From: a virus | Taxonomy: Duplodnaviria; Caudoviricetes | IMG/VR virus record: IMGVR_UViG_3300042291_001013 | Length of the DNA stretch: 64,000 nucleotides | Direction: 5' to 3' (one strand) | In this document: positions 1 to 64,000 of the stretch, piece after piece | Layout of the letters: every line of letters starts with the position of its first letter | How positions within the stretch are numbered: position 1 is the first letter of the stretch | Notes under the pieces: model-generated | Seen by the model: only the letters and a program-made list of their open reading frames with translations | Database searches by the model: none | What the model was told of the DNA's origin: nothing | Made by a program: the position numbers and the translations under genes

Positions 1-426
1 CATGGACAGAAATCCCTGTGCAAATCGCCCCACATCAAGTCCCACGTCATTGCGACCCAGGTAAGCATTGCCAGTGTCCTGAATCAAGTTGCTGAATCCA
101 TAGGGTTGAAAGGTAGAAGTATCAGACAAACTAGGCAAATATTCGTATCTCAAGTAAGGGTAATTGCCCACTGGTGAATAAGGTATGCTGTTGCCCAGGG
201 CAGGACATGCAGTGCTACCAATGCTCAACAGTTTGTCCAGCGTGGATTCTGTTTTGAAACTCTGTGATGCATAATAGTTGACTGCGGTCAACCAATTGGC
301 AATTGCTGTGGTAGCGTTGAAACTGGTGATAGCAGTTGTCAACGCTGTGGGCAAAGTTTTGATACCAGTGTTGTTTAAAAACCCGGCCAATGCTGTCAGC
401 TGTAACGGTGTTGAAACGCTGGCCAT
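1..426 (-). CDS. Hypothetical (probably virion) protein, N-terminal part; runs off the left edge
   Basis: Not in the ORF track. Manual translation from ATG at 426 (TAATG overlap with the PAAR stop) gives MASVSTPLQLTALAGFLNNTGIKTLPTAL..., open for 142 codons to base 1. Confidence 0.8.
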   Translation of the reverse strand, partial: MASVSTPLQLTALAGFLNNTGIKTLPTALTTAITSFNATTAIANWLTAVNYYASQSFKTESTLDKLLSIGSTACPALGNSIPYSPVGNYPYLRYEYLPSLSDTSTFQPYGFSNLIQDTGNAYLGRNDVGLDVGRFAQGFLSM

Positions 427-713
427 TATCCAGCCCTTACATCGCCGGAGCCGCCAGCTCTAGCATGTCCACATGTGTCGCCTGCGCCTGCGACCACTAC
501 AGCAACACCGCCAGCTCGCACTGTGCCAACACCGCCAGCTGTGCTGGCACTGCAATGTATGGGTGGTGCTCGACGCTGACCGCAGGGTGGATGAGCAGTG
601 ACTCCGTTGCCGTTGACAATCACTGGACGATTGTTGACTCTTACAGAACCAACTCCCCCAGTGGCAACTCCCCCTGCACCATTTGCATCACCTACTCGTT
701 GTACTGCTGGCAT
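426..713 (-). CDS. PAAR-domain tail spike tip protein (T4 gp5.4-like)
   Basis: 95 aa; MPAVQRVGD start, Gly-rich repeats, AHPPC and terminal TCGH metal-binding motif typical of PAAR proteins. Confidence 0.85.
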   Translation of the reverse strand: MPAVQRVGDANGAGGVATGGVGSVRVNNRPVIVNGNGVTAHPPCGQRRAPPIHCSASTAGGVGTVRAGGVAVVVAGAGDTCGHARAGGSGDVRAG

Positions 714-714
714 G

Positions 715-1017
715 TTATCCCATTATGATTTTCTTGTCGGGTACCTTGATACCAGTGGTGGCTTCAAGATACTTCATGCGCACTGCATCGTCAGTGGGCG
801 CATACAGTCCGACACTGTTCATATTTAGTGTGGGGTTTTCGTCAGGATCTGCGGTAAACATACTGGGTACCAGGCCCATGCCCTGCGGGCCCGGGGCCAC
901 GCTCACAGGGTGTTCAATAGACACTGTGTTGTCGCCTTGCGCAACAACTTTGGCAATAAGTTCTTCTCCTGAGTTTAACTTAAAGGTGTAAACTTTACCT
1001 GTTTCAATTGATTGCAT
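715..1017 (-). CDS. Hypothetical protein, possibly Sm-like beta fold
   Basis: 100 aa; 'YTFKLNSGEELIAKV' resembles small Sm-like proteins of T4-like phages (from recall, not searched). Confidence 0.55.
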   Translation of the reverse strand: MQSIETGKVYTFKLNSGEELIAKVVAQGDNTVSIEHPVSVAPGPQGMGLVPSMFTADPDENPTLNMNSVGLYAPTDDAVRMKYLEATTGIKVPDKKIIMG

Positions 1018-1019
1018 TT

Positions 1020-1691
1020 TTAAACTTTCTGTATAACGTATTGATAATTGATCATGCCAATGGCAATATGCTTTCTAAACATATTAACAAAAGCATCAAT
1101 GCTCATTTTAGGATGGTCCAACACATCCGGGGATTCATTCCACAAATAGTCGTCAAATATCATATAGCCTTGTTTTTTAAGAAGACCAAATGCCATAGTA
1201 GCATCTGCTAACACAGCATCAGAACAGTGACTTCCGTCTACATATATAAGATCAAATTCCCGACGGTCTACAATTAACTGTGCCAGGCCATGATAGCTCA
1301 TGACCGGCATGACTTCAACTGTTTGTGTGGGCAATTTTGTTAGGTCTGTATTGTGCCGGTGTATGTCTTGAATAATACGTTGCTCAGGTAACTCATCGTT
1401 TTTGTATGCATTCATTGGTGTGTTACCAAACGGATCAATGCAAGTGATAGTTCCATCTTTGGCCAACAAGTTTTCCAGCATCCAACAAGTGGCGCGGCCT
1501 TCGTGCGAACCAATTTCCAAGATACTAGATAACTTTTGTTCAGCATGTTCCTTGACAAAGTTAAAGTTTACCAAACCATTTGAAAACCAGTCAGCTGTGA
1601 AAAAGTGTTTGGTTTCAAAGTCTGGTATATTTTGTCGAAACCAGTCTATTGTGATGTTGTCTAAATCAGGCAAGTTTTTGTCTGAGCTCAT
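1020..1691 (-). CDS. Class I SAM-dependent methyltransferase (Methyltransf_24-like)
   Basis: ILEIGSHEGRA motif I, FDLIYVDGSH and IFDDY motifs. Start uncertain (1691 preferred; ORF extends to 1715). Confidence 0.85.
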   Translation of the reverse strand: MSSDKNLPDLDNITIDWFRQNIPDFETKHFFTADWFSNGLVNFNFVKEHAEQKLSSILEIGSHEGRATCWMLENLLAKDGTITCIDPFGNTPMNAYKNDELPEQRIIQDIHRHNTDLTKLPTQTVEVMPVMSYHGLAQLIVDRREFDLIYVDGSHCSDAVLADATMAFGLLKKQGYMIFDDYLWNESPDVLDHPKMSIDAFVNMFRKHIAIGMINYQYVIQKV

Positions 1692-1887
1692 TGAACCCTC
1701 CCACATGTGCATCATCTAAAAAGATTTGCGGTAGTGTGCGGGCAGTTGGAACTGCTTCTAATAATTGTTCTCGGGTCCAGCCATGCATAATATTGCGTTC
1801 TTCGTATTCAATGCCTCGGCTTTCAAGCAGTGCTTTGGCTTGAACACAATAAGGACATTGATCCTTACTCCATACTATCGCTTTCAT
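1666..1887 (-). CDS. grxC: Glutaredoxin (GrxC-like)
   Basis: CPYC active site, TLPQIF and VGGF motifs; lies downstream of nrdAB. Confidence 0.93.
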   Translation of the reverse strand: MKAIVWSKDQCPYCVQAKALLESRGIEYEERNIMHGWTREQLLEAVPTARTLPQIFLDDAHVGGFNELRQKLA

Positions 1888-2298
1888 TCAGTTTCCTTGT
1901 TTTGATGTATCATAAGTTTGTGCAAAAATATCTTTCTTTACAACGCCATAGTCACCAGGACCATGCTTGACAATATAATCATTGCCTTTGGTATATTCTA
2001 AATTGCCCCAGCTGGCTTTTACAACACCATCATGGTCAGCAAGTCGAGCTACCTTCATGATCTTCTTGGGTGTTGCCGTGCCGTCGCCGTTGTCATCATA
2101 ATAGGCCGTAAACTTGATAGGGCTTACAGGATACCGTTCGCCCTTGGGGCCTGTAATAATCTTGTGTCCCACTGTATATGCAACAGGACCTTCTAGTGTG
2201 TCTACTGTGCCGTTGTCTGTGGCAGTTTCATACTTGATGGGAGTAGGGTGCTTGTAGGTTTCAAACCCACCTTGTTGGAACCATTCGTCGTTAATCAT
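1888..2298 (-). CDS. PGDYG-family protein
   Basis: Literal HGPGDYGVV motif; two internally similar halves (TLEGPVAY...GPKGERYPV...YD and ASWGNLEY...GPGDYGVV...YD). Confidence 0.7.
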   Translation of the reverse strand: MINDEWFQQGGFETYKHPTPIKYETATDNGTVDTLEGPVAYTVGHKIITGPKGERYPVSPIKFTAYYDDNGDGTATPKKIMKVARLADHDGVVKASWGNLEYTKGNDYIVKHGPGDYGVVKKDIFAQTYDTSKQGN

Positions 2299-3395
2299 AA
2301 GTTTGGTAACTCGTCGTAATCAATATTCTCGCTCATTACACCAATAACATAGTTGGTGCTTTCATTTTCCTGTAGTGCTGTTTGCTTTTTGCTAACATCA
2401 ACGTGTTTGTTAAACCAAGGAATTGGGGTGCTACGTGGTGCAGGCTCCTGGTACTTGATTCCAATTTCTTTAAGTGCATTGACTGCTGTGTAGTCCACAA
2501 AGTCTTTGAGAATGTTAGCGTTAAGTCCAATCACGGGGCCTTTCTTGAACAAGTATTCAGCCCAGGCTTTTTCTTCACGGATCACATCCAAGTACATCTG
2601 ATACACTTCAGCTTCACATTCTGCTTTGGCCTTGGCAAAGCGCGGATCTTCTTTGACAACCTGATTGATCAACCAAGCTGTCCATTCCTTGTGCAGAATC
2701 TCGTCTTGCAAGATCAAGCCAATAATATTACCATTGCCCATAAAGATGCGATTCTCTACCATGGCTAAACTAGTAGCAAAGCTAACCATAAAGCGGAATG
2801 CTTCTAGTGCATAACTAGCGTTAAGAGCCATCCAAATTGCTTTGATGTGTTCATGTTCAGAAAACTTTTCTAACAATTCTTTGCGACAGTTGATCATGTG
2901 CAACTTATCATAGTAGTTGCCCACACTTGATGCCATGTCCACAATCTCTTGTGTGTCGTGGATAGTGTTGAACACATCCTTGGGCACGTTGTAGATGTTG
3001 CGAATGATGTGACTGTAACTGCGACTATGAATGTTTGTTTCAAAGAATGTCCAGTTGTACACCAGGGCCTCTAGTTCGGGAATACTCACAACAGGTGTAA
3101 AGATTTGACTTGGGCCACGTCCTTGTAAACTGTCTAGTGCTGTTTGCCGTAGTAGATTTGATGTAAAGATATGCTTGACAGTATCTGATGCGTCTTTGAA
3201 GTCTTGTGCGTCTTTGGTTAACGAGATTTCTTCTGGTACCCAAAAGAAGCCACGTGCTTCTTGCTCGTACTTGACTAGTTTGTTGTATTTGACTTCTTCA
3301 AATCGTTGTACTGTTACCGGGCCTGCTGGGTCCAGGAACATCTTGCGATTGAGATAGTCTGTTTTTAATTTTAAATTGTATTGTGCTTGACTCAT
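2295..3395 (-). CDS. nrdB: Ribonucleotide reductase class Ia beta subunit
   Basis: FFWVPEEISL, ETNIHSRSY and DEILH di-iron motifs; C-terminal QENESTNYV. Confidence 0.97.
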   Translation of the reverse strand: MSQAQYNLKLKTDYLNRKMFLDPAGPVTVQRFEEVKYNKLVKYEQEARGFFWVPEEISLTKDAQDFKDASDTVKHIFTSNLLRQTALDSLQGRGPSQIFTPVVSIPELEALVYNWTFFETNIHSRSYSHIIRNIYNVPKDVFNTIHDTQEIVDMASSVGNYYDKLHMINCRKELLEKFSEHEHIKAIWMALNASYALEAFRFMVSFATSLAMVENRIFMGNGNIIGLILQDEILHKEWTAWLINQVVKEDPRFAKAKAECEAEVYQMYLDVIREEKAWAEYLFKKGPVIGLNANILKDFVDYTAVNALKEIGIKYQEPAPRSTPIPWFNKHVDVSKKQTALQENESTNYVIGVMSENIDYDELPNL

Positions 3396-3399
3396 TGTA

Positions 3400-3591
3400 T
3401 TACCAGTGTCTAATTGTGTTGGCTATGATAAAGCCACAAGTTATAACATGTATTATAACCCAAAATGTTTTAAAGAACAAGGCTATTCGAGCTTCTCGAA
3501 GTGTTAGTATAGGCACATCAGGACGGTCATGATCTGACTCGCCCATCAAGTGCCCAGTTGCTCGGGCCCAGACTTTTTCTAAGCTATTCAA
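3400..3591 (-). CDS. Small membrane protein between nrdA and nrdB
   Basis: 63 aa with a C-terminal hydrophobic helix; ATGA-coupled to the nrdA stop. Confidence 0.7.
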   Translation of the reverse strand: MNSLEKVWARATGHLMGESDHDRPDVPILTLREARIALFFKTFWVIIHVITCGFIIANTIRHW

Positions 3592-5909
3592 AGTTTACAC
3601 GCCTCGCAATCTTCTTCAAGATCAAAATCAATCTCAAGTAAGGGTGCAGGTGCATCTTCTTTGACCATCTTGCTGCCAGCCTTGTTGATTAAGCTGTAGT
3701 AGAATGTTTTCAGTCCCCAGTAGTGTGCTTGCATCAAGTTCCGGGCAATCAGTGTGGTGGGAACTTTGCGGTCAGGAAAGTGTGCAGGGTTGTAGAATGT
3801 GTTTGTTGAGATTGACTGATCAACGTAAGCCGCCAACACAGCCGCGGTCTTTAAGTAGCCGTCACAGTCTTTTTGTGCCCACATCATTTGATACTTGTTT
3901 TTAAGTTTGTGATACTCGGGCACAACCTGTGTTAATGATCCTGCTTTGGATTCTTTAACAGAGATTAGACTCATGGGCATTTCAATGCCGTTGGTTGAGT
4001 TGATAACCACACTACTAGACTCTACAGGAGCAATGGCCATCAAGGTAGCATTGCGTACCCCGTAACTGCGCATCTCTGCTCGCAAACCTTCCCAGTTTAG
4101 TTCAGGAGCAAAGTCCGTGAGCTCGTTGACCCCGGCGCTACGTCTCTCCCAAGGAAAGACACCTTTACCATACCAGGTGCGGTCTGAATCTTTGCAACGG
4201 CCCCGCTCCTTAGCAAGCTCAACTGTGGCTTCGGTAAGGTAGAAAGCCTGATGTTCCATCCAGCTTTTGACTTCGGCCAAAGAGTCCTTGTCACCATATT
4301 GGAGTCCTCGTTTGGCATGCCAGTAAGCCAAGTTAGTAATGCCGATACCAAGCGGCTGGATTTCGTCATTCGATAACTGCGATTGGATTGACAGGAAGTC
4401 TTGGTAGTCAAGGATATTGCACAAGGATCTCTGCAGAATTCTACAAGCTCTGCGCATGTCTTCAGGATTCCGGAATGCACCCCAGTTAATACTTCCAAGC
4501 GTACAGAGCGCGATTCGCCCATCAGCGTCATCCAGGCGCTTAAACGATTTTGTAGGTAAGAGAATTTCACAGCAAAGATTACTCTGGTAAATGGTGTGAT
4601 ACTCAGAGTCAAACGGACCCTGGTTCATCACGTTGTCAATAAACACAAGATAGATACGACCAGTGTCTGTTCGCTCTTTCAGTATGCCCGACTTGAAAAC
4701 TTCTTCAGCACTCATGGTCTTGGTGCGTAAGTCTTTACGTTTTTCGTATTTAACATACAGCTCTTCAAAGCGTTCGGTATTTTTATAAAACGCTTCGTAT
4801 AAGTCTGGTACTTCGTTGGGATCAAAGAATGTTATGTCTTCTTTGTTTTTGAATCGTCTCCAGAAGAAAGCACTAAGCACAACCCCATAATCCATATGAC
4901 GGACTCGGGTTTCTTCTGTTCCTTGGTTGTTCTTAAGGACAATAAGGTCATCAAACTGAAGATGCCAAATAGGATAAAAAACAGTAGCACTTGCATTACG
5001 AATACCTCCTTGACTGCAACTACGCAGGTCACCAAACCACTTCTTCAAGAATGGGATCATACCTGTGTGCATAATTTCACCACCACGAATGGGTGAACCT
5101 AGTGGTCTTAGACGACCAATCTCCAAACCAATGCCGGCACGTTTGCTGGCATACTTGGCCATCATCTCGCCACTAGCGAATATACTATCAAGATCGTCGT
5201 CACTCCTGATAAGCACACAACTACTAAACTGTTTAGTAGGAGTGCCGAGCCCTGCAAGCACAGGTGTAGCAAGAGTAAACAAACCATCACTGGCGGCTTG
5301 ATAATATTCTTTGATATAACGCATTCTAGCTGAGTTAGGCTCTTCTTTGTGAAACACTGTAGCCGCGGCCACCATGTATCTGACTTGTGGAGTTTCATAA
5401 ATTTCCTTAGTGCTACGATTACGAACAAGATACTTTTCAATCAGTTGTTCCACTGCCGCGTAACTGTATTGCTCATCCTTGACATGATCCAGCATGTCAT
5501 TCATACGGTTCCAATCAGCCTCATCGTACCATTCCAGGAGTTCGGCAGTGTACAGGCCTGTGGCCACGTTTTTCTTCACAATCTCATACAAGTGGGGAGG
5601 CTGATAGGAACCGTATACGTCTTTGCGTAACATGCTTAGTCGTTGTTTGCCTGCCACGTATTGATAGTTGGTATGTCCCACGTCAGGGTTTGACTCTACG
5701 TCAATTAGATCCACTATGGCTCGTAGTGTAATTCCATCAATCTCAGTTGTTGTTATGCCGTCATAAAAATGCAGTTGAGCTTTGATTTCGATCATGCTCT
5801 GACTAACATCTGCTATTCCTGAACAGACTTTTGCAATCTGCGCTTGCCATTTTTCCAATGCCAACGGCTCGCGAGTTCCGTTGCGCTTTAAGACAGTAAT
5901 TTGCTTCAT
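3588..5909 (-). CDS. nrdA: Ribonucleotide reductase class Ia alpha subunit
   Basis: ATP cone (MKQITVLKRNG), FSSC, SNLCCEI thiyl-radical motif, C-terminal CEACKL. Start set at 5909; no intein. Confidence 0.97.
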   Translation of the reverse strand: MKQITVLKRNGTREPLALEKWQAQIAKVCSGIADVSQSMIEIKAQLHFYDGITTTEIDGITLRAIVDLIDVESNPDVGHTNYQYVAGKQRLSMLRKDVYGSYQPPHLYEIVKKNVATGLYTAELLEWYDEADWNRMNDMLDHVKDEQYSYAAVEQLIEKYLVRNRSTKEIYETPQVRYMVAAATVFHKEEPNSARMRYIKEYYQAASDGLFTLATPVLAGLGTPTKQFSSCVLIRSDDDLDSIFASGEMMAKYASKRAGIGLEIGRLRPLGSPIRGGEIMHTGMIPFLKKWFGDLRSCSQGGIRNASATVFYPIWHLQFDDLIVLKNNQGTEETRVRHMDYGVVLSAFFWRRFKNKEDITFFDPNEVPDLYEAFYKNTERFEELYVKYEKRKDLRTKTMSAEEVFKSGILKERTDTGRIYLVFIDNVMNQGPFDSEYHTIYQSNLCCEILLPTKSFKRLDDADGRIALCTLGSINWGAFRNPEDMRRACRILQRSLCNILDYQDFLSIQSQLSNDEIQPLGIGITNLAYWHAKRGLQYGDKDSLAEVKSWMEHQAFYLTEATVELAKERGRCKDSDRTWYGKGVFPWERRSAGVNELTDFAPELNWEGLRAEMRSYGVRNATLMAIAPVESSSVVINSTNGIEMPMSLISVKESKAGSLTQVVPEYHKLKNKYQMMWAQKDCDGYLKTAAVLAAYVDQSISTNTFYNPAHFPDRKVPTTLIARNLMQAHYWGLKTFYYSLINKAGSKMVKEDAPAPLLEIDFDLEEDCEACKL

Positions 5910-5911
5910 TG

Positions 5912-6337
5912 TTACCTTAGTTGTTGTTTTATTTGTGCTAGTGTCATGCTGTGTCGAACCTTTTGAGGTTCTAGGTTGATATTTACAACAGTATCCGCGT
6001 CCCAATTCAGTATATATTTTGATTTGTCTACCAGGACTAAATTGTCGCTATCTAGCTCAACCAACACCACATCCTGCAGATCTTCACGATCTACAATAGC
6101 TATAGTATACAGGATTCCCAGCCCGCGAGCAAGTGGGCAATAGAGGTTGTCACTCAATAATTGCCAGGGATCTGGCCAAGTGGGTTGATCGTCCCAGTGC
6201 AAATGGTAAGCACGCCATGGCGTACCAAACCACCAGGAATTGATTAGATCCAATGCTTTTTGTTTATCGGCCTGGGCGGCTTGTTGTCTCAGTTGCGTCC
6301 AAGACTCAAGCCTTTCGGCAAAAGTTTGATGCCACAT
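5912..6337 (-). CDS. Hypothetical protein (possible cysteine-peptidase/transglutaminase-like fold)
   Basis: 141 aa; Trp-rich 'WDDQPTWPDPWQLL..DNLYC' segment. The fold call is a guess. Confidence 0.6.
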   Translation of the reverse strand: MWHQTFAERLESWTQLRQQAAQADKQKALDLINSWWFGTPWRAYHLHWDDQPTWPDPWQLLSDNLYCPLARGLGILYTIAIVDREDLQDVVLVELDSDNLVLVDKSKYILNWDADTVVNINLEPQKVRHSMTLAQIKQQLR

Positions 6338-8169
6338 TACCCAAGGTTTGTAATAGTGTAGTCAATTATTCCGTCAATACCAGCAGTACAGGTGTAGCTG
6401 ATGGTACAACCAGTAAGGTTGTCGGTCACTGTTAACGTAGTACCGGTACTGCTATTTTCTTGATAGTCGTCAATGTAGGTAAACCCAGCACCTGAGCCAT
6501 TGTAGTTTTGCATTACTGTAACTGCTCCACGACGTGTGTTCACATCACGTTTGATAGTATAATCCATTTTAAACGAACTTAGGCCAGTTGAACCAGCACC
6601 AGTCCATCTTGGAATCGTCACAAGGTTAGCTGTGGTTGATTCGTTTACAATGTCTCTCACACTGGCCGCAACTTGATAATTGCCAAGGTCCAGTGTGTTG
6701 GCTGGAGTATAAACTACAGCAGTGTCATAGTAATACTGAACATTATGAGAGTTCATGCTCATAGCAATGGTATTGCTGTTGTTCAGTTTGATTCTAGGAT
6801 AGGTAGTGCTTTGTTGGTTGTTGCGTTGAAACATATCACCAACGCTGACGTTGTTGTCACCGTCAATGTCAATGATACTGGTGGCCGGGAGAGTCACTCC
6901 CAAGAAGCTGTTGCCCACGTCATAGAAGGTGTTGTAGGCCGAGATGTTCCGACCCACATCAGTCATTGAAATGCCGTCAGCGTAGATGTTGTCAAACACA
7001 CTGGTTGTGACTCTTACTCCAGTGGGGCCTGTGGTCTGTCCCACTGCCAATGCCAAGTTAACACCACTGTACAATACATCAAATTCACAGTTGCTGAATG
7101 TTACACTTTCGGTGTTGTCTTCATCAAGGTCCACACCATAGCTCATGTTTGAAAACAAGCAGTTGTTGAATGTTACATGGCGAACCAGCAGTGTGCCTGT
7201 TCCGGTGGCTCTAACACCAGCTGTGCCGGCACCTGCGGTATTCAAGTTGGCTTCTGTGCTTGCACCTTCAAATGCCACAGAGTCAAAAAAGCATTCAGGA
7301 GATTTTTCCAATAACACACCGCTGACATCACGATTGGTTCTAAACTTGATACCAGAGATTTCAATGTTGCCCGGTGGCAATGCATCATTGGTGGCAATGT
7401 TTACTCCGGTTTGTTGTAGGCTGTCGGCAGTTTGCAAGATGTAATCTGGCAATCCACTGGCGGCATTGGTATTGATGTCTCCCCAATAGTAGTCGCCACC
7501 TGTGGTGGTGGCATTGATCAAGGTGCCCACAGGCACAGGGAAGTTTGCTCGATAATAACCAGCTGATGCATAGCCGCCAGTGCCGTCATAGTACACCAAG
7601 ATGTTGTCAGTATAAGAAACAGTGCTGGTCCAATTCTGCACGTTCAAATAGATAATGGTGCTGTCAGCACCTTCGCCATACAATTTACAGTATGGAGGAA
7701 TATCTAGTGTGTCAGTGATGATGTAAGTGCCTGCTGGAAAAAACACACTACGACGAACCTGTGTGGTTAGGCCACGGCAAAAGATCTGATTCAGCGCACG
7801 ATTAATGTCTAGTGTTACGTCAGTGACACCATCGCCTGTGGCACCAAAGTCAGTGATCACAGCATAGCTGTCTAGTCTGCTTTGAATGCTTTGGCTAACT
7901 GGTGTGCTGGTTGTGGGACCAGTCTGCACTGTGTAGCCAGCGGCTTCGCCCTTGTAGGTGTATTCTGTAGCAAAACTCAGAATATCTGAAAATTCAGTTA
8001 GAACTTCTGTGTTGCCAACAACAGGTGCGCCGTCTAATAAATCGCCGTTGCCAATGAATAGCCTGCGTTGATCTATTGCCCAGCCAAACTCTGCACCTGC
8101 TAGAGGTGCTGGCAAATCGCTTTCTAAGCCTTTGCGTTGTGTGATTCGTGATATTTGTACAATTGCCAC
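6337..8169 (-). CDS. Tailspike-like protein with pectate-lyase-3-type beta-helix
   Basis: N-terminal 'GAEFGWAIDQRRLFIGNG' virion-attachment-like domain; DFGATGDGVTD and VFFPAGTYII beta-helix cap; GTG start with AAGGA SD. Confidence 0.8.
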   Translation of the reverse strand: MAIVQISRITQRKGLESDLPAPLAGAEFGWAIDQRRLFIGNGDLLDGAPVVGNTEVLTEFSDILSFATEYTYKGEAAGYTVQTGPTTSTPVSQSIQSRLDSYAVITDFGATGDGVTDVTLDINRALNQIFCRGLTTQVRRSVFFPAGTYIITDTLDIPPYCKLYGEGADSTIIYLNVQNWTSTVSYTDNILVYYDGTGGYASAGYYRANFPVPVGTLINATTTGGDYYWGDINTNAASGLPDYILQTADSLQQTGVNIATNDALPPGNIEISGIKFRTNRDVSGVLLEKSPECFFDSVAFEGASTEANLNTAGAGTAGVRATGTGTLLVRHVTFNNCLFSNMSYGVDLDEDNTESVTFSNCEFDVLYSGVNLALAVGQTTGPTGVRVTTSVFDNIYADGISMTDVGRNISAYNTFYDVGNSFLGVTLPATSIIDIDGDNNVSVGDMFQRNNQQSTTYPRIKLNNSNTIAMSMNSHNVQYYYDTAVVYTPANTLDLGNYQVAASVRDIVNESTTANLVTIPRWTGAGSTGLSSFKMDYTIKRDVNTRRGAVTVMQNYNGSGAGFTYIDDYQENSSTGTTLTVTDNLTGCTISYTCTAGIDGIIDYTITNLG

Positions 8170-8188
8170 AGTGATGGTCCTTTGGATA

Positions 8189-8905
8189 TCACATATTTAG
8201 CATGTAGTACTGTTCAACCTTTTTCCACCACAAGTTGCGGTATTTTTCAAATTCTGCGCCTTCCAGCACAAATTCCTGGTATTGAGGTTTTCCTACAATA
8301 TTGTGTTGCTCATCCAGATCGGGTTTGACGCACATCAAAATTACACCTTTGCGTATTTTTGTACCGTGCAATTCATTGTGTGCTTCTGCGTAGGCGCACA
8401 GTTGCACAAAGTAGTCGTCAATCCACTCGCGCTTTTTGGGTTTGTTGGTCTGCTTGTAGTCTAGTATGGCTTCTTCATTCAGGTGTATGCCTGCGCCATC
8501 TGTTGTGCCTGCGTATACGCTGGGAAAGTATAGTGGAACTTCAATGCCCCAAAATTCATCAACGTTTTTGAGTCCATCTCTAATCACAGTTTCGGCCATG
8601 ATATGACTGGGCCAACTAAAAGGGTTGGACCCACGTTCTTTTTGCTCACCTGTTTTGACATAGTGTTCAAGATAGGTATGCATACGTGTGCCGCGGTTGG
8701 CAGCTTCTGTTGTGATTTGTTGTGCTTTTTCTGCACCCACGCGACGACGCCACTGATTCAGTGCTTCAACTTTTTCTGGGGGTTTTGTCTTGTCTAAGAT
8801 TGTGGTTACTGAGGGCAAGTTGTTGCCATCGGGTGTGGCATAGTAACGCCGGCCCTCTATTGTAACTCTAGGAATGGGCTGGTAGTTAAATTTTGGATTA
8901 TACAT
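8189..8905 (-). CDS. PD-(D/E)XK exonuclease (MGME1/Cas4-like phage exonuclease)
   Basis: PSVTTIL, RGTRMH, EVPLY, YAGTTD, ILDYKQ and QLCAYA motifs. Confidence 0.88.
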   Translation of the reverse strand: MYNPKFNYQPIPRVTIEGRRYYATPDGNNLPSVTTILDKTKPPEKVEALNQWRRRVGAEKAQQITTEAANRGTRMHTYLEHYVKTGEQKERGSNPFSWPSHIMAETVIRDGLKNVDEFWGIEVPLYFPSVYAGTTDGAGIHLNEEAILDYKQTNKPKKREWIDDYFVQLCAYAEAHNELHGTKIRKGVILMCVKPDLDEQHNIVGKPQYQEFVLEGAEFEKYRNLWWKKVEQYYMLNM

Positions 8906-8945
8906 AATTATAGTCAATTATAGACAATTATAGTCCAGTTGTCAA
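8897..8945 (-). promoter_or_regulatory. Sigma70 promoter TTGACA-17-TATAAT embedded in four TATAAT copies at 10-bp spacing
   Basis: -35 at 8940-8945, -10 at 8917-8922; further TATAAT at 8897, 8907 and 8927. Confidence 0.85.
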
Positions 8946-9000
8946 CTATATTTGAAAACTTTCTCCGCAACCGTTGCGGTACGGTTGAATTCAGGATTGT
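8946..9000 (-). pseudogene. Degenerate duplicate of the iscA 3' end
   Basis: Minus strand reads CGC AAC GGT TGC GGA GAA AGT TTT CAA ATA TAG (RNGCGESFQI*), versus RCGCGESFRV* at the end of iscA. Confidence 0.75.
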
Positions 9001-9686
9001 ACATTGCTTTGTTTGATTATCCAGTCATACAATGTTTGTGCAATTAATTCGTGACCTAGTTCATTTGGGTGGCTACACTCACGCAAGTATTGATTTGGTG
9101 ATCTCTTTGAAAAATCTATTGGAGTTTCATACCCAAATAGTTGTAAACAAGATTTGTGATATATTTTATCAGTATCAATCCCAGGCAAGTTTAAATTAAC
9201 ATCATTCCATCCAACAATGTAATAATCTTTTATTTTGTATTGTCGGCATATTGCTTGCATGCTCAACACATTTTTGTGTAGATTAAAGTTAAGTGTAGAA
9301 ATTGAAGTAAAATGCTTTACATAATTTTTAGAAACTTCATCAATTTGATTGGCTCCTAAATCAACAACTTTAAAACCATCAAGGTCTTCAACACCAAAAA
9401 TAGTTTTAGTTTCATCTATAGGAGGACGGAGATCATCTAATAGTATGCATTCTCTCGTAGGGGTAGTGATTAAAAAAACTGCTATAGAATTTTCTAAAAG
9501 TACGTCTGTACGTTTAACATAGTCAAGCAGTTGCAACACTGATCTGCTGTTGCTGGATCCGCTTATCCCTAAATTAACAAAATTGGTTGCGGATAATTTA
9601 GAAGACAGCCGTGCTCCAAATGAATCTGTTTCTAGAACGCCAAGGCCCACAGTCCAACTGCATCCAAAGACTGCTAATGCAGTCAT
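8991..9686 (-). CDS. SGNH/GDSL-like hydrolase or acyltransferase (1 of 6)
   Basis: VFGCSWT block I, GISGSSN block II, HPNELGH block V; visibly AT-rich. Confidence 0.75.
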   Translation of the reverse strand: MTALAVFGCSWTVGLGVLETDSFGARLSSKLSATNFVNLGISGSSNSRSVLQLLDYVKRTDVLLENSIAVFLITTPTRECILLDDLRPPIDETKTIFGVEDLDGFKVVDLGANQIDEVSKNYVKHFTSISTLNFNLHKNVLSMQAICRQYKIKDYYIVGWNDVNLNLPGIDTDKIYHKSCLQLFGYETPIDFSKRSPNQYLRECSHPNELGHELIAQTLYDWIIKQSNVQS

Positions 9687-10006
9687 ACCCTAAAACTTTC
9701 CCCGCAGCCACATCGATCTCTCTCATTGGGATTTGAAAATTCAAAGCCTTCGTTAAGGCCTTGGCGCACATAATCTACTGTCATGTTTTGAAGATACACA
9801 TTGTCTTTTTGATTTACTAGCACAACAAACTCTGGCTGTGCATAATTGATAACATACTGTTCTGATGTGTATTCCTTGACATACTCTAACACATAAGCAA
9901 GTCCGGAGCAACCTGTGGTCTTAACCCCAAGACGAATGCCAGCGTAGTTCTTGGCTGTGACAAGTTTTTGTATTTTGTTTCGGGCAGTGTCAGTGAACGA
10001 GATCAT
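9683..10006 (-). CDS. iscA: A-type Fe-S carrier protein IscA/HesB
   Basis: TTGCSGLAY and RCGCGESF motifs. Confidence 0.95.
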   Translation of the reverse strand: MISFTDTARNKIQKLVTAKNYAGIRLGVKTTGCSGLAYVLEYVKEYTSEQYVINYAQPEFVVLVNQKDNVYLQNMTVDYVRQGLNEGFEFSNPNERDRCGCGESFRV

Positions 10007-10376
10007 GCTTTTTGCGATAGTCTTCTACCGCGGCCTTGATAGCGTCTTCTGCTAGGATTGAGCAATGTATCTTAACTGGCGGGAGGGCAAGCTCTTCAGC
10101 AATCTCTGAATTCTTAATCGCTCCCGCGGCGTCGAGCGACATTCCTTTAACCATTTCGGTGATGAGCGAGCTTGAAGCAATTGCTGAGCCGCAACCGTAA
10201 GTCTTAAATTTTGCGTCCGTAATAATGCCATTTTCTACTTTGATTTGTAGTTTCATTACGTCGCCGCAAGCAGGTGCGCCAACCATACCAGTACCAATAT
10301 CAGTATCACTCTTGTCAAAAGAGCCGACATTCCGGGGATTTTCATAGTGATCAATTACTTTGTCTGAGTATGCCAT
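9990..10376 (-). CDS. iscU: Fe-S cluster scaffold IscU
   Basis: MAYSDKVIDHYENPRNVG, GAPACGD, GCGSAIAS and LPPVKIHCS; all three Cys present. Confidence 0.96.
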   Translation of the reverse strand: MAYSDKVIDHYENPRNVGSFDKSDTDIGTGMVGAPACGDVMKLQIKVENGIITDAKFKTYGCGSAIASSSLITEMVKGMSLDAAGAIKNSEIAEELALPPVKIHCSILAEDAIKAAVEDYRKKHDLVH

Positions 10377-10377
10377 A

Positions 10378-10692
10378 TTAGATCCTTATCAGCACTTCTT
10401 GGTAAGCACCGTTGACCAGGATCCATTGCTTGCGATATGCAAAGCCGTCAATGTAAACTATGTCTGTGGGAGGTGCAGAGACCATTGGGGGTTGCTGTAC
10501 AACAACAGGTGGGCGAGTAATTGCATAAACCACTGCACCGCCGATCAAGGCAGGGCCAACCCAGCCCCAGCCGTTGCCGCCATGGCGGTGATGGTGATGT
10601 GGTGTGTGCAATGCGGAGCCGTGATATCCATTGGGTCCAGCAAATGCTGTGGTAGCGAAAAAAACTAGTACAAAAATTAACAGTTGTTTCAT
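10378..10692 (-). CDS. Secreted or membrane His/Gly/Pro-rich protein
   Basis: Signal peptide ending AFA, HHHHRH stretch, hydrophobic segment, Pro-rich tail; AGGAGG SD. Confidence 0.7.
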   Translation of the reverse strand: MKQLLIFVLVFFATTAFAGPNGYHGSALHTPHHHHRHGGNGWGWVGPALIGGAVVYAITRPPVVVQQPPMVSAPPTDIVYIDGFAYRKQWILVNGAYQEVLIRI

Positions 10693-10712
10693 ATCAGCCT
10701 CCTATGTAAAGC

Positions 10713-10741
10713 AGTATACAATATTTAACGTTTTAGGTCAA
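10713..10741 (-). promoter_or_regulatory. Sigma70 promoter TTGACC-17-TATACT for the Pro-rich protein/iscU/iscA operon
   Basis: -35 at 10736-10741, -10 at 10713-10718. Confidence 0.8.
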
Positions 10742-10761
10742 TCTTTTGTTGACCCGTTTGA

Positions 10762-11124
10762 TTAGATGTTGCGATCTTTTTTGGCCGCTGATTTGGCCGC
10801 AGCCGCCACAATGTCTTGAGCTTTGTTTACTGGCATTGGGACTGGTCCTTGTCCGGCACCTTTGAATTGGATCATCCCAGTATTGGGATCCAAGGGTTCT
10901 AAAATATTATTGAGTGGAGGTTGATTAATGATATCAGGCAAATTGTCAGCAGTGACGTTTATGTCCAGATCCTGTGCCAGTTTGATAAATGCGTCTTGGC
11001 TGATTTGTTTCTGTGCGCCGGTATCGGAGGCCCGCCCATCCAAGAAATTTACCAACCCCATCAGTGCATCTGGATCTGGAGTTGGCATAGGAGGGCCAAT
11101 ATCGGCTACCTCAAATATTTTCAT
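10762..11124 (-). CDS. Putative internal head or virion protein
   Basis: 120 aa; N-terminal MKIFE (I-x-E) motif. Confidence 0.6.
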   Translation of the reverse strand: MKIFEVADIGPPMPTPDPDALMGLVNFLDGRASDTGAQKQISQDAFIKLAQDLDINVTADNLPDIINQPPLNNILEPLDPNTGMIQFKGAGQGPVPMPVNKAQDIVAAAAKSAAKKDRNI

Positions 11125-12056
11125 TATCTCTTGGCGCGGCCCAAGGCAGCGGCTGCTGGTTCGGCACCAGGTTCAATTGGTTCGGCGGCCATTTCGTCAC
11201 CTGCGGCAGCCATGTCTGCTTCAGCACCACCCATGTCAGCACCGGCAGCGGCCATGTCAGCGCCAGCAGCCATGTCAGGTGCAACCATGCCAGCATCAGG
11301 TGGAGGTGCTGTGCCAGTTACCACGCCCAAGGCCGCGTCAAGCTGTTGCTTGGTACCTTGGAGATTTTGTAACAATCCTGTTAGTGCCGCAGTAGCGTCA
11401 GTGTTGAATTGGGTAGCTTGGTCAATACCAACTTGATTCTTGATTGAGTCAACCAAGGCTGGTAGTTCTTTAAACTGTAGTTCTGATACGTCTTCCAACA
11501 TGCCTTGCATTTTATCAACCATGTCTTGAGCAGCCAACACAACTTGAGCCTGTTGAATTTCGCTTTCGTTTAGTCTGCGCATTGCTCTACGCAAACGGCT
11601 TTCGGCCTGCATCATTGCGGCGCCGGCCACTAGCTTTTGTTCTTCAGGATTCAATGTTTGACCAGCTGAACTCTTTTTAAGTGCGGCAGCTAGTTTAGGA
11701 TCTTTTGCAACAGCGCCAGCCACAGCAGGCGTACCACCAGCCACAGCAGCCTGTGGAGTTGCAGGAGCGGCACCAGCAGGAGCAGTACCTGTAGGTGGAA
11801 TGCCAACTGCTTCTCTGAGCTTGCTGTGCAATGCCTGTTCCATCATGACCAATTGAAGATACTGTGGATTACGCTCGCTGGTATGGCGTGCGCTGGTAGC
11901 TCTATGCTCACCAAGAATGCCACGCACCTTGACCAACATTGCCTGCGTTTGGCGGGGTGTTAATTGGTCAAAGCGAATGCGGCCACCAAAGTAACTTTCA
12001 AATACTTTGGCAATTTGCTTACTTGGCGTTGGGGCCGATAGTTCTTGCAGTTTCAT
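11124..12056 (-). CDS. Putative prohead core/scaffold-like protein
   Basis: 310 aa; MKLQE start, LREA and LNESE motifs, coiled coil, acidic Ala/Pro-rich tail; TAAATA and GAGGA upstream. Confidence 0.6.
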   Translation of the reverse strand: MKLQELSAPTPSKQIAKVFESYFGGRIRFDQLTPRQTQAMLVKVRGILGEHRATSARHTSERNPQYLQLVMMEQALHSKLREAVGIPPTGTAPAGAAPATPQAAVAGGTPAVAGAVAKDPKLAAALKKSSAGQTLNPEEQKLVAGAAMMQAESRLRRAMRRLNESEIQQAQVVLAAQDMVDKMQGMLEDVSELQFKELPALVDSIKNQVGIDQATQFNTDATAALTGLLQNLQGTKQQLDAALGVVTGTAPPPDAGMVAPDMAAGADMAAAGADMGGAEADMAAAGDEMAAEPIEPGAEPAAAALGRAKR

Positions 12057-12504
12057 TATTGAATCCTCTAATTTGTATATATTTAGCTTGGTTTACACAT
12101 TTTTCAAGTTCGGTTGATACACTGTTGTATCGATCAATCTTGGTTTGTATTTTGGTATTTACTATCTCGTAAAATACCTCGTGTTTGCCACGCTCGCCCA
12201 TGCTTTTTCTTGTGTAAATGTCTGCCGCTAATGCTTGTTTTTTACGGTCTAAAATCAAGATCAAGTTGGCCAGGTTGTACTGTTGACAATTGTCGGCACT
12301 GCACCAAGCCAAGGCTGCTCGCTTGCTGACAAAATTGTGTATTACTCTATCCCATGTTCTAACCACATGATCAGTGGCAGTGCTTTCAATGTAGTATCTG
12401 CCAAAGGCAATCAAGTCGCCTTTGTCATCGGTAATGATGAGATTGTCAATATTTTTACGAAGTTCGCGCTCGGCGAAACGTTCAAATTTTTGATTTTGTG
12501 TCAT
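12019..12504 (-). CDS. Hypothetical protein
   Basis: 161-aa ORF in the late operon, ATGA-coupled to the upstream gene. Confidence 0.7.
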   Translation of the reverse strand: MTQNQKFERFAERELRKNIDNLIITDDKGDLIAFGRYYIESTATDHVVRTWDRVIHNFVSKRAALAWCSADNCQQYNLANLILILDRKKQALAADIYTRKSMGERGKHEVFYEIVNTKIQTKIDRYNSVSTELEKCVNQAKYIQIRGFNNETARTIGPNAK

Positions 12505-12764
12505 TTAAATACGTAGTGAGTAAGCAACCAGCCCACTGTTGCTGTCAAAGCACCAATTACGCCAATGCCCCAGTTGATCAGTTGATTGTTGCGTTGTTCA
12601 CTCATTCGATGCACCATGCCATGTACTATTTTGACATCTGATTTGATCTCATCAATACACAAAATCATGGAGTCTAATTGTAGTTCCAGCGCTCGGTAAC
12701 GTTCAGCACACAATTCAACGTGTGCTTCCAAACTTTTCTTTTCAATGTCAGTTGTGTCTACCAT
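12501..12764 (-). CDS. Coiled-coil protein with C-terminal transmembrane helix
   Basis: 87 aa; heptad pattern followed by WGIGVIGALTATVGWLL. Confidence 0.65.
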   Translation of the reverse strand: MVDTTDIEKKSLEAHVELCAERYRALELQLDSMILCIDEIKSDVKIVHGMVHRMSEQRNNQLINWGIGVIGALTATVGWLLTHYVFK

Positions 12765-12766
12765 GA

Positions 12767-13198
12767 TTACTCCAATATATTATTTATTGATTCAAACCAA
12801 ATATTTTGATCTGCGCCCGACACAACAATGGTTGGGGCAAGGCCAGACTGTTCATTGAGATTAACAATCATGGGCACACCATTGCAATCATTTTTGAGCC
12901 CAATAAAACTGTCTTTGTGTCCAGACTGCCCGAACACACTTTCACTTTCACTAATAAACTCAAATTGCCAAATACCGTCCGTGCAGGCTGGCTTTGTGAT
13001 GTCCATGGGCTGTGTGCGCAGGCCAAAGATCTGCATCAAGGTTTCCCAGTTGCGCTGTTGATTACGACTGTGATTCCAGTTTTCCTGGCTGCTCACAGCT
13101 TGACCAGCTTGGTCCTGAAACGGAATCTCACTGGGTCTAAAATGACCAGTGACACCAGTATAGGTACAATCAAATTTTGTTTTACATAAGATCTTCAT
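12767..13198 (-). CDS. Hypothetical protein
   Basis: 143 aa; TAAATA lies 7 nt before the ATG. Confidence 0.7.
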   Translation of the reverse strand: MKILCKTKFDCTYTGVTGHFRPSEIPFQDQAGQAVSSQENWNHSRNQQRNWETLMQIFGLRTQPMDITKPACTDGIWQFEFISESESVFGQSGHKDSFIGLKNDCNGVPMIVNLNEQSGLAPTIVVSGADQNIWFESINNILE

Positions 13199-13223
13199 CT
13201 ATGGATATTTAAGGCCAAAGGAA

Positions 13224-13250
13224 AACCCTGGAGTTTTTAATTCCAGGGTT
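13224..13250 (-). terminator. Rho-independent terminator
   Basis: AACCCTGGA/TCCAGGGTT inverted repeat followed by T residues on the minus strand, just downstream of the 135-aa gene. Confidence 0.75.
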
Positions 13251-13270
13251 AGCGTGGTTAACTAAACTGA

Positions 13271-13678
13271 TTACAGGTTAGTGAAGCTGGCTGTAGCAGA
13301 AACGTTGGCAGTTGGGATGCCAATGTTCAAACCACCAGTTGCGTTGGCTGTTTGAGCAGCCGCAACTAGAGTAGTTGTAGTGTACGCACCGCTTGGATAG
13401 ATAGCCAAGCTGATTGTACCAGCTGTAGCGCCGGCTTGGTAAAGTGCGATTGTGCCAAGTTGTTGAATCGAAGTCAACACGTTGTTCAAATAACCGTTTA
13501 CGTTACCAGCGTTGGTAAGTGCGGCGTTAGCTGTCAAAGTGAAGAAGTCAAGTTTTGGACCTTGAATTTGAACTGGACCTTGAGCGGCCACGTTGGCTGT
13601 GCCAGCGATGGAACCGTTTGCTACGTCGATTGCGAATGACGGTTGTGTAGTACCGTTTACTTTTGTGAAAATTGCCAT
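13271..13678 (-). CDS. Putative capsid decoration or small structural protein
   Basis: 135 aa, Ala/Thr/Gly-rich with biased codons; has its own TAAATA, AGGAG SD and terminator, suggesting high expression. Confidence 0.6.
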   Translation of the reverse strand: MAIFTKVNGTTQPSFAIDVANGSIAGTANVAAQGPVQIQGPKLDFFTLTANAALTNAGNVNGYLNNVLTSIQQLGTIALYQAGATAGTISLAIYPSGAYTTTTLVAAAQTANATGGLNIGIPTANVSATASFTNL

Positions 13679-13739
13679 GTTAAAGCTCCTTAATATATGA
13701 CCTTATCGGGTCTGCTTTTATTTAGTCAAAACGGAAAAA

Positions 13740-15641
13740 TCACGCCTGTTGAGGATTATTTTGAGCACGATTTTGTGCGGCAAATGCATTGGGATCAAAG
13801 CGATTTACTGCTTTGGCATAGCCTGCAGGGGTGGCCATGACCCAGCCTTCTTGTCCCGGATGCTCTGTGTCGGCTTGTTTCAACAGGTACATTTTAACAT
13901 CGTGCAACAGAATAAACGCGGTAAATGCTGCCGCAAGACCTTGTTGGTTAGATGTGGGACTTTGCAGGTATTCCACAATGTTGCGGAACTTGCTGGGAGT
14001 GACTTTTGTCTGTAGCCAGTCGCCAAACTCAGGCAATAGTGTAGCACCGTTTAGTGGAGTTCCCACTTTGGTATTGATAAAGTCCACGCACAACTTTGCT
14101 AGATCTGTGATCTTGTGTGCTCGTAGTTCAGCAGGATTGAACAAGGTGTTTATATTGTTGCCATCATTCTTGATAATAGCCTTGAGCTGTTTTTCTGCGT
14201 TGGTTTCAGTTTGTAATGCACGTGGGCTAGCTGGCTTTTCCAACATCAGGCCTGGTACTTGGTTAAAGCCTACTCCACTCAAGGGCTGTCGTGCTTCGCC
14301 AACATCTGCGTACATTGAGTGAATAGCAATGCCAATATTACTGTTGCCAATGCGTTGTCCCAACGCACTCTTTGCTGGAATCTTGTACTCTATAGTATTG
14401 GGCTTGAACACATAGTTGCCAGAAATCACAGGAGGTGTATCCATATACAACAAGTCGCCCTTGACATAGCCTCTAAAGCCCTGGGGCAAACTGGCTTCCA
14501 GCACAGGGAACAGTTGTGAATATAGATTGATCAGTTCAGTTCTGTCACCCGAACGTCGGCTCTGTATGTTGGCCATCATCTGTGGGCTAGTGGCAAGACC
14601 ATCATAGCCCTTGGCTTCAAAGCCGGATCCATCTGTGAGCACAAACTCACCTGTGGCGGGCTTGCGTCCAAATATCACAGCAGGCTTACCGTCCCATTTG
14701 GCTGTGACTGTACTGGGTTGTTGTGTGGAATGTTGCACAATTGCCAGCGCATCCTTGATGCCCTGTGTACCACGACGGAACACAAGATCTTCCAAGTGTT
14801 CAATGCCCTTGGCCCTGCCACCCACTCCTGCTTGTTCAGCTTCAACCAAGGCAACATAGCCGCGGTTTACAATACGGTCACGCAGTCGGGCCAGGAAGTT
14901 TGCATCACTTTCGGCCATGCCTGTTTGTGGTTCTTGTAGGCCTTCACGTTTGAGATATTCTCTAAAGTCTGCTAGCTTGGCATCACGGTCGGGGTCATTG
15001 GCCAGCGCCGCATAGATGCTTTCAACGTTTTGCAAATTGCTACGATCAGCACGTCCGCCCAGCAACCACTTTGCAGTCTGATCAGGATCCACGCTGACAA
15101 CTTCGTTGGTGGTGCGGCTTATAACGCCATTGGCACCAACTTTGAGTCCTAGTTGTTTGGCAATTGAACTCATGAGCACATTGCGGTTCATGCCTTTGTA
15201 GACAGAATTAGCGCCACCGCCATAGTAAAAAATACCCCACTCTACATTGGGGAAGAACATGAAATCAGTTTGTACATAGCCCTGATTGGGATCACCATTA
15301 ACAGGAGTTCTAAAATGCACTTCGCCAGCTTTCTTGACCCACTCACGTGGATCCAAGCCTTGGCTGGTCACATACTGTGTGAGCAAATTTGCCAGTTGTT
15401 CTTTTGTGACTTCGTTGGAGTCCACAGCAAGATCTAAATCGCCCGACGTGGGCTTTTTGCCTGTGCTACCCAACCAGCGGCCCGGAGTGTTGGTTAGTGA
15501 ATCAATTTCAGCTGAGAAGTTGATACCAGTCAGTGCTTCTAGCCACTGCACAGTTCCTGGGACGTCAGCCTGATTGATGCGCTGAGTCAGGGGTTGCCCC
15601 TGCTTGTCTTTGAATACGTTTCCGCCTTCTAGTAGTTTCAT
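13740..15641 (-). CDS. Fusion of a Pol-beta-type nucleotidyltransferase and a KxDG ligase-like domain
   Basis: LGSTGKKPTSGDLDL and QTDF in the N-terminal half; AKWDGKPAV, KGDLLY, EGWV and YAKAV in the C-terminal half. Confidence 0.65.
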   Translation of the reverse strand: MKLLEGGNVFKDKQGQPLTQRINQADVPGTVQWLEALTGINFSAEIDSLTNTPGRWLGSTGKKPTSGDLDLAVDSNEVTKEQLANLLTQYVTSQGLDPREWVKKAGEVHFRTPVNGDPNQGYVQTDFMFFPNVEWGIFYYGGGANSVYKGMNRNVLMSSIAKQLGLKVGANGVISRTTNEVVSVDPDQTAKWLLGGRADRSNLQNVESIYAALANDPDRDAKLADFREYLKREGLQEPQTGMAESDANFLARLRDRIVNRGYVALVEAEQAGVGGRAKGIEHLEDLVFRRGTQGIKDALAIVQHSTQQPSTVTAKWDGKPAVIFGRKPATGEFVLTDGSGFEAKGYDGLATSPQMMANIQSRRSGDRTELINLYSQLFPVLEASLPQGFRGYVKGDLLYMDTPPVISGNYVFKPNTIEYKIPAKSALGQRIGNSNIGIAIHSMYADVGEARQPLSGVGFNQVPGLMLEKPASPRALQTETNAEKQLKAIIKNDGNNINTLFNPAELRAHKITDLAKLCVDFINTKVGTPLNGATLLPEFGDWLQTKVTPSKFRNIVEYLQSPTSNQQGLAAAFTAFILLHDVKMYLLKQADTEHPGQEGWVMATPAGYAKAVNRFDPNAFAAQNRAQNNPQQA

Positions 15642-15646
15642 AATAA

Positions 15647-16414
15647 TTACTTGACCTCTACGCCTAGCATTTTTGCGGCTTCTTGGTGCTTAGGATTAGT
15701 TTTGTCAAATGGAGCATATGAGCCATTACCTAAATCAACTTCAAATGTAGGTGGCATTGAGCCACGTTTGACTCTAATGTCAATTTCACTTTGTGATCCA
15801 CGATCATAGGCCAAGGTATTTTGTGCTGGTGCAATGCCATCTTTAACCAATTCCACAAACGCAGAGTTAACTGCATTGGTGCCTGCACCATCCACAGTAG
15901 CTCTATAAATTGCTTCTATGTTTGTGTTTATGGCTGTGGTAATTTCTTGTGCGGCTTGTTTGGCCACAGGGTCGTCACCTACTGCACGACTTAAACTTTG
16001 ATAGCTAAAACTGCCACTACTCGGGCTAATCATGCGGTTGATCATTTGCACAAGATCATTTCTAAGACTGTCTACACTGGGGGTTGTAACGTCTTTTAGC
16101 GATGTTGGGGGATTGCCTGCAGAATCTTTGCTGTTGGCCAAAAAGGTCTGTACTGTCTGTGCCCAGGCTTTTTGTAGCTGTGGTACCAGGGCATCAACAA
16201 TGGACTGGCTGACTTTCATGCCGCCAACACGATCTGTTGGACTGCCTGCTCGATCACCCGGTGCCAGTTGCGGGGCAAACTTCTGTACAAATTGTTTGCC
16301 GGCCTGTTTGGCTATGCCGCCAGCCACAGATGCTATACCGCCAGCCACAGCTCCTAGTATTTCATTCACTGGCTCTTTGTTTGATGGTTTGCGGGTTATT
16401 TCATGTATCTGCAT
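15647..16414 (-). CDS. Putative internal head protein
   Basis: 255 aa; MQIHE...VNEI followed by a Gly/Ala-rich helix. Confidence 0.55.
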   Translation of the reverse strand: MQIHEITRKPSNKEPVNEILGAVAGGIASVAGGIAKQAGKQFVQKFAPQLAPGDRAGSPTDRVGGMKVSQSIVDALVPQLQKAWAQTVQTFLANSKDSAGNPPTSLKDVTTPSVDSLRNDLVQMINRMISPSSGSFSYQSLSRAVGDDPVAKQAAQEITTAINTNIEAIYRATVDGAGTNAVNSAFVELVKDGIAPAQNTLAYDRGSQSEIDIRVKRGSMPPTFEVDLGNGSYAPFDKTNPKHQEAAKMLGVEVK

Positions 16415-16649
16415 GGGTGCGTCTCACTGATCTGCTGAATTTGCCTGAATCTTTTGTGCGAATTGCATTGAGTAATTTGCGTGTTAAATTCTCTGCTTGA
16501 TCGGCAGGATACTCAGCTTCAATTTGTTCTACCAAACGTATAGCCGTCTCAATAATGTTACTGGCGCGATTCTCAATTAGCAAACGGCGATCACGTTCTA
16601 CGTACAACGTGTCCAGTTCTTCCAGTATGCTCCGTGTCTTTTTTTGCAT
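16401..16649 (-). CDS. Hypothetical helical protein
   Basis: 82 aa; TAAATA upstream. Confidence 0.7.
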   Translation of the reverse strand: MQKKTRSILEELDTLYVERDRRLLIENRASNIIETAIRLVEQIEAEYPADQAENLTRKLLNAIRTKDSGKFSRSVRRTHADT

Positions 16650-16732
16650 CTATTCAGGGGCCTTTGGATTATTTAGCAGGTTCAAGGTTCAAATAAATAT
16701 CTATAGTATCGCACAGCGACAAGGAAAACCCA

Positions 16733-18049
16733 ATGACCAGTCAGATCAACCCAAACAACATAGATGGCAGCTACCCAGTTGCTGGCCAGCCCAATAACAC
16801 ACAGGGCTTTAGAGACAATTTTACCAATATTAAACAGAATTTTCAATATGCAGAAACTGAAATTGATGATCTGCAAAACAAAGTTGTTCTAAAACAAGCC
16901 CTGGCCGGTGGTACTTTGAACAACAACATGAACGACAATCTCATGTATGCTGTAAAGTTCCAAGACGTTAGTTACACCTATGTGCAAAATGCCACTACTT
17001 CGGGCACTGTGCCCTTGGATTTTTCAGCTGGTCAATATCAATTTATTACCACAACAGGTCCTATCACTCTTTCCTTTGCTAACTGGCCAATTTCAGGATC
17101 AGCTGGACTTATTCAAATTGCTGTTAATATTACCAGTACTGCGCACACACTGACTTTGCCGTCAGCAGTGAGTCTAGGTACTGTGGGAGTACAAGGCTAC
17201 AGTAGTAATGTAATTACATTTGCTCAAACTGGTACCTATCAGTTTGCGTTTAGTTCTGTCAATGGCGGAACTACCATAACTGTGTACGATCTCAATAGAC
17301 CACTCAGCTACTACACCAACCCTGTGACCATTTCCAATACCGCAGACAGCACAGGAACATCGTCTGGTGCCCTGATTGTCAGTGGCGGCGTTGGTGTAGC
17401 CGGTAACTTGTACGTGGGCGGCAACATTGTGGGCAGTATTGTTGCAACCGGCAATACTTTTGCAGGCAACACCACTGTGGGCAATTTGCTCACAGCAGGA
17501 TTTGTCAGTGCCACAGGCAACATCACTGGCGGCAACATCAATACCGCGGGCTTGGTATCAGCTATTGGTAACATCACTGGCGGCAACTTAAATTCTGTTA
17601 GCCTAAGTCTAAGCGGTAACGTGATATCAGCTCTAAACGTAACTGGCAACATAACTGGTGGCAACATCATGAGTGTGGCCATTGTCAGTGCGGCTGGTAA
17701 CGTTACAGGTGGAAACTTGCGCACAGGCGGCTTGATCAGTGCAACTGGTACTGTTACCAGTGCATCAAATATCACTGGTGGCAACATCACCACAGCTGGT
17801 CAAGTCAGTGCCGCAGGTAATGCAATAATTCTTGCAGGCACAGCACCACCAGCTGGTGGCACTACTGGTGCTGGCTTGCGTATGTCCAGTACTAGCAATC
17901 TTGGTTTATTCTTTGGAGCCGGTACTCCCAGCCTTAGCGCCGCGCAAGGCAGTCTCTATATCAATACTACTGGAAGCAGTACATCAACTCGAATTTATAT
18001 TAACACCAACGGCTCTACTGGCTGGACGGCTGTGACTACTGCGACTTAA
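16733..18049 (+). CDS. Tail fibre or virion structural protein with GNITGGN repeats
   Basis: N-terminal DNFTNIKQNF..EIDDLQ coiled coil; about 17-aa GNITGGN repeats; ATAAATA and AAGGA upstream. Confidence 0.75.
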   Translation: MTSQINPNNIDGSYPVAGQPNNTQGFRDNFTNIKQNFQYAETEIDDLQNKVVLKQALAGGTLNNNMNDNLMYAVKFQDVSYTYVQNATTSGTVPLDFSAGQYQFITTTGPITLSFANWPISGSAGLIQIAVNITSTAHTLTLPSAVSLGTVGVQGYSSNVITFAQTGTYQFAFSSVNGGTTITVYDLNRPLSYYTNPVTISNTADSTGTSSGALIVSGGVGVAGNLYVGGNIVGSIVATGNTFAGNTTVGNLLTAGFVSATGNITGGNINTAGLVSAIGNITGGNLNSVSLSLSGNVISALNVTGNITGGNIMSVAIVSAAGNVTGGNLRTGGLISATGTVTSASNITGGNITTAGQVSAAGNAIILAGTAPPAGGTTGAGLRMSSTSNLGLFFGAGTPSLSAAQGSLYINTTGSSTSTRIYINTNGSTGWTAVTTAT

Positions 18050-19514
18050 TTTTACCCAGTAACTGTTTAAGTTTGGCGCTTTGTACGTCTGCTGTGATTT
18101 TTTCTGCAACCTCGGGTTTTAATTCTTTGCCACCTGGTTGATAATCCCAAGCGTGTGTTCCTGTTGGCTTTTCCCACTTGGTGGATGTACTGTCCGTTGT
18201 TTCGGTGTCAGCAGCCTTGACTTGACTCCGGGCCTTGATTGAATCCATAATGGAACTTTGTGGTCGATTGTATCCTGTTCCTTCGTCCCCGCCTTCATCA
18301 GTAATGCGCATAGTTTCAATGTTGTACTCCAGATCGATTTTTTGACCAACGCCGGTCGAGCTTCGCGACTTCATACACTGTATTTGGTATTTGCCACGTT
18401 CCTTCATTGCTCGGCTTGTGAAAATGCCGAACACGTTATCTGCTGTGTTGATCTTGGAAATACCACCTGAAATATGCGAGTGATCAAATTCAATTTCTTC
18501 CACAGCGGATCTGTTTAACTGCGATGCAGTTACCATTAGGATTCCTAGCTCTTTGGCTAAATTACGGAGTTCTTCTGAAACATACTTGTCTTTCACAAAC
18601 AAGTCGTTGGGACTGACTTTGGCACTTACAGGCATCAGCAAATCCAGGTAGTCAATCATCACAAAGTCTACCTTCTTGCCTGTTTGAATTTGATACTCTT
18701 TCAAATAAGCACGAATGTCATTGATGTTGCTTTGTGCTGGCAAGCCCTTGACTTGATAGTTGCCCGACTTCTTGGCCACCAACTTGACCTTGAGCTCTGT
18801 GGTGTCTATGTCCTTGCGAATGTCTTTTGTTGACATATTGGTCAACATAGCATCAGTTCGCAATGACGTAAGCTCTTCTGACAGTTCTAGTGTGATGTAG
18901 ACACCGCTGAGTCCTGATTGTAGCCAGTTCAAGGCAATGTTCATCATGACCAGTGACTTGCCTGATCCTGAGCCACCTGCAAAGATGTTGAGTTCACCAC
19001 GGCTGAATCCGCCATACAACAATCTGTCCAGTTGTGGCCAGCCTGTGCTTACTTGTCCGCCCGAGTTGAAGTATTTCTCAATGCGAGCCTTGGGATCAGC
19101 AAAGTAGTCTGTACCCATGTCTTTAGTAAGAGATATCTGTACTGCATCTTTGATGAGTTTTTCAACAGGTTCATATTCGCCTTTCTCCAGCAAGTCTGCT
19201 GATTTCAAAATAGCACGTTCCAGTTCTTGGCGTCGAGTAAATGCTTCAAACTCGCCCATGAACCAGTCAAAGTGACCTTCGTTCAAGTCCGGCACCGGTT
19301 GCAGTTTAACGCCTGTGGTTGCTGAAATCTGCATCCTATCAGGCATGGTCTTGTGCTTGTCTGAGTGTTCTTTAATGAACTCAGCCGCAGGTCTCAAACT
19401 CCGGTCAAAGTTTTGCGGGTTGTAGATGTTTTGAACACGCACATAACTTGTGGCATCTTCCAGCATCATCTCTAAAAATAATCGTTGGACATCAAGTCCG
19501 TAGTCTTTAATCAT
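18036..19514 (-). CDS. Replicative DNA helicase (T4 gp41/DnaB-like)
   Basis: AGGSGSGKS Walker A, IDYLDL, TASQLNR and MKSR motifs. Confidence 0.95.
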   Translation of the reverse strand: MIKDYGLDVQRLFLEMMLEDATSYVRVQNIYNPQNFDRSLRPAAEFIKEHSDKHKTMPDRMQISATTGVKLQPVPDLNEGHFDWFMGEFEAFTRRQELERAILKSADLLEKGEYEPVEKLIKDAVQISLTKDMGTDYFADPKARIEKYFNSGGQVSTGWPQLDRLLYGGFSRGELNIFAGGSGSGKSLVMMNIALNWLQSGLSGVYITLELSEELTSLRTDAMLTNMSTKDIRKDIDTTELKVKLVAKKSGNYQVKGLPAQSNINDIRAYLKEYQIQTGKKVDFVMIDYLDLLMPVSAKVSPNDLFVKDKYVSEELRNLAKELGILMVTASQLNRSAVEEIEFDHSHISGGISKINTADNVFGIFTSRAMKERGKYQIQCMKSRSSTGVGQKIDLEYNIETMRITDEGGDEGTGYNRPQSSIMDSIKARSQVKAADTETTDSTSTKWEKPTGTHAWDYQPGGKELKPEVAEKITADVQSAKLKQLLGKIKSQ

Positions 19515-19540
19515 ATAGTATTATAGCACATAAAAAGAAG

Positions 19541-19927
19541 TTAGAATTTTATTTTGTTGCCTAATTTTAACAAATAGGCAAAAGGATCCGGGTCAAACAA
19601 ATCAAACAACACACACCCATTGTAGTTCCAGGTAGTTGAACGTGTGGATGGGTAGTCAAGATATTCTTTTATGGAACCGGGTGTTTGGGTTGATACGATG
19701 GGTTTGTATTCAATCCTGGTTAGCACTATGTCTTGATTAATTTTTATGCCTGCCAACGAAACATTCAAAAGTTCTACAGATTTTTGGTCATGACTGTTTT
19801 TTCCTGATAGTACAAGCATTACTGTATTTGGCAAATAACTCAAAATTTCAACAGTTTCTATTCCATTGTTGATTTTTCGTGTAGTTGGCAACATCTCAAA
19901 ATCAGAACCATATGCATTTATAGTCAT
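19541..19927 (-). CDS. Hypothetical protein downstream of the B12 radical SAM gene
   Basis: AT-rich ORF; start uncertain (19927 or 19987). Confidence 0.55.
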   Translation of the reverse strand: MTINAYGSDFEMLPTTRKINNGIETVEILSYLPNTVMLVLSGKNSHDQKSVELLNVSLAGIKINQDIVLTRIEYKPIVSTQTPGSIKEYLDYPSTRSTTWNYNGCVLFDLFDPDPFAYLLKLGNKIKF

Positions 19928-19956
19928 TGCATTATCGCTGTGTTTGAGATTTAAAA

Positions 19957-21321
19957 TTAGAAGAAAGTTTGTACGTTGAATCCGCATTGTTGTATTACTT
20001 TAACAGTATCAATTGCATTGCGATACCTTGACATTTGATTTTGTCGGAAAGAACTATGATCAATTGTTTTTTCTAACTTTGTACCTGGCAATATACCCGG
20101 TAATGTGCATTGAACTTTTAGTACTGTGCCATTGGCAAAATCACTGTGATTTAAAAACCATTGTCTGACCTGCTGATAATCTGACTCTGTTTCTGTTGGA
20201 TATGACAGAATTATTAGCAGATTCATCGGTACCTGATATTTTTTAGCCATCTCCAAATGATGATCAAGATCTGCATTGGTAAAATTCTTACCTAGATTGA
20301 TTCGAACATGCTCAATGATGCTTTCAACGCCAGTTAGTAAAAATCCATTGCTTTTTTTTATTAATTTCCACATGTCTTCTTTGTGTTGTGTTGCAGATCT
20401 AATAATAAAAGATCCTACCCAATGTATCTGGGCCTGAGCGTTTGTTTGGTCATTGTAGGCAGCTATTAGTTGCAATAGTTTTTTAAACTCTTTTAAATTA
20501 CCATTGCAAATGCTACTAGCAAATTGAAATCTATACACCTTGTAAGTTTCTATATGTTTTTGTATTTGTTCAAAAATGTTTTCAGCAGTTAGATACTGAA
20601 ACTTTTCCCAGAATGCAATTACATCACAAAATTCACAGGCCTGCACACAACCACGGCTATCCACAATTGGCAATGTTGGATATCCATATCTAAACAACCT
20701 GTAGTCAGAGTAATCTGGGATAGGAAGTTTATTAAATTCTGTGTTGGATTGCCAAGCATGGGAGTTAATGCCAGGATAAGACATATTTCCACGCACATAT
20801 TCAACCAAGGACGTTTCGCCATCACCAGTGATATAGTCGTCAATAAATCCTAACTTTTTAACGCGGTCAGGAAATTTAAACAAAGAATTTTCCAATGTCT
20901 GCAATCCAGGTCCGCCAATTACTATTTTGGCGTCAGGCGCTTGCTGTCGTAACATTGCGCACAGCCAAACAGTAAAGGTCTGCGTTTGTGAGGAAAACAA
21001 ACTCAGTCCAATAATAGTAGGGGCATGCGACAATATTTCTCGAGCGTAAAAATCCAGCATTATAACTAAATCGTCCGCTATTTCTTCATGTATTTTTTGT
21101 CGATTAAAAAAATCAAGAAACAGGTTTCGTTTGGGATTGTGTTGTATTTTGTTGTATATTTCAATATTAAGATCGAGCGCCACGCATGCGATTCCGTTGG
21201 CTTGCAATGATGCTTTTAATACTGCTGGGGCTGCCAATGGAGTATCATCGTCAACAAAAGGCATCGACGCAACAACAACTTTAACAATATTCTGTTGATT
21301 AGTATTGTAGTCGCTTAACAA
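19957..21321 (-). CDS. B12-binding radical SAM protein (class B methylase-like)
   Basis: N-terminal cobalamin-binding-like domain (IIGLSLFS, KIVIGGPG, GDGE); SRGCVQACEFC CxxxCxxC motif; TGVES. Confidence 0.85.
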   Translation of the reverse strand: MLSDYNTNQQNIVKVVVASMPFVDDDTPLAAPAVLKASLQANGIACVALDLNIEIYNKIQHNPKRNLFLDFFNRQKIHEEIADDLVIMLDFYAREILSHAPTIIGLSLFSSQTQTFTVWLCAMLRQQAPDAKIVIGGPGLQTLENSLFKFPDRVKKLGFIDDYITGDGETSLVEYVRGNMSYPGINSHAWQSNTEFNKLPIPDYSDYRLFRYGYPTLPIVDSRGCVQACEFCDVIAFWEKFQYLTAENIFEQIQKHIETYKVYRFQFASSICNGNLKEFKKLLQLIAAYNDQTNAQAQIHWVGSFIIRSATQHKEDMWKLIKKSNGFLLTGVESIIEHVRINLGKNFTNADLDHHLEMAKKYQVPMNLLIILSYPTETESDYQQVRQWFLNHSDFANGTVLKVQCTLPGILPGTKLEKTIDHSSFRQNQMSRYRNAIDTVKVIQQCGFNVQTFF

Positions 21322-22288
21322 GTTGCTTTTTCCTTAGTTCTATTTTGATTCGACTGGTTTCTCTAGCTGACATTATAGTTAGCAATGCTCCGAGCCGCCC
21401 CAACACAATTACCGCATCATTAACATCTTTGCAACCTTCTGGCCATTCTGGTATACTTACCGCCCAGCCAAGTTCTACTGCACGATCTATTAGTTCAAGT
21501 CCTGCTTTGTCTTGATCAGGTATTACTGTGATTTGTTTTCCAAGACTTCTAATCAGTCTTGCTTGTGTATCACTAATGGTGTTGTGCATTACTGCTAAGC
21601 CAGATATGGATAACGCACAAAATACACCTTCCATGACAAACACATGTTCCCATTCAGTCTTTTGTAAATCCGTACCAAACACATATCCAGGTTGCATATG
21701 ATTAATATACTTGGGCACCTTGTTGTCTAAGAATCTAGCAGTCCAGCCAACTACAGTATTGTTCCAAGTAAACGGCACAACCACATGAGGCCTAATCCAA
21801 TGAATTCCGTCCGTTTTAATAGCAGTCATGATAGGATAATCTTTGGGTACCTGGCGAGTTTGCAAATAATCCCAGTAGTCTGTCATTTCAGGAGTTACAA
21901 CTTCTGAGTATGGTGGTAAGTCGTCAGACTCTTCAAATGTTATATCTGCTAATGCTTGAAATGTTTTATTACGGTCATCTAGAATACCGTGTATGCTACG
22001 ATGTTTAAGACTTTCTAAGTTTAAGTACTCAACTTCATTTTCAGAAACACCTAACCATCCTAGTAACTTTTTTGCTTTAAAACTTACTGAACGTCCAAGA
22101 ACGAAACTTGCTGTGTATGAACAATTAAAACAGTGATAGCTCCAGCCTTGTTCTGCAACTTTGATTCCGCCACGTTGACGTTTGTCTTGGGAGTTACCGT
22201 TATGCGTACAGCAAACCGCATTGAAACTCAGCCAGCCACTGGGACTGCTTTTTCTTTTTGCGGGTAGGTAACTTAGGATATCCAGCAT
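21299..22288 (-). CDS. DNA primase (T4 gp61-like)
   Basis: Zn ribbon (CCTH...HCFNC); TOPRIM motifs MEGVF, PDQDKAG and KDVND. Confidence 0.92.
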   Translation of the reverse strand: MLDILSYLPAKRKSSPSGWLSFNAVCCTHNGNSQDKRQRGGIKVAEQGWSYHCFNCSYTASFVLGRSVSFKAKKLLGWLGVSENEVEYLNLESLKHRSIHGILDDRNKTFQALADITFEESDDLPPYSEVVTPEMTDYWDYLQTRQVPKDYPIMTAIKTDGIHWIRPHVVVPFTWNNTVVGWTARFLDNKVPKYINHMQPGYVFGTDLQKTEWEHVFVMEGVFCALSISGLAVMHNTISDTQARLIRSLGKQITVIPDQDKAGLELIDRAVELGWAVSIPEWPEGCKDVNDAVIVLGRLGALLTIMSARETSRIKIELRKKQLVKRLQY

Positions 22289-22294
22289 CTATAC

Positions 22295-22323
22295 AGTATA
22301 ACAGATTAGTTACACTAAATCAA
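22295..22323 (-). promoter_or_regulatory. Sigma70 promoter TTGATT-17-TATACT, 6 nt before the primase ATG
   Basis: Exact 17-nt spacer; no SD, so leaderless geometry. Confidence 0.7.
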
Positions 22324-23390
22324 CGATACTGGACGTTTTCAACCTCGCCGTTGTCAAAAATTGCCACAGCAGAAACTGGGCTTTGGAATTGCATGGGCAC
22401 ATAACCTGAGCCACCATTCACAATGGTTACTCCGGCAATTTGATTGTTGAGACCAATTGTACAGGTGGCTTCAGCACCAGCACCGTCGCCTAGAATTCGA
22501 ATTCTAGGCGGCGCTGTGTACTGATATCCAGCATTGGTTATGGTTATACCAGTTACTACTCCATTGGCAACTACTACGTTTCCACTGGCACCATAACCAA
22601 TTGAGTTGTTTAGAGCCAGGCGCAGGATTGGGTGAAATCCAACTACATTGAAATAGTCTGTGGTAGTTTGTGACAGGTACTCACGAGATTCAGTTACATC
22701 ATACCAGGCAGACTCATAGTTTTGAGCGGCTTGCACCTTGGCTGTACCGGTGTAACCCACAAGGTCAAATTTCACAGTGGTAAAGCTAGACTCATTTGTG
22801 GGCATGAAACTGGAATAGAATTCAGTTTGATAAATTGCCACTTGTGGTTGCGGTGTGTTGGCCCAGTCCGGCCAGTTGGTAGATGATCCGCTTACAAACT
22901 GATTTTTGCCATACAGGTCTGGCACTGTGCAATCTGTACTGGGAATAAATTGCGGCAATATGCTGTCCACAATGTTTATGTCTGCTCGTGCTTCGGAGTT
23001 TGCATTGACATACACTGCCTGCACATAGTTTCCTGAAGTTCGTTGGATACTGTAGCTGGCTGGCTGTGATTCAATATTGACAGTTTCATTTGTTTCAAGC
23101 ACCACTTTTACTCGGCCTGTTGATGCACTAAGTACTTCCATGCTCTTGGTCAATAATAGTCGATCGCCAGCTTGGTTTACCAAGCGGAAAACAAAAGAAC
23201 TACCTGTAATGTTGACAGGTTTTTGGTCTTGGTTAATAAATTCAAATAACAAGACGTTGTCAACGCCTTTGTTGATGGTTAAAGTTTTAGCATACACTGG
23301 GTCATACCTCGCTGTGAAATATCCACCGCTGGTGTCTATCAAAAGTACACGGGCAATTTGCTGATATAAGTACGCAGTGGTTGAATACAT
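22320..23390 (-). CDS. Virion structural protein with BppU-like Ig domain
   Basis: GVDNVLLFEFINQDQKPVNITG motif; C-terminal GYQYTAPP..GDGAGA repeats; start set at 23390 (ATAAATA and AAGGA upstream). Confidence 0.65.
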   Translation of the reverse strand: MYSTTAYLYQQIARVLLIDTSGGYFTARYDPVYAKTLTINKGVDNVLLFEFINQDQKPVNITGSSFVFRLVNQAGDRLLLTKSMEVLSASTGRVKVVLETNETVNIESQPASYSIQRTSGNYVQAVYVNANSEARADINIVDSILPQFIPSTDCTVPDLYGKNQFVSGSSTNWPDWANTPQPQVAIYQTEFYSSFMPTNESSFTTVKFDLVGYTGTAKVQAAQNYESAWYDVTESREYLSQTTTDYFNVVGFHPILRLALNNSIGYGASGNVVVANGVVTGITITNAGYQYTAPPRIRILGDGAGAEATCTIGLNNQIAGVTIVNGGSGYVPMQFQSPVSAVAIFDNGEVENVQYR

Positions 23391-23411
23391 AGGAATCCTT
23401 GACAAGTATTT

Positions 23412-23789
23412 ATGGGTAACAATATTTTTGAAAAACTGACGGAAAAGTACCCGTTTATAACCTTGTGCGTGTACGCTAACGCAGAGTATGTGGGCGTTGT
23501 GCAGAATCGTGATGATACTGTGACAACAATCTACGACTTTGGCAGTGTGCAAACACAACAAGAAAAACTAGAATTTCTAGAGTTGGCCAGCGTTTGGTGG
23601 TGGGAAAGCAACAGATCTATCCCTATCAATATTTTTCTGCGCAAAGAGTGGGACAAGTTTCGCCCAACTCTGCGCACCTTTGTAAACAAGGATCTTGAAA
23701 TCTTGCACGGACCCACTTGCAGTTTGCTGGACATTGCTCGCAAGAAAAGCAAACGAAAGAGCATTACGCTAGTGCGGCGTCTTGAGTGA
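23412..23789 (+). CDS. Hypothetical protein
   Basis: 125 aa, divergent from the 23390 gene with only 21 bp between starts; WWWESNRSIPINIFL motif. Confidence 0.7.
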   Translation: MGNNIFEKLTEKYPFITLCVYANAEYVGVVQNRDDTVTTIYDFGSVQTQQEKLEFLELASVWWWESNRSIPINIFLRKEWDKFRPTLRTFVNKDLEILHGPTCSLLDIARKKSKRKSITLVRRLE

Positions 23790-24342
23790 GTAGATTCATA
23801 TGCAGGGCAACAAGGGCCGCGTAGGAAACTGCGTGGCTTTTTTTAAATGAGTAGCCTCTACTGTCGTCCCCGTTCCACACTTCAGCAAATACTTCTTCCC
23901 AAGAGCAAGTTTGCAAGTGTGCTTTGCCTGGACGTATGATTGAAATAAATGCGGCCATCCTGGGAATTGAGTCTGGCTTCATGACTCGCAGTAGGTCTGT
24001 ATAGTTTCCCACATGCACCAGCTGAGCGGCCCAGGCGTTGTCAGTCCACAGTCTTGACCATGATGGTTCTATGCCCAACATCTGTTCATAATGTTCGGGA
24101 CTTTTTACCAGTCCATAAACGCTCATGTTCAAGAAGTCTAGTTTAAAGTATCCACGCTGTTCCGCAGTTTCATAATCTAATGCCGCACAACCAATGATGG
24201 GATCTGTGGGTATTTCTGTTACATAAATGCCCGAGTTGTGTTTGCGCACACCAGTTGCAGATTCAAGCCGTGCAGGAACATGCTGAATCAATTTCAGCAA
24301 TGCGTCCCTGTTGGGCATGTCAATGTCAATGTCTGCGCTCAT
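23764..24342 (-). CDS. Miniature DNA polymerase III alpha (DnaE) palm-like protein
   Basis: ADIDID, RKHNSG, YFKLDFLN and YSFKKSHAVSY match DnaE motifs in order within 192 aa. Confidence 0.8.
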   Translation of the reverse strand: MSADIDIDMPNRDALLKLIQHVPARLESATGVRKHNSGIYVTEIPTDPIIGCAALDYETAEQRGYFKLDFLNMSVYGLVKSPEHYEQMLGIEPSWSRLWTDNAWAAQLVHVGNYTDLLRVMKPDSIPRMAAFISIIRPGKAHLQTCSWEEVFAEVWNGDDSRGYSFKKSHAVSYAALVALHMNLLTQDAALA

Positions 24343-25046
24343 AGTCTTACTATACCAGTATTGGGCACGTGGTTTCGATTGTAGGTTCCATTGCGTATTT
24401 TAACATCTTCCTGTTCAATCTGCAACCTTGTGTCTGCGCTGACAGGGTATTGTGGTAAAACTCTTTCCACATAGTTCAAATGCTCAATTGGTGTGTGGTG
24501 CATGTCATACTCAATCACGATTTGATCGTGTATGACTTCTTTGAAACTGGGCTTGACAGTGTCTAGCACATTTTGGTACAGTTTGAGAATATCATAGTTT
24601 GGATTGTAATCTTTGTCTTGATACTGATCGGATTGATGCATGGGCACCATGCTTAAAAAGTGCCAGGTCACACCAGTGTGCTCTAGTAGAGTTTTTACTG
24701 CGGATATAAATGCAAAATCACGTACCATGCAACCACGTTCGTCAATCCAACGTTTGACCCAGTCTCGAGGATAGGTACCTTGTGTGTATACATTGCCCGG
24801 TGTGACCCAGTTCCGGTCCACATATCTATCTTCACGTGCTGTGTTGGTCCAACACACAATCACAGTGTCGCCAGGTTTGAATTGGTTGCGCTGATTGCAC
24901 TCATACACAGAGTTTAATATGTAATGGTTGCCGGCCCCTACTCTACCCCAGTTGTGAAATTCCTGTGCTTGGTAGCTCAAGATATCAGCCCAAGTACTCC
25001 ACACATAGCTGGTATAGCTACACCCAAATGTAAACAATCTATTCAT
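24339..25046 (-). CDS. SGNH-like protein (2 of 6)
   Basis: TFGCSYT, GRVGAGN and DMHHTP motifs. Confidence 0.7.
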   Translation of the reverse strand: MNRLFTFGCSYTSYVWSTWADILSYQAQEFHNWGRVGAGNHYILNSVYECNQRNQFKPGDTVIVCWTNTAREDRYVDRNWVTPGNVYTQGTYPRDWVKRWIDERGCMVRDFAFISAVKTLLEHTGVTWHFLSMVPMHQSDQYQDKDYNPNYDILKLYQNVLDTVKPSFKEVIHDQIVIEYDMHHTPIEHLNYVERVLPQYPVSADTRLQIEQEDVKIRNGTYNRNHVPNTGIVRL

Positions 25047-25762
25047 AGCAATCTTTCTAGCTCAGGCCAAAGCCATTCACGCACCAAGACTTCACTGGCT
25101 TCAGTACCATAGTGTCCGTCGTGCGTGTATGGCAACTTTCGCTTTTCGCCTTCGTCACGACCCACGCCATTGGCCAATTTGAGACTGTTTCTAAACCATT
25201 CATAGCCCGGAAGGAACAATGTGTCCCAGTCCACAAACCAACTGAAAAATATCAGCTTCTTGTTGTGTGCATCACACAAGGCCTTCATGGCCAACATGTT
25301 GTGCAAGGTCTGATACTGCCAGAACCGTGCGCCAGCTGACTGGTCAAGCCAAAAACGATCAAACTGCTCAAGGTCATAGTCAACCATCTTGCCCAGCCAG
25401 TACTTGTTCTCATGTACATTGAGTGTGTAACACCCCATGTCTTTGTAGATGTTGTTGTGTGTGGAGTCTTGATAGTGCTGGGGTGCAGGTATGGGATGTG
25501 GCCGTAGATTCTGTTGCACTTCTTCCCAGGCTCGCATGCCGATCACCACACGACTGGGTTCAGTCAGTTGTACAATCACAAGATCCACCTCGGGATCTTT
25601 TACAATGTCATGTAACTTCTCAACATAGAAAGCATTGCCAGCACCTGAACTGCAAGCTCTAACCAGCTCACTGCTTAGTTTGGCACTGACATGATCAGGC
25701 CAACTCTGGCCATAGTCTGCTGTGCTAAAGCTGTCACCAAGGGCGGCTAATTTACGATACAT
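25043..25762 (-). CDS. SGNH-like protein (3 of 6)
   Basis: ALGDSFS, SSGAGN and DGHYG motifs; start set at 25762. Confidence 0.7.
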   Translation of the reverse strand: MYRKLAALGDSFSTADYGQSWPDHVSAKLSSELVRACSSGAGNAFYVEKLHDIVKDPEVDLVIVQLTEPSRVVIGMRAWEEVQQNLRPHPIPAPQHYQDSTHNNIYKDMGCYTLNVHENKYWLGKMVDYDLEQFDRFWLDQSAGARFWQYQTLHNMLAMKALCDAHNKKLIFFSWFVDWDTLFLPGYEWFRNSLKLANGVGRDEGEKRKLPYTHDGHYGTEASEVLVREWLWPELERLL

Positions 25763-26099
25763 CACACAGGGCCACAGCAATCTTAACAGCATCTTCTGCA
25801 CGATCTCTAGCCAATAATGCATCTGCCACAGTAGGATGTTTTTTTGCCAACTCCAACATTTGTTTTTCTTGTTCCATTTTGCGACGAACCCACTGAACCG
25901 CTTCTTGTGCTACGCCGTCCAGTTCAATCTGTGGAATACTCGAACTGAACTGCACCCAGTCAGTCCCATTGTATACTTCAAAATTTGATCCATTGTACCG
26001 GACCATGCCTGCACTGTGTCGACTCATGTCAACATAAGGTGTGCTGTAATTGTTGGCCGCAATATAGATGCCCGGCCCCGGTGTAATATTTTTAATCAT
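25752..26099 (-). CDS. Hypothetical protein
   Basis: 115-aa ORF in the operon. Confidence 0.65.
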   Translation of the reverse strand: MIKNITPGPGIYIAANNYSTPYVDMSRHSAGMVRYNGSNFEVYNGTDWVQFSSSIPQIELDGVAQEAVQWVRRKMEQEKQMLELAKKHPTVADALLARDRAEDAVKIAVALCDVS

Positions 26100-26100
26100 G

Positions 26101-26772
26101 TCACCATCCTGCCTTTGTTAAGATATCCCGTGCATACTCTTGGTCTGCTGGATAGTTGTTAAATTTCTTTTGCCACTCGTCACTGTCAATGTAGGACCAT
26201 ATCATACCAATTTGATCTGATGCAAGACCGGCTAGAAACTGTTGTCCTGATTCACAGTTGTAGATAATCCAAGGACTGATACGACCAGTTGTGACAGCAT
26301 AGCACATGGCCACACTACTGCCATAACGCAAACAGTCCTGTGGTTGAGCAGAGTTTTTGTCTGCCCAGTCCATGCCAAACTCCACTGCTCTTGCTAGAGC
26401 ATCTGAAACGTTTTCCACACGCAAATACCCAATCAAGTATTCAGTGTAGAGCTGGTCGCTGGACCAATTGTCAATTTTCTTTTGTTGTTTTAGCAACCAC
26501 AGCAGATAACGCTCAGGTGCAATTACTTTTGTGTTTACACAGTAACGACCAAACTTTACAAATGCTCGATAGTATGCTGAGTCCGCAAAATCATCAAAGG
26601 TTTTTAACTTGGCTGATCCCTGTGCTTGTTCATAAAACTTAATGTAAGCTCTGTACCCCAACTGTACACCACGTTCGTCTTGTTCGAATCTCCTGCGCTT
26701 GGGCTCACACATGTGAACAGCTATGCTAGTTTCTCTAGCAAACTGTTTTTTACAGTACTGGCATTGGATCAT
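26101..26772 (-). CDS. Zn-finger-containing hypothetical protein (possible remote gp59-like helicase loader)
   Basis: CQYC-x12-HMC at the N-terminus; the gp59 resemblance is by eye only. Confidence 0.55.
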   Translation of the reverse strand: MIQCQYCKKQFARETSIAVHMCEPKRRRFEQDERGVQLGYRAYIKFYEQAQGSAKLKTFDDFADSAYYRAFVKFGRYCVNTKVIAPERYLLWLLKQQKKIDNWSSDQLYTEYLIGYLRVENVSDALARAVEFGMDWADKNSAQPQDCLRYGSSVAMCYAVTTGRISPWIIYNCESGQQFLAGLASDQIGMIWSYIDSDEWQKKFNNYPADQEYARDILTKAGW

Positions 26773-27476
26773 TGTAGTATTTTATGCTCTTGTATGTAAT
26801 TTGTCAAGAACTCATTGAGTTTTGCATGATGACCTATTGCCGGATGTGTCATATCTGGAGGAACATGCGGTGCACCTGGTGGATACTTTTTAGGCTCCAC
26901 ACCTTGTGCGGCTTGCCAGGCTGTTGCTCGCCACTGATATCCATCAACAATTTCTGGGCAACAAAACAAACTCAATCTAGAATCTTCAAGATATTCCTGA
27001 TACAAATCATCGGCCTGCTGAAACATCAACACTCGATGCCCTCTAGATTTCAAACTGTCAATTGTGCTGAGCATACGGTACATGAGATCTTCAGTACGAT
27101 CCAAAATGCTGTATACTTCAGTTTTGAGTTTGGTTTCCACAAACTGTTCAGACTCTTTTTGGTTCCAGCCTGTTTGCCATCTGTAAGCAAACTCTTGGTT
27201 TTGCGGATTTACCCATCGTCCTTCAAAATCATTTTCAGATTCACAGATGGGTATTTCTAGTCTGCTGAGAAAGGTCATACCCAACACATACAAGGTCGGT
27301 GGTGCTGTGTAACTGTGTTTAAGAGTGGTACGAAGTATTCTGCTGTTGGCGCTGCCACTAACAGCAATACTGTGGGCGTTAGCTATACCTAGACGCTGTG
27401 CTAGATCTTGATGGCCGTTGCCCAATGCGTAGGAATGTGTGTAACTGCATCCGTTTACAACCAATTGTTGTATCAT
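26769..27476 (-). CDS. SGNH-like protein (4 of 6)
   Basis: VNGCSYT, VSGSAN and THPAIGHH motifs. Confidence 0.7.
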   Translation of the reverse strand: MIQQLVVNGCSYTHSYALGNGHQDLAQRLGIANAHSIAVSGSANSRILRTTLKHSYTAPPTLYVLGMTFLSRLEIPICESENDFEGRWVNPQNQEFAYRWQTGWNQKESEQFVETKLKTEVYSILDRTEDLMYRMLSTIDSLKSRGHRVLMFQQADDLYQEYLEDSRLSLFCCPEIVDGYQWRATAWQAAQGVEPKKYPPGAPHVPPDMTHPAIGHHAKLNEFLTNYIQEHKILQ

Positions 27477-27916
27477 TTTTCTTTGCCGGCAGCTTTGTGA
27501 TAAGCGTCAATTTCTTTCTGTGTGGTTATTGCAGCCAACACATCTATTTCATCATCCTTGTAGGTGGGATAAATGGCTATCAAGGCTTTGCGTTTTGCAC
27601 TTAGGCCTGCTTCTTTTTTCTTGGGAGCAATCCACAGATGTCGCGGGGTTCCCAAGCCTGGACTCACTGCTGTAGCACACAGCCATTGCAGTTTGGGATG
27701 ACGACCAATATCAAAGAAGTGTTTGTTGAGATAGTGGTTGCAACTTTGCACATAATATTCTTGTAGTTCTTGAGCGCCTTCCACAGCCGAGCTCCAACGC
27801 AACATCAAGAACAGGCTAAACTTCTTGCGCTCTTCTTCAGTGAGCTCGTTGTAGAAGTTTTTATTTTTGCGATCCAGCTGTCGCATTTCATTGGCAATGT
27901 TTAGTTTATCACTCAT
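27473..27916 (-). CDS. Probable clamp-loader small subunit (gp62-like)
   Basis: 147 aa; KFSLFLMLRWSS...CN...QWL...RHLWIAPKKK pattern resembles gp62. Confidence 0.55.
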   Translation of the reverse strand: MSDKLNIANEMRQLDRKNKNFYNELTEEERKKFSLFLMLRWSSAVEGAQELQEYYVQSCNHYLNKHFFDIGRHPKLQWLCATAVSPGLGTPRHLWIAPKKKEAGLSAKRKALIAIYPTYKDDEIDVLAAITTQKEIDAYHKAAGKEK

Positions 27917-28226
27917 TGGTTTTGGTTAGTTTATAGATCATTATAACACGGGCCAGCGCATCTTGTAAAGTGGGATTGGTTCGAGCGGTGCGCCGAATTT
28001 CTCCCCACATCTTGTCTTCCATTATGTGATCGTGTAAAGGTCTGCCGTCTGCGGTTCTCTTATCATAGTCTATTTTGTGCCCAGATACTGGATCATAATC
28101 TGTGCCTGATTCATATCCTACTACCTGACGTGTACTGGGATCAGCGCCCGACTCACGAGCATAGATAATACCTTCTGATCGTTCATAGACGTATGTTGCG
28201 CCAGGCTTTAATGTACCCATTACCAA
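27909..28226 (-). CDS. Hypothetical protein
   Basis: 105-aa ORF overlapping both neighbours. Confidence 0.65.
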   Translation of the reverse strand: MVMGTLKPGATYVYERSEGIIYARESGADPSTRQVVGYESGTDYDPVSGHKIDYDKRTADGRPLHDHIMEDKMWGEIRRTARTNPTLQDALARVIMIYKLTKTNE

Positions 28227-28720
28227 GACTTGTTGTAATCTACAATTTCGCAGTTGCGACTGATGTCCTTGACAAAGTACACACAGTCGGGTTCAGCGTC
28301 GTCGTTTAAGGGCACGGCCAGCATCTGCCCATTCTTGAGTTTGGGTGCATACCATGATACTTCATGATACACATCTAGTATTTCAATGTCAGGAAAGCTG
28401 GGTCTGTAACTGCTGAGTGGGTTGAATTGAAATACTTTAAACCCACGATCATTAATTGATGTCAAGGGCAACACTTCTAGGTCACCAATGTCAGGCTCAC
28501 CTATTAGAATTTGCCAGTCCATGGGCATTTTAATTGTAGCAGATCCAATGCGTAATACCAGTGCAGGTGCATTAAAACTTTCTAGAAAAATCAGTGGTAT
28601 AAAGTGATAGTCAGGGTCTGCTGGATTCGAGTTATCAAGTATAGCAAAGCGCATGTCATCAACTTCTTCGGGAAGATGATCTAGGTCGTAGTAGCTGTTA
28701 TCAAGTGTTAATATTCTCAT
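28220..28720 (-). CDS. Hypothetical protein, possible degenerate Hint-like fold
   Basis: Start set at 28720, 6 nt after a TATACT box. Confidence 0.65.
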   Translation of the reverse strand: MRILTLDNSYYDLDHLPEEVDDMRFAILDNSNPADPDYHFIPLIFLESFNAPALVLRIGSATIKMPMDWQILIGEPDIGDLEVLPLTSINDRGFKVFQFNPLSSYRPSFPDIEILDVYHEVSWYAPKLKNGQMLAVPLNDDAEPDCVYFVKDISRNCEIVDYNKSW

Positions 28721-28726
28721 GTTGTT

Positions 28727-28755
28727 AGTATACATTATTTTTCGGGGCGTGTCAA
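28727..28755 (-). promoter_or_regulatory. Sigma70 promoter TTGACA-17-TATACT
   Basis: -35 at 28750-28755 inside the last codons of the upstream methyltransferase; -10 at 28727-28732. Confidence 0.8.
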
Positions 28756-29319
28756 GATGACACCATTGTCTATGGTTTGATAAACTATTTGCCAGCCCCG
28801 GGCTAACAAATAAACCACTACTGGTCCAGACTTACCAATCCAACAGTCGTTGTAACAATAGGTATCATCTAGCGCCACCACTGCTCTGGGAGCCAACACA
28901 TTGTACAAGGCCAACAACTGACTCATGTGTGCAATTTGACAGGCCTGATTGGTCATTGGCGTGCCATTGGAAGCATACTGCCGCATTTGAACTTCAATTG
29001 CTGGCGACGTATTGTTGATATCCCAGATGTAATCAAAGTTGTCTAGGTACAAAACAGCAACATCAGTGTAGCTGGTTGCAAATTCACGGGCCCAGGCAGC
29101 TCCGTCAGCCACAACAAATTGGGTATTGGTACAAGTTGATTCTAGCCAACTTTTGGCCTTGCTTAGTATGTCTACTGTGATGAGTTTGGTGTTGTGTGTG
29201 CTGGCCAAACGGTCTAGATACTGGCTAGATCCTTCGCCTCGGTCTGATCCTATTTCCACAAACACACCATGCACAGTATCAGGCAAGTGTTTGCCAATGT
29301 GTTGATATACCGTTCCCAT
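28735..29319 (-). CDS. Class I SAM-dependent methyltransferase-like protein
   Basis: VEIGSDRGEGS, LYLDNFD and VALDDT motifs. Confidence 0.75.
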   Translation of the reverse strand: MGTVYQHIGKHLPDTVHGVFVEIGSDRGEGSSQYLDRLASTHNTKLITVDILSKAKSWLESTCTNTQFVVADGAAWAREFATSYTDVAVLYLDNFDYIWDINNTSPAIEVQMRQYASNGTPMTNQACQIAHMSQLLALYNVLAPRAVVALDDTYCYNDCWIGKSGPVVVYLLARGWQIVYQTIDNGVILTRPEK

Positions 29320-30044
29320 TATCGCCAGCCCATGGTCATTGATTTTAGTATTTCAAGAAAGTTGTCATGGCATTCTTGATCGTTGTGCGTAACTGACTTT
29401 TCATAATCATACGGGCCCTTGGGCATCAAGCAAGGCAGTTGATCTTTGGGCCACACACAGTCTACCCAACTCCAGTCCATGTAGGCCATACCATGTGGAA
29501 TGTACACAAAGGGAATACGAGCTTGTTGTAGTTTGCGCAACCCGTCACTGAGTACATAGAAATTTTCTTGGCGCTTGAGTCCTGAATTGTGCAAGTCAGC
29601 AACGTAATTTTTGATTGCTGTTTTTTGTTCGTCAGTGACCATGCGTTCGTGATTGCTGTGCAACAAATTCACAATGGTATCACTGATTACCATGGTCCTG
29701 TGCTGACGTACTGTGGCTTCAACTTGACTTTTGTATCCTTTGAGCAAGATGTTTTCCATGGTCAAGTAATTGATAATATCACCGTCTTGGCGCACAGGAA
29801 TGTCCATTCGATCACTGCTGGTGCAACCCACTATCACATAGTCTGCTCCGTTGGCAATGGCATAATCAATTTGCAAACGTATTAGAAATATAGTTGCGCC
29901 TGCACGACCAAGACTGACGTGATCAAAGCCTTTATACTCAGCAAACATCTGCAAAAAACTAGTGACTTCTTTTTGCGGATGGTCCAAGGTCATGTAACTG
30001 TCGCCGCAAGTGAACAATCGCTTTTTCATTTGATTTTCATCCAC
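29319..30044 (-). CDS. SGNH-like protein (5 of 6)
   Basis: TCGDSYM, GRAGAT and VTHND motifs. Confidence 0.65.
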   Translation of the reverse strand: MDENQMKKRLFTCGDSYMTLDHPQKEVTSFLQMFAEYKGFDHVSLGRAGATIFLIRLQIDYAIANGADYVIVGCTSSDRMDIPVRQDGDIINYLTMENILLKGYKSQVEATVRQHRTMVISDTIVNLLHSNHERMVTDEQKTAIKNYVADLHNSGLKRQENFYVLSDGLRKLQQARIPFVYIPHGMAYMDWSWVDCVWPKDQLPCLMPKGPYDYEKSVTHNDQECHDNFLEILKSMTMGWR

Positions 30045-31495
30045 TCTAGTTTCTCTGCAGAGAAAGGATAGTTGGCTTCTCGATAGAACTGTTTGCGCTT
30101 GGTCAAGTGGCGCTTGGCAAACTTGCAGGTTGAGGTGATGTCCCAGATTTGAACATGATCTTTGTCTTCTGCTTTTCTTATGCCGCGTCCAATGCTTTGG
30201 ATAACGCGGACAAAACTTTTCCCGGGTTCCACAAGAACCAAATTAAAAATCCTAGGGATATTAATGCCCACAGCGGCAACACCATAGGTAGCCACAATAA
30301 TCTTATCAGTGCTGTCTGCAACTTCATCATATTCATCTTGTCTATCTTTTGCTTTGGTTGCACCCGAAACAAACACAGCACGATCTCCCAGTCGAGATAC
30401 CAGTTGGCGGCCGCATTCAGTGCGATCTACCAACACTAGAGTGTTGCCTGTTTCGTTTACGTGTCGTATGAGTTCTGCCATGGCATCTAGTCTGCCCGAC
30501 TCTTCCAACAAATATTTAAGCTCACTTTGATAGTTGGAGTACTCCACATGATCCTGTAACTGCACAATGTTCACATGACACTGTGCCAACACACCTTGTT
30601 GTTGTAGCTCGTTAGCAGTTAATTTGCCAATTACAGGTCCCAGGCTCACCAACAAGGATTGGCTTTCAAACTTTTCCTTGGGTATAGTTCCAGTCAATCC
30701 CCAGCGAATTGGCACTCTAGCCATTACGCCAGTAAGCAGGGTCTTGAGTGCATCAGCTTTGGCCATGTGTACTTCATCCACCATTACACATACCACATCC
30801 TCAATAAAGTCTTGTATGGTCACATTGCCTACACCTGCTTTGGTATTCTTTAGTAATACGTTCAGGCTCTGCCAGGTACAGATAGTGTGCTTGTGACCAT
30901 GTTCTTTTCTGTCACCAAAATAAACGCCCACATCTAGTCCCACATTGCGATAGTCTTTTTCTGTTTGTGTCACAAGACTTTTGTTGGGCACAATCACAAT
31001 ACTTCGTCCATGTGGCTCCACTGCCGCACTTAGAGTAGCTGTCATAATTGTTTTGCCTGCGCCTGTGGCCACTTCTTGTATGCATTGTGGGTTGGTCAAA
31101 AAGTTGTTCACAATCTCCACTTGGTAGTCACGCAACAGGATAGGCTTACCTTCTGCAGGATGTCCTTTGGGCCAGGTTTTGTGTGCAAACGTTTGTTCTG
31201 TAACTTGATCAAACTCAAATGTAGTTGAGTAGTCGCGCTGATCATCTAGTTCAATGTCCCAGTTGTACTTTTCTAATAAGGGCAAGATCTCGGGCAGTAG
31301 ATTGGTATATGTTGATCCGCCTAGTTGGAAGTAACTGACTTTGCCGTCCCAGCGTCCTAATCTCACTGCTGGCAAGTATCTGGCGTAGGGAACGTCATAC
31401 TTGAATGCTGTGACCAGGCGCTTGCGCATGTCAAGGTCCAGACCTTCTATTTTGATGTTTACTTCATCACGTATAACGATTGTGGCTTGTTTCAT
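30026..31495 (-). CDS. uvsW: UvsW-like SF2 helicase
   Basis: ATGAGKT, VDEVH, GLTGT and QSIGRGIR motifs; start set at 31495. Confidence 0.93.
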   Translation of the reverse strand: MKQATIVIRDEVNIKIEGLDLDMRKRLVTAFKYDVPYARYLPAVRLGRWDGKVSYFQLGGSTYTNLLPEILPLLEKYNWDIELDDQRDYSTTFEFDQVTEQTFAHKTWPKGHPAEGKPILLRDYQVEIVNNFLTNPQCIQEVATGAGKTIMTATLSAAVEPHGRSIVIVPNKSLVTQTEKDYRNVGLDVGVYFGDRKEHGHKHTICTWQSLNVLLKNTKAGVGNVTIQDFIEDVVCVMVDEVHMAKADALKTLLTGVMARVPIRWGLTGTIPKEKFESQSLLVSLGPVIGKLTANELQQQGVLAQCHVNIVQLQDHVEYSNYQSELKYLLEESGRLDAMAELIRHVNETGNTLVLVDRTECGRQLVSRLGDRAVFVSGATKAKDRQDEYDEVADSTDKIIVATYGVAAVGINIPRIFNLVLVEPGKSFVRVIQSIGRGIRKAEDKDHVQIWDITSTCKFAKRHLTKRKQFYREANYPFSAEKLEWMKIK

Positions 31496-32346
31496 TCTAA
31501 GGTTACTTGCTGTACCCATTGACGTCGGGCAATTTGAAATAGTAATTCTTCTCGACTGCCTGTGTACTCTAAATCTGCAACAGGAAATCGCAAGGGTTGT
31601 GCTTTTATATTATACACACTTGTGATGTTTTGTGCAACAAAAAAGTCTTGATGTTGGTCAATGTAGTGTTGTACTGACCCATATATTTTGCTCAGATTTC
31701 TATCATGAAACTGCACGTTGAAGTCTGCACTGTAGTGACTGAACGGGCAAAATGCATCATCAGCAATGTACTTATCGTTGTCATGAGCAAGGTCTTCTAC
31801 AGTTTTGCCAATTTCACAGTAATTTAGATACACGGTGCCAAACTTTATGTTCCAGTCGCCGTATGCACTTTGTAATTCAGGTGCAAGTTGATGTATCTTG
31901 GGCATGCCAAACCAAGTGCAAACAAATCTTGGTTGAGTACCTGCGGCAACACTTTCACATCTATGTACTGCCAAGTTTAATTCAGCCAAGGCTTGACGAA
32001 CTGACTCGGGCGCACGAAGCCAGTAGTCTGAATCTTGCTGATCCAGTAGCCCGTGGTAGCGTTCAAAGATGTTGTGCAAGTAATTGAGACAATCCTGTGT
32101 GTACTCAAATGGCCTGTGTATGATTGGATCCCAAAGATTGATTGTGGCAATGCAACGTTGAATGTCGGCCACAGCACGTTCACGCTCTTGTAGTGGAGTG
32201 CCAAATCCGTAAAATCTATTGGGATGGTCCAAGGGCCAAGCCTGACGCTCGTGCATACGTTGAGCCCACAAGTCTGCCACAGGTGTTTTACGAACACGAA
32301 AATTCAATGTCAGTGGGTCTTGTTGGCCTAGAGTAATCAAAAGCAT
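31492..32346 (-). CDS. Hypothetical protein
   Basis: 284 aa; its own TTGACT-17-TATACT promoter (32353-32381) lies 6 nt before the ATG. Confidence 0.75.
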   Translation of the reverse strand: MLLITLGQQDPLTLNFRVRKTPVADLWAQRMHERQAWPLDHPNRFYGFGTPLQERERAVADIQRCIATINLWDPIIHRPFEYTQDCLNYLHNIFERYHGLLDQQDSDYWLRAPESVRQALAELNLAVHRCESVAAGTQPRFVCTWFGMPKIHQLAPELQSAYGDWNIKFGTVYLNYCEIGKTVEDLAHDNDKYIADDAFCPFSHYSADFNVQFHDRNLSKIYGSVQHYIDQHQDFFVAQNITSVYNIKAQPLRFPVADLEYTGSREELLFQIARRQWVQQVTLE

Positions 32347-32384
32347 TGTAACAGTATATACTCACTGTAAACAAAAGTCAAAAA

Positions 32385-32413
32385 AACAGGTACCTTTTTT
32401 AAGGGTACCTGTT
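32385..32413 (-). terminator. Rho-independent terminator of the early AAA operon
   Basis: AACAGGTACC/GGTACCTGTT stem followed by a T run on the minus strand. Confidence 0.85.
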
Positions 32414-32419
32414 ATAAAA

Positions 32420-32452
32420 CCTGGGCCGGAGCCAACCGTTTGTATGCCCAGG
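32420..32452 (-). other. 3'-UTR hairpin with an anti-Shine-Dalgarno loop
   Basis: CCTGGGC/GCCCAGG stem; the loop contains GTTGGCTCC, the exact complement of the RBS at 33882-33890. Confidence 0.6.
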
Positions 32453-32466
32453 GAAACTTTTAAAAG

Positions 32467-32583
32467 TCAAGCGCCATAATATTCCAAACTCTTTACAGTA
32501 AAGCCTGCTTCTTGTTGCTCATCTGCTTCGTATTTTGTTTCTACAGAATACAAGTACAAATCACCATCCCAAATTTCAAACAT
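32467..32583 (-). CDS. 38-aa acidic micro-protein
   Basis: Manual translation MFEIWDGDLYLYSVETKYEADEQQEAGFTVKSLEYYGA*; TAATG-coupled, AAGGA upstream. Confidence 0.7.
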   Translation of the reverse strand: MFEIWDGDLYLYSVETKYEADEQQEAGFTVKSLEYYGA

Positions 32584-32756
32584 TAATAAGTTTCCTTTAC
32601 ATAGTTGTATTGATCCGCAGGCCATTGTGTTTTAAACTCTTCTGATTTGACATACTCATTGTATGCTTTGGCATCAAAAAACATTTTGCGGAACACTGAC
32701 GTAAACTGGCCCTTGAGAGTTACCGTTAGGTAAATGGATTTTGCTTTTCCTGCCAT
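32583..32756 (-). CDS. 57-aa hypothetical early protein
   Basis: GGAGA SD before MAGKAK. Confidence 0.7.
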   Translation of the reverse strand: MAGKAKSIYLTVTLKGQFTSVFRKMFFDAKAYNEYVKSEEFKTQWPADQYNYVKETY

Positions 32757-32757
32757 A

Positions 32758-32850
32758 TCAATCTCCAAATATTAAAATTATAAAAGCATAAAGTAGTGCC
32801 CAGATTGGGTGTCCTAACATTACCAACATTAGAACACCTATCCAGGGCAT
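32758..32850 (-). CDS. 30-aa hydrophobic membrane micro-peptide
   Basis: Manual translation MPWIGVLMLVMLGHPIWALLYAFIILIFGD*; fills the gap between the AAA stop and the next RBS exactly. Confidence 0.6.
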   Translation of the reverse strand: MPWIGVLMLVMLGHPIWALLYAFIILIFGD

Positions 32851-32851
32851 G

Positions 32852-33880
32852 TTAGGCTACCTTCATGCAAGTAGTTTCAGCCAGACGCTTCCAGTTCAAT
32901 ACTGACAGCTTGCGCAAGTCTGCAATCTTCAGCGCCATACGCAAGGATACCTCACGCAAACGATTCTTGTTGTCGTCCATAAACGTAATGATGTCGTCTT
33001 GAACAGCTTCTTCAAAGTCGTAGTCTGCAAACAGCACACCGTCTTTGGCAATCTGTTTGATACGCAACAATTTGTCACGCATGGTGTCCAAGGTCAAGTC
33101 CAAGTAGTGGCACCGGCTTTGCAGTGCGTCCAAGTGATCCCGCAATTTTTGCGACTTCATCTTGTCAAACTTAAGGTTGGTAATAAAAATTACACTACCT
33201 TTGAACTCAAAACGGTCTGGGATGCCTTCACGGCGCAGAGCACTAGACTCTGACAACCAGGAGATAACACGTTTTTTGCCGGAGTCCAGGGCACCCTTGA
33301 GCAAGTTAAGAGCAACGTCATCCAGCAGGATTGAGTCACAGTCGTCAAACACAATTACACAATTTGAGTCAGAATACTTGTAGAGTGTTTGGTACAGGCC
33401 AATCGGGGTAGCACTACCTTTAACAACCTCGGCACGTAGTCGCTTGCCGGCCAGCTTGTCAAACAAACAAGCCTTATCAATTTCTGTCTCAACGCCGTAG
33501 CTCTTGCCCACGCCTGGGGGGCCGCTCACAATCATAGCACGGATGTCACCGGTTACAGTGGCCTTTGTCATCTCATGCAGAATGTCAAAACGCTCACGGA
33601 TACGATCCATGGCCTGTTCGTCACTTTCAACAACCGAAACTGTCTTTTCAAAATGTACAGTATTATCTTGCACAGGGTCTACTCCATTAACATATTCAAG
33701 ATCACGTATGCCGTCAACACGGATACGCACGACATCAAACTCAGGGCCAAAATAGCCATCTGATTGTACAGTAACAAAGCCGCCTTTGCTACCAGTTTGG
33801 AAACCCTTAACTAGATTAAAGGTAACATTGTTCACGGGCTTGTTGCGATAAACACCGTTAATAACTCGAATTGCACTCAT
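32852..33880 (-). CDS. AAA-family ATPase (early gene)
   Basis: GPPGVGKS Walker A, VFDDCD Walker B, FITN and ALQSRC motifs; AAGGAG SD. Confidence 0.88.
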   Translation of the reverse strand: MSAIRVINGVYRNKPVNNVTFNLVKGFQTGSKGGFVTVQSDGYFGPEFDVVRIRVDGIRDLEYVNGVDPVQDNTVHFEKTVSVVESDEQAMDRIRERFDILHEMTKATVTGDIRAMIVSGPPGVGKSYGVETEIDKACLFDKLAGKRLRAEVVKGSATPIGLYQTLYKYSDSNCVIVFDDCDSILLDDVALNLLKGALDSGKKRVISWLSESSALRREGIPDRFEFKGSVIFITNLKFDKMKSQKLRDHLDALQSRCHYLDLTLDTMRDKLLRIKQIAKDGVLFADYDFEEAVQDDIITFMDDNKNRLREVSLRMALKIADLRKLSVLNWKRLAETTCMKVA

Positions 33881-33910
33881 AGTTGGCTCCTTTTTGTGCG
33901 TTAAAATTGT

Positions 33911-33939
33911 ATTATAGCTGGAATTGATTTATTGGTCAA
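33911..33939 (-). promoter_or_regulatory. Early promoter cassette 1, TTGACC-17-TATAAT
   Basis: -35 at 33934-33939, -10 at 33911-33916. Confidence 0.88.
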
Positions 33940-33943
33940 CCGC

Positions 33944-34120
33944 TTAGGCTGGGGCAAACAACTTGCCCATCTCGTTAAAAACTACACGGCTTGCACGACG
34001 CTGAATGTACGTCAATTCATCTTCGTCGCTGTTCATCTGCATTAGAGTTTCCAGCAGTCCGGGCAAGCGCCAGTCTTTTTGGTATTGCTGGACCACTTGC
34101 ATTGCTTGTTCAAAGTTCAT
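33944..34120 (-). CDS. 58-aa early protein
   Basis: AAGGAGCC SD before MNFEQAM; the track's upstream extension runs through the promoter. Confidence 0.75.
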   Translation of the reverse strand: MNFEQAMQVVQQYQKDWRLPGLLETLMQMNSDEDELTYIQRRASRVVFNEMGKLFAPA

Positions 34121-34150
34121 TTTTGGCTCCTTGTTACTTACTATGCCACT

Positions 34151-34210
34151 ATTATAGCAAATTGGGAATATTTGGTCAACCAAAGAGTAGTACTAAAAAG
34201 TATTACTTTT
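34151..34210 (-). promoter_or_regulatory. Early promoter cassette 2 with upstream stem-loop
   Basis: -10 at 34151-34156, -35 at 34174-34179; imperfect AGTAATACT-TTTT-AGTACTACT hairpin at 34186-34207. Confidence 0.88.
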
Positions 34211-34412
34211 TGAGAATTTCGTAGAAATGTGAGTTGATTGTGTCCATTTCTTCGCGGGAAACGTAGAAATCTGTGGTGGGATCGTAGTAGGCACCTTCTT
34301 TGTTGCAATAATACAACACTCTACCCGAGAAGTTGAACGGGCCTTCAAGCCCCGGGCGGGCACCGTATTTTTGACGCATGTGGTCTACAGTATCCAAAAC
34401 ACGATATCCCAT
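34203..34412 (-). CDS. 69-aa early protein
   Basis: GLEGPF..GRVLYY..EGAYYDP motif; AAGGAGCC SD. Confidence 0.8.
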   Translation of the reverse strand: MGYRVLDTVDHMRQKYGARPGLEGPFNFSGRVLYYCNKEGAYYDPTTDFYVSREEMDTINSHFYEILKK

Positions 34413-34438
34413 CTGGGCTCCTTGCTGTTTAAGCCACT

Positions 34439-34467
34439 ATTATAGCAAATTGGGATTTTTTGGTCAA
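34439..34467 (-). promoter_or_regulatory. Early promoter cassette 3
   Basis: TTGACC-17-TATAAT; a near-identical direct repeat of cassette 2. Confidence 0.88.
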
Positions 34468-35204
34468 CCACCCCAGATTGTGCGTAATTCTCCCGGGGGC
34501 AACTGATGTGGTTTGGGCTGGCCGTGGAACACTACCACAGCAGTGTTTCCGGCTATACGAGCGCCAGCGCCGGGCTGACGATGACTGCGGCGTTGGAAGT
34601 CGTATCCGCCATCCAATACTTGCCAGCGATAACTTTCAAACAACTGATCTTCAAACAGTCTGCGTTGATTGACATTTAGTACATGACCCAAGTAATCTTG
34701 ATCCCCGGGCCAACGTTTGACAACTTCGTCAATGTTGAGCTTGGCAAAGTCGTCCCAGATCCAACCAAATTTGTCTGTGTCCATGTACATCATGCTGGAA
34801 TTGATGTTGCTGATATTTTTGCGTTGCAAATATCTAAAGTCACGCAAGGCCCAAAAGTAGTCAGTGTGACACTGTGTTATCCAACCAAGGTCTCGTACAA
34901 CAACAACATCAAGATCAAGATACAGTAAAGGGCCATCAAAGTGCTCGCGATTAAACAACTGCATCTTGTACCACCAACTGCGTTTGGCGCCACCAATACC
35001 AGGCCATTCATCCAGGCAATGTTTGATCATGTATGGTGGCACACTGCGATGGTGTTCAGTGTAAACATGAAGACGTATACCTTGTGGTATGTTTTTGACC
35101 AACATGTTGTACAAACGTTCAACATAGAGCCACTCGTATCCTGTGCCGTGAATCACACAAGCACAGTCTACAATTTGGTCAGTACGTGGGAACGTTTTGC
35201 TCAT
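34464..35204 (-). CDS. GT-A glycosyltransferase (GT8-like)
   Basis: LYLDLDV DxD motif, NSSMM, PGDQD and VFHGQPKPH. Confidence 0.82.
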   Translation of the reverse strand: MSKTFPRTDQIVDCACVIHGTGYEWLYVERLYNMLVKNIPQGIRLHVYTEHHRSVPPYMIKHCLDEWPGIGGAKRSWWYKMQLFNREHFDGPLLYLDLDVVVVRDLGWITQCHTDYFWALRDFRYLQRKNISNINSSMMYMDTDKFGWIWDDFAKLNIDEVVKRWPGDQDYLGHVLNVNQRRLFEDQLFESYRWQVLDGGYDFQRRSHRQPGAGARIAGNTAVVVFHGQPKPHQLPPGELRTIWGG

Positions 35205-35983
35205 GACCAGTAAGGATACCGACGTAACACAGCATCAACCGGTGCAGGATACTGTGGATCAACTTGATTGGTAGCAGTTTTGTGATTGATTGCAGTGCCG
35301 TCAAGTCGTTTGAATGTTTCTAACATTTCGTCTGCATCTCGATGTTGTGTTTCAATGCAACTCCAAGCCTTGCTTTTGATAATGTCATCATTACCAATCC
35401 AGCCCCAGTGCCAGCCAGCAGTTTTGGGAAATTGCACACAGTGGCTACGGTCTTTTTTCTTTTGAGCATGTCCCACTCCACTCTGCAACCCCTTGTACAG
35501 TTTGCACGGATCTGCAAACATGTGTTTTTTGGCCACAGCATTTCCAGTCCACTTGCGATCTACTTGTTGATCCCAGCGATAGATATACATGTCCAAGGTG
35601 CAAGTCACGGGCTGGTTTGCAGTGTTGACCAGTTGCAATATTTCAGGCCACAGTTCAGGATTAATAATTTCATCCAAGTCACTGTGCATCACAATGTCTT
35701 CATCACTGCAATCTGCATAGCCTTCTAACAGTGCCGAACGCTGTCCGTTTTCAATGTCCCAGTTGGTCCAAGTTTCGGGTATATCAAGACGTACTACATG
35801 CAGTCGATCTCCCCAGTGGCTGTAGCGATCCATGTTGTCTGACAGATAGAATGGTTTGGGCCTGCCGCTCATGGTGCGGTTACCTTCACAAATGACCCAA
35901 CGGTCCACATAGTGTTTGGTAAGTTCCAAACGTATGTCTAGCATATCGAACTCGTTGTTGAAAAGTGTGGTGTCTACTATCAT
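35201..35983 (-). CDS. GT17-like (MGAT3-type) glycosyltransferase
   Basis: FNNEFDMLDIRL, VDRWVICEGNRT, ENGQR, SDLDEI and GWHW motifs. Confidence 0.8.
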   Translation of the reverse strand: MIVDTTLFNNEFDMLDIRLELTKHYVDRWVICEGNRTMSGRPKPFYLSDNMDRYSHWGDRLHVVRLDIPETWTNWDIENGQRSALLEGYADCSDEDIVMHSDLDEIINPELWPEILQLVNTANQPVTCTLDMYIYRWDQQVDRKWTGNAVAKKHMFADPCKLYKGLQSGVGHAQKKKDRSHCVQFPKTAGWHWGWIGNDDIIKSKAWSCIETQHRDADEMLETFKRLDGTAINHKTATNQVDPQYPAPVDAVLRRYPYWS

Positions 35984-35984
35984 G

Positions 35985-36617
35985 TTAAAATTTAAAAATT
36001 ATTTGGTAAGCGTCGTAAATTGGTTGCTTGCCTTGCTGTGCAAGATACTCAACAATGCGTCGACCTTTGCCTGTTCTACGATTGTCTTCTAAAAATCTAG
36101 CATTGTCATCTATGGTCACAATGGCTCCAGGTTTGATGTGTGGTTCAATAGCTTGAAATTCTTTCAAATGATGCTCGGCGCTGTCATGATCGTTTTTCCA
36201 TTTAACGTCCCAGCTGTCTAGATAAAACAAATCTACTTGACCAAGATCAGGTTGATGTGACAGCCAAGCCACGCTGTCACTGCAACTGGCGCGAAAACAA
36301 GGATTGGGCAACACTGACTGTGCAATGTTTACAGCCGCAGGATCAATGTCTACTGATCTTACTGTGCCGCTGTGGTGCTCCACAAACTCCACAAACAATT
36401 GGGCACTTTGCCCGTCTTTCCAATTGCCTGGATTACGCAGAGTACCAGTTTCCACAATATGATATTCAGTCTGCTGGAGACTCTCCAAGTAGGCAAATAT
36501 CAAGTTAAAGCCGTCTGCACGGCAATACAAGCCTTCATGTAGGCCGCGCTTGGCGCCACTGGTGTTTGAGTTCAAGCGATCAAAGTATTGCTCGCGATAA
36601 TGTTTAAGCCATGTCAT
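35985..36617 (-). CDS. Class I methyltransferase
   Basis: IVETGTLR, LFYLDSWD and VTIDDN motifs. Confidence 0.75.
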   Translation of the reverse strand: MTWLKHYREQYFDRLNSNTSGAKRGLHEGLYCRADGFNLIFAYLESLQQTEYHIVETGTLRNPGNWKDGQSAQLFVEFVEHHSGTVRSVDIDPAAVNIAQSVLPNPCFRASCSDSVAWLSHQPDLGQVDLFYLDSWDVKWKNDHDSAEHHLKEFQAIEPHIKPGAIVTIDDNARFLEDNRRTGKGRRIVEYLAQQGKQPIYDAYQIIFKF

Positions 36618-36633
36618 GAAGATATTTACGTTA

Positions 36634-37233
36634 CTAGATACTGCTGTCCTCAAAATCCGGTTTGTCTACCAGCCAGCATCTGCCAGCTCTGCGCACCTTG
36701 AGATTGAGATCTCCAAAAAAATCCCACACAGCTTGTTGCACTCCGGGATGGCCTTTGGTGTAGTCATCACCACCAAATTGACCGCCTGGGCGTATTTTGG
36801 GCCACCAAGCATGCAAGTCTCTTATCACACAATCATAGGTATGACCTGCATCCACATAACAGAAGTCCACATCACCTTCATCAAACCAGTCGGCTGCGTC
36901 CCAGCTTAGGCTTTTGATGGGTACAATAAGATCCAATACAGGTGCCACATTGCGTTCAAACACCTGTTCTAAGGTTTGAGATTTTATTATGTCTTGTTCA
37001 ACTAGTTCTATACCGCCATCCCAGGTGTCCACGCAGTAAAACTCACCAAACTTTTCTCTCTGCAACAATTCAACCACACAATAGGCTGTGCTTTTTCCAG
37101 TCCAAGCGCCCAGCTCAACCCAACGGCCTCCTGCTGGAAATGAGTCCAACACAATGTCTAACATCACTGTGTTTTTATGACTCATAAATCCTTCAACGTC
37201 TTGATAAAAGTGGTTCATTTTGTATTTACTCAT
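36634..37233 (-). CDS. Methyltransf_24-like methyltransferase
   Basis: VELGAWTGKS, YVDAGH and GGDDY motifs; the true start may be 37218. Confidence 0.85.
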   Translation of the reverse strand: MSKYKMNHFYQDVEGFMSHKNTVMLDIVLDSFPAGGRWVELGAWTGKSTAYCVVELLQREKFGEFYCVDTWDGGIELVEQDIIKSQTLEQVFERNVAPVLDLIVPIKSLSWDAADWFDEGDVDFCYVDAGHTYDCVIRDLHAWWPKIRPGGQFGGDDYTKGHPGVQQAVWDFFGDLNLKVRRAGRCWLVDKPDFEDSSI

Positions 37234-37251
37234 AATCTTAGCCTATAAATA
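37223..37251. promoter_or_regulatory. Back-to-back T4-like late promoters
   Basis: TAAATA on the minus strand (37223-37228) and TATAAATA on the plus strand (37244-37251). Confidence 0.7.
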
Positions 37252-37256
37252 TCTGC

Positions 37257-38021
37257 ATGAAAATCGTACTTGTAACCGGCGGCTTTGATCCGCTACATTC
37301 GGGACACCTTGCCTATTTTGCAGAGGCCAAAAAACTTGGTGACAAACTTATTGTAGGTTTGAATTCAGACGCATGGTTGACCCGCAAAAAGGGCAGACCA
37401 TTCATGCCACTGCAAGAACGAAAAGCAGTGGTTTCCAATCTCAAAGACGTTGACACAGTTGTGACTTACAACGATGACGACAACTCTAGCAAGGATGCTA
37501 TCCTTTGTGTACGTGCGCTGTATCCCATGGCAGAAATTATTTTTGCCAACGGTGGAGATCGCACTGACTCTAATATTCCTGAAATGGATGTTGAAGACAA
37601 CAATCTCCACTTTGTGTTTGGAGTAGGTGGATTTAACAAAGCAAATTCAAGTTCGTGGATCCTGGAAGATTGGAAAAAGCCCAAGACACACCGAGCCTGG
37701 GGATACTATCGTGTGTTACACGAAGTTGGTGCCAATACCAAACTAAAAGAACTTACTGTTAACCCCAAAACTTGTCTTAGTATGCAACGTCATGACAGGC
37801 GAGCAGAGTTTTGGTTTGTGGCTGAAGGAGAAGCAACAGTTTATACAGTGGATCCTCACAGCACAGACCGTGACTTAATGGCCAGTCCTGCCAAGCACCA
37901 ATCAACTTGGATTAAATTAAACGAGTGGCATCAGCTATGTAATGAAACTGATGAACCGCTAAAACTAATTGAGATTCAGTACGGTGAAAACTGTGTTGAG
38001 GAAGATATCGAGCGTAGATGA
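37257..38021 (+). CDS. Cytidylyltransferase-like domain fused to a mannose-6-phosphate-isomerase-type cupin
   Basis: TGGFDPLHSGH (HxGH) and FANGGDR; C-terminal WGYYRVL, LSMQRH..RAEFW, WHQL and IEIQYG..EEDIER. Confidence 0.88.
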   Translation: MKIVLVTGGFDPLHSGHLAYFAEAKKLGDKLIVGLNSDAWLTRKKGRPFMPLQERKAVVSNLKDVDTVVTYNDDDNSSKDAILCVRALYPMAEIIFANGGDRTDSNIPEMDVEDNNLHFVFGVGGFNKANSSSWILEDWKKPKTHRAWGYYRVLHEVGANTKLKELTVNPKTCLSMQRHDRRAEFWFVAEGEATVYTVDPHSTDRDLMASPAKHQSTWIKLNEWHQLCNETDEPLKLIEIQYGENCVEEDIERR

Positions 38022-38707
38022 AAGATATCATACCAATCTTCGTTGGCTATGATCCACGTGAAGCCATAGCATATCATACCTGTGTCAACAGCATTATTAG
38101 AAATGCAAGCCGTCCTGTGAGCATTGTGCCTGTAGCACTTAACTTGTTTCGAGACTACGACGAAACACACACCGATGGCAGTAACCACTTTATCTACACA
38201 CGTTTCTTGGTACCATATCTCATGGGATTCTCAGGATCGGCTATTTTTATTGATGGCGACATGATTGTGCGAGGAGACATTGCTGAACTTTGGGAGTTAC
38301 GAAATCCTTACATGGATGTACAAGTAGTCAAGCATGACTACAAGACTCGCATGCCTGTAAAATACCTAGGAGCAAAAAATGAAGACTATCCTCGAAAAAA
38401 TTGGAGTAGTGTTATTCTGTGGAATTGTAATAGCTTTCCTAACCGGCGACTTACTCCTGAGTTCATTCAAAAATCCACAGGCAGTGAGCTCCACCGCTTC
38501 TCGTGGATAGATGATGAGCGTGTTGGTGAACTACCAAAGGAATGGAATTGGTTGCCTGATGAATACGGGCCAAACCCCGACGCCAAGCTCTTGCATTATA
38601 CCTTGGGCACTCCATGCTTTCACGAGTTTGCTGATACACCACAGGGTAACGAGTGGCACAGAGAACGCATACTAACAGAGTACTGCCAACAAAGAGATAT
38701 CATATGA
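38018..38707 (+). CDS. GT-A glycosyltransferase (GT8-like)
   Basis: IFVGYDPRE, YTRFLVP, FIDGDM, YPRKNWSS and LHYTLGTP motifs. Confidence 0.85.
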   Translation: MKDIIPIFVGYDPREAIAYHTCVNSIIRNASRPVSIVPVALNLFRDYDETHTDGSNHFIYTRFLVPYLMGFSGSAIFIDGDMIVRGDIAELWELRNPYMDVQVVKHDYKTRMPVKYLGAKNEDYPRKNWSSVILWNCNSFPNRRLTPEFIQKSTGSELHRFSWIDDERVGELPKEWNWLPDEYGPNPDAKLLHYTLGTPCFHEFADTPQGNEWHRERILTEYCQQRDII

Positions 38708-39516
38708 CCAATTTTATTTTCCTTAGCAAAGGCAACCAAGATGAGTACATCAACATGTTGGCCAAGAGCGCGGGACAAGAACCCACAGACACAGACTTTT
38801 TTGACTACAAGTACGATGTATTGCAAGATGGTATGACTCCTGTATTGCGTGGTATTTTGAAATACAAAATCATGCAGAAGTGTCTGGCCGATAACAAAGA
38901 TTTTTACTACGTGGATTCTGGCTACGTGGGCAACAACATCAGCAGACACAATCGCATGGGCAACAAACTGTATCATCGCATTGTTAAAAACGATTTGCAA
39001 CAGACTGAAATACGTCCGCGCCCCGGTGATCGTTGGAAAGCACTTGACATCAAACTGCAACCAAGAAAGTTTGGCAGAAAAATTGTTGTGGCTGCACCAG
39101 ACGAAAAACCCTGCAGGTATTATGGGGTTGATCAAGCAAAGTGGGTAGAACAAACTGTTGAAGAGATTAAAAAATACACTGACCGTCCAATTGTGGTACG
39201 AGAACGAGCACCAAAACGAATTGACCGTGTGGTAACAGCGCCGTTGCATCAAGTGTTGGCGCAAGATGTTCATGCTCTTGTGACCTTTAACAGTGTTGCG
39301 GCAGTGGAATCTATTTTTTCAGGCGTACCAGCTTTTGTACTGGCTCCCAGTCATGTGGCACAACCTGTGTCTAGCATGTATTTGAGTCAAATTGAAAATC
39401 CTTACTGGGCAGATCAAGACAAATTAGATGCATGGTGCCATAGCATGGCCTATGGTCAATATCATGTGCGTGAACTACGCGATGGAACTGCTTTTAGAAT
39501 GATGCAAGAACTATGA
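38704..39516 (+). CDS. GT-B capsule-biosynthesis-like sugar transferase (1 of 3)
   Basis: YVDSGY and 'HALVTFNSVAAVESIFSGVPAF' KpsC/KpsS-like signature. Confidence 0.6.
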   Translation: MTNFIFLSKGNQDEYINMLAKSAGQEPTDTDFFDYKYDVLQDGMTPVLRGILKYKIMQKCLADNKDFYYVDSGYVGNNISRHNRMGNKLYHRIVKNDLQQTEIRPRPGDRWKALDIKLQPRKFGRKIVVAAPDEKPCRYYGVDQAKWVEQTVEEIKKYTDRPIVVRERAPKRIDRVVTAPLHQVLAQDVHALVTFNSVAAVESIFSGVPAFVLAPSHVAQPVSSMYLSQIENPYWADQDKLDAWCHSMAYGQYHVRELRDGTAFRMMQEL

Positions 39517-40481
39517 AAGTTGTAAGCTATTTGGCTACGTTGCCAAGAAAAGAACAATACACTTCTGAGGAAAGTCTAAAGGCTGCCACAGACAAACTCA
39601 ATACATTGAAGTTTTTTATTCAAGGTGTACAGGCCTGCGGTGACGAAGGAGTCATGGTTGACGACTTTAACTATCAGCCCAGTGATGTGGCCGTGATACT
39701 GGGTTGGGTACACGAGCATGGAAAAACTGCCCCACACCTACAACTGCGTCAGCAGATACTAGATGAACAGCGAAACTACAATGGTCGTACTGTGATTGCT
39801 GACAGTAATCTTTTCCTTTACAAAAACACTGCCAATCCTGGTTACTGGTTGCGTTACAGTTTTGATGGTGTGTTTCCCAACACCGGCACGTATTGTGATA
39901 CTGCACCCGATCCTGCTCGTTGGTTGGCAGTACAACAAAATCTCAACATAAATCTCAAACCATGGCGTACACAAGGCAACCATATCCTGTTGTGTTTGCA
40001 ACGTGACGGTGGCTGGAGCATGGGCGGCTTTGAAGTGCTGGACTGGGCCGTGAAAAACATAATGCATTTGCGCAGATACACCAAACGTCCCATACGCATA
40101 CGTGCGCATCCTGGTGACAAACGAGCCAAGAAGTACTGCGATAGATTAATGAAGCTGTGCATTGGCCGCAGACTACTCAATGTAGAACTCAGCGCACCCA
40201 ACACATCATTGGAACACGATTTGAAAAATTGTTGGGCAGTGGTCAATCATAACTCCAGTCCCACAGTGGGTGCGGCCATAGAAGGTATTCCTGTTTTTGT
40301 TACTGATCCTGAACGCAGTCAAGTACGAGAAATTGCCGAAACAAGATTGGACAAAATAGAAACTCCCATAACACCTGATCGTGATGCATGGATTCAGCGT
40401 CTAAGTCAGTTCCACTGGAGCCATCATGAACTCAGAGATGGCACAGCCTGGGCACACATGAGAAAGTTTGTGGAAAAATGA
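39513..40481 (+). CDS. GT-B capsule-biosynthesis-like sugar transferase (2 of 3)
   Basis: IRAHP and 'AVVNHNSSPTVGAAIEGIPVF' motifs. Confidence 0.62.
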   Translation: MKVVSYLATLPRKEQYTSEESLKAATDKLNTLKFFIQGVQACGDEGVMVDDFNYQPSDVAVILGWVHEHGKTAPHLQLRQQILDEQRNYNGRTVIADSNLFLYKNTANPGYWLRYSFDGVFPNTGTYCDTAPDPARWLAVQQNLNINLKPWRTQGNHILLCLQRDGGWSMGGFEVLDWAVKNIMHLRRYTKRPIRIRAHPGDKRAKKYCDRLMKLCIGRRLLNVELSAPNTSLEHDLKNCWAVVNHNSSPTVGAAIEGIPVFVTDPERSQVREIAETRLDKIETPITPDRDAWIQRLSQFHWSHHELRDGTAWAHMRKFVEK

Positions 40482-41197
40482 TAGAAATTATTACCAGCTT
40501 TGACCAACGTTACCATGACCTAATAGGCAAGGATTGCGTGAGCAGTTTTTTAGAACACTGGGATTCACAATTTCAGTTGACATGCTATGTGGAAGGCTTT
40601 GCCTTGCCCGAACATGAAAGAATCAAACAGATTGATTTTAACTCACAAGTGGATCCAGAGTATCATGCATTGCAACAAGACACTGAGTATGGTGTACAAG
40701 TCAAAAAGTTTAGCAAAAAAGCATTCAGTGTGATACACGCCATGTATCACAGCACCGCAGATTGGATCTTGTGGCTGGATGCTGACGTTGTTACCATGAA
40801 GTCCGTGCCTGCACACTTGATCTTGGACTGTATGCGGTCTGAAGATCTTGCCATGTACATGGGAGTAACCTACACTCAAGACAAGTCAGGTAACCCTGGA
40901 TCATGGCTTGTGCCCGAAACAGGTGTGTTTGCTGTAAACACTCAGCATGAAAAGTTTGAAGAATTTAGAAACGAGTATCGTAGACGCTATGTTGAACGCG
41001 ATCATGCTGACCTGCGTAGATTCTACGACAACGATGTGTTTGGTGCCGCAATCAATCTTGCTAGCGCACCAGTGTATGATTTGTGTGAGGGATTTGCCAA
41101 GCCTTACAAAACACCTTTGCCGCACACAGTACTAGGTGAGTTCCTTATTCACTACAAGGCCAAGCACAGCAAGGCCGAATATCAAACAGACCAATAA
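40478..41197 (+). CDS. GT-A glycosyltransferase
   Basis: KFSKKAF, LWLDADV, PETG, DNDV and IHYK motifs. Confidence 0.7.
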   Translation: MIEIITSFDQRYHDLIGKDCVSSFLEHWDSQFQLTCYVEGFALPEHERIKQIDFNSQVDPEYHALQQDTEYGVQVKKFSKKAFSVIHAMYHSTADWILWLDADVVTMKSVPAHLILDCMRSEDLAMYMGVTYTQDKSGNPGSWLVPETGVFAVNTQHEKFEEFRNEYRRRYVERDHADLRRFYDNDVFGAAINLASAPVYDLCEGFAKPYKTPLPHTVLGEFLIHYKAKHSKAEYQTDQ

Positions 41198-41997
41198 CTT
41201 TCGCTTCGAGGCTGAATAAGATCCTTGGCTAAACTACGCCCAGTTTCTTTTCGTTTGCCCTTAAGGTGATCTAAGTATGCACCCCAGGGTGTGTTGATCA
41301 AGGGATGTCCTTCTCCTTTGATCAGTCCGTGACTCCAGTTTAGCTGGCGCCATTTGGGATGGGCCGCTTGTACTTCGTTGCGAGTCTCATCAAAAACCCA
41401 GCAGTCGTTCCACTCAGCCATGGTCATCAGTCGACCTGAATCATAGGCCAACTGAAACTCTTTGAGCCATGTTAGTGTTACAGGGTCACGTAGGTTCATG
41501 CCGTATAAGCCACATTCACTAAACTTGCGTTCGCGTCCTAGATATGCTAGGCCTATCTTGGCGGGCATTTGACTGGTAATAAATTCTTCAGTAATAGGTG
41601 TGTGGCACACCATGTCTGCGTCCATCCAAAACAACACATCAGCGTCACAGTTTGCCGCACTGTGAAACACCGAATATGCTTTGTGACTGAATCTAATAGC
41701 GTCCCAACGAAACCCTATACCAGGTGCTTTGCCTTTGCGATCTACAGGACCTGTTGCAACCAAGCCACGTGCTCTAGGATCACCGCCCCAGCGTTGCTTG
41801 AAGGTGACAATTTCAGGACTCACAGCATGTAGATCTCTAACATGCAGATTGGGTGCGCTTTGACGTATTGCACAGTCTTCAGTGTAAACGTATAGATCAA
41901 TTTCTTGGGGCCAGTTTTGTAAAAACGTGTCAATCATGCGACTGGCATAGCGTTCGTAGCCGCTGGCATTGAATGTTGTAACAACTGCGTATTTCAT
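41182..41997 (-). CDS. GT-A glycosyltransferase (paralog of 40478)
   Basis: RFSHKAY, FWMDADM, SECG, DCWVF and DHLKG motifs. Confidence 0.72.
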   Translation of the reverse strand: MKYAVVTTFNASGYERYASRMIDTFLQNWPQEIDLYVYTEDCAIRQSAPNLHVRDLHAVSPEIVTFKQRWGGDPRARGLVATGPVDRKGKAPGIGFRWDAIRFSHKAYSVFHSAANCDADVLFWMDADMVCHTPITEEFITSQMPAKIGLAYLGRERKFSECGLYGMNLRDPVTLTWLKEFQLAYDSGRLMTMAEWNDCWVFDETRNEVQAAHPKWRQLNWSHGLIKGEGHPLINTPWGAYLDHLKGKRKETGRSLAKDLIQPRSESYWSV

Positions 41998-42641
41998 TTG
42001 GGTATCCATATTGTATTGCTCTTGCTCTTGACCGGCGCCGCTTCATATGGGCCGCACAAATCATTGAGCCACTGTCTGTGTTGATCTCGTTGACCGTTGT
42101 CCTCAATCAACAACCAAGGTCTATTGCGTTGTATAGTATCACGACTTCCGTCTAACACTGCATTTTCAAAACCTTCAACATCAATCTTGATCCAGTCAAC
42201 TGATTCAAAATTGAATCGATCCAGTGTAGTTAACTCTCCAGTGTGCTTTTCAAACTCTGGATTGGGCACAAACTCTGCTACTTGTTTGGTGTGTCCGCAC
42301 TTGAGAGTTTGTAATTCAAATGTTGCTGTTTGATCTCGATCGCTGAGACCCAAGTTATGCAATTCTACATTGCTGTAATTTTCTAGATTTTTTTGCAAAA
42401 CTTCAAAATTTTTAAGTACTGGTTCAAAACATATCACATGTTCAAAACGTTCAGCACTGGGCCTAGCAAATATGCCAATGTTGGCACCAATATCAATCAT
42501 GGTACGCTTGCGTGGAATATTGTTGTACACATACCAACGGTAACGATTTTGATAATGCACATCTACCACTTCCTGCAATCGTTCACTGAAAAATCCAGTT
42601 GGTGGTTCAGGAGAATACCAAAGTGAGTTTATTTTATACAT
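41994..42641 (-). CDS. FkbM-family methyltransferase
   Basis: IDIGANIG, CFEP, TTLD and IKIDVEGFE motifs. Confidence 0.92.
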   Translation of the reverse strand: MYKINSLWYSPEPPTGFFSERLQEVVDVHYQNRYRWYVYNNIPRKRTMIDIGANIGIFARPSAERFEHVICFEPVLKNFEVLQKNLENYSNVELHNLGLSDRDQTATFELQTLKCGHTKQVAEFVPNPEFEKHTGELTTLDRFNFESVDWIKIDVEGFENAVLDGSRDTIQRNRPWLLIEDNGQRDQHRQWLNDLCGPYEAAPVKSKSNTIWIPK

Positions 42642-42659
42642 ATATAACTATTTAATCAA

Positions 42660-45562
<2,903 letters not shown>

Positions 45563-45569
45563 ATTTTCC

Positions 45570-46022
45570 TTAAACTTGAATATCTTCCATACCTGCTGTG
45601 CGCAAACGAACTACATGTCCCATTTGCCACTGCTTGGAATCCAGGCCTTTCATGATGCCCAACCATCGGTTACGCAACAAGGCCACTTCGTTGATGATAG
45701 TTTCAAAGTCAATCACTTCGTCTTCACCATCAACATATTTTTCAGCATCCCTACTGGTCAGCGCACGAGCATAGGCTTCCAGATACTTTTGAAAATGCTT
45801 GCGTCGAATCTTGCGCAGTTGGATGTTGAGATAGTTTAACACAGCTTCAATTTCTTGCAGTTGGTTAAATCTATGTTCAGTAATGCCCGGCAAGGTTGTG
45901 ATGTTTTTCTCCACCAGGCCCCCAATACGACAATCCTTCTTGGCAGACTCAAGCTCGTGTTCATAGTGAGCAATAAAGTCTGGTATTGCATCAAGGCCGG
46001 CAGTTATACGACTATACCACAT
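45570..46022 (-). CDS. uvsY: UvsY-like recombination mediator
   Basis: 150-aa coiled-coil protein (KYLEAY, YVDGE..V) located downstream of uvsX. Confidence 0.7.
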   Translation of the reverse strand: MWYSRITAGLDAIPDFIAHYEHELESAKKDCRIGGLVEKNITTLPGITEHRFNQLQEIEAVLNYLNIQLRKIRRKHFQKYLEAYARALTSRDAEKYVDGEDEVIDFETIINEVALLRNRWLGIMKGLDSKQWQMGHVVRLRTAGMEDIQV

Positions 46023-47259
46023 ATTTTTTATACTTTACTAACCAAGGGAATAGCACAGTCCAGTCGGTGCCACGGCGACGATCTTTTTCTTCTAAAAATA
46101 CAAAAAGATCACGGATATCTGTTGGGCTGTGAGTTGGCTGGCATATTTGTTGAAATATGCCTTTCATGTATTCATACGCTAGAGAATCCTCATCTGTGTC
46201 TGTGGGCAATAGACTTAAAATAGTATCCATATCTTTTTCAAATTCATCTCCGGGCAATATACCTGACTTTAAATAATTTGGTCCCGGTTCTACTCCTGAA
46301 AACCAATGTCCTATTTTACGCTCTTTGCGCCATTCTATTAATTTTGTTAAAAGTTCTGGCATAGTCTTAATTGTTAATACTGAAATAGTTTGATTGATCA
46401 TAAGATATAACCATTTATACTGCATCAGATAACGAAAATTTTCCTCCCATCTTTTAAGATCGATTCCGTATCTCACATATTCTTGTTGAGGTCCCCAACA
46501 ATCAATACTGACACTAATGTCAATTCTGGCAATCTTTCGATCTACTAATAGTTTACGAAATTTAGGTATAAATGATGCCAATCGTTCTGGAGATACCATA
46601 AGATTGGTTACGATATTTAATTGGCAGTCAGGATTGGGATATTTGTCAACCATTTCTAAGAAATAATCAAATTCCTGTTGTATCAATGGTTCGCCACCTA
46701 AAATTCCCAATCGTTTAAGTTTAGGAAATCCATCAGGAAACCATTCCCAAAATAAAGGAACATAGTCTTTGTATTTGTTTTTAATAATAGGAAGGTGTAC
46801 TCCTCCTTGTTTGAATTCTTTAAATTTGTTGTTTTCTGCTGTGTTGGTACTACTAAGACCATTGGGACAATATAAACATCCCATGTTACAAGCACTACTA
46901 AAATATACTTCTAGTAGAGTAGGGCTAACGTTAACGGCCTGAAGATTATGTTCTAATTCTGGCGGTGACATATCAGGTATGCTTAAATGGCGCATGCGAT
47001 CGCTTGTGCCCCCTACTTCTTCAATTTTACGACAATAAGCACAACTATCTTCTGGCCATAGTCCCTGCAACATTTGTTGCCGATCCTGTATTTTTAATGG
47101 AGTATTATGAAATTGCATAAAGTCTTCTGGAGCAACTGTGCCAATGGCTGTTCGATGACAGCTTCCTGTTACACCATTATTAAGATATAATGTACTCCAT
47201 GCCCATTTAAGTTGGCAAGCGGTATTTGTTTTTATTGGAAAATATTTTTTGTCAGGCAT
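46012..47259 (-). CDS. Radical SAM protein with N-terminal twitch/SPASM-like domain
   Basis: ACQLKW..GSCHR; CNMGCLYC; GGEPL; VRYG. Confidence 0.88.
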   Translation of the reverse strand: MPDKKYFPIKTNTACQLKWAWSTLYLNNGVTGSCHRTAIGTVAPEDFMQFHNTPLKIQDRQQMLQGLWPEDSCAYCRKIEEVGGTSDRMRHLSIPDMSPPELEHNLQAVNVSPTLLEVYFSSACNMGCLYCPNGLSSTNTAENNKFKEFKQGGVHLPIIKNKYKDYVPLFWEWFPDGFPKLKRLGILGGEPLIQQEFDYFLEMVDKYPNPDCQLNIVTNLMVSPERLASFIPKFRKLLVDRKIARIDISVSIDCWGPQQEYVRYGIDLKRWEENFRYLMQYKWLYLMINQTISVLTIKTMPELLTKLIEWRKERKIGHWFSGVEPGPNYLKSGILPGDEFEKDMDTILSLLPTDTDEDSLAYEYMKGIFQQICQPTHSPTDIRDLFVFLEEKDRRRGTDWTVLFPWLVKYKKYVV

Positions 47260-48421
47260 TTTGTATCCAGTTTACAAAACTAGCAGGATAGATACTGAAA
47301 TCTAAATTGCGGCGCCGGGCAAACTCCTTTAGGTATACAGATAATGTCTGCTGTTGTTGCGCTGTAACTGGTGCCATCATGGTTTGTATAATGGTGTCAC
47401 GAAATTCTATTTCACTGTTGTTTAATAGTTCAGACAAGGCGTGTTTACTATCAGCATCTAATACGTTGACATTTAGAAATTCTGGTTCACTACAAAATTC
47501 ATACTTGATATGTTTTCCTTTGAATTGTTCTACAAATTCAAAGAAACCAAATATTGTTAAATTGCTTAGTACGCAAGAAAAATACCATTCAAATCCCTGC
47601 TGTTCAATTTGTTTTAAATTTATTTCAAAATTTTCCCACGTGTTGCCGAATCGATTAAATTCGTAGAATGCCCCACAGTTTTCTGCACTAACAATTAAGG
47701 TTATACGATTTCTATTTTTTAATTTTGTTAGTTGTTTTTCAAACCGGATTGGATCTACTCCCAGGCCTGTATAAATCTTGACTTGATTATGCTCGCTAAT
47801 TTTGTTTACCAATTCTACTAAATTATTGTAAAGAAATGTTTCGCCGCCAGTGATATAAACACAATCGGTGGTGCGTAATCGTTCTATCTCATCAGTAAGT
47901 GTAATGTATCCTGTGCTTGCTTGATGTTCGGGCTGACTAATTTTTAATAGAAGTTTGTCTATTGGCGAAATAATAAATCTATCGTGCTCTAAATAAGACC
48001 CATGTTCGTTGATATCGCGCAACCATGCTGTACTATAATTTTTACAGCAATACGAGCAAGTCATATTACAAGTTGACCCTAACATGATGTGTAAATTTTT
48101 TGGAGCATCAACTTGAACAGAATCAAACCGTTCTTTTTGTGTAGGGAATATCATTCTGCGACTAACAGTTCCAATATTCTCTGGTCTCCAGCAAACATCT
48201 TCACAGCTGGACACAGGCTGATTATCCAGCATCTGTTGCCGTTCGTTTTGCAAAGAAGGGGTATTAAATAACTGCCCTGGATTTTGTTTGATCCAGTTTA
48301 TATTGACTTGTTCAGGACGGGCGGCACAACATGAAAACGTCTGCCGCTTCTCTAGATCAACCGAAAGCCAGGTGAATTTTTCACTGCAATAAAAATCACC
48401 AGGCGGTAGTTGATCCATCAA
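47252..48421 (-). CDS. Radical SAM protein with N-terminal twitch/SPASM-like domain
   Basis: YCSEKF..SCC; CNMTCSYC; TGGET. Confidence 0.88.
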   Translation of the reverse strand: MMDQLPPGDFYCSEKFTWLSVDLEKRQTFSCCAARPEQVNINWIKQNPGQLFNTPSLQNERQQMLDNQPVSSCEDVCWRPENIGTVSRRMIFPTQKERFDSVQVDAPKNLHIMLGSTCNMTCSYCCKNYSTAWLRDINEHGSYLEHDRFIISPIDKLLLKISQPEHQASTGYITLTDEIERLRTTDCVYITGGETFLYNNLVELVNKISEHNQVKIYTGLGVDPIRFEKQLTKLKNRNRITLIVSAENCGAFYEFNRFGNTWENFEINLKQIEQQGFEWYFSCVLSNLTIFGFFEFVEQFKGKHIKYEFCSEPEFLNVNVLDADSKHALSELLNNSEIEFRDTIIQTMMAPVTAQQQQTLSVYLKEFARRRNLDFSIYPASFVNWIQNA

Positions 48422-48678
48422 TTTTCCCAGTCTTCTTCGTTGTAGTCTTCTTCTTCAGACTCTTCTTCATCTTCTGCGTAGTCTTTGTCGTTGTCAAGAT
48501 ATGATGTAAGTGCTCGTTTGATATCTACATCGCCTTTGAAAGCGTTACGGATATCTTCAACGTCTGAATCATTGTCCATTAGAATCTGAACCACAGTTTC
48601 TGCCGCTTCGTTGCGATCAACTGTGTTTACATACCTCTTGAGTTCTCCCCAAATTTCTGCGGCTACATGTTCACTCAT
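48418..48678 (-). CDS. Hypothetical protein with acidic tail
   Basis: 86 aa; ATGA-coupled to uvsX. Confidence 0.75.
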   Translation of the reverse strand: MSEHVAAEIWGELKRYVNTVDRNEAAETVVQILMDNDSDVEDIRNAFKGDVDIKRALTSYLDNDKDYAEDEEESEEEDYNEEDWEN

Positions 48679-49730
48679 TCTGCTTCCTCCTCGCCGGTAC
48701 TTACCTCTTCCTTGATATTTCCAAAGTCTTTCATCACAGTATCAAGACAGTTGTCATCGTTGCGTTCCCATCCTTTGCGGAACTTCTTGATGATTTCACC
48801 TTGGCTTGTGGTAAACACCAGGCTGTTGCCTTCTTTCTTGAGTAGGCCTTTTTTCTCAATCAAGTCAGTTAATCCTGAGTAAGGACTCATGCCTGTTGTG
48901 TAGGGAATCTTGACTTGCACGCCTTCAAAAGGTTTGGCATAGCGTGTTTTCATTACTTTACAGCCGGCACGGATACCCATGACATCAGTGATCTTGTTGC
49001 CGTCCTCGTCCTCTTTCAGTTTCATCTTCTTCATGGCTACCACAATTGAGCTGGCATAGATAAAGCCCTGACCGCCGGAGATCTTGTCATCGGGATCAAA
49101 CATGTCTTGGCTTGCGTATGTGTGATTGGTACATACCAATCCAACATTGTAACTACCAAACATGTTCACACAGTTACGCACAAGTGCTGTGAGTGCTTTG
49201 GGCTTACGACCTAGATCACCCTTCATTTCGCCTGCATCAAACTGGTTCACATCAGTGGGTGTCAACAACATGCCTAGACTGTCAATCACAAACATGACCT
49301 TGGGACGCTCGCCATCTGGCAAGGCCTTGTAGTCACTCATGAATGTTGAGATAGTTTTGGCCACATCGTCAATCATGGCCATACTCAGCTTGAGCAATTT
49401 GCTGTCACTTGTGTCAACGCCAAGTGCTTTGAGCCAGTCTTCATCCAGTGCATTTTCACTGTCAATCAACACCACAAAGATACCTTGCTCTTGTGCGTTC
49501 TTCACAATGTTGCCTGAGCAGATATAACTTTTACCTGCACCAGAGTCGCCGGCAAACACAGTGACCTTGCCCAAGGGAATGCCTCGATTGAAGTCTCCTG
49601 AGATCAGGTAGTTCAGTGCATAGTTGCCTGTTGAGATCCAGTCTGTGGGATCGTTAAAGCCGATCGACAAGCCGTCAATGCTCTTGGTAATTTCCTTGCG
49701 GAACTTGCTTACATCAAATGGTTTTCCCAT
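48675..49730 (-). CDS. uvsX: UvsX/RecA-like recombinase
   Basis: GDSGAGKS, IDSENA, VIDSLG, TNHTY, SGG and KTRY motifs. Confidence 0.95.
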   Translation of the reverse strand: MGKPFDVSKFRKEITKSIDGLSIGFNDPTDWISTGNYALNYLISGDFNRGIPLGKVTVFAGDSGAGKSYICSGNIVKNAQEQGIFVVLIDSENALDEDWLKALGVDTSDSKLLKLSMAMIDDVAKTISTFMSDYKALPDGERPKVMFVIDSLGMLLTPTDVNQFDAGEMKGDLGRKPKALTALVRNCVNMFGSYNVGLVCTNHTYASQDMFDPDDKISGGQGFIYASSIVVAMKKMKLKEDEDGNKITDVMGIRAGCKVMKTRYAKPFEGVQVKIPYTTGMSPYSGLTDLIEKKGLLKKEGNSLVFTTSQGEIIKKFRKGWERNDDNCLDTVMKDFGNIKEEVSTGEEEAE

Positions 49731-49732
49731 GA

Positions 49733-50893
49733 TTAATTTCCTTCTTTAAATTTATATAACTCTTTAAAAATTTTACTACTGTCAATTTTTCTTCTAATAT
49801 CAATATTTTTCAGGTTTTCAAATGTTGCGTTGAGATCTTTTTCAACTGGTGTAGATATGTAGTTTAACATTAAACTCAGAGAATTGTAAAGACAATAGGC
49901 AGGGTTTGATAGATTTAGTTTGCTCTGAATTTTATTTCTCAATAGTGTTAGCTCAGAATCTGGCAAATTTCCCACATGCCAAACTTTGGGATTATCCAAC
50001 GGGTTTACAATAAACGAATTTTCGTGAAACCCTAAATTTTGCAAAAATTCTATGCAATCTAATACTCCATATGCGGTCATAATGCACCATGTGGAGTTGA
50101 AATTTATTTTTTCAAAGTCTTGTCTAAGTTGTTGTAAATTGTTAATGAACTGATCCCAGACTCCACCATAACGCACATATTCAAATTCTTTGCCGACACC
50201 GTCAACACTCACTGTCCAATGTACATTTTTAAACTGTTTGAGCAAGTTATAAATCTCGTTGTTAATTATACTTAGATTGGTGTTGATTCGTATTTCTACA
50301 TTGGGATTAATCTCACGTATTTTTTTTAACAACACTATATTTTCTTTGATCAACAATGGCTCTCCACCTGCTAGATATATGTGCTCTACTGTGTTTAGAT
50401 TACTGTAAATGTAATCCAAAGATTGTTGTAATGCATCTTCTTTTATATGTTGTGGTAAATTTAATTCGCTAGCCCAAGCACTACTTAGATCTGGTCCGCA
50501 ATAGATACACGCAAAATTGCAAGTGTTTTTCCAACGAAGATCTAACATGTTCAATCTGTAATTACTTGTATTGTCAAAAAATTCTAAGTCATTATTTTTT
50601 AACGTTTTTAGATACCACACTCTGTTGCTAACCGAATTAGGACTAAATTTTTGATTTTTTTCTAATAGATGACAGTGACTGCATCTATTGTGCAGGACGT
50701 CGTTTAACATGTCTTGTTTGATGAGTTGATTGTTTTCTCCGTGCAAAATATTCTTTAACGGCTGTGAGTTTATGTTTCCCAAAGTTTCGTTAGTAATAGC
50801 ACAATTTCTTACATCACCGTCGGGCTGTATGTACACTCCTAACCAAGGCAAGGTACAAAAACTTTTTTTAGTTAGATATTCTTTTGGGGTCAT
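49733..50893 (-). CDS. Radical SAM protein with N-terminal twitch/SPASM-like domain
   Basis: FCTLPW..DGDVRNC; CNFACIYC; AGGEPL; VRYG. Confidence 0.9.
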   Translation of the reverse strand: MTPKEYLTKKSFCTLPWLGVYIQPDGDVRNCAITNETLGNINSQPLKNILHGENNQLIKQDMLNDVLHNRCSHCHLLEKNQKFSPNSVSNRVWYLKTLKNNDLEFFDNTSNYRLNMLDLRWKNTCNFACIYCGPDLSSAWASELNLPQHIKEDALQQSLDYIYSNLNTVEHIYLAGGEPLLIKENIVLLKKIREINPNVEIRINTNLSIINNEIYNLLKQFKNVHWTVSVDGVGKEFEYVRYGGVWDQFINNLQQLRQDFEKINFNSTWCIMTAYGVLDCIEFLQNLGFHENSFIVNPLDNPKVWHVGNLPDSELTLLRNKIQSKLNLSNPAYCLYNSLSLMLNYISTPVEKDLNATFENLKNIDIRRKIDSSKIFKELYKFKEGN

Positions 50894-50894
50894 G

Positions 50895-51440
50895 TTAAAA
50901 AGTTATTTCTTTAAGATTGAATCCGAGGTTGTTAGTTTCTGACATTATTAACAAGAATGTTTTTACCCAGTTAGTCAGTTTTGTTTGTTCCTCAACTGTG
51001 ATTGTATCACTATAAAGATGCACAGGGTTGATCAAAACAATCCTGGGCCAAACAGATTTAAATGACAACTGGGCACTGGCCTCATTCAATGAAACTTTGG
51101 CTGTACGGTATGCATCCATGCCAGGATCATCAAACAGATTTCTTGGCAAGACTGGAGTATAGGTAATTGCACTGCTAATATTTATTATGGTTTTTTGTTG
51201 GTTTTTCCAACGTTTCCATAGTTCATATAGTACGGTTGTTTGAACAAAATCTGGTTTTGCAACATTGATAAACATGTCACACTCAGTAGTTTGATCAAGC
51301 ATTTTTTGCATGTGATCCCAATTTCTTAGATCGTAGCCGTTGGAGCGACTGAACCCGCTGACTTGATGTCCTGATTCTTCATACGTTTTTTTAAACTCGG
51401 CGCCAAGGCCTCGAGTATGACCAGTGATAGCAATTTTCAT
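50895..51440 (-). CDS. Short-chain dehydrogenase/reductase
   Basis: TGHTRGLG, INVA, INISS and YRTAK (YxxxK). Confidence 0.85.
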   Translation of the reverse strand: MKIAITGHTRGLGAEFKKTYEESGHQVSGFSRSNGYDLRNWDHMQKMLDQTTECDMFINVAKPDFVQTTVLYELWKRWKNQQKTIINISSAITYTPVLPRNLFDDPGMDAYRTAKVSLNEASAQLSFKSVWPRIVLINPVHLYSDTITVEEQTKLTNWVKTFLLIMSETNNLGFNLKEITF

Positions 51441-51979
51441 AATTTTGGACCCAATGATATATCTGAGATAGTTAAATTATTGGTCTGTGCTATTTCTAAC
51501 ATAGATACCAACGCTCCGGCCCAGACATTTACATCTGCGGCAGGTGGCACTGTTTTGTCAGCACTGGTTGCAATGTTGCCCGGTCGAACTAGAGTAATTT
51601 TTATACCTGAGCGACTATTTCGTATTTGACTTACCGCTTGTTCTAGTGTGGTTTTTTGTATTCTGTAAGCCATCATATCCAGTCCAGGCAATACACTCAC
51701 CGGATCTTGTGTCATCATGGTGCTGATGACCATGATGTGTTTACCACTACCTTTCCAACGCTGAACCATCTCAAACAACAATTCGGTCTGCGCATAGCCT
51801 GCTTGTGCGTTGTTTATAAACATATCACAGGGTTCTATTGCGTCGGCTATTTTTGGTATCACTCGTATGTTATGGCCTGTGCGGCGGCTTAGACTTAGTA
51901 TCTCGTGACCACGTGCTTGGTATTCGTTACCCAGTGCCTGACCTATTCCAGCTGTGCCGCCTGTAATTGCTATTTTCAT
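51437..51979 (-). CDS. Short-chain dehydrogenase/reductase
   Basis: TGGTAGIG, INNA and YRIQK (YxxxK); start 51979. Confidence 0.85.
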   Translation of the reverse strand: MKIAITGGTAGIGQALGNEYQARGHEILSLSRRTGHNIRVIPKIADAIEPCDMFINNAQAGYAQTELLFEMVQRWKGSGKHIMVISTMMTQDPVSVLPGLDMMAYRIQKTTLEQAVSQIRNSRSGIKITLVRPGNIATSADKTVPPAADVNVWAGALVSMLEIAQTNNLTISDISLGPKL

Positions 51980-52941
51980 TGATAGTAATCCCAAAGTTTA
52001 ATACCACGCAACTGATCTTGTGCATGTGTCCATGACTGTAGTTCAATTGTGTTGTCTCGATCCTGGCCCACTATGGATTTTAATTCATCTGGTACATCAG
52101 CAGTTCTTGTAAAATGATTATTGTACTTGACGTTTAGTACCTCTGGCTGTTCCAGCAATGCCCAGGAGTGATCAAGACCTTGCTGTTTTGTATATGCAAA
52201 AATATTCTTCAAGTTGCTGATATTTAACGAACTGACTGTGGTCCAGGTGTTTAGTTCTTGGATTCCCATGTTTCTGTATATGTCAAGATTTCGTTCAAAG
52301 TTTTCCCACTTGATAGGCCAACGCACATAATCATGAACACGTCCGATACCATCCAGGCTCACTGTGACTGTGACGTGTACGCCACGCTTGACCAGTTGCT
52401 GTATTTCTGGAATGACCATAGAACAGTTGGTGTTGATTCTAACGCTGACCACTGATGGAGGAATATTTTTAAGTATGTTGCGATAGTTTTTACTGGCACT
52501 GGGTTCACCACCATTAATATCCAAATGAACCACACGCTCTAATGGCAATTGCCAAAATGCCGCTGAGTTATCTACTATGGGATAGTTACTAGATATTAAA
52601 CTGCCTATCTTGGTGCTTAGATTTTGATTGCAAGATTGGCAAGCACTATTACAAATGTTGTCTAGTACCCCGCCAACAGTAAGATAGTCCAGGCGTGTTT
52701 GTTTTTTATCAAATTTGATAGCATTGAGTCTTATGCTGGTGTTGTTGATTTGTTCTGTTTGTTGACACCGCACACATTCCTTGGGCCATGTATCTGGATT
52801 GCTTTTGATATCACTTAACCAATCACTAGCGTTCATTTTCTCTATGGTATCAAACTCAGGTGGATTGACCATATGACCGCATCGACTCATGGTACCATTG
52901 GGATTAAATCTCACAAAGTGATCAAGTCTCGGGCAATACAT
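51976..52941 (-). CDS. Radical SAM protein with N-terminal twitch/SPASM-like domain
   Basis: MYCPRL..SRCGH; CNSACQSC; NGGEPS; VRWP. Confidence 0.87.
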   Translation of the reverse strand: MYCPRLDHFVRFNPNGTMSRCGHMVNPPEFDTIEKMNASDWLSDIKSNPDTWPKECVRCQQTEQINNTSIRLNAIKFDKKQTRLDYLTVGGVLDNICNSACQSCNQNLSTKIGSLISSNYPIVDNSAAFWQLPLERVVHLDINGGEPSASKNYRNILKNIPPSVVSVRINTNCSMVIPEIQQLVKRGVHVTVTVSLDGIGRVHDYVRWPIKWENFERNLDIYRNMGIQELNTWTTVSSLNISNLKNIFAYTKQQGLDHSWALLEQPEVLNVKYNNHFTRTADVPDELKSIVGQDRDNTIELQSWTHAQDQLRGIKLWDYYQ

Positions 52942-53548
52942 GTTCGATGATATTTTTATAATTTTTTTGATAGTAATCCAAGAGTTCGCTCCAGGTAAAT
53001 TCTTGACCAGCCAACTCTAAAAGTATTTGATCTAAATACAGCCACAACTCAATACCGTGATTTTCTTTAAACAATTCAGCAACAAAGTCTTTACTGGGCG
53101 GAATAACGTATGCTCTAGATTCAAAATCAGTTATTGCGCCAAAGTCTTTGAAGTTCCTAAAGCGTATTTTTGTATCGTTACGTAGATAACGAGAAAGATT
53201 TGCCAACCAGTGAAACTGGGGCAAGTAGTGTGTGTTTAAAAATTTATATCGCTTGGCAAACCAAAATGCTGTAGAAGAATCTAACTCAGGATAGTCGCGT
53301 TGAAGATGTTGCAGGTATGTGTTAATTCCACTGACATATCTGTCTCGGGGGTTGCGTATGTAGACATCCACATAGTCCAGCGCCAAAATCTCATGATTAC
53401 TAAACACCACGAGATTCTCTTTTTTTTGCTGATATCGCAAACTGGTGTTTCCGTTTTTTTGAATTAGATAAACCCATTGATTGTGAAGTGGTAGAGATAC
53501 CACTTCACATAGATTTGGAAACAATTCTGTATCCAAAGACGTTTTCAT
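52922..53548 (-). CDS. Sulfotransferase-like (P-loop) protein
   Basis: IQKNGNTSL (5'-PSB-like) and IRNPRDRYVSG (3'-PB-like) motifs. Confidence 0.6.
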   Translation of the reverse strand: MKTSLDTELFPNLCEVVSLPLHNQWVYLIQKNGNTSLRYQQKKENLVVFSNHEILALDYVDVYIRNPRDRYVSGINTYLQHLQRDYPELDSSTAFWFAKRYKFLNTHYLPQFHWLANLSRYLRNDTKIRFRNFKDFGAITDFESRAYVIPPSKDFVAELFKENHGIELWLYLDQILLELAGQEFTWSELLDYYQKNYKNIIEHVLPET

Positions 53549-54537
53549 TACTGCTTTTGACGTGCTCGGATCATGGCCAAGATATCTTGGGCGTTGCCAC
53601 CGGCCACCGGCTTGGCTACTGGAGCAGTAGCAGTTGCTGGCTCGTCCTCATCCCAGGCAGGTGTTTCTGCCGCCGGAGCAGGTGCGGCTTTTGCTACTGG
53701 AGCAGGTTTAGCTGGTGTATCCTCGTCGCTTGCGGCTGCACCAGCAGGTGCTTGTACACCAGCAGGACGGAAGTACTGACCCCAACGCTCAGTGTCGTAT
53801 GGCTGTCCATCTACACTTGCTTCAAACATCTCTTTGATGACTCGGAGCTCAACGTCAGTTGGCTTCTTGGGCAAGAATGTGCTCAAGTCAAACAATCCAT
53901 GCTTTTCAATCGCAGCCTGTTCAGCCTCTGTCAGTGCTGACTCTTTACGTGCCCACTTGGATCCGTTATAGTCAGCAAAACCGCCTTTGCTTCCTTTGGT
54001 GATACGGAAGTCCAGGCCACGCAAGTAGTCTGTTGGCAATTCTTCCAGTTCAGGATCCATCAAGGCGCCCTTGATAGTTGTAAAGATTTGTGGACCAATG
54101 ATGAATCGACGAATTGGATTCTCTGGAGTTTTGTCGTCACCCAGTGCGTTTTCGCGCACAAAGCCTTGGAAGATGTAACTGCGTTTCTTCCAGTACTTAC
54201 GACCCATGTCTTCAAGAGTCTTGTCCTTGAACCATGTGCGTACTTCTGCCAGGATTGGGCAGGCTTCCTGCCACATTTCCACGCAAGGTACTTGTACCAT
54301 GACTTGTTTGGATTCCATCTCTCCTTTGACACCGTTGAAGGGCAAACGAATCATTGCTCGTTCTTGCCAAAAGAAAGTGTTTTTAGAGTTACCGTCTGGG
54401 AGGAAGCGTAGTGTAGCAGAGCTGCCTTCTTCCATATTCCAATGCGGATAAATTGAGTTGTCGCCACGTTCAGTGGATTGACCACCTTTTGATTCTGCTG
54501 CCTGCAGTCGTGCGCGGATTTCTGCTAATGATGCCAT
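53548..54537 (-). CDS. Single-stranded DNA-binding protein (T4 gp32-like)
   Basis: LRFLP, CPIL, YWKKRSY, LDFRITK and YNGSKW motifs; acidic low-complexity tail. Confidence 0.92.
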   Translation of the reverse strand: MASLAEIRARLQAAESKGGQSTERGDNSIYPHWNMEEGSSATLRFLPDGNSKNTFFWQERAMIRLPFNGVKGEMESKQVMVQVPCVEMWQEACPILAEVRTWFKDKTLEDMGRKYWKKRSYIFQGFVRENALGDDKTPENPIRRFIIGPQIFTTIKGALMDPELEELPTDYLRGLDFRITKGSKGGFADYNGSKWARKESALTEAEQAAIEKHGLFDLSTFLPKKPTDVELRVIKEMFEASVDGQPYDTERWGQYFRPAGVQAPAGAAASDEDTPAKPAPVAKAAPAPAAETPAWDEDEPATATAPVAKPVAGGNAQDILAMIRARQKQ

Positions 54538-54720
54538 ATTGTGTTGCCTTTCTATGCGTTAATATGATTTTAAAATTTAAGACTTGCTTAAATGCTGCCT
54601 ACAAGGTTATTTTAACACAGCCTGTCTGTGTTTCCTACCTTTACGGTAGAGAATTTTGCCTAACTTGTTGTTTACGGAAGTGTGCGCTACTACACACACT
54701 TCTTTTATGCGTTTATTTAT
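54538..54720 (-). promoter_or_regulatory. Structured 5' leader of the gp32-like gene, downstream of ATAAATA
   Basis: Longest non-coding gap in the window; four stem-loops and repeated AGGCA motifs. Confidence 0.6.
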
Positions 54721-54721
54721 G

Positions 54722-56803
54722 TTATTTTATCAAAGCCAATGATTTTATTCTTGCCAAAAGTGCAGTGCCGTCTTTTGACTCATAGTAGCTGTCGGTCACA
54801 GCGCCACGAGAGTCCATGGGATCTTGCTCGCCCATGATATCTTCAGCCATGCCCATTCCACATTCCATTAAGCCATGTTCAGGGCAGTATTGGCCTTCAG
54901 CAGTCATGTTGCATGAGCCTTCTGTAACTGGTGGTGTTTGTTTGAGCTTTTGTGCTTTTTTGTACTCTGCGTCTGGATCTTTGAATCCTTCATCACCTAG
55001 TTTATGACCAGCGTATGCGCCAGCGGCTGCTCCGGCCAATGTGCCCAGTGCTGGTACTACACTACCAAGTGCTCCACCTGCTAGGCCACCTGCAATCGCA
55101 CCTTTCCATCCTTCTTCTAAGCCGCGGTCTTGTGCAAAACGGTCTGCAACATATTCGTAAGGATCGCCATCGCGAGCTTTCTTTGTACCATATGGCATGT
55201 CATCAAAGTAGTAATCATACAATGCATGATACAGATCGTCACTCATATCGCCAGATTTTTCAAAATCGCGCACTTCTTTGCCAAAGCGATTGCAAATGTG
55301 GTCCAAGGTGCTTCCCGCTGAGTCTGTCAGCACACTCTCTTTGACCGGTACGCCGGCGTATTTCAAAATTGAATTTAGCTCATCACTCTCTGCTATACCA
55401 TCAAGGCCTTTAACACCCTTCATGATTTCTGGATCTGCGTCAATAGCATTGCTTAGATCAGTTGCCGCACCAGCCAGAGTGTCATCACCTTCAGTCACGG
55501 GAGGAACTGGGGGTTCTGCGCCAGGTGTGGCCGCAGGCTCAGTGTTTACTGGCTCCATTCCAGCGTCAGGTTCAGGTGTACTAGGAGTTTGTATGCCTAG
55601 CTCTTTGAGTCGTTGCATGACTTCTGTATCATTCCAGGCATTGGCTCGTGGATCACGTGCCGCAAGATCACCTAGACGATCAAACAAAATATCATCGCCA
55701 ACCAAGTCGTACAGTTGTTCTGTGGCATTGGTTGCGTCAGGTCCCACAACTAACTCTTTGCTCATTAGAGTTTTGAGTTTATCTAGTTGTTCGGGAGTTT
55801 CTGGTAAACTCCAAGTGCCTTCGGCTAGATTGTTGATCCAGCTTTCAAAAATATCTGCTTCTTTCATTTCTTGTCCTCGTTGCTGTATTTTTGCCAATAG
55901 TGGCAAGGCAGCCTCAATACGGCTGTCAATGGTTTGCTCAATGAACAAGGTTTTGATTTGATCAACCATTCCGTCTTGTTCAGCAATTGTGGCCGGATGC
56001 CACGATTCAAAATAATCTGTGTACCCACGACTGGTGCCCATGTGTTTGAGATTCTCTCTCAAGCTGTGGTAATACGCTTGTGCTTCAGTGATGAGTTCTT
56101 GTGTTGCGCCTTCAAGTATGTGGCTACCACTGGCACGATTGAAACGACTCAGTACTGCAATTTCATTCACAGTTTCAGTGATGTGGTTGCCACGAATGTC
56201 ATAGGGTTTGCCGCCTTGACGTACATGTTCCAGCATGGCACGGCCAGCCATCAAACTCTTGAATCCCAATCTAAAACGCTCGCCGTCGGCTGTTTCAATA
56301 AACAGTTTTTCAACATAGCGATGCCGGGCATCACCTTCGCCCAAGGCACGGTTGTGAACTATTTGCAATCTTGCTTCTGTGGGTTGACCACTATAGCTGA
56401 CTTTGCGTGTGCCATAGTAGCCTTCAAACAGGCCTTCTTTGATTGCGGCCAAGCCTTGCATGGTAAACTTGAGTTGACTAATATCTTGTATGGTCTTGGT
56501 CCAGCGATTACGCATGGCCACTTGTCCCAGATGGCCAATAAAGTCAAAGAACTCGTTCTTGTCATTGCCCTCCATGGTCTTGCCCAGGTTATCCCCGTAC
56601 ATGATCTTGCAATCGTTGTCTACATCAAGCACAATGACCATGGTGCCATAGTTTTTGCCTGTGCCACTTACATAGTCAAACGTGAAGGTTTTAGCGTTTT
56701 CAGCGTTAGTGGGCTTGCCCATTTTGTCCAGCATTTCGGGTTGAAAGTCCCGAGTTGCCAGGAAGTCAAGCAATTGTTGCGATATTGTATTTTCTGTAGC
56801 CAT
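54722..56803 (-). CDS. Large putative virion/internal head protein
   Basis: 693 aa; repeated x-x-E-[GS] sites, glycine zipper, CPEHG..EC motif; TAAATA 7 nt upstream. Confidence 0.6.
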   Translation of the reverse strand: MATENTISQQLLDFLATRDFQPEMLDKMGKPTNAENAKTFTFDYVSGTGKNYGTMVIVLDVDNDCKIMYGDNLGKTMEGNDKNEFFDFIGHLGQVAMRNRWTKTIQDISQLKFTMQGLAAIKEGLFEGYYGTRKVSYSGQPTEARLQIVHNRALGEGDARHRYVEKLFIETADGERFRLGFKSLMAGRAMLEHVRQGGKPYDIRGNHITETVNEIAVLSRFNRASGSHILEGATQELITEAQAYYHSLRENLKHMGTSRGYTDYFESWHPATIAEQDGMVDQIKTLFIEQTIDSRIEAALPLLAKIQQRGQEMKEADIFESWINNLAEGTWSLPETPEQLDKLKTLMSKELVVGPDATNATEQLYDLVGDDILFDRLGDLAARDPRANAWNDTEVMQRLKELGIQTPSTPEPDAGMEPVNTEPAATPGAEPPVPPVTEGDDTLAGAATDLSNAIDADPEIMKGVKGLDGIAESDELNSILKYAGVPVKESVLTDSAGSTLDHICNRFGKEVRDFEKSGDMSDDLYHALYDYYFDDMPYGTKKARDGDPYEYVADRFAQDRGLEEGWKGAIAGGLAGGALGSVVPALGTLAGAAAGAYAGHKLGDEGFKDPDAEYKKAQKLKQTPPVTEGSCNMTAEGQYCPEHGLMECGMGMAEDIMGEQDPMDSRGAVTDSYYESKDGTALLARIKSLALIK

Positions 56804-56813
56804 GGTCGTGTAT

Positions 56814-58403
56814 TTAGCGCATTACTGAAATGAAGGGCATGGGCTCAACCACGTTGTCTGAGTGGTCTTTAAGGTGTGCGTCCAGGTCTGAGTGAAATGT
56901 TTGCAACATCATCAGCATGCGTGTGGCCAACAGACTGGCCATCACAAGATCATCTGTTTCCCCAATCTTTGCTTGATAACTAGCCCCGTTGGCCACAAAG
57001 GTTTTGAGCTCACTTACCAGGGGTTTGGAGTATATCTTCATGCGCCCAGATTCTACCAGGATCTTGAACTTGTTGCAGGCCACAATTTTACTTTTGTTTG
57101 TGGTTGTAAATCCTTTGCGGATTCTACGTCCTGAACTACCTTGTACTGAGTTGTCACTTAAGAAATAACCTGGAATGTTTTCTTCACCGTATTCTGCTAT
57201 GGATATCAGGGCCGCTTCTCCCAGCGTGTTGTTTTCCACACTGTAGTAGATGCTCTTGTTGTCTTTGACCACAGTGTGCAGTTCTTTGATGATGTCGGCC
57301 ATGATTTTAATCTGCGTTGGGACGTCAGTTTTGTTGTGCCGCCACTCTGCAATTTGTTCAGTGGTATCTGCTTCAAATACTTGTATAGCTGACGGATCTC
57401 CACCAGTACCCAAACTGGGGTCTAGTGCCACAATGTAGATGTGGTCTTTTTTGGGTTTGCGGTACCAGCGTACTTGACCAGTTTTTTCTACAGGTTCCAC
57501 ACCCTCAAGCTCTAGTAGTTTGATAGGCGATATCAGTGTTTCGTCATTGATCACAAAGTCGCAGTCCATCTCTCGACGGAAACGTTCGTCCCCAAGTTGA
57601 CTACGTTGTTCTTCTGCCCACTTGTCATCTCTATCTGGATGTTCACGCCAGAATGCTCTAAATGCTTTGAATCCGTTTATGCCCAGGCCATTGGGTCTTG
57701 GATTGCCAAACTCATCTTCAACTTTGTTGGCACCTTTCCAGATGTAAGCAAATTGATCCTCATCCGAGTTGGGGGTGCTTGTGATAATTGCCTTACCACC
57801 TGTTGACAGTGTGGGCGTAATAGAAGTCCAAAACTCTTTGGCAATTGTGGGTCGTACAAACGCAAACTCGTCTAGATACAGTAGCGTAATACTCATACCA
57901 CGACCGGTATTTTCAGTAGTTGTTTGACTAACAATACGTGATCCATTGTCAAACTCTAGAGAACCTTTGTTGTAGCTGGTAGCACCTGCTCTAATATGAT
58001 TGGGGCATAGTTCGTAAGCATACCGAATACGTTGCATGATCTCTTGTGCGCCCAGATATTTGTGTGCGGCAATAAGAATAGTTGCGTCAGGTACAAACAT
58101 TGCATACCACAACAAGTAACCAGCGGCACTAGTTGACTTGCCTGTTTGGCGTGGCATTAGTGAGATACTAAAACGATTTTGATGATAATTATTGATCAAA
58201 CGTTTTTGATATTCAAACGGATGATACAACATCTTGCCCCGAACAGGATGCTGAATATAAAAGAAGTTGTCCATGAAATACATGGCACCGTCAACCGGAT
58301 CTGCACAACGAGCAAAATCTTCTAGTTCTTGCTCGGTAAATGTTTCTCGTCGATGCGGTGCCTTGACCAGTACTGTGTCAAGTGTGTTTTTTGCGCCAAT
58401 CAT
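56814..58403 (-). CDS. terL: Terminase large subunit (T4 gp17-like)
   Basis: MPRQTGKS, YLDEFAF, STPN, ALDPSLG and DDLVMA motifs. Confidence 0.96.
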   Translation of the reverse strand: MIGAKNTLDTVLVKAPHRRETFTEQELEDFARCADPVDGAMYFMDNFFYIQHPVRGKMLYHPFEYQKRLINNYHQNRFSISLMPRQTGKSTSAAGYLLWYAMFVPDATILIAAHKYLGAQEIMQRIRYAYELCPNHIRAGATSYNKGSLEFDNGSRIVSQTTTENTGRGMSITLLYLDEFAFVRPTIAKEFWTSITPTLSTGGKAIITSTPNSDEDQFAYIWKGANKVEDEFGNPRPNGLGINGFKAFRAFWREHPDRDDKWAEEQRSQLGDERFRREMDCDFVINDETLISPIKLLELEGVEPVEKTGQVRWYRKPKKDHIYIVALDPSLGTGGDPSAIQVFEADTTEQIAEWRHNKTDVPTQIKIMADIIKELHTVVKDNKSIYYSVENNTLGEAALISIAEYGEENIPGYFLSDNSVQGSSGRRIRKGFTTTNKSKIVACNKFKILVESGRMKIYSKPLVSELKTFVANGASYQAKIGETDDLVMASLLATRMLMMLQTFHSDLDAHLKDHSDNVVEPMPFISVMR

Positions 58404-59124
58404 CCATTACTCTTTCTGCAAATATTTTGTGTCCTTCAGGACCAGCATGCATGTAGTCACGGGCATAGCCAATCTCTTCTCTACTGCGAGCAAAATAATC
58501 ATGTGCATTGTATGTTTGGCATTTGATGTCAAGCTCTGCACACAGTCCTTGCACTGCCAACTTGTTCTTTGCATTATTTAAGTCGGCATTGCGATCATTT
58601 ATCAACCACTGCTGTATGGCTCGGTCTGTGATATCAGTCTGGCCAGGCATATACGTGTTGTGCGGCCACTGAGAATCTTCAGTGATTAGATCAAACCTAT
58701 GTTTGGGTGGGGCACACATTACAACTAACCTGGGCAACAGCCGGGGAACCCAATATTTTGCCAACATAAAACAAGTGTCAGCACTGGCACCTCCCCACGA
58801 AAGATTATACACTGTGAGCTCTAACTCTTGTCCTACTAGTGTGGGCCATATGCTTTCTAAAGGTAATCCCATGCCAACACTGTAACTGCATCCTAAAGTA
58901 ACTATGCTGGCCGCACTGGGATCAAACTCTTCAGCTCTAAAACCATTTGAATTGATTTTGTATGTTATTGCTCGGGGCCTGTCCCATCCATGCCGGCGGA
59001 AATGCTCTTGGTGTTTTGGGTCTTGTAATAATTTCTGATAGTTTTCTTCGGTGTCAGTTGACAACCACTCAGTAGTCTGCCCCGCATACTTCATGCCAAA
59101 GTGCCAAGGTGCGTTATTTGACAT
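58378..59124 (-). CDS. SGNH-like protein (6 of 6)
   Basis: TLGCSYS, WGGASA and DYMHAGPEGH motifs. Confidence 0.72.
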   Translation of the reverse strand: MSNNAPWHFGMKYAGQTTEWLSTDTEENYQKLLQDPKHQEHFRRHGWDRPRAITYKINSNGFRAEEFDPSAASIVTLGCSYSVGMGLPLESIWPTLVGQELELTVYNLSWGGASADTCFMLAKYWVPRLLPRLVVMCAPPKHRFDLITEDSQWPHNTYMPGQTDITDRAIQQWLINDRNADLNNAKNKLAVQGLCAELDIKCQTYNAHDYFARSREEIGYARDYMHAGPEGHKIFAERVMDDWRKKHT

Positions 59125-60271
59125 CCGGTACCTCTTTTAATGCCACTGCCATGTCCGGCCATAAGTCTTCAAAGCGAGTTACTTTCTTTAGTTTTTGCTC
59201 AATGTCTCTGTGCCAATCAGTTACATACAAATCTCTATCCATTGGGGGCAAGTAACTGTTATCGTTCAAGGTTAACTTGTATCTTTCCAAGATATCAAGC
59301 GATATGTTTTGTTGTCCTTGATACTTGGTTAGAACAAGATCAATTTCATCTATAGCTTGTTGTCGAACATCCATGGGCATGCGTCTAATGTCCAGCTCTT
59401 GCGGATGGTTTAACTCGCACCAAAAAATATCCAAGCTCATAGACTGACAAAAATCATAGTACTCTGTCAAGTCCCAAGCACAATAAATGCTGTAAGCAGG
59501 ATGTGCTGTGACTCGTTGGTTGTCACGCTTCATTGTTTGAATGTTCTTAACAAATTGATTCCAGTCAGCACCATTGCGCACATACTCAAATTTTTGTTGA
59601 TTGGCGTTGTCAAAGCTGATCATCCAGCTGACTCGGGGCCATGTCTTTAGTTCTTGATAGATGGGATTGTTTTCAAGTTCCACGCTGAGGTTGGTTGTGA
59701 CCAGTACATTGACTTTGTTGGAATCAAGGTGTTTTAAAAACTCCCCAAGTCCTTTTTGTAACAAGGGTTCGCCACCGCCCAAAGTCAGCCCTTGTAAACT
59801 GTGTCCGTTGGTCTTGGCCAGTTCAATTAAGTCTTGATGTTCGTTGCGATCATGGTTGATAGGGATTTTCAGAGCACTTTGCCAAGCTGTGCTGGTTTCA
59901 GGATTGCAATAGGTGCAACTGAGATTGCAGAGATTGCTCCAGTTTACCACTAGGTGTTCTAGATCAAACCAGGATATATCATCATTGATTGCATCTATAG
60001 TCTTTTGATCTGCATGGCGCTGAGTGCGTCCACTGTGCCCAGTTGTATCTTCAAGACGTTTACACCATGAGCAAGCATCGTGCCATTTGCCGTCAGCCAT
60101 GTGTTGTTTTATGTCTTTGAGTTCGGGTCCGTGTATTACTTCTTGAATGGTGTTTTTCTTGATATTGCCCACAGATGACAAACAATGCATGCAAGGAGTA
60201 ACACGACCATTTTGGTCAATGTTGAGGCTGGTCCAGGGTGCAGGACAAAATGTAGGGCCGTTAGATATCAT
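59114..60271 (-). CDS. Radical SAM protein with N-terminal twitch/SPASM-like domain
   Basis: FCPAPW..PCMH; CNLSCTYC; GGGEPL; VRNG. Confidence 0.9.
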   Translation of the reverse strand: MISNGPTFCPAPWTSLNIDQNGRVTPCMHCLSSVGNIKKNTIQEVIHGPELKDIKQHMADGKWHDACSWCKRLEDTTGHSGRTQRHADQKTIDAINDDISWFDLEHLVVNWSNLCNLSCTYCNPETSTAWQSALKIPINHDRNEHQDLIELAKTNGHSLQGLTLGGGEPLLQKGLGEFLKHLDSNKVNVLVTTNLSVELENNPIYQELKTWPRVSWMISFDNANQQKFEYVRNGADWNQFVKNIQTMKRDNQRVTAHPAYSIYCAWDLTEYYDFCQSMSLDIFWCELNHPQELDIRRMPMDVRQQAIDEIDLVLTKYQGQQNISLDILERYKLTLNDNSYLPPMDRDLYVTDWHRDIEQKLKKVTRFEDLWPDMAVALKEVPDVK

Positions 60272-60825
60272 AGTGTTTTGACCCAGCTGTAGCTGGTGAG
60301 TCTAAATGTGTTTTTTGGCACAGGATTTAACATAGCATGCCACAGCAGGTTTCTGTAGCCGTCCGTGTTGGGTCTGTTGACCATGATGTAACCTGTGTTG
60401 GCTCGCATGGGAAACTGATGACGTTTGCTAGCAGGATCTTGGTACCAGTAAAACGAAGTCCCAAGGTCTTCGTTGGCTCCAATCCAGGTCAATTGCATAC
60501 TGCCCGGCATTTCGCCATCAGTGTGCATGGAGCAAGTAAAGCCGGGCTCATCAACCCACCATGCAGTGCCCATGTAGTCTTCTAATTCAAAGCCCACAGC
60601 GTTGCCAATGTCGGTCCATATGCGATGACAAGCCAGTTCCCACTCTATGATCCAAGGCAACACGTTGTCGTCGATTCTTCTGCGGGCCCAGCTTTCCTGC
60701 CCTTCTTGTCTGTGCCAAGGCAAGTCTAACCAAGGTGTGGCTAATATTTTGGCCACCAGTTCTGGGGGCATTGCATTGTCAACTCGATACAAGTTGGGTT
60801 CGTTATCAACAGGTGCTATTTGCAT
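60268..60825 (-). CDS. 2OG-Fe(II) oxygenase-like protein
   Basis: HTD...WHAM...RLTSY facial triad and 2-oxoglutarate-binding pattern. Confidence 0.72.
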   Translation of the reverse strand: MQIAPVDNEPNLYRVDNAMPPELVAKILATPWLDLPWHRQEGQESWARRRIDDNVLPWIIEWELACHRIWTDIGNAVGFELEDYMGTAWWVDEPGFTCSMHTDGEMPGSMQLTWIGANEDLGTSFYWYQDPASKRHQFPMRANTGYIMVNRPNTDGYRNLLWHAMLNPVPKNTFRLTSYSWVKTL

Positions 60826-61967
60826 AGGAACTCCAGTTCAGGCCAAAGTCGCACAAACTCACCTGCTTTGTCAGGATGGTATTTGTGTTCAATATCATAG
60901 ATGTGTTTCCAAAACGCAATATCAACATCAGATACTTTGACAATGTCCAGGCGCTCATTGTATGTTTTGAGTGCTTGATCAAAAAATACTTGTTCAGACT
61001 CTGTTACCAAGTTGTTGGCATACAAGTATTGTATTTCATCTGCGGCAAGTTTTGCAACACTGGCACCGTGAGTAAATGGATCCAAGTACTTGGGCTGGAA
61101 CAAGTTTTGCCACAAGATGGTTGTGTCTGTTTCCTGGGCAAATTGTTTTAGTTCACGCAGGCGTGTGGCATTGTAAATATTGTACACAGCATGTATGCCG
61201 CCCCAGTGCCCGTTGTTTTTCATCAAGTTTTTGACCACGGCTAGGTTATTCTGCAACATTGACCAAGAACCGCCATAACGAACATATTCAAAACGTTCAC
61301 CTACATTGTCAAAGCTCATGCTCCAGCCGACTCGTTTGCGCTGTGCTAGTTTCCGGAAGATTTTGTTTTTTTCTAAGTCAACATTCATGTTGGTGATTAG
61401 CGTAACAATAGCTGATTCTGGTATGACATCCAGTAATCGTTCATTTTCTGGCAGTAGTAGTGGCTCGCCACCTACCAAGGCCACTTCATGTATGTGACCA
61501 TGGTGTTGTTCGATGAAGTCACACACCTGTTCATAGTACGGACGAGAGCCTGACCGGAATGGTACCTGCTTTAATGCGGCCCACTTTGAGCTGGCACCAG
61601 GATCACAATAGTTACAACTCAAATTGCAAGTTGTATTCCAACGCACATCCACAATCACAGGATAGTGATACTGGTCCCCGGCTGTGGCATAATCAAAATT
61701 GGGGTTTACATTGTTGTGCCATTGGCGTTCTGAGTCTGCACCAAAACGTTCTGCCTGCACACAGTTTGAGCAGTATTCGTGTGCTTGACCTTGTGCAAGA
61801 CTAGTTCGCACTTCAGCCATTGTGCTGTTGTTTAAAACTTCCGTGATTGTGTTTGTGTTGAGGTTACCCAGCATGTTGGGGTTGCCGGCACAACAGGTTT
61901 TAACATCGCCACGGGGGTTTATGTGTAGGCCACGCCAGGGTGCGGCGCAGTAGAAATTATCGCTCAT
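60816..61967 (-). CDS. Radical SAM protein with N-terminal twitch/SPASM-like domain
   Basis: YCAAPW..GDVKTCC; CNLSCNYC; VGGEPL; VRYG; TAAATA 4 nt upstream. Confidence 0.9.
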   Translation of the reverse strand: MSDNFYCAAPWRGLHINPRGDVKTCCAGNPNMLGNLNTNTITEVLNNSTMAEVRTSLAQGQAHEYCSNCVQAERFGADSERQWHNNVNPNFDYATAGDQYHYPVIVDVRWNTTCNLSCNYCDPGASSKWAALKQVPFRSGSRPYYEQVCDFIEQHHGHIHEVALVGGEPLLLPENERLLDVIPESAIVTLITNMNVDLEKNKIFRKLAQRKRVGWSMSFDNVGERFEYVRYGGSWSMLQNNLAVVKNLMKNNGHWGGIHAVYNIYNATRLRELKQFAQETDTTILWQNLFQPKYLDPFTHGASVAKLAADEIQYLYANNLVTESEQVFFDQALKTYNERLDIVKVSDVDIAFWKHIYDIEHKYHPDKAGEFVRLWPELEFLCK

Positions 61968-61985
61968 GCCTTATTTAAAGGCGGA

Positions 61986-62423
61986 TCAGTTGCACCAAGA
62001 TGTTTTGGCTTCACCGTAATATTCACGGGCAAACCCGTTGGCAATAAGCATTTGACGCAGACTTTGTCCGTTTAGCAGGACATCTCCCAGCACACGACCA
62101 CCATACTTGTCCCAGTCCATGAGCACAACCTGTCGTTGTGAAGCCTGGGCAACGGCTGCTTTGGTAAAGGCTGATGCCGCTTCGCCACGCTGTGCTTCAC
62201 TGGGGCAGGCTGCGCGGAATCCTTTTTCTGGAGTATCCACACCGTACACTCTGATACTGAGTTCTTTTTTGAGTGGTGCAGGCAAAAAGTCTGCTTGAAA
62301 AGCCACTGTATCGCCGTCTATGACTCTGGTGATCACAGCGTCATAGGTCACGCCAGGACGTTGTCGGGGTTGTGCAACAGCCAGCACAGGCATGATCAGC
62401 AAGAGTAGTAAGAGTTTTTTCAT
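61986..62423 (-). CDS. Secreted thermonuclease (SNase-like)
   Basis: Signal peptide MKKLLLLLLIMPVLAVA; IDGDT, RVYGVDTPE and DKYGGRVLG motifs. Confidence 0.9.
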   Translation of the reverse strand: MKKLLLLLLIMPVLAVAQPRQRPGVTYDAVITRVIDGDTVAFQADFLPAPLKKELSIRVYGVDTPEKGFRAACPSEAQRGEAASAFTKAAVAQASQRQVVLMDWDKYGGRVLGDVLLNGQSLRQMLIANGFAREYYGEAKTSWCN

Positions 62424-62430
62424 ATTGATA

Positions 62431-63657
62431 TTAAGTGTAGTAAACAATTTCACCTGTGGTGGGATTGTATGCCATTTGGTAGAACCCTGCAGGTAATCCA
62501 CTGGATCCACCGTTGCGCACAGGTTTCACTGTGAATGTGTTGGCAGTGGTTTGATTTAGTGCCGAGCCAGTGGCGTTCAGGATGATTGAGTTGTTGGCTT
62601 GATTAACGTCACCAGCATTAGATCCAATTGCTATAGCATAGGTTCCTTGACTTGAGTTACCAGCAAACTCTCCTATGGCTATTGCACTGTTACCTTGTGA
62701 GGTCATACCAGCACTGACTCCAACTGCTACTGTTCGCTCACCCTGTGCTGAATTACCAGCATACGATCCTATGGCTACTGCTATAGAACTTTGATTGGAA
62801 AATCCAGCTCGTTGTCCCACTGCTACTGATTGACTACCTTGTGTGGTTCGTCCGGCGCTGTCTCCGACTGCTACAGAATATGCACCTTGTGTGGTTTCCC
62901 CAGCTTGCTTACCAACAGCAACTGATTGAATGCCTTGTGTGGTTTGGCCAGCACCAACGCCAACAGCAACTGATTGTATGCCTTGTGTAGTTTCGCCAGC
63001 ATATAGTCCAATAGCAACTGATTGTGTGCCTTGCGTAGTTGCGCCTGCACTGTGGCCAATGGCCACTGCGTCGTCACCTTGCAAAGCAACACTGCCACCG
63101 GCATTTTGTCCAATTGCCACTGCTGTTGATCCTTGGGTGGCGCCAGCATTTTGTCCAATTGCAACACTTTGATTACCTTGACTGTTCAGTCCAGCACCTT
63201 CGCCAATGGCCACAGAACTTATGCCTTGAGCATCATACCCGGCCGATGAACCAATGGCCACAGCATGGGTGCCTTGAGTGGTGTTGCCACCAGCATTTAG
63301 ACCAATTGATATGGCGGCGCCGCTTTGACCGCCGGCACCGGCTGCTTGACCCACGGCTATTGCCGCATTGGCTTGACCGTCAAATCCGGCATTTTGACCT
63401 AACGCTATAATAGTAGGGCCACTCGCACCAGTTTTGTTGCTCAACAGTGCCCAGGTTGTTGCACCACCAGGTGTGGCCACTGCTGTGAGGTCGCCTAGTG
63501 CGTTGCCCACATACACAATGCTTGTGGTCTGATCTACCACAAGTTCGCCAGGTCTAGCATTGCCGTCGTACTCAGCCAAGGTAACTTGGGCGTTGTCCTT
63601 CATTGCGGCACGTGATATGCCAGTAATGTTGTCGTATGGTGGAGGTGGATTGGCCAT
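62431..63657 (-). CDS. Tail fibre/adhesin with about 17 YadA-head-like 16-aa repeats
   Basis: QGxxAVA(I/V)GxxAGxxx repeats; N-terminal 'PGELVVD..VYVG' attachment-like domain. Confidence 0.75.
   Translation of the reverse strand: MANPPPPYDNITGISRAAMKDNAQVTLAEYDGNARPGELVVDQTTSIVYVGNALGDLTAVATPGGATTWALLSNKTGASGPTIIALGQNAGFDGQANAAIAVGQAAGAGGQSGAAISIGLNAGGNTTQGTHAVAIGSSAGYDAQGISSVAIGEGAGLNSQGNQSVAIGQNAGATQGSTAVAIGQNAGGSVALQGDDAVAIGHSAGATTQGTQSVAIGLYAGETTQGIQSVAVGVGAGQTTQGIQSVAVGKQAGETTQGAYSVAVGDSAGRTTQGSQSVAVGQRAGFSNQSSIAVAIGSYAGNSAQGERTVAVGVSAGMTSQGNSAIAIGEFAGNSSQGTYAIAIGSNAGDVNQANNSIILNATGSALNQTTANTFTVKPVRNGGSSGLPAGFYQMAYNPTTGEIVYYT
62600..63410 (-). repeat. Degenerate coding tandem repeat with a period of about 48 nt
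   Basis: Best conserved around 62880-63050 (recurring gccttgtgt...agcaactgattg); boundaries approximate. Confidence 0.8.
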
Positions 63658-63658
63658 G

Positions 63659-64000
63659 TTATGCTATTTGGTAAGTACCCGAGATATCAAAGTGTGCGCC
63701 TGATTGCCAGGCGCCTGTGGCTGGAGTGTTGAATTTCCAAACTAGATCAGAGACACTACCAGAATAATACAGTTTCATTACAGTGGTGCTGTCAACAACG
63801 TCTGTGATTCCAGCAATATGGTACAAGGCAGGAGCACCAGAACCGGCTGTTTGATGCAGGCTGCCACCTGCCAGTCTAAATGTGTTTATTGCGGGTGTGG
63901 GCAGTGTAATCTGATATCCTGTGCTGCCAAAGTTGGTAACCCCTGTAAAATCCACATACACATGTATATACATCAGCGGACCCATACGCACATAGGATGC
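63659..64000 (-). CDS. Tail-fibre-like protein, C-terminal part; enters from the right edge
   Basis: Frame is open to base 64000 (ASYVRMGPLMYIHVYV...); beta-rich C-terminal domain ending ISGTYQIA. Confidence 0.7.
   Translation of the reverse strand, partial: ASYVRMGPLMYIHVYVDFTGVTNFGSTGYQITLPTPAINTFRLAGGSLHQTAGSGAPALYHIAGITDVVDSTTVMKLYYSGSVSDLVWKFNTPATGAWQSGAHFDISGTYQIA

Follow-up and report, generated by a model that had tools for sequence, protein, structure and literature searches.

Iron–sulfur genes, a glycosyltransferase island and mobile radical SAM cassettes in a freshwater jumbo phage

Background

Virus-encoded glycosylation of virions is known for the chlorovirus PBCV-1, which has its own GMD, for the fibrils of mimivirus and for the capsids of mycobacteriophages. 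These viruses use cytoplasmic sugar-nucleotide enzymes and glycosyltransferases (GTs) and have no lipid-carrier export machinery, as the phage described here would by its gene content. We know of no radical SAM (rSAM) enzymes in the PBCV-1, mimivirus or mycobacteriophage glycosylation systems.

Some marine phages encode IscU and/or an A-type carrier and are rich in rSAM genes (as many as 12 in one T4-like genome of 183 kb); the scaffold genes have been proposed to serve virus-encoded Fe–S proteins (Nishimura et al. 2017, PMC5332604). The combination of phage Fe–S genes with many rSAMs has thus been in print since 2017. Those phages are marine and T4-like, whereas the clade considered here consists of freshwater jumbo phages (about 330 kb), each with 10-16 members of a single rSAM family, whose N-terminal-twitch (N-twitch) architecture is not singled out in that paper. 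The host recognition cluster of pelagimyophages is hypervariable and contains GTs, sugar-nucleotide genes and "radical SAM cassettes" that come and go among closely related phages (Zaragoza-Solas et al. 2020, PMC7029224). Those cassettes belong to the tail-fibre region, while the ones described here occupy a replication, recombination and packaging backbone in a different phage lineage.

NF033640 ("twitch domain-containing radical SAM protein") has the same architecture as six rSAMs of the window (the whole 64,000-nucleotide stretch analysed here), with a four-Cys twitch-like domain N-terminal to a CxxxCxxC core. The family, mostly viral, has no more than a curated name, and a literature search found no paper on it and no member with a known substrate. 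The twitch/SPASM carbohydrate rSAMs BtrN, BlsE, DesII and AprD4 share the rSAM core and one auxiliary four-Cys cluster with the window enzymes, whose neighbours are of sugar-tailoring types, but their auxiliary domain is C-terminal rather than N-terminal, and identity is 12-18%. The N-terminal cysteines of the window rSAMs, spaced at about C-x18-C-x39-C-x2-C, presumably resemble those of BtrN in spacing, and BtrN was absent from the fold-search match lists. The RiPP maturases SuiB, SkfB and CteB, and anSME, belong to the same SPASM/twitch branch; the window rSAMs differ from them in having the auxiliary cluster at the N-terminus and neither an RRE nor an adjacent precursor.

Layout of the locus

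The window comes from a widespread, uncultured freshwater (lake-water) jumbo phage whose genome is 310 kb or longer; the terminases of PA5oct and Atu_ph07 are ~51% identical to its own. Synteny with four near-complete relatives (G001-G004, 316-347 kb) identifies the backbone of the 52-kb span 9683-61967 as replication, recombination and packaging genes (helicases, primase, UvsX/UvsY, a gp32-like protein and TerL). Accessory genes sit within it singly or as small cassettes and form three layers: the iscU-iscA pair, a sugar-activation/GT island and the rSAM genes (Table 1).

The gene inventory of the initial annotation held up in profile searches, motifs and alignments, with iscA, iscU, metK, gmd and the nucleotidyltransferase-cupin fusion unambiguous by profile matches. 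Its proposal that the whole span is a single pathway is rejected in favour of several separate modules: GT-like and Gmd-like genes never adjoin rSAMs in three genomes, rSAMs are not enriched beside iscU-iscA, and metK is variable. The reading preferred here, which we put about evenly between right and wrong, is of a backbone carrying three kinds of accessory module, in which the rSAMs and their small partners tailor sugars and a glycan on a virion protein is the likeliest acceptor.

Table 1. Features of the window and the evidence for their assignment
Coordinates	Strand	Feature	Evidence
6337-8169		Pectate-lyase-like protein	
8991-9686	-	SGNH-like, beside iscA, variable	Family alignment
9683-10006	-	iscA, A-type Fe–S carrier	PF01521 E=3.3e-18
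9990-10376	-	iscU, Fe–S scaffold	PF01592 E=1.5e-52
19957-21321	-	Class-B-like (B12-binding) rSAM, strain-variable insert	Radical_SAM 39.6 bits
24339-30044	-	Region with four SGNH-like inserts between conserved core genes	
24339-25046, 25043-25822, 26769-27476, 29319-30044	-	SGNH-like inserts	Family alignment
28735-29319	-	Weak Methyltransf_24 gene	22.6 bits, below cut-off
34464-35204	-	GT-A/GT8-like GT, clade-conserved	phrog_1962 E=3.5e-20
35201-37233	-	Strain-specific add-on	GT17-like plus two Methyltransf_24
35201-35983	-	GT17-like	PF04724 E=2.7e-19
35985-36653, 36634-37233	-	Methyltransf_24 pair	PF13578 E=2.9e-6 and 5.6e-19
37257-38021	+	Cytidylyl/adenylyltransferase-like and cupin fusion	PF01467 E=2.6e-14, PF01050 E=1.2e-21, RfaE domain II 76 bits
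38018-43487	both	GT island	Pfam matches, blastp paralogy
38018-38707	+	GT8	Pfam
38653-39516, 39513-40481, 42660-43487	+	Paralogous GT-like genes	blastp paralogy
40478-41197	+	GT-A-like	Weak match or paralogy
41182-42009	-	GT-A-like	Weak match or paralogy
41994-42641	-	FkbM methyltransferase	Pfam
43468-44562	-	gmd, GDP-mannose 4,6-dehydratase, variable	PF16363 E=1.8e-121
44462-45562	-	metK, S-adenosylmethionine synthetase	All three MetK domains
46012-47259	-	N-twitch rSAM between uvsY and uvsX, conserved	NF033640 214.8 bits
47252-48421	-	N-twitch rSAM, variable one-gene insert	NF033640 161.6 bits, slightly below cut-off
49733-53548	-	Five-gene mobile cassette	rSAM, SDR-like, SDR-like, rSAM, sulfotransferase-like
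49733-50893	-	Cassette rSAM	NF033640 262.3 bits
50895-51440, 51437-51994	-	Cassette short SDR-like genes	Weak SDR matches
51976-52941	-	Cassette rSAM	NF033640 122.5 bits, below cut-off
52922-53548	-	Sulfotransferase-like (Sulfotransfer_2-like)	Language-model features only; no HMM match
58378-61967	-	String immediately upstream of terL, overlapping stops/starts	rSAM, 2OG-like, rSAM, SGNH-like
58378-59124	-	terL-string SGNH-like	SGNH family alignment
59114-60271	-	terL-string rSAM	NF033640 (the two string rSAMs: 214.1 and 218.3 bits)
60268-60825	-	terL-string 2OG-like	HxD...H motif, language-model neighbours
60816-61967	-	terL-string rSAM, conserved	NF033640 (as for 59114)
62431-63657		Fibre-like protein, YadA-head repeats	

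Fe–S genes and metK

The iscU-iscA pair is conserved across the clade. At the syntenic site in the four near-complete relatives, IscA orthologs are 50-61% identical and IscU 83-90%, and both proteins occur in 12 of 13 related records, with iscU in single copy. N-twitch rSAMs are found in all 13 records, and neither an NF033640 member above the cut-off nor an IscU match was found in four cultured relatives whose terminases are similar. The rSAM expansion and the Fe–S genes co-occur at the level of genomes, as the initial annotation anticipated, in what amounts to one evolutionary contrast rather than a set of independent replicates; in C48C1, IscU is present and N-twitch rSAMs are absent. No rSAM enrichment is seen beside iscU-iscA (7/80 loci).

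The description of the locus as supplying its own cofactors is only partly true, since IscS, ferredoxin and flavodoxin were not found in the relatives. A scaffold and a carrier are encoded, and metK is present in two of the 13 records and two of the four near-complete genomes.

The N-twitch rSAM family

All six N-twitch paralogs are intact minus-strand ORFs, each with CxxxCxxC, a GGE motif and four conserved N-terminal cysteines ahead of the core. NF033640 (N_Twi_rSAM) is the best NCBIfam match for every one; four exceed its 170-bit cut-off and two fall below it (162 and 122 bits). A Pfam SPASM domain is matched at residues ~7-75 in three of the six. The copy at 46012 has orthologs of 59, 52 and 40% identity at the syntenic site, which also group with it in the tree, while orthologs of 47252 (42-52%) are confined to some contigs. 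The paralogs are old, and each is conserved in its own right.

None of the solved structures recovered by fold searches has the NF033640 architecture, and the matches are confined to the generic rSAM core. The suggested comparison with sugar-modifying rSAMs gave a divided answer: BlsE is the top match (Z 13.0, core residues about 100-345 only), and SuiB, SkfB, CteB and anSME tie with BlsE, DesII, MoaA and viperin at Z about 12-13.

The B12-type rSAM at 19957 is also present as first annotated. Its B12-binding domain scores 28.5 bits, under the Pfam cut-off of 32.1, its NCBIfam matches are to generic class-B families, and no ortholog occupies the syntenic site in the four near-complete relatives.

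Cassettes and partner genes

Of the six N-twitch genes, two are conserved; the other four belong to mobile cassettes, where their partners are SGNH-, SDR-, sulfotransferase- and 2OG-like. Of 21 IMG/VR contigs found, 16 keep four or all five genes of the cassette at 49733 as a group, even where identity to the query rSAM falls to 45%; L126 has the cassette in rearranged form at 42% identity, and it is absent from the four near-complete relatives. The order of the string upstream of terL is kept in relatives with a 64% identical ortholog of 59114. Within 3.5 kb upstream of terL in 49 relatives, at least one rSAM occurs in 34, an SGNH-like gene in 20 and both in 17. Carbamoyltransferase genes lie within the large rSAM cluster of relatives and beside an array of eight rSAMs.

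The partner assignments differ in firmness. The six SGNH-like proteins (8991, 24339, 25043, 26769, 29319 and 58378) have no significant Pfam match but align as one family with an invariant G-x-S and a near-invariant His. An AlphaFold model of the family (pLDDT 85) matches only SGNH/GDSL hydrolases, confirming the fold for the model; the gene at 8991-9686 lies almost wholly outside 9683-61967. The inserts between 24339 and 30044 are missing at these sites in most relatives. SGNH-like genes adjoin N-twitch rSAMs in six of 19 cases, against 1.8 expected (p=0.006, three genomes). Both putative SDRs are Rossmann proteins but short (181 and 185 aa). The sulfotransferase-like and 2OG-like genes are present without an HMM match, and these two calls are weak.

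N-twitch rSAMs in bacteria and the question of substrate

Three chromosomal loci, all from one phylum (Bacteroidota) and one of them on a 1.46-Mb contig, contain two to four N-twitch rSAMs each. GDSL genes flank the rSAMs in all three, and further flanking genes encode a carbamoyltransferase, a GT2-methyltransferase fusion, GT11-like and GT-C-like proteins, a polysaccharide deacetylase (CE4), methyltransferases and PhyH/WelO5 2OG oxygenases. Because of this company, carbohydrate tailoring by N-twitch rSAMs is independently favoured, so that this part of the initial interpretation gained support and the single glycan pathway did not.

Proteins or peptides may instead be the substrates of the N-twitch rSAMs, which could for example cross-link, epimerise or oxidise fibre or capsid residues, with the SGNH-, 2OG- and sulfotransferase-like neighbours adding further protein modifications. 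This is unlikely, although the presence of peptide-acting enzymes among the nearest solved structures, the cassette strung onto terL, the fibre-like proteins nearby (62431 and 6337) and a T9SS cargo protein with a Peptidase_S74 fibre-chaperone domain in one Bacteroidota locus all agree with it. Against it, the bacterial partners are overwhelmingly carbohydrate-active, no RRE domain or precursor-like small ORF was found, and there is no room for one, the sole gap of at least 40 nt between 45.5 and 62 kb being 54538-54721. The absence of a RiPP precursor noted earlier is thus borne out.

The sugar-activation and GT island

The island has a conserved core (the nucleotidyltransferase-cupin fusion, GT8 and five or more GT-like genes) and strain add-ons, here gmd, GT17 and methyltransferases. 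The fusion, predicted to act in sugar-phosphate activation, has orthologs of 61-76% identity in all relatives, 34464 has orthologs of 47-59% in four of four, and most GT-island genes are likewise represented in all four. The add-on at 35201 has no orthologs there, and gmd, missing from the syntenic site in the same genomes, occurs in three contigs nearer to the window (L109, L111 and L120). Its PF16363 match begins at residue 46, and translation probably begins further downstream than the annotated TTG. The seven GT-like genes first listed become eight candidates, solid for 35201, 38018 and 34464 and based on weak matches or paralogy for 38653, 39513, 42660, 40478 and 41182. Four of the five methyltransferases are in the span (35985, 36634, 41994 and the weak 28735), the fifth paralog being outside at 1020-1715.

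Remodelling of the host surface (O-antigen or capsule) during infection, blocking superinfection, would differ from the preferred reading in target only. It is a published hypothesis for related gene sets, concerning the GTs of pelagimyophages (PMC7029224), and the island's conserved core and variable add-ons resemble O-antigen locus diversification. However, it is quite improbable: no initiating phosphoglycosyltransferase (Bac_transf or WecA/MraY-type) or Wzx-type flippase gene is found in the four near-complete relatives, and both the terL-linked cassette and the GT operon have late-promoter-like motifs in front of them. The fusion gene is preceded at 13 nt by TATAAATA, and 60816 at 10 nt by TAAATA; TAAATA is enriched upstream of starts, at 12 of 33 compared with 0-16% for composition-matched hexamers.

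Still less probable is that the rSAM, SGNH and GT genes have no common function and are unrelated accessories accumulated in a large genome, with IscU and IscA serving host Fe–S proteins or other phage Fe–S enzymes. The genes are indeed scattered and variable, rSAMs are not concentrated near iscU, and in three genomes no GT-like (0/21), Gmd-like (0/8), methyltransferase (0/9) or nucleotidyltransferase (0/5) gene adjoins an rSAM. Yet cassettes are co-inherited among divergent relatives, identical partner families recur in the bacterial loci, and the rSAM paralogs are old and each conserved. Hypermodification of phage DNA by the sugar genes and some rSAMs (glycosylated or decorated bases, evading restriction) is the least probable reading: the genes do sit within a replication/recombination module, but the window yielded no DNA-base-modifying family, an insignificant HMUDK_hel match (E=0.0076) being the sole hint, and the bacterial homolog loci are polysaccharide-like, unlike DNA-modification loci.

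Proposed mechanism

If the N-twitch rSAMs and their partners do tailor sugars, phage IscU and IscA would act as scaffold and carrier and likely help to mature the many two-cluster rSAM enzymes of the phage, with the host as the probable source of sulfur donor, chaperones and reductant. Each rSAM would cleave SAM at the CxxxCxxC cluster and then take a hydrogen from a sugar carbon, while the N-terminal four-Cys cluster may pass electrons like that of BtrN-type twitch enzymes. A keto, epimerised or deoxy sugar could result, and the reductase-, acyl-esterase/transferase-, sulfo- and hydroxylase-like proteins encoded alongside may elaborate it further. Because the four near-complete relatives are without genes for lipid-carrier initiation or a flippase, and a late-promoter-like motif precedes the cassette that is strung onto terL, the acceptor is probably cytoplasmic, and a glycan on a virion protein would be the most likely candidate.

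N-terminal twitch radical SAM enzymes

The six paralogous radical SAM (rSAM) genes reported in the initial annotation are present as intact open reading frames (ORFs), with 21–34% mutual identity and a CxxxCxxC and a GGE motif in each. Their N-terminal twitch-like cysteine domain is confirmed, and it is that of a family already curated as NCBIfam NF033640 (N_Twi_rSAM). This family is the best match for all six proteins; four score above its 170-bit curated cut-off, and it is still the best match by far for 47252 and 51976, which score below it (genes are named by start coordinate; scores are in the table). In all six paralogs, invariant cysteines C15, C34, C73 and C76 (46012 numbering) precede the CxxxCxxC motif, which lies at around residue 97–125, and Pfam SPASM is matched at approximately residues 7–75 in three. 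C124, C128, C131 and G188-G189-E190 are also invariant across the six-way alignment. A C-terminal auxiliary-cluster domain of the canonical SPASM/twitch kind is not present, and the one to five cysteines found after the core are unconserved. In enzymes of the BtrN, anSME and MoaA type, the auxiliary cluster is C-terminal to the core, whereas in the window enzymes the auxiliary cysteines are N-terminal.

A tree of the rSAMs from the window and two genomes contains deep paralog lineages, with tight ortholog pairs between genomes. The paralogs are old and maintained individually, and are not recent duplicates. A profile built from 41 members of the family recovers 9,815 clusters (50% identity) at E ≤ 1e-30, tandem double-domain proteins included, and the nearest ESM Atlas clusters are 95–100% viral. 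The best profile matches (P0121–P0160) are proteins of 750–1,450 residues that contain two or three complete N-twitch rSAM units, as a result of either natural tandem fusion or gene calls run together. A literature search found nothing specific on an N-terminal twitch rSAM family.

Features of the window and their positions (single numbers are gene starts; bits are NF033640 scores)
Position	Strand	Feature	Detail
6337–8169	-	Pectate-lyase-like beta-helix protein	fibre-/depolymerase-like
10378–10692	-	Small secreted-looking protein	directly downstream of iscU
19957–21321		B12-type rSAM
37246–37251	+	TAAATA
42649–42654	-	TAAATA
43468–44562	-	gmd	listed TTG start
45570–54537		T4-type recombination set
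45570		UvsY-like
46012		N-twitch rSAM	214.8 bits
47252		N-twitch rSAM	161.6 bits
48418–48678		Acidic protein	86 aa
48675		UvsX-like
49733–53548		Five-gene cassette
49733		N-twitch rSAM	262.3 bits
51976		N-twitch rSAM	122.5 bits
52922		Sulfotransferase-like
53548		Probable gp32-like
54538–54721		Intergenic gap	lone gap of at least 40 nt in 45.5–62 kb
54722		Structural gene
56811–56816	-	TAAATA
58378–61967		terL string
58378		SGNH-like
59114		N-twitch rSAM	218.3 bits
60268		2OG-like
60816		N-twitch rSAM	214.1 bits
61972–61977	-	TAAATA
61986–62510		Staphylococcal-nuclease-like	precedes terL string
62431–63657	-	YadA-head-repeat protein	fibre-/depolymerase-like

Accompanying genes

The B12-type rSAM is a putative class-B enzyme: its Radical_SAM match (39.6 bits) is above the Pfam cut-off and its B12-binding match (28.5 bits) is below the cut-off of 32.1. 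Its best NCBIfam matches are class-B families throughout, all far under their cut-offs. HMM matches bear out the assignments of iscA, iscU, metK, gmd and the nucleotidyltransferase-cupin fusion. Read from its listed start, gmd shares about 100 nt with metK, and Pfam matches it from residue 46 onwards; translation probably begins further downstream. Two counts shift slightly, with four methyltransferases inside the span where five had been listed, and eight glycosyltransferase (GT)-like proteins where seven had been, three of the eight having solid matches. The 2OG oxygenase and sulfotransferase assignments derive solely from motifs and language-model neighbours (PF13640/DUF6445 for 60268 and PF03567 for 52922, scores 0.94–0.95), and neither protein has a Pfam or PHROG match.

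The six SGNH proteins have no significant match to Pfam HMMs. They nevertheless form one alignable family, and its AlphaFold model (pLDDT 85) matches SGNH/GDSL hydrolases alone, the top 15 Foldseek PDB matches all being enzymes of this kind (1ivn, E = 2.9e-7). A 19-sequence alignment of the family contains an invariant G-x-S, a G-x-S-N block and a near-invariant histidine, consistent with the block-I serine and block-V histidine.

Phage identity

The listed ORFs, scanned with Pfam, NCBIfam and PHROG, show that the window is densely coding, with genes mainly on the minus strand. Its backbone encodes a class I ribonucleotide reductase, a PD-(D/E)XK nuclease, DnaB-type and superfamily-2 helicases, a Toprim primase, UvsX-like, UvsY-like and probably gp32-like recombination proteins, a virion structural protein and a T4-type large terminase. 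Terminases of the jumbo phages PA5oct, Phosso and Atu_ph07 share approximately 51% identity with that of the window, and relatives in IMG/VR, 316–347 kb in length and in one case with direct terminal repeats, have terminases that are 72–82% identical. The first 20 kb of the window have no DNA-level megablast match among 50,697 phage records, and tblastn with rSAM 59114 against phage records finds nothing beyond weak core matches, in KVP40-like vibriophages. Near-identical copies of the window sequence occur in 24 lake-water metagenome studies. Given this recurrence in lake metagenomes, the lack of a DNA match in phage records and the jumbo-type terminase and relatives, the source is an abundant uncultured freshwater jumbo phage.

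The T4-type recombination set is broken up by rSAM cassettes, and the acidic protein is kept along with it. Fibre- or depolymerase-like proteins flank the region on both sides, and the staphylococcal-nuclease-like gene is found before the terL string in window and relatives alike.

Conserved backbone and variable cassettes

The window was compared gene by gene with the syntenic 60–80 kb of four near-complete relatives (G001–G004). Conserved in order in all four are nrdA, nrdB, the nuclease, iscA, iscU, the helicases and the primase; a GT8-like gene, the nucleotidyltransferase-cupin fusion, GT8 and the GT-like paralogs; and uvsY, rSAM 46012, uvsX, the gp32-like gene, terL and rSAM 60816. Missing or patchy are the B12 rSAM, every SGNH gene, GT17, the Methyltransf_24 pair, gmd, rSAM 47252 and the blocks 49733–53548 and 58378–60825. 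Within the syntenic regions, metK is found in G001 only. The 52-kb span is therefore a mixture of clade-core genes and strain-specific inserts, on both strands.

Gene adjacency was assessed in the window and two relatives fetched whole, with ORFs called and iterated HMMs built from the window families. N-twitch rSAMs never adjoin GT-like (0/21), Gmd-like (0/8), methyltransferase (0/9) or nucleotidyltransferase (0/5) genes. Of 19 SGNH-like genes, 6 adjoin an N-twitch rSAM, where 1.8 would be expected (p = 0.006). The tempting reading of the whole span as one pathway, as first proposed, thus gives way to a mosaic of core and inserts; the gene inventory is confirmed and the single-pathway interpretation is only partly supported.

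Two cassettes recur. The first is the five-gene cassette (two rSAMs, two short SDR-like genes and the sulfotransferase-like gene). Of the 21 IMG/VR contigs found, 16 keep at least four of its genes together, with the query rSAM as low as 45% identity; a rearranged set occurs in contig L126 at 42%. The cassette is a small, concrete and tractable entry to the chemistry of the family. The second, located directly upstream of terL (rSAM, 2OG-like, rSAM, SGNH-like), is kept in relatives with a 64%-identical ortholog of 59114. Among the 49 relatives with enough upstream sequence, an rSAM precedes terL in 34, an SGNH-like gene in 20 and both in 17. In the large rSAM cluster of the relatives, a carbamoyltransferase is interleaved among the rSAMs, and Pfam recognises nothing else among the neighbours. 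A denser version of this cluster is found on contigs L155/L156 (47 and 17 kb; 1445–14078), where eight rSAM-type genes in a row are followed by a 262-aa gene and then a carbamoyltransferase. The size of the N-twitch rSAM family and its cassette organisation in this phage clade appear to be undescribed.

Iron-sulfur cluster and SAM supply

The window encodes IscU (PF01592, 177.5 bits) and IscA (PF01521, 66.4 bits). N-twitch rSAMs are present in all 13 related records, with 10–16 above the cut-off per near-complete genome (n = 4). One IscU and one or two IscA proteins accompany them in 12, the exception being a fragment estimated to be 33% complete. NF033640 members above the cut-off and IscU matches are both missing from four cultured phages whose terminases are similar. 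The expected genome-level association between the rSAMs and iscU/iscA is therefore observed, although it amounts to essentially one evolutionary contrast. Physical linkage was rejected as evidence, since it is found at 7 of 80 loci, which is not above the approximately 25–40% estimated from rSAM gene density. The gene metK, proposed to supply SAM, is present in two of four near-complete relatives, those with the most rSAMs, and this is an anecdote at n = 4.

Among cultured phages, the T4-like phage C48C1 has the sole clearly phage-borne IscU, besides a handful of short or unannotated fragments, and it lacks N-twitch rSAMs. A match in the INPHARED entry 'Acinetobacter phage MD-2021a' (CAKLQF020000009.1) was rejected as a phage gene: the contig carries a complete isc operon (iscR-iscS-iscU-iscA-hscB-hscA-fdx) along with mfd, ppiD and hupB and is bacterial chromosome filed as phage.

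That the phage itself supplies iron-sulfur clusters holds for the scaffold and the carrier. IscS, ferredoxin and HscA/HscB are absent from the window's Pfam matches; G001–G004 have no Aminotran_5 (IscS) match over the cut-off and no Fer2, and flavodoxin was not found in the relatives. The phage therefore provides scaffold and carrier alone, and must lean on host IscS and reductants. The pairing of iron-sulfur and rSAM genes is already published: phage IscU and A-type carrier genes occur alongside up to 12 rSAM genes, with the proposal that the scaffolds serve viral iron-sulfur proteins (Nishimura et al. 2017, PMC5332604). Glycosyltransferases and rSAM cassettes have been described in variable regions of pelagimyophages (Zaragoza-Solas et al. 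2020, PMC7029224).

In two relatives (G001:62180–63859 and G004:289908–294230), iscU and iscA have a conventional rSAM between or next to them, with CxxxCxxC near its N-terminus and a cysteine-rich C-terminus; the window lacks this gene at that place. The small protein downstream of iscU in the window is rich in His over one stretch (HTPHHHHRH), has a hydrophobic segment and could be metal-binding. It has a partial match in G004 only.

Substrate and acceptor

Comparison with sugar-modifying rSAMs, as suggested in the initial annotation, yields a family by HMM (NF033640) and a generic core by fold. The modelled core of 59114 (AlphaFold, pLDDT 88) matches BlsE, anSME, MoaA, SuiB, PFL-AE, SkfB, CteB and viperin equally well (Z 12–13). 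The fold searches returned no specific solved homologue, the matches being generic rSAM cores. As sugar- and peptide-acting enzymes are tied, structure does not discriminate between the two kinds of substrate.

Genomic context is more informative. In 401 Bacteroidota genomes, one phylum, family members (E ≤ 1e-30) occur in five, in one of which, the Haliscomenobacter metagenome-assembled genome (MAG) described below, the matches are on phage-like contigs. Three clearly cellular loci were examined. The first (G093, on a 1.46-Mb contig) encodes PhyH, a WelO5-like protein, PhyH, a methyltransferase, two rSAMs, an unknown gene, T9SS cargo with Peptidase_S74, and GDSL. The second (G165) encodes GDSL, four rSAMs, a methyltransferase-GT2 fusion and a GT-C-like gene. 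The third (G297) encodes a methyltransferase, a polysaccharide deacetylase, a GT11-like protein, two rSAMs, GDSL, a carbamoyltransferase and GDSL. The partner families of the phage cassettes (SGNH, 2OG, methyltransferase, carbamoyltransferase and GT) thus recur independently in carbohydrate-type loci. This consistent SGNH and carbohydrate-enzyme company, in phages and bacteria, also appears to be undescribed.

Modification of proteins or peptides is the main rival. RiPP-maturing rSAM/SPASM enzymes are recognised by an RRE or an adjacent precursor gene, and the window rSAMs have neither: no RRE (PqqD-like) domain is among the Pfam and NCBIfam matches, and, in agreement with the initial failure to find a convincing RiPP precursor, genes overlap or abut so closely that there is no room for one. 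The recurring carbohydrate-type partners and these two absences therefore favour sugar tailoring, for which the odds seem about even; protein or peptide modification is ranked below it as unlikely.

A genome-collection scan with one rSAM protein matched just two phage-like contigs, both in a Haliscomenobacter MAG. In this 6.9-Mb 'Haliscomenobacter sp.' MAG, all 12 N-twitch rSAM matches above the cut-off fall on contigs 1 and 3 (NZ_JBBAKG010000001.1 and NZ_JBBAKG010000003.1; 183 and 148 kb), and the rSAM cluster of the jumbo phages is present on both. The contigs are probably co-binned phage DNA, and the MAG is possibly a host clue.

The acceptor is a separate matter, with virion proteins, the host surface and DNA as candidates. 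No initiating phosphoglycosyltransferase or flippase (PF02397, PF00953, PF01943) is found in the window or the four near-complete relatives, which argues against a self-contained (Wzx/Wzy-type) surface-polysaccharide route. TAAATA is the core of the T4 late promoter, and 12 of its 33 copies in the window are approximately 10–40 nt upstream of same-strand starts, against 0–16% for composition-matched hexamers. Such copies precede the starts of the terL string, structural gene 54722, the GT operon and FkbM; for five of them the distance to the start is just 10–13 nt, so that the leaders would be very short. The complete octamer of that promoter, TATAAATA, was rejected as a signal, occurring once, which is no more than chance. 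The missing initiation and flippase genes and the placement of TAAATA weakly suggest, from sequence, that the genes are expressed late and that the acceptor, for example virion proteins, is cytoplasmic.

Implications

It may be that freshwater jumbo phages build a strain-specific, 'radical-edited' virion glycan, in which N-twitch rSAMs radically tailor virion sugars and the phages' own IscU and IscA keep the enzymes loaded; this proposal is tentative and on balance doubtful. The 10–16 rSAMs of each phage would act from small cassettes, partnered by SGNH, reductase-like, carbamoyl-, sulfo- and hydroxylase-type proteins. Curation has given the rSAM family no more than a name, yet its members are hugely numerous in metagenomes and mostly viral. 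The old conserved paralogs, the cassettes with small tailoring enzymes and the bacterial carbohydrate loci narrow the search for its chemistry. Virus-encoded glycosylation is known from giant eukaryotic viruses and mycobacteriophages, and it would be extended to radical chemistry if the products decorate virions. If the proposal is true, virions would be modified in a way that forms a class of its own, and radical carbohydrate chemistry would gain a new branch.

Follow-up and report, generated by a model that had tools for sequence, protein, structure and literature searches.

A probable C-terminal subunit of a two-subunit minimal C-family nucleotidyltransferase in an uncultured group 2.2 jumbo phage

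Introduction

A split minimal form of the Pol III alpha polymerase has been described computationally in group 2.2 jumbo phages, in which it is encoded beside a family B polymerase (Iyer, Anantharaman, Krishnan, Burroughs, Aravind 2021, Viruses 13:63; PMC7824862). Other phage-encoded C-family polymerases are host-like and of full length, contain a PHP domain, and act as the sole replicative polymerase (PMC7824862). The PA5oct omics paper holds nothing specific on the genes of the two units, which we call here the N-half and the C-half. Our literature search found no experimental paper or published assay on a split minimal Pol III alpha.

A C-family polymerase encoded by two distant genes is also known from cyanobacteria such as Synechocystis and Nostoc, whose DnaE-n and DnaE-c carry split-intein pieces and are spliced into a full-length alpha.

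Here, we analysed a stretch of 64,000 nucleotides (the window) of the IMG/VR virus record IMGVR_UViG_3300042291_001013, and in particular a gene for a 192-aa protein that an initial annotation, made from the sequence alone, had described as a small DnaE palm. With a probability of roughly 0.75, this protein is one of two subunits, the C-terminal one, of a minimal C-family nucleotidyltransferase (Pol III alpha type) in a jumbo phage of group 2.2 (Rak2/PA5oct/Atu_ph07-like).

Results

The C-half gene and its motifs

ORF calling and translation confirmed a gene of 192 codons on the minus strand at 23764-24342; the plus-strand frame over the same positions had many stops. The five motifs of the product follow one another as in DnaE, as had been noted initially. 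They are listed here with the ends of the gene; the E. coli numbering was taken from the translation of MG1655 dnaE.

23764..24342, minus strand: C-half gene, probable C-terminal unit of a split minimal Pol III alpha, phrog_11778 (ORF; phrog_11778 E 6.5e-53; AF2 pLDDT 96.3; VIA Z 8.1-9.9)
24319..24333, minus strand: DIDID, residues 4-8, first metal-binding strand (D4/D6 = E. coli D401/D403, D8 = D405)
24229..24243, minus strand: KHNSG, residues 34-38 (= E. coli K510-H511-AGG; BLASTP alignment)
24130..24144, minus strand: KLDFL, residues 67-71, strand of the third catalytic carboxylate (K67/D69 = E. coli K553/D555; HMM alignment to 2hnh 539-641)
23923..23940, minus strand: IIRPGK, residues 135-140, fingers remnant (= E. 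coli LFRPG 637-641; BLASTP and HMM alignments)
23821..23847, minus strand: FKKSHAVSY, residues 166-174, fingers remnant (= E. coli FNKSHSAAY 756-764; alignments, phrog_405 positions 773-809)
24339..24342, minus strand: ATGA, in which the stop of the upstream gene overlaps the C-half start (reads ...CTATGAGC...), translational coupling
23412..23789, plus strand: conserved convergent gene, 125 aa, phrog_11637 (E 2.4e-32), overlapping the C-half 3' end by 26 nt

The gene had been thought to be coupled at both ends. This holds for the 5' end, at which the ATGA overlap lies, but not for the 3' end, which merely overlaps the convergent gene and is uncoupled.

What is kept and what is lost

The N-terminus of the C-half, MSADIDID, corresponds to about residues 398-405 of E. 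coli alpha, where the sequence P400-D401-F-D403-V-D405 carries the first two catalytic aspartates, and BLASTP aligned C-half residues 13-139 with E. coli 488-641. Further on, KLDFL matches K553-F-D555-FL, RPG matches R639-P640-G641, and FKKSH matches F756-N-K758-S-H760. Thus, all three catalytic carboxylates are retained on two adjacent palm strands (D4/D6 and D69, equivalent to D401/D403 and D555), in agreement with the initial annotation. Only 25 residues separate D8 from K34, as compared with 104 between E. coli D405 and K510, and these 25 residues in front of KHNSG stand in for the E. coli segment that holds the thumb; the thumb is therefore missing, as had been proposed.

Only E. coli alpha 399-784 is represented in the model of the C-half, and within this span the thumb has been lost together with about 88 aa of the fingers: residues 406-487 and 642-752 of the E. 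coli enzyme are without counterpart, and nothing lies beyond 784. The lost segment 642-752 holds arginines that contact the triphosphate. The PHP, beta-clamp-binding/HhH and OB domains are absent together with the thumb, again as annotated. Moreover, the chain does not contain a complete Pol-beta-like palm, as it starts at about E. coli 398, after the GS motif; the GRGS region (E. coli 360-365) is encoded by a separate gene outside the C-half ORF.

Homology and fold

The C-half matched phrog_11778 along nearly its whole length (residues 3-188 on profile positions 7-194 of 197), and the DnaE-like phrog_405 with E 1.4e-7. As a single protein it matched no Pfam family at E up to 1 and thus stayed below the gathering thresholds of PF07733 (DNA_pol3_alpha) and PF17657 (DNA_pol3_finger), and a direct sequence search of the PDB with it returned nothing; only the profile of its family reached Pol III alpha. 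The chains of this polymerase were the sole PDB matches of the profile (best E 3.6e-6), in the regions equivalent to E. coli 539-641 and 739-769. In one related cluster of the Atlas, just 12% of members were assigned to PF17657.

The AF2 model of the C-half was predicted with high confidence, and its best 18 Foldseek matches were all C-family polymerases. Taken alone, these matches had weak E-values (0.002 and above) and low TM-scores, because the targets carry large insertions, and the matter was resolved by VIA alignment. Superposition on Pol III structures, a check that the initial annotation had suggested, gave Z 9.9 with PolC (3f2b), 9.8 with the Taq enzyme (3e0d) and 8.1 with the E. coli enzyme (2hnh, 399-784), with 185-189 of the 192 residues aligned at an rmsd of 3.6-4.5. 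In the VIA fold search only C-family polymerases appeared at Z 8-10, and the next, unrelated chain scored 3.0 or below. Clearly, the likeness of the C-half to C-family polymerases is beyond chance.

Conservation and selection

All of 80 close homologs (69-93% identity) were intact, were 184-196 aa long and started at the same ATG, and their median dN/dS was 0.107. The C-half is under purifying selection. Among 80 diverse homologs, which were 28-59% identical to the protein of the window, D4, D6, K67, D69, R137 and P138 were invariant, and D8, H35, G38, K140, K167 and H170 were conserved in at least 90%. Hence neither neutral decay nor a loss of the aspartates was found, and the opinion that the gene is not a decaying fragment was borne out.

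The homologs form 362 representative clusters at 50% identity, and at least about 8,000 N-half proteins were counted, among 8,000 scored candidates. C-half homologs occurred in 96 phage records, all of them of jumbo phages of the Rak2/PA5oct/Atu_ph07-like group. The C-half was 35-42% identical to its counterparts in PA5oct, Phosso, Atu_ph07, GAP32 and other phages, and no more than 42% identical to that of any cultured phage; a search for near-identical DNA in cultured phages found none, and the lineage is one of uncultured freshwater phages. Most members of the C-half and N-half families came from uncultured jumbo phages of lakes.

A decaying fragment of a captured dnaE, or a DnaE split by an intein and joined by protein splicing, is suggested by nothing other than the small size of the protein, and we consider that either of them would be a highly improbable explanation. 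Decay is contradicted by the 80 intact homologs with their common start, by the dN/dS of 0.11, and by the 362 clusters. The intein is contradicted by the ends of the two halves: in DnaE numbering the last residue of the N-half (E. coli 392/393) nearly abuts the first of the C-half (about 398), which leaves no room for intein halves. Neither junction end showed a Cys, Ser or Thr with an intein block, or any extra residues.

The probable N-half partner

The N-half is a separate 172-aa protein (phrog_11127) which carries GVGRGSS and ends with ...EFLR followed by the stop. Its ORF matches the DnaE positions directly upstream of those of the C-half: Pol III alpha was the sole PDB match of its profile, which aligned with E. 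coli 323-392, and residues 73-172 of its model matched E. coli alpha 279-393 with Z 8.3-10.2. It thus consists of the equivalent of E. coli 279-393 preceded by a phage-specific N-domain of 72 aa, for which no PDB match was found (residues 1-72, best Z 2.4), although a new fold is not thereby implied. The GRGSS sequence is kept invariant. With its GS motif, the N-half would supply the NTP-binding half of the fold, which the C-half lacks.

A tblastn search of the 64,000-nt window with the N-halves of Phosso and PAC2 gave nothing below E 0.4. About 96 kb from the C-half gene, this genome has a candidate N-half gene, a stretch of 519 nt that lies 72,582 nt ahead of the window and has 8 of 35 words in common with the N-half. 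In complete relatives the two genes are 45-116 kb apart; in the relatives G001 and G003 the distance is 98 kb and 85 kb. In relatives the N-half adjoins a GroES-like gene and a clamp-loader gene.

The two halves co-occur almost one to one: the N-half was present in 95 phage records and the C-half in 96, and each of five long contigs that were picked by their N-half (5/5) held one C-half. One contig, G002 (251 kb), has the C-half but no N-half; however, its completeness is 72% and the N-half would be expected beyond its end, so the missing gene is not evidence of absence. Moreover, a naturally fused form of 375-376 aa exists, although it is rare (three clusters of one lineage). Of the three roles considered initially, namely a non-templated nucleotidyltransferase, a split-polymerase subunit and a decoy of the host replisome, the second is the one supported.

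A complex was predicted between the C-half and the N-half of a relative, not the cognate one; the C-half of this relative is 76% identical to that of the window. The ipSAE was 0.90, as compared with 0.28 for the best of three controls; 58 of 80 solved complexes attain that mark, as do 2 of 110 mismatched pairs. At least 97% of contacts were common to the three runs, and the partner pLDDT was no lower than 91. In the predicted complex the halves pair edge to edge, with the GS strand beside the DxD strand, and the DIDID strand of the C-half pairs with N-half residues 137-138. The pass may reflect only the likeness to Pol III alpha, because the structure of the contiguous Pol III alpha has been solved.

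The initial annotation had called the protein a stand-alone palm, a description that has to be abandoned as the GS-motif half would come from a distant 172-aa gene. The C-half alone does fold with high confidence in the prediction (pLDDT 96.3), as if it were self-sufficient, but its ORF lacks the strand and helix of the GS motif (E. coli 323-392), and the N-half accompanies it almost invariably, is fused to it in one lineage, and is predicted to complete its sheet. We therefore find it very unlikely that the palm works without a partner. Equally little credence can be given to a non-catalytic decoy or inhibitor that would mimic host Pol III alpha and disturb the host replisome, even though the C-half resembles a small fragment of a host replisome protein to which it is related, and the phage probably has a polymerase of its own. 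The parts of alpha that bind epsilon, beta and tau (PHP, internal and C-terminal motifs) are absent from it, and since the invariant residues are the metal ligands D4, D6 and D69 together with the GRGSS of the partner, a working active site is favoured over a binding mimic. Pseudogene, intein-split gene, decoy and stand-alone palm were accordingly all rejected, on the grounds of the intact homologs, the junction ends, the invariant catalytic residues and the N-half partner.

Gene neighbourhood

The C-half gene belongs to a conserved string of genes that includes primase and DnaB:

26101..26772, minus strand: C2H2 zinc-finger protein, 223 aa, phrog_11058 (E 1.1e-54; annotated as C2H2 in PAC2)
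27473..27916, minus strand: 147-aa protein, phrog_11758, conserved member of the C-half gene string (synteny)
21299..22288, minus strand: DNA primase (Toprim), downstream in the conserved string (phrog_47 E 2.2e-30, Pfam Toprim_2, synteny)
18036..19514, minus strand: DnaB-like replicative helicase (phrog_19 E 6.1e-70, DnaB_C E 1e-21)

The convergent phrog_11637 gene occupied the same position in nearly all of 80 IMG/VR loci with downstream sequence, and likewise lies at the 3' side of the C-half in Phosso and PAC2. According to the synteny table, the C2H2 gene is always upstream of the C-half and in many relatives directly adjacent to it; in the lineage studied here, variable SGNH-like genes sit between the two. 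Besides DnaB and the primase, the window encodes a helicase, the large subunit of RNR and the large terminase. A family B polymerase was found in the relatives G001, Phosso and PAC2.

These surroundings bear on the question of whether the heterodimer is active in a reaction other than templated polymerisation. The Pol-beta superfamily includes many nucleotidyltransferases that are not polymerases, and a member with a changed job might add untemplated tails to DNA or RNA ends, make or handle primers with the neighbouring primase, or make or modify nucleotides. The loss of the DNA-gripping thumb, of the HhH/beta-binding and OB domains and of about 88 aa of the fingers would fit such a change, as would the full family B polymerase of the relatives. 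However, the RPG and KSH remnants of the fingers are invariant or nearly so, with no obvious need for them unless a template and a dNTP are to be positioned, and both halves are encoded in replication strings, one with primase and DnaB, the other with a clamp loader. We consider a changed job unlikely, though less so than the readings rejected above. The same low probability is given to a thumb-less C-family palm repurposed for a new replisome reaction, with the C2H2 protein phrog_11058 supplying the grip on nucleic acid.

Discussion

Our preferred reading is that the two halves form a heterodimer that would rebuild a single Pol-beta-like active site and polymerise nucleotides on a template. 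The pair would then be a second polymerase beside the family B polymerase of the phage, within a T4-type replisome, where primer extension, synthesis of one strand, or repair are its possible roles; as the phage probably has a full family B polymerase, the split enzyme would not be needed for bulk replication. With neither a thumb nor a beta-binding domain nor a proofreading partner, the pair probably depends on other proteins of the phage to hold DNA. Templated and processive synthesis is not assured, as the thumb, the beta-binding/HhH and OB domains, and the equivalent of E. coli 642-752 are all missing.

A separately encoded remainder of DnaE, which the initial annotation thought would reduce the protein to part of an ordinary split polymerase, does exist, but the pair is not an ordinary split DnaE because the N-half contributes no more than palm residues 279-393. 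A separate gene for a PHP, thumb, beta-binding or OB part was not seen.

If the pair is active, its approximately 290 conserved core residues would make it the smallest known C-family polymerase, and as an experiment of nature it would show which parts of Pol III alpha catalysis requires. In that case it could also stand as a model of early bacterial replicases, an argument made by Iyer et al., and be engineered as a compact enzyme; the rare fused form is a ready single-chain construct for testing.

In comparison with known enzymes, the pair shares with DnaE (E. coli 2HNH, Taq 2HPI/3E0D, M. tuberculosis 5LEW) and PolC (3F2B) the Pol-beta-like palm with its D401/D403/D555 triad and K553, as well as the KHxxG strand and the RPG and FxKSH motifs of the fingers, in the same order. 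Unlike bacterial Pol III alpha with its 1160 aa, it comprises 192 + 172 aa, has no tau-binding tail, and its palm is divided over two polypeptides, with the cut between residues 393 and 398. The host-like, full-length C-family polymerases of other phages differ from it in turn, as the phage enzyme described here is minimal and split, and probably occurs beside a family B polymerase.

As in cyanobacteria, two distant genes would encode a C-family polymerase, but no intein is involved, the split lies elsewhere, and a natural stop and start are five residues apart in DnaE numbering. Unlike the spliced cyanobacterial DnaE, the predicted product is a non-covalent minimal enzyme.

The closest counterpart is the system of Iyer et al. 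2021 (PMC7824862), with which the present one agrees in its C-unit of about 190 aa (Mg- and template-binding) and in the absence of the other Pol III domains, and probably also in an N-unit of about 170 aa (NTP-binding), in the distance between the two genes, and in a family B polymerase encoded by the same genome. It differs from their account in the fused single-chain form, which was found here and is unmentioned there. The C-half gene is real, and since the architecture has already been published, this lineage adds a member to a known family.

The polymerase-like ORF is a compressed part of Pol III alpha

The 192-aa ORF at 23764-24342 (minus strand) is, with a probability that we put at about 0.9, the C-terminal unit (C-unit) of the split minimal Pol III alpha whose architecture was described by Iyer et al. 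2021 (PMC7824862). The ORF is real: the plus-strand frame contains many stops, and the translation starts with MSADIDIDMPN. Its ATG and the stop of the upstream gene overlap as ATGA, and at its 3' end it shares 26 nt with the convergent plus-strand gene (23412-23789).

A Pfam search and a single-sequence PDB search with the C-unit gave no match, and a PHROGs search identified phrog_11778 ('DNA polymerase', 197 positions; E 6.5e-53) and the DnaE-like phrog_405 (E 1.4e-7). Searched against the PDB, the profile of an alignment of 80 diverse homologs (28-59% identity to the C-unit of the window) matched nothing but Pol III alpha chains: that of E. coli (2hnh) at E 3.6e-6, and also those of Taq and M. 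tuberculosis. The AlphaFold2 model built from this alignment was very confident (pLDDT 96.3, pTM 0.88), and its best 18 Foldseek matches were all C-family polymerases, with weak E-values. Superposition on the Pol III palm upheld the C-family assignment of the initial annotation (Z 8.1-9.9), the best unrelated chain after the C-family matches having a Z of 3.0. The coverage indicates that the entire C-unit corresponds to alpha residues 399-784 in compressed form.

VIA-align superposition of the C-unit model (chain; Z; residues aligned; rmsd; chain residues)
PolC 3f2b; 9.9; 188; 3.6; 970-1299
Taq 3e0d; 9.8; 189; 4.1; 460-841
M. tuberculosis 5lew; 9.4; 188; 4.4; 418-811
E. coli 2hnh; 8.1; 187; 4.5; 399-784

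All the motifs named in the initial annotation were found in the order of DnaE when the C-unit was compared with K-12 dnaE, taken from its RefSeq record and translated. BLASTP aligned C-unit residues 13-139 with E. coli 488-641 (E 5e-4), and 163-175 with 753-765. Only 25 residues separate D8 from K34, as compared with 104 in E. coli DnaE, which means that the thumb region is deleted, as had been proposed. Likewise, 23 residues between G139 and G163, versus 111 in E. coli, indicate the deletion of about 88 aa of the fingers.

Motifs of the C-unit and their E. coli DnaE counterparts
DIDID (C-unit residues 4-8): D401/D403/D405 (P400-D401-F-D403-V-D405)
KHNSG: K510-H511-AGG
KLDFL: K553-F-D555-FL
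IIRPG: LFRPG 637-641
FKKSH: FNKSH 756-760

The C-unit is under purifying selection

A scan of IMG/VR identified 80 loci with C-unit homologs (69-93% identity), all of them intact, 184-196 aa long and with an identical ATG position. The median dN/dS was 0.107 (Nei-Gojobori, 198 unsaturated pairs), with dN of 0.034 and dS of 0.41 relative to the closest homolog. An exhaustive HMMER search returned 362 representative clusters at E <=1e-3, and 222 at <=1e-10. Residues D4, D6, K67, D69, R137 and P138 were invariant across the 80 diverse homologs, and D8, H35, G38, K140, K167 and H170 were conserved in at least 90%. The intact homologs, low dN/dS and invariant residues rule out a decaying fragment, in agreement with the initial annotation, and the conservation pattern points to a working active site.

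In relatives, a separate gene encodes the N-terminal half

In Phosso and PAC2, phrog_405 matched another small ORF as well, over a part of the profile that immediately precedes the C-unit match. These ORFs (N-units) encode 169-177 aa and have the C-terminus ...GVGRGSSVASYVL...EFL[NK]-stop. The 172-aa N-unit P0152 from G001, a 209-kb contig of a close relative, matched phrog_11127 (E 2.7e-40), and the N-unit profile matched Pol III alpha only, at E. coli 323-392 (BLASTP E 4e-4). In its AlphaFold2 model (pLDDT 84), residues 73-172 superposed with Z 6.1-10.2 on PolC, on residues 279-393 of E. coli alpha and on 306-413 of M. tuberculosis DnaE1 (best unrelated chain, Z 3.0). Residues 1-72 (L091:1129-1344), for which no match was found among PDB structures (best Z 2.4), form an alpha/beta N-terminal domain standing in place of the PHP domain; in the predicted complex described below, this domain contacts a beta-hairpin of the C-unit (residues 41-49). 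From the ends of the two units, the cut in the palm lies after E. coli residue 393 and before residue 398, leaving no room for an intein and making an intein-split DnaE very unlikely.

The C-unit, the N-unit and an 892-aa family B polymerase, another gene sought following the initial annotation, lie at 24.7, 123.1 and 170 kb of G001, respectively; in G003, a contig of another close relative, 85 kb separate the two units. The N-unit is absent from the 64-kb window. By the orientation of G001, it would be expected before the window start, some 98 kb further downstream than the C-unit. A word index of the genome to which the window belongs places a candidate there: a 519-nt stretch, 72,582 nt before the window, that has 8 of 35 short words in common with P0152. 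Its distance from the C-unit would be about 96 kb, similar to that in G001. Thus, a complementary DnaE piece was found in relatives, none in the window, and a word-matching stretch beyond it. The initial annotation was right in offering a split-polymerase subunit as one option and mistaken in considering the palm stand-alone, as in relatives a separate gene carries the GRGSS half.

The two halves are predicted to pair

By tblastn, the C-unit was found in 96 phage records, all of Rak2/PA5oct/Atu_ph07/XacN1/Phosso-group jumbo phages (35-42% identity), some of which label it 'DnaE-like DNA polymerase III alpha'. The N-unit was found in 95, with an identical host spectrum. Moreover, five long contigs were picked via the N-unit, three of them at least 97% complete, and each carries a single C-unit at a distance of 45-116 kb. 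Three metagenomic proteins (P0055, P0272 and P0273; 375-376 aa, three clusters, 78-81% mutual identity) from short contigs of different sources, ENA and Logan assemblies, are natural fusions of both halves (...GVGRGSS...KEFIK, a short linker, then ADFDIDT...). Such fusions, which are not mentioned by Iyer et al. 2021 (PMC7824862), would provide a ready test construct.

Complex prediction with the G001 N-unit and the window C-unit (76% identical to that of G001), each with its own alignment, gave an ipSAE of 0.90 in three runs, whereas none of three controls exceeded 0.28. The score of the pair may only echo the likeness to Pol III alpha, since contiguous Pol III alpha structures have been solved. 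Of 80 solved complexes, 58 attained the ipSAE mark, as did 2 of 110 mismatched pairs. The runs had at least 97% of their contacts in common, with partner pLDDT of at least 91. N-unit residues 137-138, in the strand ahead of GRGSS, were placed against C-unit residues 7-8 of the DxD strand, as in a contiguous palm. The modelling supports the binding of the two units to each other.

In such a heterodimer, the N-unit would supply the GS loop gripping the triphosphate, and the C-unit the three carboxylates for two Mg ions, K67 and remnants of the fingers, so that together they would build a single Pol-beta-like active site with some 290 conserved residues. We consider the predicted heterodimer probably a catalytically active polymerase-type enzyme; that it would run a changed, non-templated reaction, as the initial annotation had envisaged for the palm, seems unlikely. 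The pair is deprived of the thumb, HhH/beta-binding, OB and PHP domains, a proofreading partner, and the equivalent of E. coli residues 642-752, and processive synthesis by the pair alone therefore seems unlikely. A short-patch role, or assistance from other phage proteins, would be expected instead, a candidate helper being the C2H2 protein that always neighbours the C-unit.

Both halves lie among replication genes

From phrog_11758 to the primase, one gene order is common to almost all those of the 80 IMG/VR loci with long enough flanks, and to Phosso and PAC2.

Gene string around the C-unit (window coordinates, strand)
phrog_11758 (147 aa), shared string
26101-26772 (-), C2H2 zinc-finger protein, phrog_11058
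variable inserts between the C2H2 gene and the C-unit
23764-24342 (-), C-unit
23412-23789 (+), convergent phrog_11637, 125 aa
22320-23561 (-), virion-type protein
primase
19957-21321 (-), in the window: radical SAM protein with B12-binding domain (Pfam Radical_SAM 7.7e-10, B12-binding 1.5e-6; no PHROG match)
19541-19987 (-), in the window: 148-aa ORF between primase and DnaB

The virus-only families phrog_11058 and phrog_11637 border the C-unit in nearly every relative with enough flank (lake phages, PA5oct-like phages and Phosso), and may act together with the minimal polymerase. The radical SAM gene and the 148-aa ORF separate the primase of the window from the DnaB gene that comes after it; the GC content of this interval (0.38) is the lowest locally. 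Other radical SAM genes of the window are found at 46012-47259 and 59114-60271.

Three SGNH/GDSL-like ORFs (235-259 aa; 24339-25046, 25043-25822 and 26769-27476, all minus strand) with N-terminal motifs FGCSYT, LGDSFS and NGCSYT, and with no PHROG or Pfam match, were grouped by us as lying between the C2H2 gene and the C-unit. Their presence and position vary across the 80 loci, some being absent or found elsewhere (unkD, for instance, follows the C-unit in L077, L086 and L087), and they behave like mobile or swappable inserts within an otherwise fixed string. The ORF at 22320-23561 has 413 aa when called mechanically and 356 aa on the identical JGI contig, and its true start is probably the later one. 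Its C-terminus resembles baseplate-wedge/virion structural protein repeats, which is odd between a polymerase and a primase, yet its position is kept.

Behind the N-unit of PAC2 and Phosso come a small gene (phrog_14844), then one for a GroES-like co-chaperonin and that for the clamp loader (phrog_168, E 2.4e-81); this string (L189, PAC2 172846-175344; L190, Phosso 97210-101691) continues with a gene of about 120 aa and a phosphatase, with MazG upstream. Thus, with the C-unit by primase and DnaB and the N-unit by the clamp loader, both halves lie among replication genes. The window also encodes a helicase, the large subunit of RNR and the large terminase, a set that fits a T4-like jumbo phage.

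Comparison with the described architecture

We found no experimental study of the split minimal Pol III alpha in the literature. As the architecture is published and present in the PHROGs catalogue, the window gene adds a new member, from the environment, to a known kind. To this, our analysis adds quantified purifying selection, a residue-level map onto E. coli alpha, confidently predicted structures for the two halves, their near one-to-one co-occurrence, the rare natural fusion of the two, and the conserved neighbours of the C-unit.

Follow-up and report, generated by a model that had tools for sequence, protein, structure and literature searches.

Covariation between a 3′UTR element and the ribosome-binding site of an nrdC.10-like ATPase gene in a giant lake phage and its relatives

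Very few natural bacterial-type mRNAs have been documented to control their own ribosome-binding site (RBS) from the 3′UTR. In S. aureus icaR, pairing of the 3′UTR with the Shine-Dalgarno (SD) sequence blocks initiation (Ruiz de los Mozos et al. 2013, PMC3868564), and its own authors called it a singular example. In B. subtilis, anti-SD-like sequences located hundreds of nucleotides from the RBS repress expression (PMC12697547). According to that 2025 preprint by Gill et al., distant pyrimidine-rich sequences of this kind pair with the RBS, inhibit initiation and promote decay. Masking of an RBS by a distant RNA segment is known in ssRNA phages from the ‘Min Jou’ interaction at the MS2/Qbeta replicase gene, and in lambda int/sib an upstream gene is negatively controlled by a 3′-located RNA element. 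The 3′UTR-derived small RNAs (sRNAs) of the CpxQ, SdhX and DapZ type act in trans on other genes. PeSL cassettes have been described in T4-type phages (Arbiol et al. 2010, PMC2839356; Comeau et al. 2014, PMC4122927); the first of these papers mentions the SD only as a cassette component and uses neither the word ‘complementary’ nor the word ‘translation’. In the open-access literature that we searched, we found no precedent for a phage gene whose RBS is masked by its own 3′UTR, and no case of comparable natural covariation for such control.

Here we analyzed a 64,000-nt stretch of DNA (the window) from an uncultured giant lake phage, whose genes in the region under study all lie on the minus strand. 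The gene of interest belongs to PHROG 1250 and is a homologue of T4 nrdC.10 (Table 1). ATPases of this type are widespread in T4-like and jumbo phages, and their function is unknown. The promoter of the ATPase unit was kept in many relatives, and its position gives a 5′UTR of ~25 nt. The RBS reads in full AAGGAGCCAACU-AUG, with the AUG at 33880-33878. The 3′UTR measures ~87 nt when counted from the final stop codon (32467) through the last position of the T-run (32380), which corrects the value of about 60 nt given in an earlier reading made from the sequence alone (hereafter the sequence-only reading). Hairpin 1 immediately precedes the intrinsic terminator at the end of the unit. This terminator (32412-32380) is the sole clean intergenic terminator on the gene strand within the window, and its stem covaries among relatives. 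The promoter (33939-33911) and the terminator bracket both arms of the putative long-range helix, with no terminator in between, and relatives show the same promoter/RBS/anti-RBS/terminator layout. The terminator T-run overlaps the -35 box (TTGAC) of the next promoter in a PeSL-like layout, and the next unit has an ATG 6 nt past the -10 box; as inferred from sequence alone, its mRNA is likely to be leaderless. Tandem early promoters are found upstream, as with PeSL cassettes. A tRNA scan of the window found none, and Rfam 15 gave no covariance-model match at the gathering threshold anywhere in the 64 kb.

Table 1. Positions of features of the ATPase unit and its neighbors in the window
Feature	Position	Strand	Remark
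Promoter of the small gene with RBS 34416-34421	34467-34439	-	
RBS of the next upstream small gene, GGAGCC	34416-34421	-	6 possible pairs with the anti-RBS
Promoter of the small gene with RBS 34123-34130	34179-34151	-	
RBS of the upstream small gene, GGAGCCAA then AA-AUG	34123-34130	-	8 possible pairs with the anti-RBS
Early promoter of the ATPase unit, sigma-70-type, TTGACC-17 nt-TATAAT	33911-33939	-	11/12 consensus positions match
ATPase RBS arm of the putative long-range helix, GGAGCCAACU	33881-33890	-	SD GGAG plus the entire spacer
AAA ATPase gene, 342 aa	32852-33880	-	nrdC.10-like; RBS predicted to be masked
Three small ORFs between the ATPase gene and the 3′UTR	32467-32850	-	Content and length vary among relatives
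Small ORF, 30 aa	32758-32850	-	Hydrophobic
Small ORF, ~57 aa	32583-32756	-	
Small ORF, 38-52 aa	32467-32625	-	
Hairpin 1	32420-32452	-	7-bp stem CCUGGGC (32452-32446)/GCCCAGG (32426-32420); 19-nt loop
Anti-RBS, GGUUGGCUCC	32428-32437	-	3′ part of the hairpin 1 loop; 1 nt from the 3′ stem arm
Intrinsic terminator, ACAGGUACC, 9-nt loop, GGUACCUGU, then 7 U	32380-32412	-	Stem 32412-32386; T-run to 32380
Promoter of the next unit, TTGACU, 17 nt, TATACU	32344-32381	-	Marks the end of the ATPase unit; outside the helix

The ATPase RBS (33890-33881) and the anti-RBS (32437-32428) can form nine Watson-Crick pairs and one G-U pair, which confirmed the complementarity claimed in the sequence-only reading, and the duplex energy was -18.2 kcal/mol. 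None of 2000 shuffles of the 3′UTR reached a 9-nt complement to the ATPase RBS. The sequence GGAGCCAA occurred six times in the window compared with 1.64 expected, and GGAGCC by itself was not enriched (18 seen, 15.4 expected). A second minus-strand site, TTGGCUCC at 28889-28896, was dismissed, being within a coding region and without a hairpin. The decisive evidence against chance is comparative and does not come from these window statistics.

The comparison set consisted of 125 distinct related metagenomic phage loci, taken as the best 80 per query out of at least 400 IMG/VR relatives. A locus was scored as positive when its ATPase RBS formed at least eight contiguous Watson-Crick pairs with a site that had a T-run within 100 nt. 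This criterion was satisfied by 114 of the 125 distinct relatives, with runs of 8-11 Watson-Crick pairs. The loci that did not qualify included three truncated contigs (L049, L201 and L216), one in which an 11-bp match was present and the T-run was interrupted (L046), three with seven Watson-Crick pairs and a G-U pair (L028, L032 and L038), one with 7 + 4 pairs flanking an internal loop (L117), and one with eight pairs and a 3-nt bulge (L149). The RBS complement was truly absent from two of the 125 distinct relatives (L087 and L158). GGAGCCAAC(U/C) was present at the ATPase RBS in 92 of the 125. At least ten distinct RBS sequence classes were found, each with its exact complement in the 3′UTR (Table 2).

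Table 2. RBS classes among relatives and their 3′UTR complements
RBS	Anti-RBS	Remark
GGAGCCAAC(C/U)	GGUUGGCUCC	Commonest class (class 1), that of the window
GGAGCGAAA	UUUCGCUCC	
(CA)GGAGUUAAA	UUUAACUCC(UG)	
GGGCUAGAAA	UUUCUAGCCC	
GGGCUAGUAA	UUACUAGCCC	
GGAGCUAA(C)	(G)UUAGCUCC	
GGAGUUGGC	GCCAACUCC	
AGGAGCUA	UAGCUCCU	
GGAGCUAG	UUAGCUCC	
CAGGAGC	GCUCCUG	

Relative to the AUG, the helix spans offsets -10 to -1, that is, the SD and the spacer. Watson-Crick pairing was 86-100% at offsets -10 to -2 and dropped to 6-45% in the flanks; two or three pair types were observed at eight of these nine positions and a single type at -10. Cognate RBS/3′UTR combinations gave runs of 7-11 nt, compared with 4-7 nt for unrelated classes, and the observed run was reached by no more than 4 of 2000 shuffles for most classes. 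These contiguous Watson-Crick run lengths replaced an RNAduplex energy matrix (28-nt x 60-nt segments), which suffered from noise because nucleotides tied up in local hairpins entered the calculation. A chance match between a CUCC loop and a GGAG RBS would be the simplest objection, since any pyrimidine-rich CUCC motif pairs with GGAG. However, the match runs 5-7 nt past GGAG in every class, the changes are in step at several positions with repeated origins, and such matches are absent from non-cognate combinations and shuffles. This explanation is refuted by the comparative data and is all but excluded.

The ATPase tree required 13 class changes, and its well-supported branches forced at least nine departures from the commonest class. 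Independent class switches numbered at least 9-12, and the partner was kept in every class. The anti-RBS was located anywhere from 3 to 1731 nt past the ATPase stop, yet always 8-64 nt before the T-run. Because RBS and 3′UTR switched together repeatedly, a selected pairing of the two is well supported, in agreement with the sequence-only reading; the covariation check between loop and RBS in related phages, which that reading had proposed, was clearly positive. We consider it very likely that RNA pairing of the 3′UTR element with the ATPase RBS is real and selected, a conclusion that rests on covariation without RNA data.

The complementarity could in principle be a DNA-level feature, consisting either of inverted repeats of a recombining PeSL-type cassette or of sites for a DNA-binding protein. 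In favor of this explanation, the unit is bounded by PeSL-type cassettes, which mediate modular shuffling in T4-type phages (PMC2839356, PMC4122927), and gene content varies greatly between the ATPase gene and the terminator. However, PeSL recombination uses direct rather than inverted repeats of promoter and SD, and a protein-binding site would conserve its sequence instead of switching among at least ten complementary pairs. In addition, one arm coincides exactly with the SD and spacer, the other is presented by an exposed RNA loop with a covarying stem, and no complement to an upstream RBS was seen at ten further distinct terminators from the relatives' flanking DNA. A DNA-level origin is thus very unlikely.

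Among 80 distinct sequences, compensatory changes were observed at all seven stem pairs of hairpin 1. In 80 distinct class-1 3′UTRs, all ten columns of the anti-RBS were invariant, and the remaining loop varied in sequence and length. Whatever the class, only 0-3 nt separated the anti-RBS from an adjoining strand of a stable helix; the anti-RBS occupied the 3′ half of a hairpin loop or else lay just 5′ of a hairpin. A near-invariant, U/A-rich linker, UUU(U)A, separated hairpin 1 from the terminator. The complementarity, covariation, position and local structure of the RBS and anti-RBS are direct observations. When the whole 1524-nt window mRNA was folded, the minimum-energy structure contained the long-range helix with a pair probability of 0.89-0.92, and in whole-mRNA folds of nine relatives from five other classes the helix was in the minimum-energy structure with a probability of ~1.0 over the core. 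To form the helix, the window fold had to give up hairpin 1; the two together make a pseudoknot in the commonest class, which is beyond what the folding program can model. In silico swaps to non-cognate 3′UTRs raised the predicted RBS accessibility modestly (from 0.23 to 0.26-0.38 and from 0.34 to 0.39-0.50). Thermodynamic prediction therefore does not discriminate between cognate and non-cognate 3′UTRs, and whole-mRNA folding is not a test of specificity.

This geometry raises the alternative that the pairing is real but serves mainly mRNA fate rather than a block of initiation. The helix stacked on the hairpin, near-continuous over ~18-20 bp, could form an RNase III-like cleavage site of the kind known from icaR and lambda sib retroregulation, or else the helix could shield the 5′ end and GGAG from endonucleases, as in B. 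subtilis hbs. The anti-RBS is invariably close to a stable helix, which would permit coaxial stacking; RNase III acts on the icaR pairing (PMC3868564), and the 5′/3′ interaction of hbs governs RNase access (PMC5737220). On the other hand, the helix is placed on exactly the SD and spacer, the footprint expected for 30S occlusion, and a helix of 9-11 bp is shorter than the usual RNase III substrates. We regard mRNA fate as an improbable main role, although it is compatible with translational masking and the two are not exclusive. RNase III cleavage of the phage duplex remains conceivable, the only hint being structural, in that the helix abuts a hairpin; there are no nuclease data.

The sequence-only reading had extended control to two neighboring early genes with partially matching RBSs. 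The sequences of these RBSs, with 8 and 6 possible pairs, were as described; control over the genes was not shown. Their partial matches did not covary with the anti-RBS, and outside class 1 the motif was found only at the ATPase RBS in the loci examined (a few kb around the gene per relative), except for one 6-nt match in L032. The upstream small gene (RBS 34123-34130) might be a secondary target, without support from covariation. The GGAGCC at 34416-34421 probably reflects shared promoter-cassette ancestry rather than targeting.

Near the terminators of homologous loci in cultured phages, no cognate RBS complement was detected in T4 nrdC.10, KVP40, Vibrio phage D495, Cronobacter S13, Acinetobacter W16, Klebsiella KP01, Xanthomonas BUDD or Aeromonas Riv-10. 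BUDD has an 11-nt match 719 nt downstream, where the annotated genes are on the opposite strand, and this match was treated as chance. PAC2 (PA5oct-like) had a weak candidate with eight Watson-Crick and four G-U pairs 18 nt past the stop, and a scan of viral contigs turned up no relatives of it. Searched at the DNA level, the whole region had no match in cultured phages.

On balance, we consider most likely, with moderate confidence, a model in which 5′-3′ pairing within the ATPase mRNA closes a loop and limits translation. In this model, the anti-RBS of 9-11 nt, which complements the ATPase SD and whole spacer and sometimes reaches the start codon, would be held single-stranded adjoining a stable helix. 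During mRNA synthesis, ribosomes could load on the 5′ end, because it is transcribed first. After transcription of the 3′UTR, the anti-RBS would pair with the RBS of the same molecule, closing the mRNA into a loop and blocking further 30S binding, so that masking upon full transcription would allow only a limited burst of ATPase per transcript. Pairing in vivo, action in cis and repression, including the 30S block, are all inferred, without RNA or protein data. The shut-off of early translation proposed in the sequence-only reading is likewise only an inference, drawn because the helix sits over the SD and spacer. Several points weigh against cis masking: ribosomes in translation might hold the two ends apart, the covariation fits cis and trans pairing alike, the sign of the effect (repression versus stabilization or processing) is not established, and the cultured homologues (T4, KVP40 and six other cultured phages) lack the element.

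It is also possible that the 3′UTR is processed to a stable sRNA, comprising hairpin 1, the A/U-rich linker and the terminator, that would target the RBS of other ATPase mRNAs in trans. Such an sRNA would build up with the transcripts and turn ATPase synthesis off, like CpxQ or SdhX. The architecture is typical, with a conserved seed exposed in a loop or single strand, a U/A-rich linker and an intrinsic terminator with a U tail; the covariation fits as well as it does for cis pairing; and cross-talk in trans, if important, would make the repeated class switching within the same metagenomes easier to understand. Against this, the sole covarying target is the RBS on the same transcript, intramolecular pairing is kinetically favored over intermolecular pairing, and there is no Rfam family match. 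The sequence-only reading had offered either a small RNA or 5′-3′ pairing; the pairing is supported, and cis action and a processed small RNA are not distinguished.

A bolder interpretation is that the RBS/anti-RBS pairs represent ‘incompatibility’ classes, like the loops of plasmid antisense RNAs, and that a small RNA released from the 3′UTR also shuts down the ATPase mRNA of any co-infecting relative of the same class. Selection would then favor a joint switch of both arms in relatives that share a lake. Three observations would find an explanation in this way: unrelated sequences have taken the place of the ancestral GGAGCCAAC pair at least 9-12 times, UTR pairs that resemble each other (the two GGGCUAG classes and the two GGAGCUAA groups) are on distant branches of the ATPase tree, and several classes co-occur in the same metagenomes. 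We nevertheless consider this interpretation unlikely. A second variant, a ‘use it or lose it’ switch, cannot be ruled out. In monocistronic forms the anti-RBS begins 3-6 nt past the stop codon, and a terminating ribosome would therefore unwind the helix and re-expose the RBS.

A distant anti-SD-like sequence, of a kind generally purged from genes, appears to be kept and fine-tuned in the ATPase mRNA, and a built-in translational timer on phage early mRNAs thereby becomes a directly testable idea. The singling out of the nrdC.10-like ATPase suggests that its dose or timing matters to these phages. The at least ten natural, mutually non-matching RBS/anti-RBS pairs constitute a ready orthogonal set.

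As in icaR, a 3′UTR anti-SD motif is complementary to the SD region of its own mRNA, an arrangement by which a gene would limit its own translation from its 3′ end. Of the icaR-type criteria, those of an anti-SD in the 3′UTR of the same transcript, SD complementarity and compensatory changes were satisfied. In contrast to the long icaR 3′UTR (the paper chose >100 nt) with its UCCCCUG motif, the phage 3′UTR is <100 nt and has its motif beside the terminator. One gene encodes a bacterial regulator and the other is a phage early gene, with no sequence homology; the phage pairing, unlike that of icaR, spans the entire spacer and is gene-specific; and it is backed by extensive natural covariation, whereas icaR is backed by experiment. 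The sequences studied by Gill et al. (PMC12697547) are depleted from native genes, whereas the phage sequence is positively maintained with specificity beyond the SD. 3′UTR-derived sRNAs likewise have a conserved seed just upstream of their own intrinsic terminator, an A/U-rich linker and a U tail, and the criterion of a seed and intrinsic terminator at the mRNA 3′ end was met. The criterion of conserved targets on other transcripts was not met within the few kb around the gene per relative; unlike such sRNAs, the phage element has the RBS of its own transcript as its only covarying target. The MS2 masking segment is upstream, within a translated gene, and serves translational coupling, whereas the segment studied here is in the 3′UTR of an early mRNA from a dsDNA jumbo phage. 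Lambda sib is a local RNase III hairpin without RBS pairing, whereas the present element is complementary to an RBS. Finally, PeSLs too join a terminator stem-loop with an early promoter of sigma-70-like type and flank small, variable gene cassettes, and the locus met this criterion in both the T-run overlap with the -35 TTGAC and the variable ORF content before the terminator. PeSLs were described as modules for recombination and expression, and the anti-RBS hairpin is an extra element upstream of the terminator.

All genes around the two complementary segments lie on the minus strand. Each of three tandem promoters precedes a short leader with a GGAGCC-type ribosome-binding site (RBS) at its end; that of the AAA ATPase gene is AAGGAGCCAACU-AUG. 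Because no terminator separates the three promoter cassettes, nested transcripts with a common 3′ end at 32380 are expected. The cassettes (33911-34467, minus strand) resemble shuffling cassettes of the promoter/stem-loop (PeSL) type. The ATPase matches PHROG 1250, of unknown function (E = 3e-82), carries an assigned Pfam AAA domain, and is homologous to T4 nrdC.10 (33% identity) and to proteins of PA5oct-like jumbo phages (42%). Three small ORFs lie between its gene and the 3′UTR. A very hydrophobic 30-codon ORF (32758-32850, minus strand) begins within TAACATG, where it overlaps the end of the ATPase gene at the stop codon, and similar small membrane-peptide ORFs occur downstream of the ATPase gene in several relatives.

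Features of the ATPase transcription unit (window positions)
Feature	Position	Strand	Remark
Sigma-70-type promoter, first of three	34467-34439	-	TTGACC-17-TATAAT
Sigma-70-type promoter, second of three	34179-34151	-	TTGACC-17-TATAAT
Sigma-70-type promoter, third of three	33939-33911	-	TTGACC-17-TATAAT; drives AAA ATPase
RBS arm	33890-33881	-	GGAGCCAACU
AAA ATPase gene	32852-33880	-	342 aa; Pfam AAA; PHROG 1250
Hairpin 1 stem	32452-32446 paired with 32426-32420	-	19-nt loop
Anti-RBS	32437-32428	-	GGUUGGCUCC; 3′ end of hairpin 1 loop
Second hairpin (intrinsic terminator)	stem 32412-32386, T-run to 32380	-	
Next promoter	32381-32353	-	-35 box overlapped by terminator T-run

On folding, the window 3′UTR formed two hairpins (-31.1 kcal/mol, z = -3.1). 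The loop decamer of the first, the anti-RBS, makes nine Watson-Crick pairs and one G-U with the RBS arm (duplex -18.2 kcal/mol). The sequence-only reading had described this complementarity accurately, and the partial matches of 8 and 6 nt that it listed at the two upstream RBSs also held. At the next promoter (32344-32381, minus strand), an ATG follows the -10 hexamer by only 5-7 nt, leaving no room for a Shine-Dalgarno sequence. The same spacing was found after the post-terminator promoter in 81 of 104 distinct relatives (e.g. loci L001, L004, L017 and L022), independently of the gene that follows, which suggests that leaderless early mRNAs are a conserved trait of this group of jumbo phages.

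No cultured phage was related to the window region at the DNA level. Many loci were drawn from IMG/VR metagenomic viral contigs with the ATPase protein as query, and removal of duplicates left 125 distinct loci (75-93% ATPase amino-acid identity to the window), many from lake or other freshwater samples and some on contigs of 340-350 kb. In 92/125 loci (class 1), the RBS was GGAGCCAAC plus a C, U or A, and these carried GGUUGGCUCC in the hairpin loop just upstream of the terminator, the exceptions being truncated contigs and a single locus whose score came from a spurious A/U-rich run. A C instead of U ahead of the AUG turns the window's G-U into a G-C pair. When 80 distinct class-1 3′UTRs were aligned, all ten anti-RBS columns were invariant, the 5′ half of the loop varied in length (4-9 nt) and sequence, and compensatory changes were present at 7/7 hairpin 1 stem pairs and in the terminator stem. 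A subset of class 1 (L026, L033, L051, L055, L060, L063, L098, L100, L137, L143, L145 and L150) has GGGAG(U/C)A in the 5′ half of the loop. This Shine-Dalgarno-like motif could pair with GCUCC of the anti-RBS within hairpin 1, possibly as a built-in competitor tuning anti-RBS accessibility.

Loci with other RBS sequences carried the exact complement in their own 3′UTR each time. The Shine-Dalgarno sequence of two of these classes is not GGAG, and the complement nonetheless tracks the RBS.

RBS sequences and matching 3′UTR sites in covarying classes
RBS	3′UTR site
GGAGCGAAA	UUUCGCUCC
(CA)GGAGUUAAA	UUUAACUCC(UG)
GGGCUAGAAA	UUUCUAGCCC
GGGCUAGUAA	UUACUAGCCC
GGAGCUAA(C)	(G)UUAGCUCC
GGAGUUGGC	GCCAACUCC
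AGGAGCUA	UAGCUCCU
GGAGCUAG	UUAGCUCC
CAGGAGC	GCUCCUG

In 114/125 loci, an unbroken stretch of 8 or more Watson-Crick pairs had a T-run no more than 100 nt after it; the stretch was 8 pairs long in 8 loci, 9 in 39, 10 in 35 and 11 in 32. The remaining 11 include three truncated contigs, one locus with an 11-bp match and an interrupted T-run, five with interrupted or shorter pairings, and two (L087 and L158) in which the element is seemingly absent. The anti-RBS of locus L117, UUUUUCGCUCCUG, is perfectly complementary to an RBS of the GGAGCGAAAAA type, such as that of L048; with the RBS that L117 itself carries, CAGGAGCUUUAAAA, it forms 7 + 4 pairs with an internal loop between them, and L117 may be a transitional form linking two classes. 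Different classes were found within the same metagenome, indicating that they coexist in one habitat: class 1 (L015) with the GGAGCUAG class (L028) in 3300027963, class 1 (L022) with the GGAGCGAAA class (L048) in 3300006875, and class 1 (L001) with the GGAGCUAAC class (L219) in 3300046804.

Cognate combinations gave Watson-Crick runs of 7-11 nt, compared with 4-7 nt for combinations of unrelated classes. For most classes no more than 4 of 2000 shuffled 3′UTRs reached the observed run; this control was weaker for the two 7-nt classes. When each locus was aligned on its own match and pairing was scored per position, offsets -10 to -2 relative to the AUG were 86-100% Watson-Crick, and two or three pair types occurred at 8/9 of them, with a single type at -10. 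Because complementarity falls to 6-45% directly outside, the helix comprises the Shine-Dalgarno sequence and spacer and nothing else. On the maximum-likelihood ATPase tree, the commonest class was scattered throughout, the variant classes required 13 label changes, well-supported branches implied that the commonest class was left no fewer than 9 times, and similar UTR pairs, such as the two GGGCUAG classes, lay on distant branches. These changes indicate that matching was restored repeatedly, through substitutions or through a swap of both ends. Between the ATPase stop and the anti-RBS lay anything from 3 to 1731 nt because intervening small ORFs come and go; the anti-RBS was always 8-64 nt upstream of the terminator T-run. 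No complement to an upstream RBS was present at ten further distinct terminators flanking the relatives' loci, so such a complement is not general to terminators of these phages.

The covariation between loop and RBS that the sequence-only reading had proposed to look for in related phages was thus sought and found. Its observation held overall: the pairing is strongly supported, and the regulatory outcome remains inferred. Its suggestion that the pair of early genes further upstream is targeted as well lacks covariation support, the 8 and 6 pairs being possible in the window. Among relatives outside class 1, in the few kb searched around the gene, the motif was at the ATPase RBS alone, with the single exception of L032, where a 6-mer is shared with the upstream gene. 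The GGAGCC common to class-1 upstream RBSs is probably explained more simply by near-identical tandem promoter cassettes, and the specific partner of the anti-RBS is likely to be the ATPase RBS.

The covariation shows that pairing of the two RNA segments has been under selection. Complementarity could instead reflect a DNA-level process, but this is unlikely because PeSL recombination works on direct repeats (PMC2839356) and a protein site would not be expected to switch among complementary pairs.

In four classes, the anti-RBS makes up the 3′ part of a hairpin loop, with 0-1 nt separating it from the 3′ stem arm, so that the RBS helix and hairpin 1 make a pseudoknot; in the others, it is single-stranded directly 5′ of a stable hairpin. 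The long-range helix could stack on a local helix in both layouts. The 10-bp helix was predicted in the minimum-energy structure of the window's full 1524-nt transcript (pair probabilities 0.89-0.92) and likewise for nine full-length transcripts of non-pseudoknot classes (core probabilities ~1.0). Swapping cognate for non-cognate tails in silico shifted predicted RBS accessibility only modestly because the folding program finds other partners; our argument therefore rests on covariation, not on folding.

Because the helix sits exactly where the 30S subunit must bind, the most parsimonious interpretation is that it masks initiation. That the pairing masks ATPase translation initiation is the outcome we lean towards; it is inferred from helix position, and the covariation is silent on effect. 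The ATPase mRNA would be translatable while still being made, and emergence of the 3′UTR would then let the anti-RBS pair and shut ATPase translation down. A trans-acting small RNA derived from the 3′UTR is a real alternative, since seed, linker and terminator are arranged in the order classic for such RNAs. The pairing may also serve to direct RNase cleavage or to protect against it, with precedents in icaR (PMC3868564) and hbs (PMC5737220), and this may coexist with masking.

The element was absent from the loci examined in cultured homologues, namely T4, KVP40 and six more phages of Vibrio, Cronobacter, Acinetobacter, Klebsiella, Xanthomonas and Aeromonas; it therefore seems restricted to this clade of lake jumbo phages. 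In Pseudomonas phage vB_Pa-PAC2 (L230, PA5oct-like), a small hairpin lies ~18 nt past the stop of the homologous ATPase gene, and its 3′ arm, GGAUGCUACUUU, can form 8 Watson-Crick and 4 G-U pairs with the RBS GGAGUAGCAUUU. This may be a distant counterpart in a cultured phage, but it is a weak candidate, a scan of viral contigs having found no relatives in which to look for covariation.

No Rfam family matched, and the open-access literature searched, which included papers on PeSL cassettes (e.g. PMC2839356), yielded no description of a phage 3′UTR pairing with its own RBS. The ATPase pairing is a new natural instance and unusually well supported, its regulatory outcome being inferred; the repeated switching of specificity, which has no explanation, may point to something more. 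Bacterial precedents are icaR, hbs and the long-range repression of expression by anti-Shine-Dalgarno-like sequences far downstream (PMC12697547), the last being consistent with the proposed masking. Masking of the ATPase mRNA would fit the S. aureus icaR paradigm (PMC3868564): a known kind of mechanism, in which a 3′UTR masks the Shine-Dalgarno sequence of the same mRNA, in the new setting of a phage early gene.
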